A program made the position numbers and the translations under genes. Positions 1-35,151 of a stretch of DNA of 35,151 nucleotides are shown in pieces. The first letter of the stretch is position 1, and each line of letters starts with the position of its first letter. This DNA comes from Dehalococcoidia bacterium (GTDB taxonomy: Bacteria > Chloroflexota > Dehalococcoidia > DSTF01 > RBG-16-68-14): assembly GCA_040882355.1 (NCBI GenBank), contig JBBEBM010000024.1, forward strand, positions 1 through 35,151. Direction: 5' to 3'. Under the pieces are notes generated by a model. The model worked only from the letters and a program-made list of their open reading frames with translations. It ran no database searches and was not told where the DNA came from.

Positions 1-768
1 GGCTACAACCGCGAGCACGGCGAGGGGATGTACGAGCTCAACCTCCACTACGCCGACCCGCTCACCGCCGCCGACCAGGCGATGCTCTACAAGAGCGGCT
101 CGAAGGAGATCGCGGCCGCGGTAGGAGCGGTGCCCACCTTCATGGCGAAGTACTCCGACCAGTTCGACGGCTGCAGCGGCCACACGCACCAGAGCCTCTG
201 GACGCTCGACGGCGAACGCAACGTGTTCTGGGACGGCGACGCCCCGCACCACGCGTCGGCGCTGATGCGTTCGTACACCGCGGGCGTCCTCGCGACGCTG
301 CCCGACTTCATGCTGATGTACGCGCCTAACGTCAACTCCTACAAGCGCTTCGTAGCCGGGAGCTGGGCGCCGACGAGCGCGACCTGGGGCGTCGAAAACC
401 GCACGGCCGCCCTGCGCGCGATCACGAGCTCGCCCTCGGCGTGCCGGATCGAGAACCGCGTGCCGGGCGCCGACGTGAACGCCTACCTCGGCTTCGCGGC
501 GTCGCTCGCGGGGGGCCTGCACGGCATCGAGCGCGGGCTCGAGTGCCCGCCGCCCGTCGAAGGCGATGCGTATCGCCAGACCGAAGCGCCGACGCTGCCG
601 CGCTCGCTCGGCGAGGCGGTCGAGCGCTTCGCCCACAGCGCCCTGGCCCGCGCCGCGTTCGGCGACGCGTTCGTCGACCAGTACGCGCGCATGCGCCAGT
701 GGGAGGTCGACGTCTTCCAACGGGCGGTGACGGACTGGGAACGCCAGCGCTACTTCGAGCAGGTGTGA
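1..768 (+). CDS. Glutamine synthetase family protein (GlnA4/PuuA-like gamma-glutamyl-amine ligase), 5'-truncated by window edge
   Basis: Frame 1 is open from base 1 (GYNREHGEGMYELNL). GS motifs: TFMAK, GCSGHTHQSLW, NSYKRF, WGVENRTAALR, IENRVPGADVNAY, DWERQRYFE. Confidence 0.9.
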   Translation, partial: GYNREHGEGMYELNLHYADPLTAADQAMLYKSGSKEIAAAVGAVPTFMAKYSDQFDGCSGHTHQSLWTLDGERNVFWDGDAPHHASALMRSYTAGVLATLPDFMLMYAPNVNSYKRFVAGSWAPTSATWGVENRTAALRAITSSPSACRIENRVPGADVNAYLGFAASLAGGLHGIERGLECPPPVEGDAYRQTEAPTLPRSLGEAVERFAHSALARAAFGDAFVDQYARMRQWEVDVFQRAVTDWERQRYFEQV

Positions 769-1542
769 ATGGGAACGATGCGTCTTGCGGGGAAGGTCGC
801 GCTGATCACGGGGGCGGGCAGCGGCATGGGCGCGCTCGCCGCCGAGGTGTTTGCGCGCGAGGGCGCGTCGGTAGTGGCGACGGACGTCTCGGCCGAGGGC
901 GTGCAGGCGACAGCAGCGCGCGTGCGCGCCGCCGGCGGCGCGATCACCGGCCTCGCCGGCGACGTGCGCAGCGCGGCCGACGTGCGCGGCTGGGTGGCGC
1001 AGGCGGTCGCGACCTACGGCAAGCTGAACGTCCTCTACAACAACGCCGGCATCTTCCCCGACGAGGACGAGTCGGTCGTCGACATGGACGAGGCGGTCTT
1101 CCAGCGGGTGATCGATGTGAACCTGAAGGGCGTCGCGCTCTGCTGCCAGTACGGCATCCCGGAGCTAATCAGGGCGGGAGGCGGCGCGGTCGTGAACGTG
1201 GCGTCCTTTGTCGCGCTCGTCGGCTGCACGGTGCCTCAGGACGCCTACACGATGACCAAAGGCGCGGTGCTTTCGCTGACGCGTTCGCTGGCCGTGCAAT
1301 TCGGGCCGAAGAACGTCCGCGCAAACGCGATCTGCCCCGGCCCCATCGAAACCCCGCTCCTGCGCGAGCTGCTCCGCGACGAAGCGGCGCGCCAGCGCAG
1401 GCTGAGCCGGATCCCGCTCGGGCGCTTTGGGCAAGCCGAGGACATCGTGAACGCGGCGCTCTACCTCGCCTCCGACGAGTCGTCCTGGACGACTGGCACG
1501 ACGTTTGTCGTGGACGGCGGCATCAGCGTGAACTACTTCTAG
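769..1542 (+). CDS. Short-chain dehydrogenase/reductase (SDR)
   Basis: TGAGSGMG Rossmann motif, NNAG, YxxxK (YTMTK), ICPGPIETP, VDGG. Abuts the GS stop codon; start may be 778. Confidence 0.93.
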   Translation: MGTMRLAGKVALITGAGSGMGALAAEVFAREGASVVATDVSAEGVQATAARVRAAGGAITGLAGDVRSAADVRGWVAQAVATYGKLNVLYNNAGIFPDEDESVVDMDEAVFQRVIDVNLKGVALCCQYGIPELIRAGGGAVVNVASFVALVGCTVPQDAYTMTKGAVLSLTRSLAVQFGPKNVRANAICPGPIETPLLRELLRDEAARQRRLSRIPLGRFGQAEDIVNAALYLASDESSWTTGTTFVVDGGISVNYF

Positions 1543-1554
1543 CGCCCCGTCCGC

Positions 1555-2427
1555 ATGACGACCTGGGCGTTTCTGCTCGTCCTGCTGTCGGCGGTCTTCC
1601 ACGCGACCTGGAACTTCTTCCTCAAGCAGAGCACGCACAAGACCGCCTTCCTCTGGTCGCTCACGTCGGTCTCGTTCGCCGTCTTCCTCATTCCGGCGGT
1701 CGTCGCGACGGCGATCGGTGGTCTGACGTGGCAGGGCGCCGCGTTCGGGCTGGGGAGCGCCGTGATCCACGGCTGCTACGGCTTCGCGCTGGCGCGCGGC
1801 TACCAGCTCGGCGACCTCTCGTCTGTCTACCCCGTCTCGCGAGGCGTCGGGCCGTCGCTCATCCCGATCGCGGCGGTGCTGCTGCTGGACGAGACCGTCT
1901 CGGCGGGCGCGGCGGCGGGCATCGCGTTCGTCGTCATCGGCATCTACGTCATCCACGTCGAGTCATGGGCGCTCCGCGACATCCTCCAACCGCTGAACGC
2001 GCTCCGCCGCCCGGCGACGCGCGTCGCGCTGCTCACCGGCTGCTTCATCACCGCGTACTCGCTCTGGGACAAGCAAGCGCTCGATCACCTCTCGCCGCTC
2101 GTGCTGAACCAGTTCAGCCTGCTCGGCTACCTGCTGATGCTGCCGCCGCTCGCCTTCGCCGAGCGCGGACGGCCGCTGCGCGCCGAGTGGCGGGAGCGGC
2201 GCCGCAGCGTGATCGTCGCCGGCATCTGCGCGCCGCTCGCCTACGTGATGGTGCTCGTCGCGCTGACGGCGAGCCGCGTCAGCTACGTCGCACCGGTGCG
2301 AGAGGTCGGCATCGTCCTCGGCGCGCTGGCAGGCGTGCTCTTCCTCGGCGAGGGCTTCGGCGGCGCGCGCATCGGCGGCTCGGCGCTGATCGTGGCCGGC
2401 GTGCTGGCGATCGGGATCTCGCCGTAG
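1555..2427 (+). CDS. DMT/EamA family transporter
   Basis: About 10 hydrophobic segments; HATWNFFLK, GDLSSVYPVSRG, YVAPVREVG, LFLGE motifs. Confidence 0.9.
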   Translation: MTTWAFLLVLLSAVFHATWNFFLKQSTHKTAFLWSLTSVSFAVFLIPAVVATAIGGLTWQGAAFGLGSAVIHGCYGFALARGYQLGDLSSVYPVSRGVGPSLIPIAAVLLLDETVSAGAAAGIAFVVIGIYVIHVESWALRDILQPLNALRRPATRVALLTGCFITAYSLWDKQALDHLSPLVLNQFSLLGYLLMLPPLAFAERGRPLRAEWRERRRSVIVAGICAPLAYVMVLVALTASRVSYVAPVREVGIVLGALAGVLFLGEGFGGARIGGSALIVAGVLAIGISP

Positions 2428-2428
2428 G

Positions 2429-3397
2429 CTACAGCCGCACCACCTCCCGAGACTCCGCCGCCCGGTAGCAGGCCTCGATGAGGGCGACGACGCGCTCGGC
2501 GTCCGCGGCGCTGACAGGCGCGGGCGCGTCGTCGCGCGCGGCGGCGAGAAACGCCTCGTCTTCGGCGCGATAGCCCCAGCGCTCCGACCACGACAGGTCG
2601 CTCGCGTCGACGGTCTCCGGCTGCGCGTCGACCGCGAGCTGGAACGTGACGCTGTCGGCCTCCGACGTCACGGCGGTCGCGTAGTCGCCGTAGACCTCCA
2701 GTCGCTGGAAGGGCACCAGCGGCGTCGTGTGGCCGGACGAGCAGAACGTCGTCGTCACGCCCGACTGGAATGTCAGCAGCATCGCGAAGTCGTCGAGCTG
2801 CGGCGCGCAAGTCTGGGCCGCGCGACAGACGACCTCCTCGACCGGGCCGAAGAGCCACATCATCACGTCCAGGACGTGGATCGCCGTCTCGAAGAGGAAG
2901 CCGCCGGTGAGCGACGCGTCTGCGACCCAGGGCGGCTGGAGGAGCTGGCCCCGGTTCATCTTCACGTGCGCCCAGCGCGGCGTGAGCGCGCCCGACGCGA
3001 TCCGCTCGCGCACCGCCCGGTGCACCGGGGCGAAACGCTGGTTCAGCCCGAGCTGGTACACGCCGCGCGCCCGCTCGGCCGCGTCTCGGACGCGACGGAC
3101 GTCCGCCAGCGAGAGCGCGGGCGGCTTCTCCGAGAAGACGTGCTTGCCCGCCTCGAGCGCTGCGATCGTCATCTCGGCGTGCACCAGGTTCGGCGAGCAG
3201 ACGTAGACGGCGTCGACCTCGTCCAGCAGCGCCTCGTAGGAGGGCACGGCGCGCGCGCCCGTCTTCGCAGCGAACGCCTCCGCCCGGCCGGCGTCCGGCT
3301 CGAAGACGGCGACGACCCGCGCGTCAGGCATCGACGCCAGCAGGTCGGCGTGGATGCCGGCGATGAAGCCTGCGCCTGAGAACCCGATTCGTGGCAT
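2429..3397 (-). CDS. Gfo/Idh/MocA family NAD(P)-dependent oxidoreductase
   Basis: IGFSGAGFIA, AGKHVFSEKP, GLNQRF, GGFLFETAIHVLD. Start moved to the ATG at 3397 where the Rossmann fold begins. Confidence 0.9.
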   Translation of the reverse strand: MPRIGFSGAGFIAGIHADLLASMPDARVVAVFEPDAGRAEAFAAKTGARAVPSYEALLDEVDAVYVCSPNLVHAEMTIAALEAGKHVFSEKPPALSLADVRRVRDAAERARGVYQLGLNQRFAPVHRAVRERIASGALTPRWAHVKMNRGQLLQPPWVADASLTGGFLFETAIHVLDVMMWLFGPVEEVVCRAAQTCAPQLDDFAMLLTFQSGVTTTFCSSGHTTPLVPFQRLEVYGDYATAVTSEADSVTFQLAVDAQPETVDASDLSWSERWGYRAEDEAFLAAARDDAPAPVSAADAERVVALIEACYRAAESREVVRL

Positions 3398-3460
3398 AGC
3401 GAGACGTATGGTAGTGAGCGCCCTGCCCGCGCGCAAGAACCTGGCAGCTGATCAAGGATC

Positions 3461-3584
3461 CGGGGTGCAGGGCGCCGGAGGCGCCTGCTGGGGGTCAGGG
3501 GCCTGTCCTGAGCCAAGCCGAAGGAGTGTCCCCCAGATTCTACTCTTCTCTGGGCGGGAGGGCGGGAAGATGAACATTCCTTCT
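3461..3584 (+). repeat. ~100-nt GC-rich multi-hairpin intergenic repeat (copy 1), carrying a nested 24-nt insertion at 3502-3525
   Basis: Aligns by eye with the reverse complement of 27365-27468 and with 13315-13410 (GGGGTGCAG..GGGGG..GTGTCCCCCAGA..GGGCGG..GGGAA). Confidence 0.8.
3502..3525 (+). mobile_element. 24-nt TGAGC..CGAA mini-element nested in the ~100-nt repeat
   Basis: cctgtcctgagccaagccgaagga is absent from the paralogous copies, which read GGGG|GTGTCCCCCAG. Confidence 0.7.
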
Positions 3585-3702
3585 TGGGGGCGCTGCTGAC
3601 TCTGCACATCGGAGGTGAAGGAAAGCAACCTATGGGATTGGAATCAAGTGTGCCGCCGACTCCGCTTCGGACGACCTGCCTCGCGCTCGGCGAGCGCGCC
3701 AC

Positions 3703-3732
3703 TTGACGGCTCCCGCCACCGAGCACTACGCT
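3703..3732 (+). promoter_or_regulatory. Putative sigma70 promoter for the VOC gene
   Basis: TTGACG-18 nt-TACGCT upstream of the ATG at 3795. Confidence 0.5.
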
Positions 3733-3794
3733 GCCCTCACCTCACCCTGCCGCGGTCTGAGGAAGACAAGGACAGGAAAGGACAGGGATCCGCC

Positions 3795-4847
3795 ATGCTT
3801 ACTCGTGTCGACCGGATGCTGCTCGCGGTGCGCGACCGCGCCGCCGCCGAAGAGACGTTTCGCGAGGTGCTCGGCGCCGAGAAAGTGCGCGACGACACCA
3901 GCGAGCTCTACAAGGCGAAGCGCTCGGTGATGCAGGCGGGCGTCAGCGAGTTCGAGCTGCTGGAGCCGGCAGGCGATGGCCCCGTCCAGGCGTACCTCGA
4001 GCGCTGGGGCGAGGGCATCTTCGCGGGAGGCTTCGCGACGAAAGACCTCTCGGCCCTGTGCGACCGCCTCACCTCGCGCGGCGTCGCGTGGCGCGACGAG
4101 GCCGGCCAGGCGCACATCGAGCCGGACCAGACGCCGGGCATGCGCATGGTGATCGGCCCGCAGGCCGAGCGCACGCCTGTTGGCTTGATCACCTGGCTCT
4201 ACGAGGTGACGAACGTGATCGACGACCACAAGGCGGCGGCGACCTTCTATGCGGAGAGCTTCGGCCTGGACGCGAGCAAGTTCTCGCCGCTCAAGAGCGA
4301 GCAGTACGGCTACAAAGGCCAGCTCACGCTCTTCGACCCGCCGGCGCGCCTCGACCGCATCGAGCTGTCGCAGATCACCGAGCCCGAGAAGGCGATGGGC
4401 CGCTTCGCATCGAAGCACGGCCAGTCGGTCTACATGTGTTACGTCGAGACCGACGGTGTCGCGGCGATCGCCGAGCGGCTCGAACGGCGCAACGCGCGTT
4501 ACGCCGGCCGCTCCGACAACCAGGACGGTCTGTTCATCCACCCGACGTCGCTCTGCGGGATGCTGATGGGCGTGAGCCGGACGAACCTGGCGTNNNNNNN
4601 NNNNNNNNNNNNNNNNNNNNNNNNNNNNNNNNNNNNNNNNNNNNNNNNNNNNNNNNNNNNNNNNNNNNNNNNNNNNNNNNNNNNNNNNNNNNNAGAGGCC
4701 TGTCCTGAGCCAGCCGAAGGAGGCAGCCGGCAGGCGGGGTGAGGGTCGCACCCGACGTCGCTCTGCGGGATGCTGATGGGCGTGAGCCGGACGAACCTGG
4801 CGTGGCGCTGGTCGGGGCGGCCCGAGCTGGCGCAGGTGGCTCGATAG
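3795..4847 (+). CDS. Two-domain VOC (glyoxalase/methylmalonyl-CoA epimerase-like) protein, about 280 aa after removing an assembly duplication (join 3795-4593 + 4804-4847)
   Basis: VDRMLLAVRD, FELLEPAGDGPVQAYLERWGEGI, RIELSQ..FASKHGQSVY, FIHP..CGML. The C-terminus WRWSGRPELAQVAR* lies after the gap. Confidence 0.8.
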
Positions 4848-4917
4848 CGCCTCAGCCGCCTTCGCGACACCAGAGACGATGGGACCAGAAATGTGTTCTT
4901 CGGCGATCCCCGTTCGC

Positions 4918-4992
4918 GCCCCTCTACCGCGTGGCGGGAGAGGCCTGTCCTGAGCCAGCCGAAGGAGGCAGCCGGCAGGCGGGGTGAGGGTC
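4918..4992 (+). repeat. CCCCTCT..GCGGGAGAGG..GGGGTGAGGG-type palindromic repeat interrupted by a 23-nt mini-element (4944-4966)
   Basis: cccctctaccgc-gtg-gcgggagagg[cctgtcctgagccagccgaagga]ggcagccggcaggcggggtgaggg. Confidence 0.65.
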
Positions 4993-4996
4993 GAGG

Positions 4997-5005
4997 TGGT
5001 ATGCT
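4997..5005 (+). promoter_or_regulatory. Extended -10 promoter (TGnTATGCT), leaderless geometry
   Basis: TGG-TATGCT followed by 6 nt and then the ATG at 5012. Confidence 0.6.
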
Positions 5006-5011
5006 AAGGCG

Positions 5012-5128
5012 ATGGCTGAGCTAGGATTCGTCATCTTCGTCATCGGGGCACTGCTGGTCGTCGACCGCGACCGGCTTGAGTGGCTCACCACAAAGCTCCG
5101 CGACCTCTTCGACTGGGCGTCTTCCTAA
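5012..5128 (+). CDS. Small (38 aa) putative membrane protein, not in the ORF track
   Basis: MAELGFVIFVIGALLVVDRDRLEWLTTKLRDLFDWASS*: hydrophobic N-terminus plus amphipathic C-terminal helix, host-like GC3 codons, leaderless promoter. Confidence 0.55.
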   Translation: MAELGFVIFVIGALLVVDRDRLEWLTTKLRDLFDWASS

Positions 5129-5198
5129 CCGGGCGCACTAAACAAGCACGCGCAATCCGGCGAACCGGTCGGAGCGATGCCGGCGGCCTCAGCCCTCC

Positions 5199-5222
5199 GT
5201 AGGCGAGGCTTTCCAGCCTCGC
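5199..5222 (+). repeat. GTAG-tagged REP
   Basis: GTAG-GCGAGGCT-ttcc-AGCCTCGC; sister copy at 34496-34519. Confidence 0.75.
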
Positions 5223-5535
5223 CGCCCTCCACTCCGATCGCCTCGCTCGCCCCTCCGGCCGCATACCGCCGACTGCCAGTCGGCGGTGTTGTTACAACCC
5301 TCCGCGAACGGTGCGCCACCAACGCCTTCGCGCTCTTCCCGCCTGCCCTTACCCTCGTCCTCGACAACTCGGCGCAGGCATGCGGCGCGCAGACTCCCGG
5401 CGGCAGGTTCACGGGCCGGTCGCGATTACGCCGTGGTCCGCCCGAAAAGGCGATTTTGCCAAACGGAATGACACGAAACGAGCGAACAGACTTGAGCGCG
5501 GAGCTACGACCCGCAGCGGCCCGTGGTTCAGGGCT

Positions 5536-6408
5536 CTAGCACAGGTGGTCGTCGGCGGGGACAGGCACTTGCCGCGGGCCGGTCGCACGCGCGAGGGCGA
5601 TTCGGTCACGTATCGAGGCATAGGCCATCGCCGCAATGAAGAGCGCGGCCGAAAGCAGCACGATGCTGGCGCCCGACGAGACATCGACGTAATAGCTGGC
5701 GTATATCCCGCCCAAGCCGCAGAAGGCTCCTACGAAGACGGAGATCAGCACCATGCGGTGGAAGCTGTTCGTGAGCAGCCGAGCGATGATGGGGGGGATC
5801 ACAATCGCCGCTGCGATGAGCGTGACGCCCATCACCTGCATCGAGACGACAATCACCGCAGCGAGTACGAGCGCGAATAAGGTATCGATCCACTCGGTCG
5901 GCACGCCATAATAGCGTGCGACTTCGGGATCGAACGTGGTGAACAGGAGCTGCTTGTAGGCGACGAAGACCAGGAATCCCGTGGCTGCCGCGACCACGGC
6001 GATCGCCACAAGGTCTTGCTCCGTTACGCCGAGGATGTTGCCGAAGAGCGCCGCGTCAAAGCTGCGCGTGAACGTCTTGTAGCGGCTGATCAGGGCGATG
6101 CCGAGCGCGAAGCTCGCCGTCGTGATGATGCCGATCGCCGCGTCCGCGCCGATGGTCGGGCGACGACGGACGGTGGCGTTGATCAGGAGAGCGGAGAAGA
6201 AGCCCCAGATCGGCGCGCCGATGTAGAAGCTGAACGACATCACGTAGCTCACCACCGCGCCGCCGAAGATGGCATGGGAGAGCCCGTGGCCGATGTAGCT
6301 CATCCGGCGCAGCACGATGTAGACGCCGATCAGGCCGCATAGCCCGCCCACCATCGTCGCGGCGATGATCCCCCTTACGAAGAACTCATACTGCAGCGGC
6401 TCCAGCAC
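5536..6408 (-). CDS. znuB: Zn/Mn ABC transporter permease
   Basis: GVYIVLRRMSYIGHGLSHAIFGG, LFGNILG, TFDPEVA, MQVMG. GTG at 6408 follows a GAGGAG RBS. Confidence 0.88.
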   Translation of the reverse strand: MLEPLQYEFFVRGIIAATMVGGLCGLIGVYIVLRRMSYIGHGLSHAIFGGAVVSYVMSFSFYIGAPIWGFFSALLINATVRRRPTIGADAAIGIITTASFALGIALISRYKTFTRSFDAALFGNILGVTEQDLVAIAVVAAATGFLVFVAYKQLLFTTFDPEVARYYGVPTEWIDTLFALVLAAVIVVSMQVMGVTLIAAAIVIPPIIARLLTNSFHRMVLISVFVGAFCGLGGIYASYYVDVSSGASIVLLSAALFIAAMAYASIRDRIALARATGPRQVPVPADDHLC

Positions 6409-7258
6409 CGGTGCCAGTCTCCTCTTCGCCGTGGCTCTGTCGTCCGTCGCGCCGGCCAATGAGGTGCGGTCGCTCCGCCACCAGCGTCAGCCCCTGGTAT
6501 CGCACCACGGGCATCTCGACCCCGTACGTCTGCTCCAGGATCTTCGGCGTGAACACGTCGCCCGGGGGGCCCTCCGCAATGATGCGCCGGTTCATGCAGA
6601 CCACCCACGGCAGGTGCGCCGCGACCGAGTTGAGCTCGTGTGTGGTCATCAGGACAGTCACGCCTTGATGGTTCAGCTCGTCCAGCAGGTGCAGGATGTC
6701 GTCGCGCGTCTTGATGTCGACCCCGCTCGTCGGCTCGTCGAGGAGCAGCAGCCGCGGGTTGCTCACCAATGCGCGCGCCAGGAAGACGCGCTGCTGCTGG
6801 CCGCCGGAGAGCTCCCGGATGTGACGTCGCGCGAGATCGTCGATGCCCAGGCGCTCCATCATCGCGTGCGCCAGGTCGCGGTCCTGCCGGCGGCTCCAAG
6901 GGAACGGGCCGCTCTGCATCGCCCTCCCCAGCAGTACCACTTCCTCGACCGTGACCGGGAAGTTCCAGTCCACGGTCTCGAGCTGCGGCACGTAGCCCAC
7001 CTTCGGGCGGCGCCTGCCGGCTACTGACCTCCCGTCGACGCGCACGGATCCTTCGTGAATCACTGTCGCGCCCAGCAACGTGCGCAGCATCGTGGTCTTT
7101 CCGGACCCGCTCGGCCCGAGCAGCCCGACGAAGTCGCCCGCCTGCACCCGGAGCGTGACGTCTCGCAGGACGACCTCACCCTGGTAGCCGCACGTCACGC
7201 TCTCCACTTCGACGATGGGCCCTTCCGGCCCGCGTTCGTGCGGCTGTGGGTGTAGCAT
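6386..7258 (-). CDS. znuC: Zn/Mn ABC transporter ATP-binding protein
   Basis: [38 protein letters not shown]. Start placed at the ATG 7 nt after the znuA stop. Confidence 0.9.
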
Positions 7259-7265
7259 GACGACG

Positions 7266-8315
7266 TTATTGCGGGTAGACCGCGCTGCTCTCACCTTCGA
7301 ACACCACCGTCGGGTCGTATCCCTCGAACGCGTCCGCGTTGCCGCCCAGCGCGGGCATCATGATCTCCATGTTCTGCAGCAGCAGTCCGACGTAGGTGTG
7401 GTTGGCGTCGCCGGGAGCGCCTGGCAGGTCGTCGTCGCGCAGGTCGTCGATAAACTCCGCCCCTCCCTCTTCAGCGATCGTCTCCAGGACGTCGCTGGGG
7501 AAGACCTCAGAACCGAAGACGGCCGGTACCTGCTCCTCCTGGACCTGATCGATCAGGTCAGCGACCTCCTGGGCGGACGGCTCGGAAAAGTCCGACGGCT
7601 GCACCGCGCCAATCACGACAAACCCGTACCGCGGCGCCCAGTACGCCCAGGAGTCGTGGTAGGTGAGCAGCTTTCGGTTTGCCTCCGGTACCGTTTGCAC
7701 CGCGTCCATCATCCGCTGATCGATGTCCTCGATCTGCGTTCGGAACGCCTCCAGGTTCGCGTCGTAGTAGTCGGCGTTGTCCGGATCGAGCTCGACGAGC
7801 TTGTCGCGGATCAGCTCCGCATACTTCAAGCCGTAGAGCGGGTTCGGCCACAGGTGGGGGTTCGGGTGGCCGTCCGCCTCCGGGAACGAGAAGTCGTATT
7901 GATACTCGCCTTCGGTGATCGTCTCGTTGCCGAGCATGAGGATCGCGGTGTCAGCCTGCTTGCTGGACTCGGCCAGCGCCACAGTTGGATCTTCCAGGTC
8001 GAGGCCGTTCACGACGATCAGGTCGGCGTCGGACAGCAGCGCCGCGACCGACGGCGCGGGCTCGTACGTGTGCGAGTTGACGCCCTCCGGGATGATGCCT
8101 TCGACATCGATCATGGTGCCGCCGATGTTCTCGGCGATGCTGGTAATAGGCGAGACCGTGGTCACGATCCTCAGGTTGCCCCCGGCGGACGGCGTACCCT
8201 CCTCCGCGGTGGGAGTGGCGCCATCGCCGCTGTTGCCGCTGTCGTCGTCATCGCATGCCCCAACGAGCAGGACGGCGAGCAGCGCAAACAGTACCAGGAA
8301 TCGGAGCCCCTTCAC
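7266..8315 (-). CDS. znuA: Zn/Mn ABC transporter substrate-binding lipoprotein (cluster A-I)
   Basis: Lipobox LVGAC; ligand motifs NSHTYEP, PNPHLW, YHDSW; RBS AAGGAGG before the GTG. Confidence 0.88.
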   Translation of the reverse strand: MKGLRFLVLFALLAVLLVGACDDDDSGNSGDGATPTAEEGTPSAGGNLRIVTTVSPITSIAENIGGTMIDVEGIIPEGVNSHTYEPAPSVAALLSDADLIVVNGLDLEDPTVALAESSKQADTAILMLGNETITEGEYQYDFSFPEADGHPNPHLWPNPLYGLKYAELIRDKLVELDPDNADYYDANLEAFRTQIEDIDQRMMDAVQTVPEANRKLLTYHDSWAYWAPRYGFVVIGAVQPSDFSEPSAQEVADLIDQVQEEQVPAVFGSEVFPSDVLETIAEEGGAEFIDDLRDDDLPGAPGDANHTYVGLLLQNMEIMMPALGGNADAFEGYDPTVVFEGESSAVYPQ

Positions 8316-8339
8316 GTGTATCCTCCTTTGGTTTGGTGA

Positions 8340-8774
8340 CTAGGGCGCGGGCTGCTGACAGTTGGTGCAGAGCCCGAAGATCGCGAAGTGGTCGATGTCC
8401 GGTTTGAAGCCGGACTCCGCCAGGATCTCCGCGCCCAGGTTCTCGAGATACTGGTCGTCGAGCGATGTCACGGCGCCGCACCCGCGACAGATCAGGTGGT
8501 GATGCCGGCGCTGCTGTCGCACCCACTCGTAGATCGTTTCGCCGGTGCCCATGTCCGTCTCCGAGACGAGGCGCATCTCCTTGAGCACGCCCAACGTCCG
8601 GTACACCGTCGAGATGTCGACGTACGGGTAGTCCAGCCGCACCTGGTCGTAGATCTCGCTCGCCGTCAGGTGGCCGTCGGCGTGGCGCAGCGCCGACAGG
8701 ATCATCAGCCGCTGCGGCGTTAGCTTGTGCCCGGCTTCGCGGAGGACCTGGACGGTCTCGGTCTCACAACTCAA
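8340..8774 (-). CDS. zur: Fur-family transcriptional repressor, probably Zur
   Basis: [28 protein letters not shown]. Heads the znu operon. A TTG start after GGAG is preferred because the ORF-track ATG lies inside the -10 box. Confidence 0.82.
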
Positions 8775-8784
8775 CTGTCTGCTC

Positions 8785-8800
8785 CTGCAATTGGTTGCAG
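8785..8800. promoter_or_regulatory. Putative Zur/Fur operator (CTGCAA-N4-TTGCAG)
   Basis: Perfect 6-bp inverted repeat directly downstream of the zur -10 box. Confidence 0.6.
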
Positions 8801-8802
8801 TT

Positions 8803-8832
8803 ATCATACTTGGCGGCTGCGGCCAGTGTCAA
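8803..8832 (-). promoter_or_regulatory. sigma70 promoter of zur-znuACB
   Basis: Minus strand reads TTGACA-18 nt-TATGAT. Confidence 0.75.
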
Positions 8833-8863
8833 GGTTGCGCCAGAATCGCCAACGTCCGCCTTT

Positions 8864-8899
8864 AGCACTCTTGTTCAACCTTGACGGGTGCGCTACACT
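8864..8899 (+). promoter_or_regulatory. uvrA promoter with a candidate LexA box overlapping the -35
   Basis: TTGTTC-17 nt-TACACT. GCAC-TCTT-GTTC at 8865-8876 is one mismatch from GAAC-N4-GTTC. Confidence 0.5.
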
Positions 8900-8951
8900 G
8901 CTCCTGCTGCCCGGTCCCCCATACGGAAACTTCCCCTGGAGGTATCGATCC

Positions 8952-11951
<3,000 letters not shown>

Positions 11952-11966
11952 TAGGCAGACGAGATT

Positions 11967-11990
11967 GTAGGGGCGGCTCGTGAGCCGCCC
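11967..11990 (+). repeat. GTAG REP upstream of RAYT
   Basis: GTAG-GGGCGGCTC-gt-GAGCCGCCC. Confidence 0.9.
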
Positions 11991-12259
11991 AAGAGCAGCA
12001 CCCTCATGCCGTACGATCCGAACCGACACCATCGACGGTCGATCAGGTTGAAGGACTTCGACTATTCGCAGAACGCGGCGTATTTTGTGACGCTGGTGTG
12101 CAAGGATCGGGATGTCTTACTGGAGACCCCTGAGGCGGCGGACTTTGTCGATGACGCTTGGCGATGGCTGGCTACACGGTACGAGCGGGTAGACCTCGAT
12201 GAGTACGTGGTGATGCCGAATCACTTCCATGGGATTGTTGTCTTGAGGGAGAACTCTCA

Positions 12260-12283
12260 GGGCGGCTCCCGAGCCGCCCCTAC
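12260..12283 (-). repeat. GTAG REP inside the RAYT coding sequence (inverted)
   Basis: GGGCGGCTC-cc-GAGCCGCCC-CTAC, translated as GGSRAAPT. Confidence 0.9.
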
Positions 12284-12512
12284 ATGGCGTACGCACCGGA
12301 AGCCGTTGGGCGAGTTGATCGGGGCGTTCAAGACGGTGTCTACCAGGCGAATCAATGCGTTTCGCGACACAGCGGGTGTCCGGCTCTGGCAGCGGAACTA
12401 CTACGAACACGTGATTCGCAACGACAATGAGTTCGAGCGAATCCGTCAGTACATCCGTGACAACCCTTCGCGGTGGTGCGATGATCCTGAGAATCCGGCG
12501 GTCTTTGCGGCT

Positions 12513-12536
12513 GTAGGGGCGGCTCGAGAGCCGCCC
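12513..12536 (+). repeat. GTAG REP at the RAYT 3' end (within the ORF)
   Basis: GTAG-GGGCGGCTC-ga-GAGCCGCCC, translated as VGAAREPP. Confidence 0.9.
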
Positions 12537-12547
12537 AGCTAATCGTC

Positions 12548-13252
12548 ATGTCGGACATGCCTACCGCCGTCTTCTTCGACATGGACGGGACGATCCTCGA
12601 TTGGCAGACGGGGATGGAGGAGTCGTGGCTGGCGGCGTGCGAGGCGCACTGCGATGGCTCGTTCGTGCCAGCGGAGATGCACGCCGCGATCCAGACGCGC
12701 CGGACCTGGTTCTGGGACGACCCGCAGCGAGCGCTCGCCGGCCGCATGGACCTCGACGCCGCCAGCCGCGAGATCGTGCGGCACGCGTTCGCCGACAACC
12801 GCCTGAGCGCCGTCGACCTCGCGCATCGTATCGCCGACGACTATCGCGCCCGCCGCGCCGCGCACATCGCGCCGTACCCGGGCGCCATCGAGACGCTCGA
12901 CGCGATGCGCGAGCGCGGGATCCGGATGGCGCTGCTGACGAACGGCGAGGCGCGCAACCAGCGGCGCAGCGTCGAGCAGCACGGGCTCGAAGCGTATTTC
13001 GAGTGCATCGTCATCGAAGGCGAGTTCGGCGCGGGCAAGCCGGACGAGCGCGTCTTCCGCCACGCCTTCCAATCGCTCTCGTGCGAGCCCGAGGCGACGT
13101 GGATGATCGGCGACAGCCTCGAGGCCGACATCGCCCCGGCGCTCTCGCTCGGCATGCACGCCGTCTGGGTCGATGTGGAGGGCGGCGGCGTACCGGCGAA
13201 CGCGACCACTCGGCCACACCGCGTCGTTCGGGCGATCAGCGAGTTGGTGTAG
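12548..13252 (+). CDS. HAD-superfamily hydrolase (subfamily IA)
   Basis: FFDMDGTI, LLTNG, GKPD, MIGDSLEADI. Confidence 0.92.
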   Translation: MSDMPTAVFFDMDGTILDWQTGMEESWLAACEAHCDGSFVPAEMHAAIQTRRTWFWDDPQRALAGRMDLDAASREIVRHAFADNRLSAVDLAHRIADDYRARRAAHIAPYPGAIETLDAMRERGIRMALLTNGEARNQRRSVEQHGLEAYFECIVIEGEFGAGKPDERVFRHAFQSLSCEPEATWMIGDSLEADIAPALSLGMHAVWVDVEGGGVPANATTRPHRVVRAISELV

Positions 13253-13256
13253 GGCC

Positions 13257-13316
13257 GTGAAGTACGGGATCGATCTTCCGAACCTGGGCGGCGTGGGTGA
13301 TCCGCGGCTTTCGTGA
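13257..13316 (+). pseudogene. Probable 5' remnant of an LLM-class flavin oxidoreductase gene
   Basis: GTG-started MKYGIDLPNLGGVGDPRLS*, 4 nt after the HAD stop. Resembles LLM N-termini and ends exactly where a repeat begins. Confidence 0.5.
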
Positions 13317-13410
13317 AGGGGGAGTCGAAGGGGGCTTGCCCCACTCGCGGGGGCCTGGGGGTGTCCCCCAGACCAAGTAACCTCTCTCGGGCGGCGGGTG
13401 GGAAAAATAA
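13315..13410 (+). repeat. ~100-nt intergenic repeat (copy 2)
   Basis: ggggagtcgaagggggcttgcccc..gggggcctgggggtgtcccccaga..gggcggcgggtgggaa. Confidence 0.7.
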
Positions 13411-13439
13411 CGGTGTCGAAGACTACCCCCATTCAGCTA

Positions 13440-13468
13440 TTGACCTGCCCATAGTCAGCCGATAGGCT
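13440..13468 (+). promoter_or_regulatory. Putative sigma70 promoter for the LLM gene
   Basis: TTGACC-17 nt-TAGGCT. Confidence 0.55.
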
Positions 13469-13529
13469 GGCAGCGCTCGTGCTGGGCGCACTTCGTCCTG
13501 GCGCGAGACGCCACCCACGAGAGCGCACC

Positions 13530-14720
13530 ATGCAAGTCAGCGTCTTCTACCTGCCATCCATCGGCTCGCGCCCGGAGATCGAGAAGGGAATGGCCGGCAT
13601 CCGCACCGACCTCTATCAGCAGATGCTCCACGAGCTGAAAGAGCAGGCGCAGCTCGCGGACGAGCTCGGCTACGACTCCATCTCGTTCACCGAGCATCAC
13701 TTCCACGTCGAGGGGTTCGAGATCTCGAACAACCCCATCATGCTCGATCTGTTCATCGCGCTGAACACCAAGCGCATCCGGGTCGGCCAGCTCGGCCTCG
13801 TGCTGCCGTCGCAGAACCCGCTGCGCGTCGCCGAAGACATCGCGATGCTCGACCACATGAGCGGCGGGCGCGCGAACGCCGGCTTCGCGCGCGGTTACCA
13901 GCGTCGCTGGGTGGACGTGATGGCGCAGCAGCTCCACGGCATCCACGGCGTGACGCCCGGCATGCACGACGAGATCGACCAGACAAACCGCGACGCCTTC
14001 GAGGAGCACTTTGAGATCATCAAGCGCGCCTGGACGGAGGACATGCTCGACTTCAAAGGCAAGTTCTGGCAGATCCCGCCCGAAGGCACGCCCTGGGAGA
14101 TCGAGGCGACGAAGCAGTGGGGCGCCGGTGTGGACGAGAACGGCATCGTACGCAGCATCGGCGTCGTGCCCAAGCCGCTGCAGAAGCCGTTTCCGCCGCT
14201 CTTCCAACCCTTCGCCTCCAGCGAGAGCACCATCCGCTGGTGCGCCCGCGAGCACGTCACCGCCATCCTGCCGCCCATGTACGTCGATGTGCAGAACCAC
14301 CTCTACGACGTTTACCAGGAGGAGGCCGCGGCGAACGGCCGCACGCTCACCTCCGGCGAAGGCCTGGGTGTGCTTCGCGACGTCGTGGTCGCCGACTCCG
14401 ACAGCGAGGCGCTGGAGCTCTGGCAGAACGGCGGCGCGTTCTGCGGCGCTGCCTGGTTCGCCCCGTTCGGCTTCTGGCGCGGCTACACGGAGCCGGGCCG
14501 CGAGGGCATGCTCTCGACCGAAGAGCTGATGGAGCGCGGACTGATCCTCGTGGGCACGCCAGACTCCGTCAGCCGCCAGATGGAGGCGATGCTCAAGGGC
14601 ACGCCGATCAAGTGGCTCTTTGCCTGGACCTACAACGGCCTAGTCCCCCACGACAAGATCATGCGCTCCCTGGACCTCTTCGCCACCAAGGTCCTTCCCC
14701 GCTTCGCCAACCGCGCCTGA
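13530..14720 (+). CDS. LLM-class (luciferase-like) flavin-dependent oxidoreductase
   Basis: ADELGYDSISFTEHHF, NPLRVAEDIAMLDHMSGGR..GFARGYQ, PKPLQKP, VGTPDSV, FATKVLP. Confidence 0.93.
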   Translation: MQVSVFYLPSIGSRPEIEKGMAGIRTDLYQQMLHELKEQAQLADELGYDSISFTEHHFHVEGFEISNNPIMLDLFIALNTKRIRVGQLGLVLPSQNPLRVAEDIAMLDHMSGGRANAGFARGYQRRWVDVMAQQLHGIHGVTPGMHDEIDQTNRDAFEEHFEIIKRAWTEDMLDFKGKFWQIPPEGTPWEIEATKQWGAGVDENGIVRSIGVVPKPLQKPFPPLFQPFASSESTIRWCAREHVTAILPPMYVDVQNHLYDVYQEEAAANGRTLTSGEGLGVLRDVVVADSDSEALELWQNGGAFCGAAWFAPFGFWRGYTEPGREGMLSTEELMERGLILVGTPDSVSRQMEAMLKGTPIKWLFAWTYNGLVPHDKIMRSLDLFATKVLPRFANRA

Positions 14721-14865
14721 CCAGTTCTCGATTCTGGGTTCTGTCAATCACCCCCAAACGGGCGTTCGCCAGCCTCGTTCGAATCGTGTAGTATACGTTC
14801 GCCCCGTGCGACCGAGCCTGTCGCTGGCAGGATCGTATCGACATAACAAAGAGGAGCGCACCCCC

Positions 14866-15735
14866 ATGCCGGACGACGACGTAGTCCTTCACGAGAAGCA
14901 AGGCCACGTGGCCTACATCACCCTCAACCGGCCCGATGTCCTCAACGCCATGACCGACGAGATGCTCGACTCGATCCTCGCGGGCATCCGTGGCGCCGAG
15001 GAGGACGACGACATCAAGTGCGTCGTGATCCGCGCGAACGGACGCGCCTTCAGCTCCGGCTGGGACCTGGAGGAGATCGGCCGCATGTACGGTATCGCCG
15101 ACGTGAAGTCGGGCGAGCGCGTGAAGCGCCCGCCCCAGCGCAACGGCCTCATCCTCGACCGCCGTCGCTCCGAGAAGTTCGCCGCCATCCTGATGTCGAT
15201 GAAGACGACGGTCTGCCAGGTGCACGGCTACTGCTACGGCGCCGCCTGGATGCTCGCCCTGGTCTGCGACTTCGTCATCGCGTCGGACGATGCGATCTTC
15301 GCCCACAACGAGCAGCGCCTGGGCGCGTCGGGCACGATGTGGACGCTGCCGCTCGTGATCATGCACTGCGGCCCGAAGAAGGCGCGCGAGCTGCTCCTTA
15401 GCGGCCGCGACTTCAACGCGGAAGAAGCCGAGCGCCTCAACCTGATCAACCGCGTCGTGCCCGCCGAGAAGCTCCAGGAGGAGGTCGACACCCTGACGCA
15501 GGCGATCTGCCTCCTGCCCCGCGACGGCCTCGCGATCGGCAAAGCGTTCACCAACGTCACGTACGACTCGCTCAATATGCTGTCGCCGTTCCTGCAATAC
15601 TCCGCCATCCACCCGCTGATCATGGGCATGAAGTGGGCGCCCGATGAGACGAGTTTCCCGAAGGAGCGCCGCGACTTCGGCAGCCGCGAAGCCGCCCAGA
15701 AGCGGACAGAGCGCTACCCAGAGGGCTATCGCTAG
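14866..15735 (+). CDS. Enoyl-CoA hydratase/isomerase (crotonase) family protein
   Basis: ITLNRPDVLNA, AFSSGWDL, VHGYCYG, CDFVIAS, ARELLLSG. RBS AAAGAGGAG. Confidence 0.9.
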   Translation: MPDDDVVLHEKQGHVAYITLNRPDVLNAMTDEMLDSILAGIRGAEEDDDIKCVVIRANGRAFSSGWDLEEIGRMYGIADVKSGERVKRPPQRNGLILDRRRSEKFAAILMSMKTTVCQVHGYCYGAAWMLALVCDFVIASDDAIFAHNEQRLGASGTMWTLPLVIMHCGPKKARELLLSGRDFNAEEAERLNLINRVVPAEKLQEEVDTLTQAICLLPRDGLAIGKAFTNVTYDSLNMLSPFLQYSAIHPLIMGMKWAPDETSFPKERRDFGSREAAQKRTERYPEGYR

Positions 15736-15754
15736 CCAGCGCGAGGCGTTCGAC

Positions 15755-16960
15755 GTGAACGACAGCCCGCTCGCTGGCGCCACCGTCCTCGACATGTCGC
15801 AGGCGGTCACCGGGCCGTACACGGGCTGGCTGCTCGCCGGCATGGGGGCGCGCGTGATCAAGCTCGAAGGGCCCCAGGGCGACCAGTCGCGTGTCAGCAC
15901 GCGCAGCACCGCCGGCATCAGCCCGCTCTTCTGCCTCTATAACGGCGGCAAGGAGGCGATCAGCCTCAACCTCAAGACCGAGCAGGGCCGCGCCATCTTC
16001 CGCGACCTCATCCCCAAAGTCGACGTCCTGCTCGAGAACTTCGTGCCGGGCACGATGGACGACTGGGGCTTCGACTACGACGCGCTCTCGGCGCTCAACC
16101 AGCGCCTGATCTACGCCTCCGTCTCGGGCTTCGGCCACGACAGCAAGTACCGCAACGCGCCGGCGCTCGACATGGTGCTCCAGGCGATGACCGGGATGAT
16201 GGCCGCCAACGGCTTCCCCGATTGGCCGCCCACGCTCGCGGGCGTCCTCTTCATCGATACGCTCGTCTCGCCGCACGTCGCCGCCGGCATCATCGCCGCG
16301 CTCTACCAGCGCCAGCGCACCGGCCGCGGCCAGCGCCTCGAGATCGCCATGCGCGACGTCGCCGCCTGCATTCCGTTCAACCTTTACAACATCTACTTCA
16401 ACACGGGCCGCGTGCCCGTTCGATCGGGCAACCTGCTCGTCGGCTACTCGCCGGGCAACCTCTACGCGACGAATGACGGCTACGTGTACATCGCGTGCAA
16501 CCTCGACAAGCAGGCGAACGGCGCCTTCACCGCCATCGGCCGCGAGGACCTGATCGGCGCGCCGAACTTCGCGACGCGCGCGGAGCGCTGGTCGAACCAC
16601 GACGAGATCGACCGCATCGTCGGAGAGTGGACCGGCCAGCGGACGAAGCAGGACGTCTTCGAGCGGATGATCGCCCACGACGTGCCGTGCGGCATCGTCA
16701 TGGACATCGAAGAGGTGCTCAACGACGAGGACCTGAACGCGCGCGGTGTCTTCCAGGAGATCGACCAGCCGGGCATCGGCAAGCTGCGCCTGCCGCGTCC
16801 GCCCATCGTGTTCGGCGGGCAGCCGGCGCCCGTCCGGCCCGGCCCGTTCCTCGGCGAAGACAACGCCCGCCTTTACAAAGAGCTGCTCGGCTACGACGAG
16901 ACGCGCCTCGCCCAGCTCATCGAAGAGGGCGTGATCACTGCGCCGCCAGACGGCTCGTAG
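15755..16960 (+). CDS. Family III (CaiB/BaiF) CoA-transferase, singleton, catalytic Asp retained
   Basis: VLDMSQAVTGP, GARVIKLE, ENFVPG, SGFG, PPTLAGVLFID, GPFLGEDN. Confidence 0.92.
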   Translation: MNDSPLAGATVLDMSQAVTGPYTGWLLAGMGARVIKLEGPQGDQSRVSTRSTAGISPLFCLYNGGKEAISLNLKTEQGRAIFRDLIPKVDVLLENFVPGTMDDWGFDYDALSALNQRLIYASVSGFGHDSKYRNAPALDMVLQAMTGMMAANGFPDWPPTLAGVLFIDTLVSPHVAAGIIAALYQRQRTGRGQRLEIAMRDVAACIPFNLYNIYFNTGRVPVRSGNLLVGYSPGNLYATNDGYVYIACNLDKQANGAFTAIGREDLIGAPNFATRAERWSNHDEIDRIVGEWTGQRTKQDVFERMIAHDVPCGIVMDIEEVLNDEDLNARGVFQEIDQPGIGKLRLPRPPIVFGGQPAPVRPGPFLGEDNARLYKELLGYDETRLAQLIEEGVITAPPDGS

Positions 16961-16965
16961 GGGCG

Positions 16966-17094
16966 CCGGTCGACCGATTGTAGGGGCGACCAGATGGTCG
17001 CCCTCGCGACCAAGGGCCGCGGCAAAGGACCGGTCGGCCGATTGTAGGGGCGACCATCTGGTCGCCCTCGCGACCGATAGGTCGCGGCAAAGGA
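16966..17094 (+). repeat. Tandem 64/65-nt repeat x2, each unit containing a GTAG REP (BIME-like)
   Basis: ccggtcgRccgattGTAG-GGGCGACCA-nn-TGGTCGCCC-tcgcgacc..cgcggcaaagga at 16966-17029 and 17030-17094. Confidence 0.85.
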
Positions 17095-17101
17095 ATTGCA
17101 C

Positions 17102-17785
17102 ATGCCCGAGAAGGTCTTCTTCTTCGTCCAGCGCGCTGCGAACCTCGACCGCGATGAGTTCGCGCGCCGCTACCTCGAAGAGCACGCGCCCCTCGCGATG
17201 CGCCACTTCCGCGCCCTGCGCCGCTATGTCGTGAACATCGTCGAGCGCGACCCCGAGACGGACCCGCTCGTGCCCGCCGACGGCATTTCCGAGATGTGGT
17301 TCGACAGCCTCGAAGACTTCACTGACGCCGAACGGCTCTACGACTCGCCGGAGGGCGCCGCGAAGGTGATCGAGCAGAGCGCGAGCGTCTTCGGCGGCGT
17401 GAGCGCGTACCACGTCGACGGCACCGTCCAGCGGGACTACGAGCGCACGTGGCCGCTCGGCGAGCGCTCGCCGGGCACGAAGCTGCTCGGCCCGCTGCGC
17501 CGCCTCGATGGCCTCACCAAGGAGCAGTTCGTGGAGCACTGGCGCGGCACGCATGCGCGCCTCGCACTCGAGCACGTCCTCGGCATCGGCCGCTACGTCA
17601 CCAACGTCGTGCGGGCGCCGCTCATCCCCGGCTCGCCGGAGTTCGACGGCATCGTGGAGGTGAGCTATCTGGAGAAGCGGCGATTCGCCACGCCGGAGAG
17701 CGAGGCGATCATGCAGGCGGACACCGCCAGCTTCCTCATCAAGCCGCGCTCTTACAGCGTCGGCGAGTACGTCCTGCGGGAGTAA
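17102..17785 (+). CDS. Tandem EthD-domain protein
   Basis: Two units: DEFARRYLEEHAPL..RYVVN..DGISEMWFDS and EQFVEHWRGTHARL..RYVTN..DGIVEVSY. Confidence 0.85.
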   Translation: MPEKVFFFVQRAANLDRDEFARRYLEEHAPLAMRHFRALRRYVVNIVERDPETDPLVPADGISEMWFDSLEDFTDAERLYDSPEGAAKVIEQSASVFGGVSAYHVDGTVQRDYERTWPLGERSPGTKLLGPLRRLDGLTKEQFVEHWRGTHARLALEHVLGIGRYVTNVVRAPLIPGSPEFDGIVEVSYLEKRRFATPESEAIMQADTASFLIKPRSYSVGEYVLRE

Positions 17786-17806
17786 GGGCGCACATTGTTC
17801 AGCGTC

Positions 17807-18010
17807 GTAGGGACATAGCTTTAGCTTTGTCCTGGCGACCGAAGGTCGCCGCCGGGATCGCTCTATCTTTGGTAGCCCAGGCCTTCAGCCTGGGCGAAGT
17901 GCGACGGCCGGGCTGAAGGCCCGGCCTACGGTGACCGAGGGCGGTAGCCTTCTCCCGTACGCGAGGCTCTACAGCCTCGGCGAGCGTGGCCGGGCTGAAG
18001 GCCGGCCTAC
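17807..18010. repeat. Cluster of GTAG REPs, including two inverted doublets (17872-17929, 17957-18010), between convergent genes
   Basis: GTAG-GGACA..TGTCC; GTAG-CCCAGGC-cttca-GCCTGGG ... GCCGGGC-tgaag-GCCCGGC-CTAC; a second degenerate doublet. Confidence 0.8.
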
Positions 18011-18011
18011 C

Positions 18012-19148
18012 TCACGCGAACAGCAGGCGCGCGATGCGGCGACGGTGGTGCGCCGGGTCGCCCAGGTAGTGGTAGAGGGCGCGCGAGCGCTGCGTGTAGA
18101 GGTAGAGGCCGTACGCCTTGTCCGACCCGACGCCGGCGTGCACGTGGTGCGCCGACTCGCACGACTGGTAGAAGCCTTCGCTCGCGACGGCCTTCGCCAC
18201 CGAGACCGCCTCCCGCGCGTCCGGGCGGCCCGTCTCTAGCTTCCAGACCGCCTCATACGCCGTCCAGCGCGCCGCGTCGGCGTGGTTGAGCATGTCGACG
18301 AGGTGGTCCTGCACCCGCTGGAAGCGCGCTATCGCCTGCCCGAACTGCACGCGGCGCTGCGCGTAGTCGAGCGTCATCTCGTAGACGCGACGCGTCGCGC
18401 CGGCGATGTACGCGCAAAGCAGCGCCGTCGCCACGTCAAGCGACGGTTCGAGCGCGCGCCAGCCGTCGTCGACCTCGCCGACGACGTTCTCGCGCGTGAC
18501 ATCGACGCCGTTGAACGTCACGTCGAAGAGCGGCTCGCCTGAGAATCCGCGCATCGGCCGCAGCGACACGCCCGGCGCGTCGCGCTCGACCAGGAAGAGC
18601 GTCACGCCTTCCTCCCACTCGCCCGCGGTCGTCCGCGCCGCGACGATCAGCGTGCCGGCGGCGCCCGCGTCGGGAACGAATCGCTTCGTCCCGTCCAGCA
18701 CGAAGCCGCCGCCCGACGCGCGAGCCGTCATCTGCACGTGTTCCGCTGCCCAGCCGTAGTCCGGCTCGGTCAGCGCCAGTGCGACGATACGCTCGCCCCG
18801 CGCGATCTCAGGCAGCAGCAGCGTCTTCTGCTCGACGCTGCCGCTCTGCAACAGCAGCGTCGCGCCCACCACCGCCGACGAGTGGTACGGCCCTGGCAGC
18901 AGGCCGCGCCCGAGCTCTTCGTAGAGCGCCGCCGCGTCCGTCAGGGAGCCGCCCGCGCCGCCGTGCTCCGTCGGGATCAAGATACCGAGCCAGCCAAGGC
19001 CCGCCATCTTCTCCCAGAGCTCCCACGAAAACCCGCCTTCGTCTTCGTTGATGCGCCGCACGTCCGCCAGCGGGCACTCCCGCTCGACGAAGTCGCGAGC
19101 GCTGCGCTGCAGCAGTTGCTGCTCGTCGCTGAGGGAGAGGTCAGCCAT
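18012..19148 (-). CDS. Acyl-CoA dehydrogenase, partner (beta) subunit of a heteromeric ACAD
   Basis: LGWLGILIPTEHGG, EELGRGLLPGP, LDGTKRFV, RVQFGQAIARFQ, HHVHAGVG, LGDP. Confidence 0.88.
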   Translation of the reverse strand: MADLSLSDEQQLLQRSARDFVERECPLADVRRINEDEGGFSWELWEKMAGLGWLGILIPTEHGGAGGSLTDAAALYEELGRGLLPGPYHSSAVVGATLLLQSGSVEQKTLLLPEIARGERIVALALTEPDYGWAAEHVQMTARASGGGFVLDGTKRFVPDAGAAGTLIVAARTTAGEWEEGVTLFLVERDAPGVSLRPMRGFSGEPLFDVTFNGVDVTRENVVGEVDDGWRALEPSLDVATALLCAYIAGATRRVYEMTLDYAQRRVQFGQAIARFQRVQDHLVDMLNHADAARWTAYEAVWKLETGRPDAREAVSVAKAVASEGFYQSCESAHHVHAGVGSDKAYGLYLYTQRSRALYHYLGDPAHHRRRIARLLFA

Positions 19149-19155
19149 GGCCCTT

Positions 19156-19310
19156 CGTCATTCTGGGCGCCTCTTCTTGTCATTCTGAGCGCAGCGAAGA
19201 ATCTCGCAGCCCACACACCGAGCAGCAGGTCCGAAGGGAAGGGGCGTTGAGCGCGCAACATGAGCGCATCGCATCACGAAACGAGACCCTTCGCTTCGCT
19301 CAGGGTGACG
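19156..19310. repeat. CGTC/TGTC-tagged palindromic repeat doublet (inverted pair at 19179-19205 and 19283-19309)
   Basis: gtcattctgagcgcagcgaagaatctc versus reverse complement gtcaccctgagcgaagcgaagggtctc; partial third copy at 19156. Confidence 0.85.
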
Positions 19311-19320
19311 AATGCGCCCA

Positions 19321-20511
19321 TCACCCGGCCTCTCCGCCCGTCATCCCGCGGAACATGCGCAGCTTCTGTATCTCGACCGTCCCGCCGGGGTGCGCCATCA
19401 GGATCGCGTAACGATGAAAGTACTCCAGGTCGCCCTCGAACGGCGCCCACGCCGGATCGCTGATCAACGCCAGCGGCCCGAGCGCCTGGTGGATCGCCTC
19501 GCCCAGCTTCAGGTCGAACAGCTTTCGACCAAGCGACACCTGGCTGCCTTCGTACGTCGTCCGCTGGCCCGTCGAGGCCATCCACTCGTTGCGCAGCCGG
19601 AACAGGCGCTGTACCTGGAAGTCGACGTAGACGCGCGCGACGGCATCCTGCGCCTCGGGCCGTCCGCCCAGCTCGCGACGGCAGTAGTCGAGCAGTTGCG
19701 CGACGACCCGCTCGTCGCGGTCCATGCCCGGCCCGATGCCGACGGTGAGCGCGCCCATCAGTCCTGTCGTGAACGCGGTCCATCCTTCGCCCTCGCGACC
19801 GATCATGTGGTCGGCGGGTACGCGCGCGTCCTCGAAGATGATCGTGCGCTTTTTGCTGCCCGCAATCATCTCCATGTCCGTCATCACGATGCCCGGTAGC
19901 CCGGACGGCACGAGGAACGCGCTCAGGTTGTCGCGGCGCGGTGCGTTCGGGTCGGTGATCGCGAGCGTCTCCAGGTAGTCCGCCTCGAAGTGCCCGCCCA
20001 CGAGCGTCTTCGTGCCGTTGAGCACGTAGGCGTCGCCCTGGCGTTCGGCGCGTGTCTTCAGCGCGGGCAGGTCGGAGCCCGCCTCCGGCTCCGTGTACAG
20101 CTCCCACGTGATCACCTCGCCGCGCAGGATCGGCGGCAGGAAGCGCTGCTTCTGTTCGTCGGTGCCCACCTGCCAGAGCGAGCCTGCAGCGGACCCGCCG
20201 ATGTCGCCTGGCGGGTGCACGTTGTCCAGGTGCGGGATGCTCGCCTCCATCTCCTCGCGAATGACGGCCGCGACGTGCTGCGCCAGCCCGCCACCGCCGA
20301 ACTCTTTCGGCCACGTCGGCGCGTACCAGCCGCGCTCCCCGAGCGCGCGCAGGAAGGCGCGGTTGCGCTGGAACTGCTCGTACGAGAGGTCGGCGGCATC
20401 GACGGGCGCGCCGACGCCCGCGACGTGGTCGCGCAGCCAGGCGCGCACCTCTGCGCGGAGCGCCTCGCGCTCTCGCTCCTCCTCGTCCGTGTACCGCGTC
20501 TCGAAATCCAC
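19321..20511 (-). CDS. Acyl-CoA dehydrogenase-fold protein, alpha subunit (divergent active site)
   Basis: GWYAPTWPKEFGGGG, YTEPEAGSDL, LNGTK, GGTVEIQK. Confidence 0.88.
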   Translation of the reverse strand: MDFETRYTDEEEREREALRAEVRAWLRDHVAGVGAPVDAADLSYEQFQRNRAFLRALGERGWYAPTWPKEFGGGGLAQHVAAVIREEMEASIPHLDNVHPPGDIGGSAAGSLWQVGTDEQKQRFLPPILRGEVITWELYTEPEAGSDLPALKTRAERQGDAYVLNGTKTLVGGHFEADYLETLAITDPNAPRRDNLSAFLVPSGLPGIVMTDMEMIAGSKKRTIIFEDARVPADHMIGREGEGWTAFTTGLMGALTVGIGPGMDRDERVVAQLLDYCRRELGGRPEAQDAVARVYVDFQVQRLFRLRNEWMASTGQRTTYEGSQVSLGRKLFDLKLGEAIHQALGPLALISDPAWAPFEGDLEYFHRYAILMAHPGGTVEIQKLRMFRGMTGGEAG

Positions 20512-20525
20512 CGTGTGTCAGCCTA

Positions 20526-20551
20526 GTAGGGACGGACCTTCAGGTCCGTCC
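20526..20551 (+). repeat. GTAG REP
   Basis: GTAG-GGACGGACC-ttca-GGTCCGTCC. Confidence 0.8.
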
Positions 20552-20572
20552 GGCCCGTCCCTCGGACGCCTG

Positions 20573-21844
20573 TTATTCATGCGACCTCAACACCTCGTCT
20601 CGGGCGGCGTTGATCGCGTCGACCACCTCACGCGGCCGGCCCAACAGCCCGCCGAGCAGCTCTTCGTTGTGCTCGCCGAGCAGCGGCGGCGGCGCGCACG
20701 GCGGGTCGGGGTTCGCTCTCAGGCGCCAGGGCATGTTCGGCACCCGGCAACGCCCCACTTCGGGGTGCTCCGGCTCCATGAAGAAGCCGCGCGCCTGGAA
20801 CTGCGGCTGCGCAAGCGAGTCCGCCGAGCTGCTCGACGGCCCGGCCGGCACGCCCGCGCTCTGGAGCGCGGCGGTCGCGTCCAGTGCTGTCCGCGCTCGC
20901 GTCCACGCCGCGATGCGCTCGTCGATCGCCTGCGCGTGCCTGCGCCGCCCGATCACGTCTCGATACTCCGGCCGCGATAGCTCCGCGTCGCCGATGACCC
21001 CGCAGAGGGCGTCCCACTGCTCGTCCGTCTCGATGCTGATCGCCACCCATGCATCACCTGTGGTGAGCTTGTCGAATCCATCTCCGGTGCACGGGTATGC
21101 GTCCTGTGGCACGGCGCTGCCCGCGTTGCCGCGCGGCACGCCGACGCGGCCGTTCAGGAAGTAGTCCATGAAGGGCGCGCCCATCATTGCCAGCACGACG
21201 TCCGACATCGCTAAGTCGATGCGCTGCCCACAGCCAGTGCGCCGCTGATGACGCAGCGCCGCCAGCACTGCGAAGACGAGCGTCAGGCCCGTCGCGTAGT
21301 CGGCCCACGTGCCGCCGGCGGCCTTCGGCGGGCCGCCCTCGTGGCCGCCCGCATGGCCGCCCGCATGGCCGTTCACCGAGTTCAGGCCCGTGTACGCGTG
21401 CACCGTGCCCATGAACGCGCGCAGCGAGCGGTCGCGGCCCGTCTGGCCGAAGCCGGTGCAAGAGAGCATGATCAGCTCCGGCTTCTCCTTGCGCAGCCCC
21501 TCGTAGCCGAGGCCGATACGATCCATCGTGCCGTAGCTGAACGCCTCGACGACGATGTCGCTCGCCAGGATGATCTCGCGCGCCATCTGGAGCTGCTCGG
21601 CGTCGTCGAGCTGCAGCGTCACGCTCTTCTTCGCCGGGTTGATCGAGTTGAAGAAGCCGCTCCGGTTCAGCCCGCGCACGCCGTCCGCGAACGGAGGGTT
21701 GTCGCGAATGTGATCGAACGCCGCGATGCCCTCGACCTTGATCACCTCGGCGCCCATTCGCGCCAGCAGGTACGTCCCGTACGGCCCGGCGATGATCCAC
21801 GACAGGTCCGCCACGCGCACGCCGTCTAGAGGGAGCGGAGACAT
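20573..21844 (-). CDS. Family III CoA-transferase, BbsF-like subunit (Asp retained) with two in-frame micro-insertions
   Basis: VADLSWIIAGP, GAEVIKVE, GGTWADY, PPLLGEHN. Confidence 0.92.
   Translation of the reverse strand: MSPLPLDGVRVADLSWIIAGPYGTYLLARMGAEVIKVEGIAAFDHIRDNPPFADGVRGLNRSGFFNSINPAKKSVTLQLDDAEQLQMAREIILASDIVVEAFSYGTMDRIGLGYEGLRKEKPELIMLSCTGFGQTGRDRSLRAFMGTVHAYTGLNSVNGHAGGHAGGHEGGPPKAAGGTWADYATGLTLVFAVLAALRHQRRTGCGQRIDLAMSDVVLAMMGAPFMDYFLNGRVGVPRGNAGSAVPQDAYPCTGDGFDKLTTGDAWVAISIETDEQWDALCGVIGDAELSRPEYRDVIGRRRHAQAIDERIAAWTRARTALDATAALQSAGVPAGPSSSSADSLAQPQFQARGFFMEPEHPEVGRCRVPNMPWRLRANPDPPCAPPPLLGEHNEELLGGLLGRPREVVDAINAARDEVLRSHE
21057..21080 (+). mobile_element. 24-nt TGAGC..CGAA mini-element inserted in-frame in the CoA-transferase gene
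   Basis: cctgtggtgagcttgtcgaatcca. Removing it converts YPCTGDGFDKLTTGDAW to YPCTGDDAW, matching the paralog YPTQGDDRW. Confidence 0.8.
21331..21371. repeat. 12-nt tandem repeat (~3.4 units) in CDS, encoding GHAG-GHAG-GHEG
   Basis: ggccgccctcgt ggccgcccgcat ggccgcccgcat ggccg. Confidence 0.85.
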
Positions 21845-21848
21845 CTCC

Positions 21849-23069
21849 CTACACCACCCCCGCCTGGTACAGCGTCACCAGCTCTCGCTCCGAATACCCC
21901 GACCGCCCGCAGAACACCTCTCGATTGTGCTCGCCTAAGAGCGGCGCCGGCCGCCGTATGCCCCACACGTCGCCAGCGAAGCGGGCTGGCGGCCCGGGGC
22001 AGCGCGTTTGCCCTAGCACGGAGTGCTCCATCTCCACGAACGAGCCGCGCTCCGCGAAGTGCTCCGCCTCCGCCGCGTCGGCGACCGTGTTGACGGCCGC
22101 GGTCGAGACGCCGGCGGCCTGCCCTCTGCGGAACAGGTCCTGCTTGCCGAAGCGACGCGTCTCCTGCTGGACCAGCGGCTCCAGCGCGTCCCAGTACTGC
22201 GACCGCGAGTTCATGTCCTTGAACAGCTCGTTCTCCGCCCACTCCGGGTCGCCCAGCACCTGTAAGAACGTGCGCCACTGGCCTTCGGTGCGCGTGATCA
22301 CGTCGATGAATCCGTCTGCCGTGGGCTGCTGCCCGACGTACGGGATCGGCGGCTTCGCGGTGGCGCTGCGGCTGGGCACGCGGCCGCCGTACGTCACCCA
22401 TGCGATGTCGACCTGCTGGTTCATCGCCAGGACATCCTGCAATGCCACGTCCACGTGCGTGCCAAGGCCCGTCGTCTCACGTTCGAAGAGCGCGCACATC
22501 GTGCCCGCAGCGGCGGCGAGCGCCCCGGCGAACTCGCCCAGGTAGCCCGGCAGCACGATCGGCGGCTCGGCCACCAGGTCCTCGGCCCGCGCGCCGTTGT
22601 GGTAGGCGACGCCGCTCGTGTGCTGCGCGATGAAGTCGTTGCCCTGATAGTCGCGCCACGGGCCGTCCTGCCCAAACGGCGTGATCGACGTCACGATCAG
22701 CTCGGGATGCGCCTTCGACAGATGCGCGTAGTCGAGCTGGGCGCCGTCCATCCACGATGGCGCGTTGTCCTCGACGAGGATGTCCGCGCCTTCGAGGAGC
22801 TGGTCGAGCATCAAGCGCCCTCGACGTGTCGCCACATCCAGCGTCACGCCCAGCTTGCTCGTGTTCAGATACGCGAACAGGCCCGAGCGCTCCAGCCCGG
22901 GCGTATCCTCAGCGAACGGGCCGCGCCGCCGCAGCGCGCTGCCGCCCGGCGGTTCGACGGCGATCACGTCCGCGCCCAGGTCGGCGAACAGCTTCGCGCA
23001 GTAAGCGGCGCCGGCGCCCCGGCTCAGCTCCACGATGCGCAGGTCGTCGAACAGCCCTTCCGAAGCCAT
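21849..23069 (-). CDS. Family III CoA-transferase, BbsE-like subunit (Asp replaced by Glu)
   Basis: LRIVELS, AKLFADLGADVIAVEPPGG, YLNTSK, SITPFGQDGP, PIVLPGYLGEF, APLLGEHN. Real start is the ATG at 23069. Confidence 0.9.
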   Translation of the reverse strand: MASEGLFDDLRIVELSRGAGAAYCAKLFADLGADVIAVEPPGGSALRRRGPFAEDTPGLERSGLFAYLNTSKLGVTLDVATRRGRLMLDQLLEGADILVEDNAPSWMDGAQLDYAHLSKAHPELIVTSITPFGQDGPWRDYQGNDFIAQHTSGVAYHNGARAEDLVAEPPIVLPGYLGEFAGALAAAAGTMCALFERETTGLGTHVDVALQDVLAMNQQVDIAWVTYGGRVPSRSATAKPPIPYVGQQPTADGFIDVITRTEGQWRTFLQVLGDPEWAENELFKDMNSRSQYWDALEPLVQQETRRFGKQDLFRRGQAAGVSTAAVNTVADAAEAEHFAERGSFVEMEHSVLGQTRCPGPPARFAGDVWGIRRPAPLLGEHNREVFCGRSGYSERELVTLYQAGVV

Positions 23070-23078
23070 GACCCTGGT

Positions 23079-23159
23079 GTTGTAGCATGCGCGGCGCGCC
23101 CTGTGGAACGCCGAACCCGATGCCGCGCCCTGCCTCCCCGACCATGACTGTGGTATCGT
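23079..23159. promoter_or_regulatory. Divergent extended -10 promoters
   Basis: Minus strand TG-C-TACAAC 9 nt before the ATG at 23069; plus strand TG-G-TATCGT at 23151-23159. Confidence 0.45.
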
Positions 23160-23186
23160 GCGCCTACTCATCCGCATATGCAGACC

Positions 23187-24422
23187 ATGCCCGGCCCCCT
23201 CGACGACGTCACCGTCCTCGACCTCACCCACTACATCACCGGCCCTTACGCCACCAAGCTGCTCGCCGATTACGGCGCCGACGTGATCAAGATCGAACGG
23301 CCGGGCGGCGATCCGGCCCGGCGGCTCGGCCCGTTCCAGGAAAGCGAGCGGCACTCCGAGCGCAGCGGCACGTTCGTCTACCTGAACAGCAACAAGCGCT
23401 CGCTCGTGCTCGACCTCCACCACGAACGCGCAAGCGACGTCGTTGCGCGCCTGCTCGATCGAGCCGACATAGTCATCGAGAGCTTCCGCCCGGGCGTGCT
23501 CGATCGACTGGGACTCGGGTGGCAGTTCATCCACGCCCGCCGGCCCGACGTGCCGCTCGTCTCGATCACCAACTTCGGGCAGGACAGCCCCTATCGCGAC
23601 TACAAGGGTTCCGAGGTCGTGCTCTACGGCTTCGCGGGCGAGATGTACACGATGGGCGTGGCTGACCGCGAGCCGGTGAAGCAATACGGCACCGCCGCGC
23701 TTGTGCAGGCGGGCGCTGCTGCCGCGACAGCGATCATGGCAGCGCTCATGGTCGGGCGCGAACAGGGCGNNNNNNNNNNCCGCGAGGGCGTCGGGCAGCA
23801 CGTCGACTTCGCTATTGTCGACAGCCACTTCGGCGGCAACGACCGCCGCCACTCAACCGTCATCGCTTACGAGTTCTCCGGGCGCCATCAGATGCGCACC
23901 GCCGCCGGTTCGATCGGTCTCGCCAACGGCGTCTACCCCTGCGCGGACGGCTACGTCGAGTTCACCGCCGCCGGCCTGCGCATGGACCGTCTCGCCGACA
24001 TGCTGGGCAGCCCGGAGTGGCTCGCCGGTCCCAAGTGGCGCGACGCATCGGCAGGGGCGGACCTGGCGCTCCTCGAGGAGTTCAACGCCAACTTCTACGG
24101 CTGGCTGATGGAGCGCACAAAGCGCGAGGTCTGGGCGGACGCGCGGCGAGCGAAGGTGCTCTGCGGCCCGCTCCTCACTATCGAGGAGATTGTCGACGAC
24201 CCGCACTTCCGCGAGCGCGGCTACTGGCAGGAAGCGACGCATCCGGAACTCGGTGCCGTCGAGATGCCGGGCCGTCCCTTCATCATGAACGAGTCGCCCT
24301 GGGCGCTGCGCCGCCCCGCGCCGCTCCTCGGTGAGCACACCGTCGAAGTGCTCCGTGAGGCCGGCTACGCGGACGGCGAGATCGAGTCGCTGGTCGCCAC
24401 CGGCGTCGTGGCGGTGCACTGA
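23187..24422 (+). CDS. Family III CoA-transferase, BbsE-like subunit (Asp replaced by Leu); spans a 10-N gap
   Basis: VLDLTHYITGP, GADVIKIE, YLNSNKRS, TNFGQDSP, PVKQYGTAALVQ, APLLGEHT. Start is 23178 or 23187. Confidence 0.9.
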   Translation: MPGPLDDVTVLDLTHYITGPYATKLLADYGADVIKIERPGGDPARRLGPFQESERHSERSGTFVYLNSNKRSLVLDLHHERASDVVARLLDRADIVIESFRPGVLDRLGLGWQFIHARRPDVPLVSITNFGQDSPYRDYKGSEVVLYGFAGEMYTMGVADREPVKQYGTAALVQAGAAAATAIMAALMVGREQGXXXXREGVGQHVDFAIVDSHFGGNDRRHSTVIAYEFSGRHQMRTAAGSIGLANGVYPCADGYVEFTAAGLRMDRLADMLGSPEWLAGPKWRDASAGADLALLEEFNANFYGWLMERTKREVWADARRAKVLCGPLLTIEEIVDDPHFRERGYWQEATHPELGAVEMPGRPFIMNESPWALRRPAPLLGEHTVEVLREAGYADGEIESLVATGVVAVH

Positions 24423-25750
24423 TGGCCCACCTGCCGCTGGAGGGCGTGCGCGTCATCGACTTCTGTGTCGTCTGGGCCGGCCCCTTCTGCACAATGCTGC
24501 TCGGCGACCTGGGCGCCGAGGTGATCAAGGTCGAGAACCCGTTCGTGATGCAGCCGATGACTCGCGGGACGCGCGTCCGCGTGCCGAAGGAGATGCTCCC
24601 GCACGTCGCGGCCAGCGTCGGCGGCTATCCGAACAACGACCCGGGCCCGCGACCCTGGAACTACCCGCCTTCGTTCGTCCAGCTCTTCCGCAACAAGAAG
24701 AGCGTCACTGTTGACTGGCGGCGACCCGAAGGCCTCGACATCATCGAGCGTCTCGTCGCGAAGTCCGACATTGTCGTCGAGAACAACGCGACGGAGACGA
24801 TGGAGAAGCTCGGTCTCGGCTACGAGCGCCTGCGCGCCATCAAGGCCGACATCATCATGGTGCGCATGCCCGCCTTCGGCTCGACCGGGCCGTACGCGAA
24901 CGCCCGCGCCACCGGCGTCCAGCTCGAGAGTGTCGCCGGCCACTCGCTCCTGCGCGGCTACGCGGACGGCGACCCTTCGACGAACAGCGCGATCTACTCC
25001 GGCGACTACATCGCCGGCGCGCAGGCCGCCCTCGCGACGATGATGGCGCTCTGGCATCGCCGAAAGACCGGCCGCGGCCAGCTCGTCGAGGTGCCCCAGG
25101 CCGAGACCGCGACGGCGCTGCTCTTCCAGGCGTTCATGGGCCACTCGCTCAACGGCACCGTGCCGGAGCGCCTCGGCAATCGGTCCGTGTACGGCGCGGC
25201 GCCCTCCGGCGTCTACCCCTGCCGCTCGCCCGGCACGCCCGCGGACGCCGGCGACCGCTGGATCGCGATCACCGTCGCCTCGGACGACGAGTGGCGCGCG
25301 CTCCGGGAGCTGATGGGCGGCCCGGAGTGGGCTCGGTCGGCGGACTTCGAGACGCACGAGGGCCGACGCGCCAACCACGACTTCATCGACGAGAGGCTCT
25401 CCGCCTGGACGCGCGACTTCGACGACTACGAGCTGTTCCATCGCCTCCAGGCCGCCGGTATCGCCGCCGCGCCCGTGCTCGAGGCCTCCCGCGTGATGGA
25501 CGACCCGCATGTGCAGGCGCGCGGCCTCTACCAGCCGCAGCGCCTCTTCGATGATGTCGGCACGTTCCGCTTCAGCGCGCCGTTCTACCGCCTGCCGGAG
25601 ACGCCCGCCACCGTGCACCAGCCGCCCGTCGCTATGGGCGAGCACAACGAGTACGTCTACAAGCAGGTCATCGGCGTCACCAACGACGAGTACGCGGCCC
25701 TGGAAGTGGCAGGGCATATTTCGATGGACTTCGACGAGTCTGTGCCGTAG
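24422..25750 (+). CDS. Family III CoA-transferase, BbsF-like subunit (Asp retained)
   Basis: VIDFCVVWAGP, GAEVIKVE, AIYSGDY, MGEHN. TGATG overlap with the upstream gene. Confidence 0.92.
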   Translation: MAHLPLEGVRVIDFCVVWAGPFCTMLLGDLGAEVIKVENPFVMQPMTRGTRVRVPKEMLPHVAASVGGYPNNDPGPRPWNYPPSFVQLFRNKKSVTVDWRRPEGLDIIERLVAKSDIVVENNATETMEKLGLGYERLRAIKADIIMVRMPAFGSTGPYANARATGVQLESVAGHSLLRGYADGDPSTNSAIYSGDYIAGAQAALATMMALWHRRKTGRGQLVEVPQAETATALLFQAFMGHSLNGTVPERLGNRSVYGAAPSGVYPCRSPGTPADAGDRWIAITVASDDEWRALRELMGGPEWARSADFETHEGRRANHDFIDERLSAWTRDFDDYELFHRLQAAGIAAAPVLEASRVMDDPHVQARGLYQPQRLFDDVGTFRFSAPFYRLPETPATVHQPPVAMGEHNEYVYKQVIGVTNDEYAALEVAGHISMDFDESVP

Positions 25751-25777
25751 GCTAACCGTACCCTGAAGGATGGCCTT

Positions 25778-25950
25778 GTAGGGACAGGCCTTCAGGTCTG
25801 TCCGCCCGGTCGATCGGCGTTGCCCGCGTTCTTAGCGAGTCGGGCTTCAGCCCGACCGACGACCTGCCTGCTCGACCGTAGCTGCAGGGCTTCAGCCCTG
25901 CTCGGTGGAGAACGATCTGCCGGTCTGGCAGACCCAAAGTCTGCAGCTAC
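25778..25950. repeat. Cluster of GTAG REPs between convergent genes, including an inverted doublet at 25878-25950
   Basis: GTAG-GGACAGGCC-ttca-GGTCTGTCC; GTCGGGC-ttca-GCCCGAC; GTAGCTGCAGGGC-ttca-GCCCTGC ... GCAGAC-ccaaa-GTCTGCAGCTAC. Confidence 0.8.
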
Positions 25951-26023
25951 GGACCGACCTCTTGCCGCATCAACCTGGTTGTGGGGGAGGACTGGAAAGG
26001 ACAGGGCAGGACAGGAGCGGAAC

Positions 26024-27277
26024 CTAGTCTCCGCCGTAGAACTCGACGGCGCCCTCCGCCACCAGCCGGTCGAAGTCCTCCGACGAGTAGCCGAGCAGCT
26101 CCCGTAGGACGAGCTCGTTGTGCTCGCCCAGGCAGGGGGCCGGGCGTTGCACGCGCAGCGGCGTCGCCTCCAGCCGCGCGCCGAACAGCTCCGCCGGGAA
26201 GTCGCCGAGCACCGGGTGCGGCATCGAAACGAAGTGGCCGCGGTGGGCGAGCTGCGGGTCGGCGTACAAGCCCTCCTGGTCGAGCGCGACGCCCGCCGCG
26301 ACGCCCGAGGCCTGCAGGCGCTCCATCAGCTCGCGGCCGTCGTGGCGGCGCGTCTCCTCGGAGATCGCCGCGTTCAGCGCGCCGTCATTGTGGCAGCGCG
26401 CGCTCAGTGTGGCGAAGTCCGGGTCGCTGATCCAGTCGTCGCGCTCGAGCACGCGGCAGAGCGATTCCCACTCCTCCTGCGTGAACGTCGCGACCGCGAT
26501 CCAGCGGTCGTCGCCCTGCGTCGGGTAGACGCCGTGCGGCGCCGTCGCGGGCGCGTCGCCTGCCATCAGTCGATTGCCTGCGCGCATCTGCGTGCGGCTG
26601 TTCGCCGAGTAATCGAGCAGCGCGGTGCCCGTGAAGTTGAGCATCGCCTCCATCTGGGCCAGGTCGAGGTGCTGGCCCTGGCCGGTGCGGTCGCGGTAGT
26701 CGAGCGCCGCGACGGCGGCGAAGACCGCGACCATCGGCACCACGTAGTCCGGGTAGGCGAGCGTCACGCCAGTCGGCGGGCCGTCCGGCCAGCCGATCAG
26801 GCTCGACATGCCGCTCATCCCGAGCACCTGTAGCCCGTACCCGGGCAGCTCGGCCTGGGGGCCCGTCTGCCCCTGCAGCGTCATGCTCAGCATGATGATC
26901 TCCGGCTTGCGGGCGCGCAGGCTTGCGTAGTCGAGGCCCCAGCGCGCCATGGTGCCGGGCGTGAAGCCCTCGATTACCACGTCCGCCCAGTCGACGAGCT
27001 TCTCGATCACCTCCTGGCCGCCCGGCTTGTTCAGGTCGAGCGCGAGGTCGTACTTGCCGAGGTTCATCGCGGCGAAGTAGCCGCTCTTGTCGATGCCCGG
27101 TCCAGAGACGGGGGGCGAGCTGCGCGCCACGTCCAGCCGCACGGCTGACTCCACCTTCACCACCGTTGCGCCGTAGTAGGCGAAGAGCGCGCCGCAAAGC
27201 GGTCCCGCCGCCACCCAGCTCAGGTCGACGACGTTGATGTGATCAAGGACGCCGGTGGGCTGGTCAGCGGGGGTCAT
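26024..27277 (-). CDS. Family III CoA-transferase, BbsF-like subunit (Asp retained)
   Basis: VVDLSWVAAGP, GATVVKVES, PPTGVTLAYPDY, APHGVYP, APCLGEHN. Confidence 0.92.
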   Translation of the reverse strand: MTPADQPTGVLDHINVVDLSWVAAGPLCGALFAYYGATVVKVESAVRLDVARSSPPVSGPGIDKSGYFAAMNLGKYDLALDLNKPGGQEVIEKLVDWADVVIEGFTPGTMARWGLDYASLRARKPEIIMLSMTLQGQTGPQAELPGYGLQVLGMSGMSSLIGWPDGPPTGVTLAYPDYVVPMVAVFAAVAALDYRDRTGQGQHLDLAQMEAMLNFTGTALLDYSANSRTQMRAGNRLMAGDAPATAPHGVYPTQGDDRWIAVATFTQEEWESLCRVLERDDWISDPDFATLSARCHNDGALNAAISEETRRHDGRELMERLQASGVAAGVALDQEGLYADPQLAHRGHFVSMPHPVLGDFPAELFGARLEATPLRVQRPAPCLGEHNELVLRELLGYSSEDFDRLVAEGAVEFYGGD

Positions 27278-27364
27278 AGGTGGTAACCCTTCAAAGCCAG
27301 AGTCTCGCTGCGCATGCCATCCGGCCAGTTAAGGCCAAGACACGCTTGATCAGTCGAACGCCTG

Positions 27365-27468
27365 AAGAAGACATGTTTGTCTTCCCCATCCACCCGCCCA
27401 GGGAAGAATTGGAATCTGGGGGACACCCCCAAACCCCCGGCAGGGGCGCTGCGCCCCCTGCACCCCCG
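27365..27468 (-). repeat. ~100-nt intergenic repeat (copy 3, uninterrupted)
   Basis: Reverse complement: ggggtgcagggggcgcagcgcccctgccgggggtttgggggtgtcccccagattccaattcttccctgggcgggtggatggggaagac. Confidence 0.8.
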
Positions 27469-27485
27469 CTTCTTCACCGCCCCGA

Positions 27486-28775
27486 TCACACCGCTCCCTT
27501 GTCCCGCAGCGCCTGCAGCTCGTGTTCGCTGACGCCGAGGTCGCCGTAGACCTGCGCGTTGTGCTCGCCGAGCAGCGGCGCGCGGCCTTTGATCCGCCAC
27601 GGCGTCCCGGACAGCGCGACCGGCGGTCCGGGGTAGGTCACGTTCGTCACGAGGTCGCGGCGACCCGCTTTCGGCGGCAGCTCCGGGTGCGCGACCTGCT
27701 GGAAGTAGTCGCGCGACTTGAGCTGCTCGCTCGCGAGGTTCTCGGGCACTGTGTTCACCGGGAAGATCATCAGCTCGTGGTCCCGCGCGAGCTGCATCAC
27801 TTCGGCCTTCGTGTATCGCAGTAGCCAGCGCTCCATCACGCCCTCGCAGGCGTCGGCCTCCTCCTGGCTACACTGCCACTGGCCGGGCATGGGCGAGAAG
27901 CGCGTCGCCGTCTTCCACCGGTTGTCGGCGAGGAAGTCGGCCGCGCCGTCCGCCTTCATCAGGTCGATGAGGCGCGGGAAGTGCGGGCCGAAGAGCGTGC
28001 TCACTGCGACGTGGCCGTCCTTGCAGCCGTAGATCACGCGTGAGACCATGAACCCCAGGTTGATGGCGAGGCCGGCGCGCGTGATGTTCTGGTGCATCAG
28101 CGACCAGTAGCCCGTCACTCCGCCAGGCCCGGCGAGCGTGAACGTCACCACCTCCTGCATCGACACGTCGACGCGCTGGCCGGCGCCCGTGCGGCGAGCG
28201 TGGTAGAGCGCGAGCATGCCGCCGAGCGCCGCTCCCAGCGACGCGTGGTAGAACGCCTGCGATGCCCGGGCGCGCACCGGCGGGCGATCGGGCTCGCCGA
28301 GCAGATAGAGCAGCCCGCCCAGCGCGAGGCCGATCAGGTCAGACCACTTGTAGTCGCGGTACGGCCCGTCTTGCCCGAATCCTGTCACCGACACCCAGAC
28401 GAGCTTCGGGTGCTCCGCGCGGAGTTGATCGTAGCCGATGCCGAGGCCATCCAGGTAGCCCGGCGGGAACGATTCGATAACGACATCCGTGTTAGCGAGC
28501 ATCCGACGGAAGATCGCTTGGCCGTCGGGGTGCTCCAGGTTGCAGGTGACGCCCTGCTTGCTCGCGTTGAGCGCGAACCAGAGCAGGCTCCGGTCGGGAC
28601 CCGCTTCGTCGCGCAGGAACGGGCCGGTGCGGCGCACCGGATCGCCGTCCGGCGGCTCGACCTTGGTCACCGCAGCGCCCATCTCCGCGAAGGCGCGGCC
28701 GGCGTACTGCCCGATCTCCGTCGTCAGGTCGAGCACGCGGTAAGGGCTCAGGGCGGCGGGACGTTCGTCGGGCAT
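27486..28775 (-). CDS. Family III CoA-transferase, BbsE-like subunit (Asp replaced by Phe)
   Basis: YRVLDLT, KVEPPDGDPVR, LNASKQGVT, TGFGQDGPY, PPVRARASQAFYH, APLLGEHN. Confidence 0.9.
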   Translation of the reverse strand: MPDERPAALSPYRVLDLTTEIGQYAGRAFAEMGAAVTKVEPPDGDPVRRTGPFLRDEAGPDRSLLWFALNASKQGVTCNLEHPDGQAIFRRMLANTDVVIESFPPGYLDGLGIGYDQLRAEHPKLVWVSVTGFGQDGPYRDYKWSDLIGLALGGLLYLLGEPDRPPVRARASQAFYHASLGAALGGMLALYHARRTGAGQRVDVSMQEVVTFTLAGPGGVTGYWSLMHQNITRAGLAINLGFMVSRVIYGCKDGHVAVSTLFGPHFPRLIDLMKADGAADFLADNRWKTATRFSPMPGQWQCSQEEADACEGVMERWLLRYTKAEVMQLARDHELMIFPVNTVPENLASEQLKSRDYFQQVAHPELPPKAGRRDLVTNVTYPGPPVALSGTPWRIKGRAPLLGEHNAQVYGDLGVSEHELQALRDKGAV

Positions 28776-28783
28776 CGTTCAGC

Positions 28784-29263
28784 TCAGGCGCGCGTAAGCG
28801 CCGCGCGCACGTCCCGCGCGTGTTCTTCGAAGTGCTCCGGCGGCTGGCGGACGAACCACTCGATGTTCCTTGACTCTCCCAGCAGGCGTATGTTCAGCGC
28901 CCACTCGGCGTCCTGTACGGCGTCCAGCCTCGCGACGAGGGCGTCGTGGCCTTTGTCGTACTGCCCGGCGGCTCGCTCCGGCGTCGCCCGCAGCGCGAGC
29001 CACCAGATGGCGAACCGGCGCGCCGGCTCCATGAGGAACGCCGGCGGATTGAAATCCTTTCCCTTGCTTACTCTATCTATCGACCCGCCGAGCCATCCCA
29101 CTGACCACGCCATGTGCCACATCGCCTCCCTGACCGTCAGGTCGGGGTTGCCGCTCTTGCGGTCCCAGTCGTCCGCCGAGAGCGAGCCGAGCAGCTCGTG
29201 GTAGGCGGCGCGCGTCTTCTCCAGATCGTCTCGAAGCTGCTGCTTGTCAGGCATGTCGGCCAT
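28784..29263 (-). CDS. DinB/YfiT-like four-helix bundle protein
   Basis: LSADDWDR..LTVREAMWHM..EHFEEH histidine pattern; sits in the operon between the ACAD and the CoA-transferase. Confidence 0.75.
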   Translation of the reverse strand: MADMPDKQQLRDDLEKTRAAYHELLGSLSADDWDRKSGNPDLTVREAMWHMAWSVGWLGGSIDRVSKGKDFNPPAFLMEPARRFAIWWLALRATPERAAGQYDKGHDALVARLDAVQDAEWALNIRLLGESRNIEWFVRQPPEHFEEHARDVRAALTRA

Positions 29264-29271
29264 TGTCCTCC

Positions 29272-30384
29272 CTATAGTACGGCATCCGCGACGCGCGCCA
29301 GGCTAGCTGAGGTGTCGCCCAGGAGGAGCTCGTTGCTCTTGACGCGCTTGAAGTACATCTGCACGTCGTGCTCCCAGGTATAGCCGACGCCGCCGTGGAC
29401 GTGGATCGCCTGGCTGGCCACCCACGCGCCCGGCTCCGCCGTCGCGGCTTTCGCCATTGCGATAGCGAGCGCGCGGTCCGGCGCGTCGGAGTCGACCTTC
29501 ACGGCGGCGTGGTAGACGGCCGCGCGCATGCGCTCGACCGCGCCGCCCATCTCGGCGACACGAGCCTTCACCGCCTGGAACGAGCCGATCGGCTGCCCGA
29601 ACTGCACCCGCTCCTGCGCGTACGACACCGTTAGCTCCAGCAGCCACTGAGCCGCGCCCAGCGTCTCTGTCGAGAGCGCCGCCCGCCACTCGTCGAGCAG
29701 CCGGTCGATCGCGTCGCTCGCGTCCTCGTCGCCGAACAGCGACGTCTCGGCGAGCGCGCCGTCGAGCGCAAGCTCGTACTGGCGCGTCGTCCGGTCCATC
29801 ACGTCGATCTCCGTCCACGAGACACCCGGCGCGTCCGTCGGGACCGCGAACAGGCCGTGCCCATCATGCTCGTGCAGCGCGTCGACCAGCACGACGCCGG
29901 CCAGCGGGCCGTGCGGCACGAACTCGCGCGCGCCGCTGATGCGCCAGCCACCATCCGAGCGCTCGGCGGCGCAACCGGGCCGCTCGCCGTTGAAGTCCTC
30001 GTGCGAGCCGCGCAGCGCCAGCGTCACGTTCGTGGCGCCGCTCACGATGCGCGACAGCAGGTCGCTCCGCGCGGCGCTCTCGGGCGCGGTCGCGATGGCG
30101 CGCGCTGCGAGCAGCGTCGTCGTCAGCGGGACCGGCAGCAGCGCCCGTCCCGCCTCCTCCAACACGACGATCACGTCCTCGAAGCGCATGCCCGCGCCGC
30201 CGTCGGCTTCGGGCACCGTCACCGCCGTCCAGCCGGCGCCGGCGAGCGCCTGCCACAGCTCCGCGTCGCGCCCGTCACCGTCGTACGCGACGGCGCGCAC
30301 GCGGCGGGCTTCGCACTCGCGGTCGAGAAGCTCGCGTAGGCCGCCGCGTAACAGCTCTTGCTCGTCGCTCAGCTCGAAGTCCAT
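29272..30384 (-). CDS. Acyl-CoA dehydrogenase, partner (beta) subunit
   Basis: MDFELSDEQ, EEAGRALLPVP, RVQFGQPIGSFQAVK, HVHGGVGYTWEHD, LLGD. Confidence 0.9.
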   Translation of the reverse strand: MDFELSDEQELLRGGLRELLDRECEARRVRAVAYDGDGRDAELWQALAGAGWTAVTVPEADGGAGMRFEDVIVVLEEAGRALLPVPLTTTLLAARAIATAPESAARSDLLSRIVSGATNVTLALRGSHEDFNGERPGCAAERSDGGWRISGAREFVPHGPLAGVVLVDALHEHDGHGLFAVPTDAPGVSWTEIDVMDRTTRQYELALDGALAETSLFGDEDASDAIDRLLDEWRAALSTETLGAAQWLLELTVSYAQERVQFGQPIGSFQAVKARVAEMGGAVERMRAAVYHAAVKVDSDAPDRALAIAMAKAATAEPGAWVASQAIHVHGGVGYTWEHDVQMYFKRVKSNELLLGDTSASLARVADAVL

Positions 30385-30390
30385 CGACGT

Positions 30391-31581
30391 CTAACCCCGC
30401 GGTAGGCCGTAGACCCGCTCCGCGATGATGTTCCGCTGGATGTCCTGCGTGCCGCCGTAGACCGTCGCCGCCCGCGAGAGGAAGTAGCGCCCGATCCAGT
30501 CGCCGCCGCCCGGCGCCCGCGGCGAGCCAGGCATCGCCAGGCCGTCCGGCCCGGCGAGCGAGAGGGCCAGCTCGTAGAGGCCCTGCTCCGTGTTCGCCCA
30601 GTAGAGCTTCATGATCGACGTCTCCGCGCCGGGCGCCGCCCCGCGCATGTAGCGCGTGATCAGGCGCAGGTTCGCCAGTCTCATGAGCTGGATGTCGGTG
30701 TACACGCCCGCGAGCCGCTCGCGCACGCGCTCGTCGTCGACGAGCAGGCGGCCGTTGCGAGCCGTCGTCCGCGCGTAGTCGCGCAGCTCGTCCCACGAGC
30801 GCTGGTAGCCGGCCAGCATCGACATCGTGATCACGCCGCGCTCGTACGCCAGGAGCCGGTTCGCGACGAGCCAGCCGCCGTTCTCTTCGCCGAGCAGGTT
30901 CGCCTTGGGCACGCGGACGCTGTCGAAGAAGACCTCGTTGAACTCCGACTCGCCCGAGATCTGCTTGATCGGCCGCACCGTGATCCCCGGCGTTTTCATG
31001 TCGACCAGAAAGAACGAGATGCCGCGGTGCTTCGGCGCGTCCGGGTCCGTGCGGGCGAGCAGCGCGCACCAGTCCGCGAAGTGCGCCTGTGAGCTCCAGA
31101 TCTTCTGCCCGTTGACGACGTAGTCGTCGCCGTCGAGCTGCGCGCGCGTCTGCAGGCCTGCGAGGTCCGAGCCCGCGTTCGGCTCCGAGAACCCCTGGCA
31201 CCAGACCACCTCGCCGCGCATGATCGGCGGCAGGAAGCGATGCTTCTGTTCGTCGGAGCCGGCGTCGATCAGCGTCGGCCCCACGAGGCTCAGCCCGAGC
31301 ACGTCGAGCGCCTCCGGCGCGCCGGCGCGCAGCAGCTCCTCGTGGTAGATCACCTGCTCCATCGCCGTCGCGCCGCGCCCACCGAACTCCTTCGGCCACG
31401 AGACGCCGAGCCAGCCGCCCTCGCCGAGGCGCTGCTCCCACGCACGCCGCGCCGCGTTGCCTTCGGCCTCGGGCAGTCCGCGCGGCCGGCTCGCCTTGCC
31501 CTCTTCGGTCAGGTTCTCGCGCAGCCACGCGACCAGCTCCTGCCGGAACGCCTCCTCACTCGGCGATAGGTCCAGGTCCAG
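30391..31581 (-). CDS. Acyl-CoA dehydrogenase alpha subunit (FadE17/ChsE-like), apparently starting at CTG
   Basis: WCQGFSEPNAGSDLA, NGQKIWSS, FNEVFF, LAYERG, YGGTQDIQRNIIAER. The conserved N-terminal domain extends 73 codons upstream of the ORF-track ATG to CTG 31581. Confidence 0.88.
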   Translation of the reverse strand: MDLDLSPSEEAFRQELVAWLRENLTEEGKASRPRGLPEAEGNAARRAWEQRLGEGGWLGVSWPKEFGGRGATAMEQVIYHEELLRAGAPEALDVLGLSLVGPTLIDAGSDEQKHRFLPPIMRGEVVWCQGFSEPNAGSDLAGLQTRAQLDGDDYVVNGQKIWSSQAHFADWCALLARTDPDAPKHRGISFFLVDMKTPGITVRPIKQISGESEFNEVFFDSVRVPKANLLGEENGGWLVANRLLAYERGVITMSMLAGYQRSWDELRDYARTTARNGRLLVDDERVRERLAGVYTDIQLMRLANLRLITRYMRGAAPGAETSIMKLYWANTEQGLYELALSLAGPDGLAMPGSPRAPGGGDWIGRYFLSRAATVYGGTQDIQRNIIAERVYGLPRG

Positions 31582-31624
31582 CTCGACACCTCATCTCGCG
31601 AATCACTTGGGCGGCGTTGGGATT

Positions 31625-31719
31625 GTAGTGAGACGCATCGAGGGGCGTCAAGTTGTAGGGCGCACGGCCGTGCGCCCCTACGGCGTCCCACACTCGAAGC
31701 TGCGGGTTTCAACCCGCAG
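31625..31719. repeat. REP cluster in the divergent intergenic region
   Basis: GTAG-GGCGCACGGCCGTGCGCC-c-CTAC (31655-31681); CTGCGGGT-ttca-ACCCGCAG (31700-31719). Confidence 0.75.
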
Positions 31720-31858
31720 ACGCGTTCTCCCATGGCAAGTCGCCTCAGGCGACATCCCCCAAAACCGCCCCTCGTCTTGACCATAACCCTCCGCCTGCGC
31801 TATATCTCCCGCGCTGGTTGCGACCGCACCGCCGCATCGAAAGGAACGATCTCGCCAC

Positions 31859-33061
31859 ATGCCGACCCAGACGCGTGACGCCGCCATCGTTGGCGCGTTC
31901 GAGTACCCCCTCCGCAAGGTCGAGGAGCTCTCGCCGCTGCAGATCAAGGCCGAGTGCGCCATCCGCGCACTGGAAGACGCCGGTCTGACGTGGAAGGACG
32001 TCGACGCGATCTATGAGGCGGGCGAGGGCGGCGGGGTGCTCTCCGGCATCGCGTCGACGCCCGAGTACTTCGGCGTCACCGCGAACGTGTGCGACACCAC
32101 GATGACCGGCGGCTCCTCGTACGAGTTCCAGGCGGCGCACGCCAAGCGAGCCATCGCCGCGGGCAAGGCGAACGTCGCCCTGCTCACCTACGGCTCGACC
32201 AACCGCCGCGACCAGCTCGCGATCGGCGCGGGCGGCCGCAGCTACCTCGCCGGCCCGGCGCACCCGGTCGCGAACCTTGAGGAGCTACAGGGCCTGACGC
32301 TCGTTGGTGACTACGCGATGGTCGCGGCGCGCCACGCCCACGAGTACGGCACGACACTCGAGCAGCGCGCCGCGATCAGCGTCGCCACGCGCAGCCACGC
32401 CGTGCGCAACCCGCAAGCCGTGCAGGCGATGACCGACATGGCGTTTCAGGGCATCGGTGAGATCACGGTCGAAGACGTCGTCAACTCGCGCATGATCGCC
32501 GACCCGCTGCACCTGCTCGAGTGCTGCATGATCTCGGACGGCGGCGGCGCCGTCGTCATCGCGTCGGCGGACGTTGCGCGCGGCTGCAAGCAGACGCCGG
32601 TCTGGGTGCTGGGCGGCGGCGAGGCGGTCCAGTACCCGCAGAACAACGGCGACATCACGACGAGCGCCGCCTCGCGCTCCGGCCCGCCCGCCTTCGCCGA
32701 AGCCGGCGTCCGCCCGGACGAGATCGACATCTGCATGCTCTACGACTCGTTCACGATCACGGTGCTGACGGTGCTCGAAGACCTCGGCTTCTGCAAGAAG
32801 GGCGAAGGCGGCGAGTTCGTGCAGGGCGGCCGTCTCCGCTTCGACACGGCCGACAAGCCCGCGCTCAACACCGACGGCGGCGGCCTCTCGTCGAACCATC
32901 CGGGCATGCGCGGCATCTTCCTCCTCATCGAGGCGACCCGGCAGCTCCGCGGCCAGTCGACGTCGCAGGTGCAGGACGCGCGCCTCGCCGTCGCCAGCGG
33001 CCTCGGCGGGCGACTCGGCGGCAGGCACGCCGCCGGCACCGTGGTGCTGGGTAAGGACTAG
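31859..33061 (+). CDS. SCP-x/Ltp2-type thiolase-fold protein lacking the N-terminal catalytic Cys
   Basis: DTTMTGGSS, CMISDGGGA, LYDSFT, LEDLGFCKKGEG, NTDGGGLSSNHPG. Confidence 0.88.
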   Translation: MPTQTRDAAIVGAFEYPLRKVEELSPLQIKAECAIRALEDAGLTWKDVDAIYEAGEGGGVLSGIASTPEYFGVTANVCDTTMTGGSSYEFQAAHAKRAIAAGKANVALLTYGSTNRRDQLAIGAGGRSYLAGPAHPVANLEELQGLTLVGDYAMVAARHAHEYGTTLEQRAAISVATRSHAVRNPQAVQAMTDMAFQGIGEITVEDVVNSRMIADPLHLLECCMISDGGGAVVIASADVARGCKQTPVWVLGGGEAVQYPQNNGDITTSAASRSGPPAFAEAGVRPDEIDICMLYDSFTITVLTVLEDLGFCKKGEGGEFVQGGRLRFDTADKPALNTDGGGLSSNHPGMRGIFLLIEATRQLRGQSTSQVQDARLAVASGLGGRLGGRHAAGTVVLGKD

Positions 33062-33064
33062 CCG

Positions 33065-33478
33065 ATGGCAGAGCCGCGCCGCCCGCAGCCCTCGTTCCCG
33101 GAGCCGGACACGCAGCCCTTCTGGGACGCGACGAAGCAGCACGAGCTGCGCTACCAAACGTGCGACTCGTGCAGCGCCGTCGTCTTCTTCCCGCGCAGGC
33201 ACTGCCCGTCCTGCATGGGCTTCGACCTGAGCTGGCAGACGTCGAAGGGCGAGGGCACCGTCTACACCTGCACCGTCATCCGCCAGATCGGCCACCCGTT
33301 CTTCCGCGGCCGCGCGCCCTATGTCGTCGCCTGGATCGACCTCGACGAGGGGTTCCGCATGCTCTCGAACGTCGTCGGCGTCGACGACCCATCGACCGTT
33401 ACGATCGGCCAGCGCGTGCGCCTCACCTGGGAGGACCAGGAGGACGGCGTCTCGATGCCGGTGTTCACGCCGGTGTAA
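33065..33478 (+). CDS. DUF35 Zn-ribbon/OB-fold protein (thiolase partner, ChsH2-C-like)
   Basis: PFWDA, CDSC..CPSC, GTVYT, PYVVAWIDLDEG..MLSN. Confidence 0.92.
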   Translation: MAEPRRPQPSFPEPDTQPFWDATKQHELRYQTCDSCSAVVFFPRRHCPSCMGFDLSWQTSKGEGTVYTCTVIRQIGHPFFRGRAPYVVAWIDLDEGFRMLSNVVGVDDPSTVTIGQRVRLTWEDQEDGVSMPVFTPV

Positions 33479-33542
33479 GGCGATGTGCCAGGCTGGAGCG
33501 GGATGCGCGTCAGCGCAGGGTGAGGGCTAGTAGGAGGAGCGC

Positions 33543-34040
33543 ATGTCCAAAGTGATCACAGACGCCGCACGAGCGCTCATCGGCGTCGAGCTCGATCCGG
33601 TCAAGGCCGAGATCGACAAGACGTGGGTGCGCCGGTACGCGCTCGCGGTGAAGTCGCCGCAGCCGCCCAACCCGCTCTACACGGACGAAAGCTACGCCGC
33701 CGGCACGACGTGGGGCGGCGTCATCGCCCCGCCGACGCTCTGCACCGGCTTCCCGTGGCTAGGCCCGCTGCTCGACAAGATCAACCCGTCGATGGGCAAG
33801 TACCGCGTCGGGCTGAACGGAGGTAACGAGTACGAGCTGTACGAGCCGGTGCGCATCGGCGACGTACTCACCGGCGTCCCGAAGCTCGCCGGCCTCGACG
33901 AGAAGCCGCGCGACGACGGCGGCGTCATGCTCGTGATCAACCTGGAGGCGCAGTTCACCAACCAGCGCGGGGAGAAGGTGCTGACGGCGCGACAGACGCT
34001 GCTCCGCATCTACGGCCCCGAGAACTTCACGCAGGAGTAA
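33543..34040 (+). CDS. MaoC/hotdog dehydratase N-terminal-like (non-catalytic partner) subunit
   Basis: VRRYALAV..NPLYTD..WGGVIAPPT, LNGGNEYELYEPVRIGD, NQRGE. Confidence 0.85.
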   Translation: MSKVITDAARALIGVELDPVKAEIDKTWVRRYALAVKSPQPPNPLYTDESYAAGTTWGGVIAPPTLCTGFPWLGPLLDKINPSMGKYRVGLNGGNEYELYEPVRIGDVLTGVPKLAGLDEKPRDDGGVMLVINLEAQFTNQRGEKVLTARQTLLRIYGPENFTQE

Positions 34041-34044
34041 GACG

Positions 34045-34479
34045 ATGGCTCAGCAGCTCTACTGGGAAGACGTGCAAGAAGGGCAGGACGTGCCGCCCTA
34101 CAGCCAGATGGTCGGCTACATGGAGCTCAACCGCTTCGCCGGCGCGAACGACGAGCTTGTCCCGATCCACATGGACGCCGACTACGCCAAGAACGTCGCC
34201 AAACTGCCGGACGTCATCGTGATGGGGAACCTCAAGCTCGCCTACATCGCCAACGCGGTTACGGACTGGGCCGGCGACGAGGGCTGGATCGAGAAGCTCT
34301 TCATCGAGTACCGCAAGATGGACTTCGTCAACCACACCCTCACGGCGAAGGCCAAGGTGACGAAGAAGTACGAGCGGGACAGCCGCCACCTCGTCGACCT
34401 CGACGTCTGGGTGGAGAACGATGAAGGCGAGACGACCACGCCCGGCCGCGCGACGTTGCGGTTGCCATCGCGCCAGTAG
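34045..34479 (+). CDS. MaoC-family (R)-hydratase subunit
   Basis: YWEDVQEG, RFAGANDELVPIHMDADYA..LPDVIVMG. Confidence 0.85.
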   Translation: MAQQLYWEDVQEGQDVPPYSQMVGYMELNRFAGANDELVPIHMDADYAKNVAKLPDVIVMGNLKLAYIANAVTDWAGDEGWIEKLFIEYRKMDFVNHTLTAKAKVTKKYERDSRHLVDLDVWVENDEGETTTPGRATLRLPSRQ

Positions 34480-34495
34480 CGCTTGCCCCTTCGCC

Positions 34496-34519
34496 GTAGC
34501 CGAGGCTTTCCAGCCTCGG
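34496..34519 (+). repeat. GTAG REP
   Basis: GTAG-CCGAGGCT-ttcc-AGCCTCGG. Confidence 0.75.
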
Positions 34520-34547
34520 CGCGGGCGCCCTCACGGAGGCCGCGGCT

Positions 34548-34576
34548 TTGACCGAAGCCGCAGCCCTGCCTACACT
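34548..34576 (+). promoter_or_regulatory. Putative sigma70 promoter for the MBL gene
   Basis: TTGACC-17 nt-TACACT. Confidence 0.6.
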
Positions 34577-34634
34577 GCATCCCGTCCCGATAGCCGGCCG
34601 GCACCTCGCCGGCCTGAATCCCGGAGGTATCGCC

Positions 34635-35151
34635 ATGCCCTACGAACCGCTCGCTCCTGAAATCCATCGCCCGCCGCTCAAAGTCGGCGACGACACCTGG
34701 TTGATCCAGCAGATCCAGGTGGCGGCCATCGGCCCGCTTTTCGTCTACCTCAACTCGCTCGTGATCAAGGGCCCGGAATCGATCATCGTGGACACGGGCA
34801 CGCCCGCGAACCGAGAGCAGTGGATGAAGGACGTCTTCTCGATCGTCGATCCCGGCGACGTGCGCTGGGTCTTTCTCTCCCACGACGACATCGACCACGC
34901 GGGTAACCTGGCCGAGGTAATGGAGGCGTGCCCGAACGCCACGCTGATCGCGACGTGGTTCTTCACCGAGCGCCACGCCTGCGCTATGAACCTCCCGTTC
35001 GAGCGCATGCGCTGGGTGAACGACGGAGACTCCTGGCGAGCGGGCGACCGCACCCTGACGGCGATCACGCCCCCGCTGTTCGACTCGCCGATCACGCGCG
35101 GCCTCTACGACGACCGCACCGGCGTCTACTGGGCCGTCGATTCGTTCGCGA
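34635..35151 (+). CDS. MBL-fold metallo-protein (FprA/ODP di-iron-like), runs off the window; not in the ORF track
   Basis: RBS GGAGG; MPYEPLAPEIHRPP..LNSLVIKG..IVDTG..VRWVFLSHDDIDHAGNL..PPLFDSP..YWAVDSF. Confidence 0.85.
   Translation, partial: MPYEPLAPEIHRPPLKVGDDTWLIQQIQVAAIGPLFVYLNSLVIKGPESIIVDTGTPANREQWMKDVFSIVDPGDVRWVFLSHDDIDHAGNLAEVMEACPNATLIATWFFTERHACAMNLPFERMRWVNDGDSWRAGDRTLTAITPPLFDSPITRGLYDDRTGVYWAVDSFA

Follow-up and report, generated by a model that had tools for sequence, protein, structure and literature searches.

The window, a stretch of 35,151 nt from a 3.3-Mb Dehalococcoidia genome, carries three copies of a hairpin unit of 24–25 nt, all on the + strand, and at each of the three positions (3502, 4944 and 21057) the sequence reads as the original prediction gave it. 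Copy 1 (3502..3526, CCTGTCCTGAGCCAAGCCGAAGGAG, composed of CCTGTCCTGAGC-CAAGC-CGAAGGAG) lies in a ~100-nt repeat (3458..3571, + strand, found with nhmmer), where it occupies the apical loop of the second hairpin. Copy 2 (4944..4967, CCTGTCCTGAGCCAGCCGAAGGAG, or CCTGTCCTGAGC-CAGC-CGAAGGAG) stands between the GCGGGAGAGG and ..GGTGAGGG of a second repeat family. Copy 3 is a diverged variant (21057..21080, CCTGTGGTGAGCTTGTCGAATCCA, or CCTGTGGTGAGC-TTGT-CGAATCCA) that runs antisense to a CoA-transferase family III gene (20573..21844, − strand; Pfam PF02515, 328.7 bits), where it is translated in frame as GFDKLTTG and leaves the reading frame intact. Other small palindromes in the window are a convergent pair of a longer, TGTCAT-tagged sister hairpin (19185..19199, + strand, cttgtcattCTGAGCGCAGCGAAGaatctc; 19289..19303, − strand, ttcgtcaccCTGAGCGAAGCGAAGggtctc) and a GTAG-type REP in its empty form (17044..17068, + strand, GTAGGGGCGA-ccatctgg-TCGCCCT), other copies of which hold the unit in their loop.

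The search pattern of the original prediction matches four times in the window, with no match expected (0 in 100 dinucleotide-preserving shuffles). The fourth match (4699-4722) was rejected as a separate copy. It lies in a scaffolding artefact (4539..4748) made of a 100-N gap (4594-4693) with duplicated 55-mers on both sides (4539-4593 equals 4749-4803, and 4694-4748 equals 4939-4993), and because a contig from another metagenome run (X2, record 10) joins 4538 straight to 4749, it is an assembly duplicate of the 4944-4967 copy.

Copies elsewhere in the genome, on whose abundance the proposal of a mobile element depended, are numerous. The same pattern matches 26 times genome-wide, and the core CCTGAGC-N3-6-CGAAGG occurs 86 times compared with once in the reversed control. 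The core is present in 29 of 31 related genomes and was counted 2, 12, 51, 11 and 65 times in five distant ones (0–1 in controls); a Novosphingobium genome holds 65 copies and a Leeuwenhoekiella genome 11. Loops of the 23–24-nt pattern are non-random (GAAGT 18, CTGT 13, TTGT 9), and the flanking bases are biased as well, with A at −1 in 84 and a purine at +1 in 122 of 126 copies. Some copies form tandem arrays with a 24-nt period, for example at 135237 and 135261 of contig C17. The host of this 24-letter repeat is a soil or sediment bacterium, a free-living member of the Chloroflexota.

The element is a short, oriented, hairpin-forming, non-coding repeat of about 24 nt. It consists of an unpaired 5' tag, (A)GCC-TGYC, a stem C-C-T-G-A-G / C-G-A-A-G-G in which the G-A and A-G steps are opposed as non-Watson-Crick pairs, and a loop of 4–5 nt whose closing Y:R pair covaries. 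To score covariation only the anchor TGAGC..CGAA was fixed, which gives 356 matches versus 85 in the reversed genome. Positions −2/+2 then pair as C:G (122), G:C (56) or T:A (22), with a mutual information of 0.195 against 0.041 in the control, and positions −3/+3 pair as T:A (73) or C:G (68). The flanking stem thus covaries genome-wide, as had been suggested from the window, but the pairing quoted for site 3 was offset by 1 nt, since GG and CC pair there only with one extra T after CGAA. Nearest-neighbour folding as DNA or RNA did not predict the proposed hairpin (z-scores −1.2 to +0.5), so that it is covariation, and not folding energy, that supports the structure.

Three other repeat families have copies with and copies without the ~24-nt unit in their apical loops. 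The ~100-nt repeat gave 54 nhmmer matches in the genome, 12 filled, 37 empty and 5 not scorable; its other two copies in the window (13327..13410, + strand; 27375..27471, − strand) lack the insert, as originally read, and the empty paralogues of the copy 1 site run ..TCTGGGGG|TGTCCCCCAGA.. across the junction. The proposed splitting of a GAGAGG palindrome holds too: the unit in the window, here 24 nt, follows directly on GAGAGG, and in six copies GCGGGAGAGG and GGTGAGGG are separated by a 7-nt spacer only. A REP of the form GTAGGGGCGC-acggccgt-GCGCCC has a sister copy that is longer by exactly 24 nt. Among 76 CTTCGC..GCTCAG hairpins, 58 have loops of 3–4 nt and 11 hold a nested unit of 27–28 nt; one nested variant, GGAGTCTATC.., is common to these 11 copies, eight of which start with GGAGTC... 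Some composite repeats have therefore later spread as wholes, and not every copy represents a separate insertion. This observation also belongs to a different explanation, in which no dedicated enzyme is involved and host replication and repair spread the unit by template switching at hairpins, illegitimate recombination, gene conversion from one repeat copy to another and amplification of whole composites. The private variants within composite families point in that direction, as does the rare loop CCAAGC shared by two filled ~100-nt repeats.

Insertion in genes can be compared with orthologues. The eight residues GFDKLTTG are missing from the orthologues of the CoA-transferase in two sister genera (loci L002 and L003, 69% identity), which confirms the in-frame copy proposed for this gene. 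A paralogue on contig C41, a CoA-transferase of 39% identity, carries the identical 24 nt at the same codon, a coincidence that would also suit spread by the host machinery. Removal of exactly 24 nt from this paralogue restores the orthologue of the sister-genus genome G008 (locus L070), the two sequences then matching for 11 nt to the left and 20 nt to the right of the site, in agreement with clean insertion and the lack of a target duplication. The unit is in frame in at least seven genes with empty sister-genus orthologues (two CoA-transferases, IleRS, PyrB, a PEP-utilising enzyme, an enoyl-CoA hydratase and one unknown gene), to which it adds 7–8 residues that are absent from orthologues of 66–83% identity; the enoyl-CoA hydratase was compared at ~49% identity with paralogues and nearest relatives. 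Sister genera differ over which sites hold the unit. Units have been added cleanly to repeat loops, intergenic DNA and, in frame, protein loops, and the idea of a non-coding unit of ~24 nt inserted cleanly and independently of its surroundings is upheld by the filled and empty repeats and the seven genes. In four metagenome runs no filled/empty polymorphism was seen among contigs, which drop rare variants.

These comparisons bear on the possibility that the hairpin is an immobile site kept by selection, such as an RNA stabiliser, terminator or protein-binding site, shared by descent or convergence, or that site 3 is a chance match. Copies are mostly intergenic, with 17 of 86 core copies in called genes while coding sequence makes up 74% or more of the genome, and the IleRS copies of G000, the genome studied here, and G012 are identical except in the loop, which could reflect selection at the nucleotide level. 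Against this stand the orthologous empty sites in seven genes. Frame and orientation, which the original prediction had recommended tabulating, are unfavourable too: the unit occurs both ways round and in three reading frames, so that selection is not for any one peptide. Spacers between same-direction genes show no sense-strand bias for the TGTCAT type (23 versus 18), the hairpin element has no match in Rfam, and site 3 has an identical twin and is located precisely at the gap of the orthologues. Selection on an immobile site is accordingly a very improbable explanation.

The original prediction also advised looking for a co-occurring nuclease gene, and a small single-domain GIY-YIG gene of the Ssn kind does lie between inverted hairpins. 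Two of the three small GIY-YIG genes of the genome have inverted TGTCAT.CTGAGCGNAGCGAAG.ATC hairpins on both sides; in this genome only the longer TGTCAT-tagged sister type, and not the exact GCCTGYC subtype, was observed beside a nuclease gene. The short type does bracket a small GIY-YIG gene of a related genome, G027, as CGTCCTGAGCCCGTCGAAGGAC and CGTGGTGAGCCTGTCGAACCAC, and these two ends differ by a compensatory change from CC:GG to GG:CC. Bracketing recurs in one Novosphingobium and one Leeuwenhoekiella genome, three phyla in all. Homologues of the GIY-YIG protein of G000 (43–50% identity, E 1e-13 to 1e-17) are flanked at five of eight loci by canonical NTS/SRM repeats, and all five motif-holding distant genomes also hold a homologue; a search of two Neisseria genomes yielded none. 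Of the 20 small GIY-YIG loci examined in relatives, TGAGC..CGAA hairpins bracket only three on both sides and one on one side, and at least seven others have different inverted hairpins. In G005, G008, G018 and G022, with 24–42 copies, GIY-YIG matches were only UvrC-sized or absent.

The nuclease originally suggested was of another type, a HUH transposase (Y1, RAYT or IS200-like) moving a classical REP in trans. The genome has three Y1_Tnp matches, clean insertion without target duplication in single-stranded loops is what a single-stranded-DNA transposase would be expected to produce, and certain copies are located inside GTAG REPs. Over 31 genomes copy number rises with Y1 matches (rho 0.64) as it does with GIY-YIG matches (rho 0.53), both values uncorrected for relatedness, and copy number does not discriminate between the two. 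However, all three Y1 genes have their own distinct GTAG-type REPs as flanking repeats and none has TGAGC..CGAA hairpins beside it, and the six Y1 loci examined contain no copy of the motif. A Y1 match is absent from G008 (24 copies), from G006 (10 copies) and from the Novosphingobium and Leeuwenhoekiella genomes, and G028 has two Y1 matches and no copies. The element also lacks the GTAG tag, and the account of CGTC REPs in Di Nocera 2013 (PMC3733652) gives them no associated transposase. A HUH mover is thus improbable, and the small single-domain GIY-YIG protein is the better candidate for the trans-acting nuclease.

Spread by the host machinery alone would account for the several genomes that have copies but no small GIY-YIG gene. 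Gene conversion, however, requires flanking homology, whereas no relationship links the seven target genes and the target repeats, and even the CoA-transferase paralogues have an identity of no more than 39%. Tag and stem are constant over many phyla while the loop varies freely, a pattern more in keeping with recognition by a protein than with passive copying, and nuclease genes bracketed by hairpins are hard to explain by chance. We therefore regard an enzyme-free origin as rather unlikely. The element belongs to the CGTC/TGTC-tagged REP class, alias Ssn-related motifs (SRM), within which it is divergent, and taken as a whole it is probable that such a hairpin is cleanly inserted with an Ssn-like GIY-YIG protein as its cognate enzyme. 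Since this class occurs across bacteria and is associated with a small nuclease for single-stranded DNA, the repeat clearly exemplifies a known kind of element and does not represent a new one.

In the mechanism that we propose, the unit would act as single-stranded DNA and its cognate enzyme would be the small single-domain GIY-YIG (Ssn-like) nuclease. Nucleases of the Ssn family have a single GIY-YIG domain and act specifically on single-stranded DNA, and the Neisseria enzyme is reported to bind just one strand of the hairpin and to cleave a few nucleotides upstream of its tag (PMC11893778). Such cuts in tandem arrays could release unit-length pieces of ~24 nt. In a putative further step, single-stranded regions (hairpin loops or replication gaps, for example) would take up these pieces by re-ligation or copying. 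GIY-YIG enzymes cut hydrolytically and are not known to have strand-transfer activity, so this insertion step would be without precedent.

Several known systems resemble the element. The Rickettsia RPEs are likewise palindromic repeats in frame within unrelated housekeeping genes that stay intact, but RPE-1 is ~150 bp compared with 24 nt for the unit, and the host is an intracellular alphaproteobacterium instead of a free-living Chloroflexota (PMC10969869, PMC3733652). GTAG REPs and REPINs with their RAYTs are also small hairpins with an unpaired tag, thought to be mobile as single-stranded DNA aided by a protein in trans; here the GTAG tag is lacking, the RAYT-like genes carry other repeats and the associated gene is GIY-YIG, not HUH (PMC2817692, PMC3116915). 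The CGTC REPs, families CGTC-1 to -4, which include Neisseria dRS3 and Rickettsia RPE-4 and RPE-6 (Di Nocera, De Gregorio & Rocco 2013, PMC3733652), share an unpaired 5' tag, CGTC and often TGTC, and a loop of 4–5 nt, a likeness of layout. As described there, they too have intragenic units adding few residues, occur in several phyla and come with no associated transposase. Insertion within other small palindromes, seen here, is in that account reported for GTAG-23 REPs and not for CGTC REPs. The GCCTGYC subtype differs in that its stem does not begin with two A.T pairs and in having no CCA tail, although site 3 ends in TCCA, and most copies here do not form dimers (17 neighbouring pairs among 190 copies) (PMC3733652).

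A further parallel is with SRM including the Neisseria NTS (PMC11893778), which are likewise short oriented hairpins whose palindrome is preceded by a conserved tag, xGTC.., and followed by a C, number tens to hundreds of copies per genome and occur in many phyla. Inverted copies bracket a ~100-residue GIY-YIG gene there too, and canonical NTS flank homologues of the G000 protein. None of five sites in the window matches the published degenerate SRM pattern, which has 37 matches in the genome (9 in the reversed control), one of them overlapping the TGAGC..CGAA family. The element's stem has two opposed G.A steps instead of C:G pairs, and the GCCTGYC subtype has a shorter stem and its own tag. 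As reported by Chenal et al. 2025 (PMC11893778), NTS are rare within genes (2%) and their mobility is not demonstrated, whereas here called genes contain 17 of the 86 core copies and insertion is shown by empty orthologous sites.

The three copies of a hairpin unit of about 24 nt with a TGAGC..CGAA stem, at 3502-3526 (site 1), 4944-4967 (site 2) and 21057-21080 (site 3), were all confirmed by re-reading the window. The pattern by which they had been recognised, CCTGT..TGAGC-N4-5-CGAA, matches the window four times and was absent from 100 dinucleotide-preserving shuffles. A genome-wide search, which the original prediction had proposed as a check, returned 26 matches in the genome of this Dehalococcoidia bacterium (G000; 3.33 Mb, 67% G+C). 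The match at 4699, the fourth in the window, does not count as a separate copy: it adjoins a run of 100 N with duplicated 55-mers on either side, and in a contig of a different sequencing run 4538 is followed directly by 4749. The whole of 4539-4748 is a scaffold join, and the ORF placed at 3615-4742 by the ORF tool is therefore partly artefactual. In the contigs of four metagenome runs from one study that cover the stretch, 3502, 4944 and 21057 are all without a 24-nt gap, which says little since contigs drop rare variants. Rfam gave no match at gathering score over the whole window and only chance-level matches in 3430-3610 at E values up to 10. Searched as text strings, the DNA motif and the translations of the unit had no match in the literature, a result that bears on those strings only.

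The family in the genome is considerably larger than this pattern. The core CTGAGC-N3-7-CGAAGG occurs 90 times, and CCTGAGC-N3-6-CGAAGG occurs 86 times as compared to once for the pattern read backwards; the latter was found in 29 of 31 related genomes, with 0 to 118 copies each. With TGAGC..CGAA as the sole anchor, 356 matches were obtained as compared to 85 in the reversed genome, and the bases flanking this anchor pair with each other. At −2/+2 the pairs are C:G (122), G:C (56) and T:A (22), at −3/+3 T:A (73) and C:G (68), and at −4/+4 A:T (65), with mutual information of 0.195, 0.195 and 0.170 (controls 0.041, 0.060 and 0.060), while −1/+1 is C:G in 150 matches (0.099, control 0.120). This covariation shows the unit to be a hairpin, as predicted from sequence, and it is the evidence for that structure, since nearest-neighbour folding, applied to each of the three sites both as DNA and as RNA, did not recover it (z-scores −1.2 to +0.5). 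In the stem, T-G-A-G stands opposite C-G-A-A, which gives two ordinary pairs around two G.A steps. The loops are of two types, C-GNA-G, with or without one more pyrimidine, and YYGY; those in the genome include CGAAG, CGCAG, CCTGT, CTTGT and similar sequences.

Among 190 copies in the genome two main subtypes can be distinguished, a longer one with a TGTCAY tag (64 copies) and the shorter GCCTGYC-tagged one of the original prediction (42 copies). The long type carries a TGTCAT tag, and the fourth base past CGAAG, just beyond the A:T pair that closes the palindrome, is C in 55 of 64 copies. A crude gene caller, which called only 74% of the genome coding, placed 17 of the 86 core copies inside genes and revealed no clear bias in the orientation of copies relative to neighbouring genes. 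In the complete related genome G027, with the origin placed at dnaA, one replication strand would hold 41 of 56 copies, a figure confounded by clustering of the copies and by gene orientation. Tandem arrays with a 24-nt period occur at 135237 and 135261 of contig C17 of G000 and at loci L122 and L169.

Sites with and without the unit exist inside other repeats. The claim that the repeat of about 100 nt around site 1 exists with and without the unit was borne out: among 54 matches it is present in 12, absent from 37 and not scorable in 5. Filled copies have it in the apical loop of the second hairpin, between GGGG(G) and TGTCCCCC. This repeat (window 3458-3571, 13327-13410 and 27375-27471) consists of two G/C-rich hairpins followed by CTGGGCGGGTGGGTGGGA; it has no Rfam match, and other Chloroflexota records contain copies like it (L141, L197, L206). 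The same holds for other palindromes. In a sister copy of the GTAG-type REP GTAGGGGCGC-acggccgt-GCGCCC the loop is exactly 24 nt longer, and the unit was found at five loci in the REP family GTAGGGGCGA-ccatctgg-TCGCCC. Site 2 splits a further palindrome family, as had been proposed, because six copies of GCGGGAGAGG..GGTGAGGG have a spacer of just 7 nt. On the opposite strand the long sister hairpins read CTTCGC-loop-GCTCAG; of 76, 58 have loops of 3-4 nt and 11 carry a 27-28-nt unit in opposite orientation in place of the loop, so that the unit is nested in its own relative. The unit prefers the apical loops of other palindromes. Private variants are common to some of the composite repeats, which therefore have also multiplied as wholes.

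Insertions in genes allow a more exact comparison of filled and empty sites. The gene around site 3 encodes a family III CoA-transferase (20573-21844, minus strand; Pfam, 328.7 bits); the unit is antisense to it and is translated as GFDKLTTG. Its in-frame position there was upheld by orthologues from two sister genera, 69% identical, which are without exactly those 8 residues. Three paralogous family III CoA-transferase genes occur within 8 kb, all on the minus strand (20573-21844, 26024-27277 and 27486-28775), and for this family a genome search gave 42 candidate matches. Contig C41 holds a paralogue that is only 39% identical to the site 3 gene and carries the identical 24 nt at the same codon. 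The orthologue of this paralogue in the related genome G008 (L070; 72% identity) is empty, and removal of the 24 nt from the C41 gene restores the orthologue sequence exactly, with no duplication, which agrees with the predicted clean insertion. Other CoA-transferase homologues have unrelated insertions in the same loop, so tolerance of this loop explains at least part of the recurrence.

Five further genes of the genome contain the unit in frame, making seven with the two CoA-transferases. In isoleucyl-tRNA synthetase (IleRS) it adds PSTSSGQA; the site is also filled in G012 and is empty in the orthologues of G001, G005, G007 and G008. The IleRS copies of G000 and G012 differ only at three of the four loop bases. 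G012 and the empty G001 belong to one genus, so at least two events are needed at this site. The aspartate carbamoyltransferase site is also filled in G001, by a diverged copy, and is empty in the orthologues of G005, G007 and G008. For the PEP-utilising enzyme (three empty orthologues), the thioredoxin-fold-like protein (two empty orthologues) and enoyl-CoA hydratase (compared with paralogues and nearest relatives), none was seen filled elsewhere. With empty counterparts found on comparison of the seven genes, the possibility that orthologous loci always hold the motif is dismissed. All but one of the seven gene copies run antisense to their gene, three different reading frames are in use, and every net length change is 21 or 24 nt; the unit is tolerated in protein loops. 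RTC or GTCGCC is found 3' of the unit at several gene sites, and conservation of a target-site motif across phyla is weak beyond base +1; no consensus is claimed. The central proposal, a tiny unit that inserts independently, therefore holds: about 24 nt are added cleanly, in repeats and in genes, without target duplication. For annotation, the unit accounts for many spurious small ORFs and for odd 7-8-residue insertions in conserved Chloroflexota proteins.

An HUH enzyme of the RAYT type had been suggested as the mover of the unit. The genome has three Y1_Tnp (HUH) matches, which are RAYT or IS200-like transposase genes (C50 1602-1949, C32 2468-2803 and C48 about 5990-6500), and copy number among the genomes correlates with Y1 matches (rho 0.64) as well as with GIY-YIG matches (rho 0.53), both values being uncorrected for relatedness. 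With both correlated, it is position and not count that separates the candidates. Each of the three Y1 genes is flanked by its own GTAG-type REP family; no unit hairpin was found next to them, nor any copy of the hairpin at six Y1 loci of this and related genomes. REPs of these Y1-associated kinds are present in the window at 12259, 16957, 17044 and 31657. The HUH/Y1 transposase is not supported as the mover, since the Y1 genes carry other REPs and the unit is without a GTAG tag.

Besides uvrC, the genome has three small GIY-YIG genes. Two of these (contig C35, around 95.0-95.4 kb and 37.2-37.6 kb) lie between inverted TGTCAT.CTGAGCGNAGCGAAG.ATC hairpins, in cassettes of about 400 bp. The product of one has a core of about 107 residues with the GIY-YIG domain alone. 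The second (L240, C35 37150-37750) appears degraded, as the Pfam model is matched only from position 16, and a nested composite hairpin lies directly downstream of it. The G000 proteins match only GIY-YIG in Pfam (48 and 56 bits) and have no match in NCBIfam. The exact GCCTGYC subtype was not seen beside a small GIY-YIG gene in G000. At 20 small GIY-YIG loci of relatives, TGAGC..CGAA hairpins are found on both sides in three and on one side in one, and at least seven more have sister hairpins such as CCGAGC..GCGAGG. Inverted bracketing occurs in G004 (L231), G011 (L224) and G027 (L238, of the short CGTC type); the ends of L238, CGTCCTGAGCCCGTCGAAGGAC and CGTGGTGAGCCTGTCGAACCAC, differ by a compensatory CC:GG to GG:CC change that resembles the site 3 variant. 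At 2440-4500 of L217 (G000 C17 131000-138500), seven or more hairpin copies, of several subtypes, are clustered around a phosphotransferase-like ORF, together with another dispersed repeat, ..ttttgccaaacagagtggtcaatcaaacg.. The C17 gene flanked by composite REP copies was rejected as a nuclease because by its motifs it resembles a kinase-type phosphotransferase.

Homologues of the G000 GIY-YIG protein in Sphingopyxis and an alphaproteobacterial genome (43-50% identity, E 1e-13 to 1e-17) are flanked in five of eight loci by repeats that match the published patterns of the Ssn-related motif (SRM) or its Neisseria form (NTS). No homologue was detected in two Neisseria genomes searched. According to Chenal et al. 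(2025; PMC11893778), the GIY-YIG nuclease SsnA binds the NTS form of dRS3 as single-stranded DNA, on one strand only, and cleaves a few nucleotides upstream; SsnA homologues are flanked in many phyla by SRM hairpins, arranged in the manner of an IS. The authors leave open the role of Ssn outside Neisseria as well as the matter of mobility. The hairpin family is physically associated with Ssn-like genes, and an Ssn-type GIY-YIG nuclease is a better candidate than an HUH enzyme.

A scan of 596 Gb across phyla gave at least 124 loci with the 23-24-nt pattern. By our own arithmetic roughly 70 matches are expected by chance, so the locus count alone proves nothing. Phyla among the matches listed include Acidobacteriota, Chloroflexota, Pseudomonadota, Bacteroidota, candidate-phyla-radiation groups, Nitrospirota, Planctomycetota and Verrucomicrobiota. 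The loops of the matches listed are of the same few types as in G000, the length of N4-5 in all 126 copies being set by the search design. Of the 126 short-type copies listed, 84 have A at base −1, 122 have a purine at base +1, with pairing of that base to Y in 119, and 56 have C at base +3. It is the loop types and the bias at bases −1 and +1, not the count, that do prove a cross-phylum family. Five distant genomes contain 2, 12, 51, 11 and 65 core copies, with 0-1 in controls, and all five have a small GIY-YIG homologue; in Novosphingobium (L388) and Leeuwenhoekiella (L384) such a homologue lies between TGAGC-YYGY-CGAA hairpins. A scan for the exact NTS pattern of the Neisseria type gave at least 129 loci, which lie in several Dehalococcoidia genomes (L254-L256, L259, L282, L283, L286) and in many other phyla.

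In view of the above, a likely mechanism can be proposed. The unit would be recognised as single-stranded DNA by a candidate Ssn-like nuclease, cuts upstream of each tag in tandem arrays could give unit-length pieces, and the released pieces would then be built into single-stranded regions. To our knowledge there is no biochemical precedent for this last step. We regard it as a tentative and rather improbable proposal that Ssn-type GIY-YIG nucleases are the missing 'transposase' of CGTC/TGTC-tagged REPs, acting through upstream cuts, 24-nt single-stranded pieces and duplication-free insertion into single-stranded loops and replication gaps. If it were true, the unit would be the smallest mobile DNA known, moved by a chemistry not known for transposition, and the system would work across most bacterial phyla, steadily adding 8-residue loops to essential proteins.

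The unit can be compared with three published kinds of element. Like SRM hairpins, its family has an oriented conserved tag upstream of the palindrome with a C just past it, and inverted copies bracket a single-domain GIY-YIG gene as in NTS-ssnA-NTS. However, the published degenerate SRM search sequence matches none of five window sites; in G000 it gives 37 matches (9 in the reversed control), of which one overlaps the family of the unit. For CGTC-tagged REPs, Di Nocera et al. (2013; PMC3733652) describe a tag that is often TGTC, an 8-9-bp stem whose first pairs are A.T, a 4-5-nt loop and a tail of 3 nt with consensus CCA; some units lie in genes, and there is no transposase. The authors also equate CGTC-1 with Neisseria dRS3, and CGTC-1 and CGTC-4 with Rickettsia RPE-6 and RPE-4, and report GTAG-23 family REPs inserted in small palindromes. 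The unit shares the 4-5-nt loop and has the tag TGTC at sites 1 and 2 and TGTG at site 3; CGTC-tagged copies occur elsewhere in G000, for example at C17 135237 and C57 22530, and the long TGTCAT type has the AT..AT stem start in 39 of 64 copies. In contrast, the stem of the shorter subtype starts with Y:R and then C:G and has 7 positions, two of them G.A, and the tails are GTC, AGT and AGG instead of CCA, a TCCA end being found only at site 3 and its twin. From GTAG REPs and their RAYTs the unit differs in being without GTAG, and the three Y1 genes of G000 are flanked by other repeats. Because the SRM pattern fails and the A.T stem start and CCA tail are missing, we treat the unit as a variant of the SRM/CGTC kind, short of membership as the published definitions have it. 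One repeat family ties together CGTC-tagged REPs that "lack a transposase", Ssn nucleases and in-frame palindromes in genes. The kind of element is already in the literature. New in the G000 case are a large cross-phylum sub-family missed by the published SRM pattern, the nesting in other repeats, and the exact empty orthologous sites in essential genes, which go beyond the published papers in demonstrating clean 24-nt addition in hairpins and in essential genes such as those for IleRS and PyrB.
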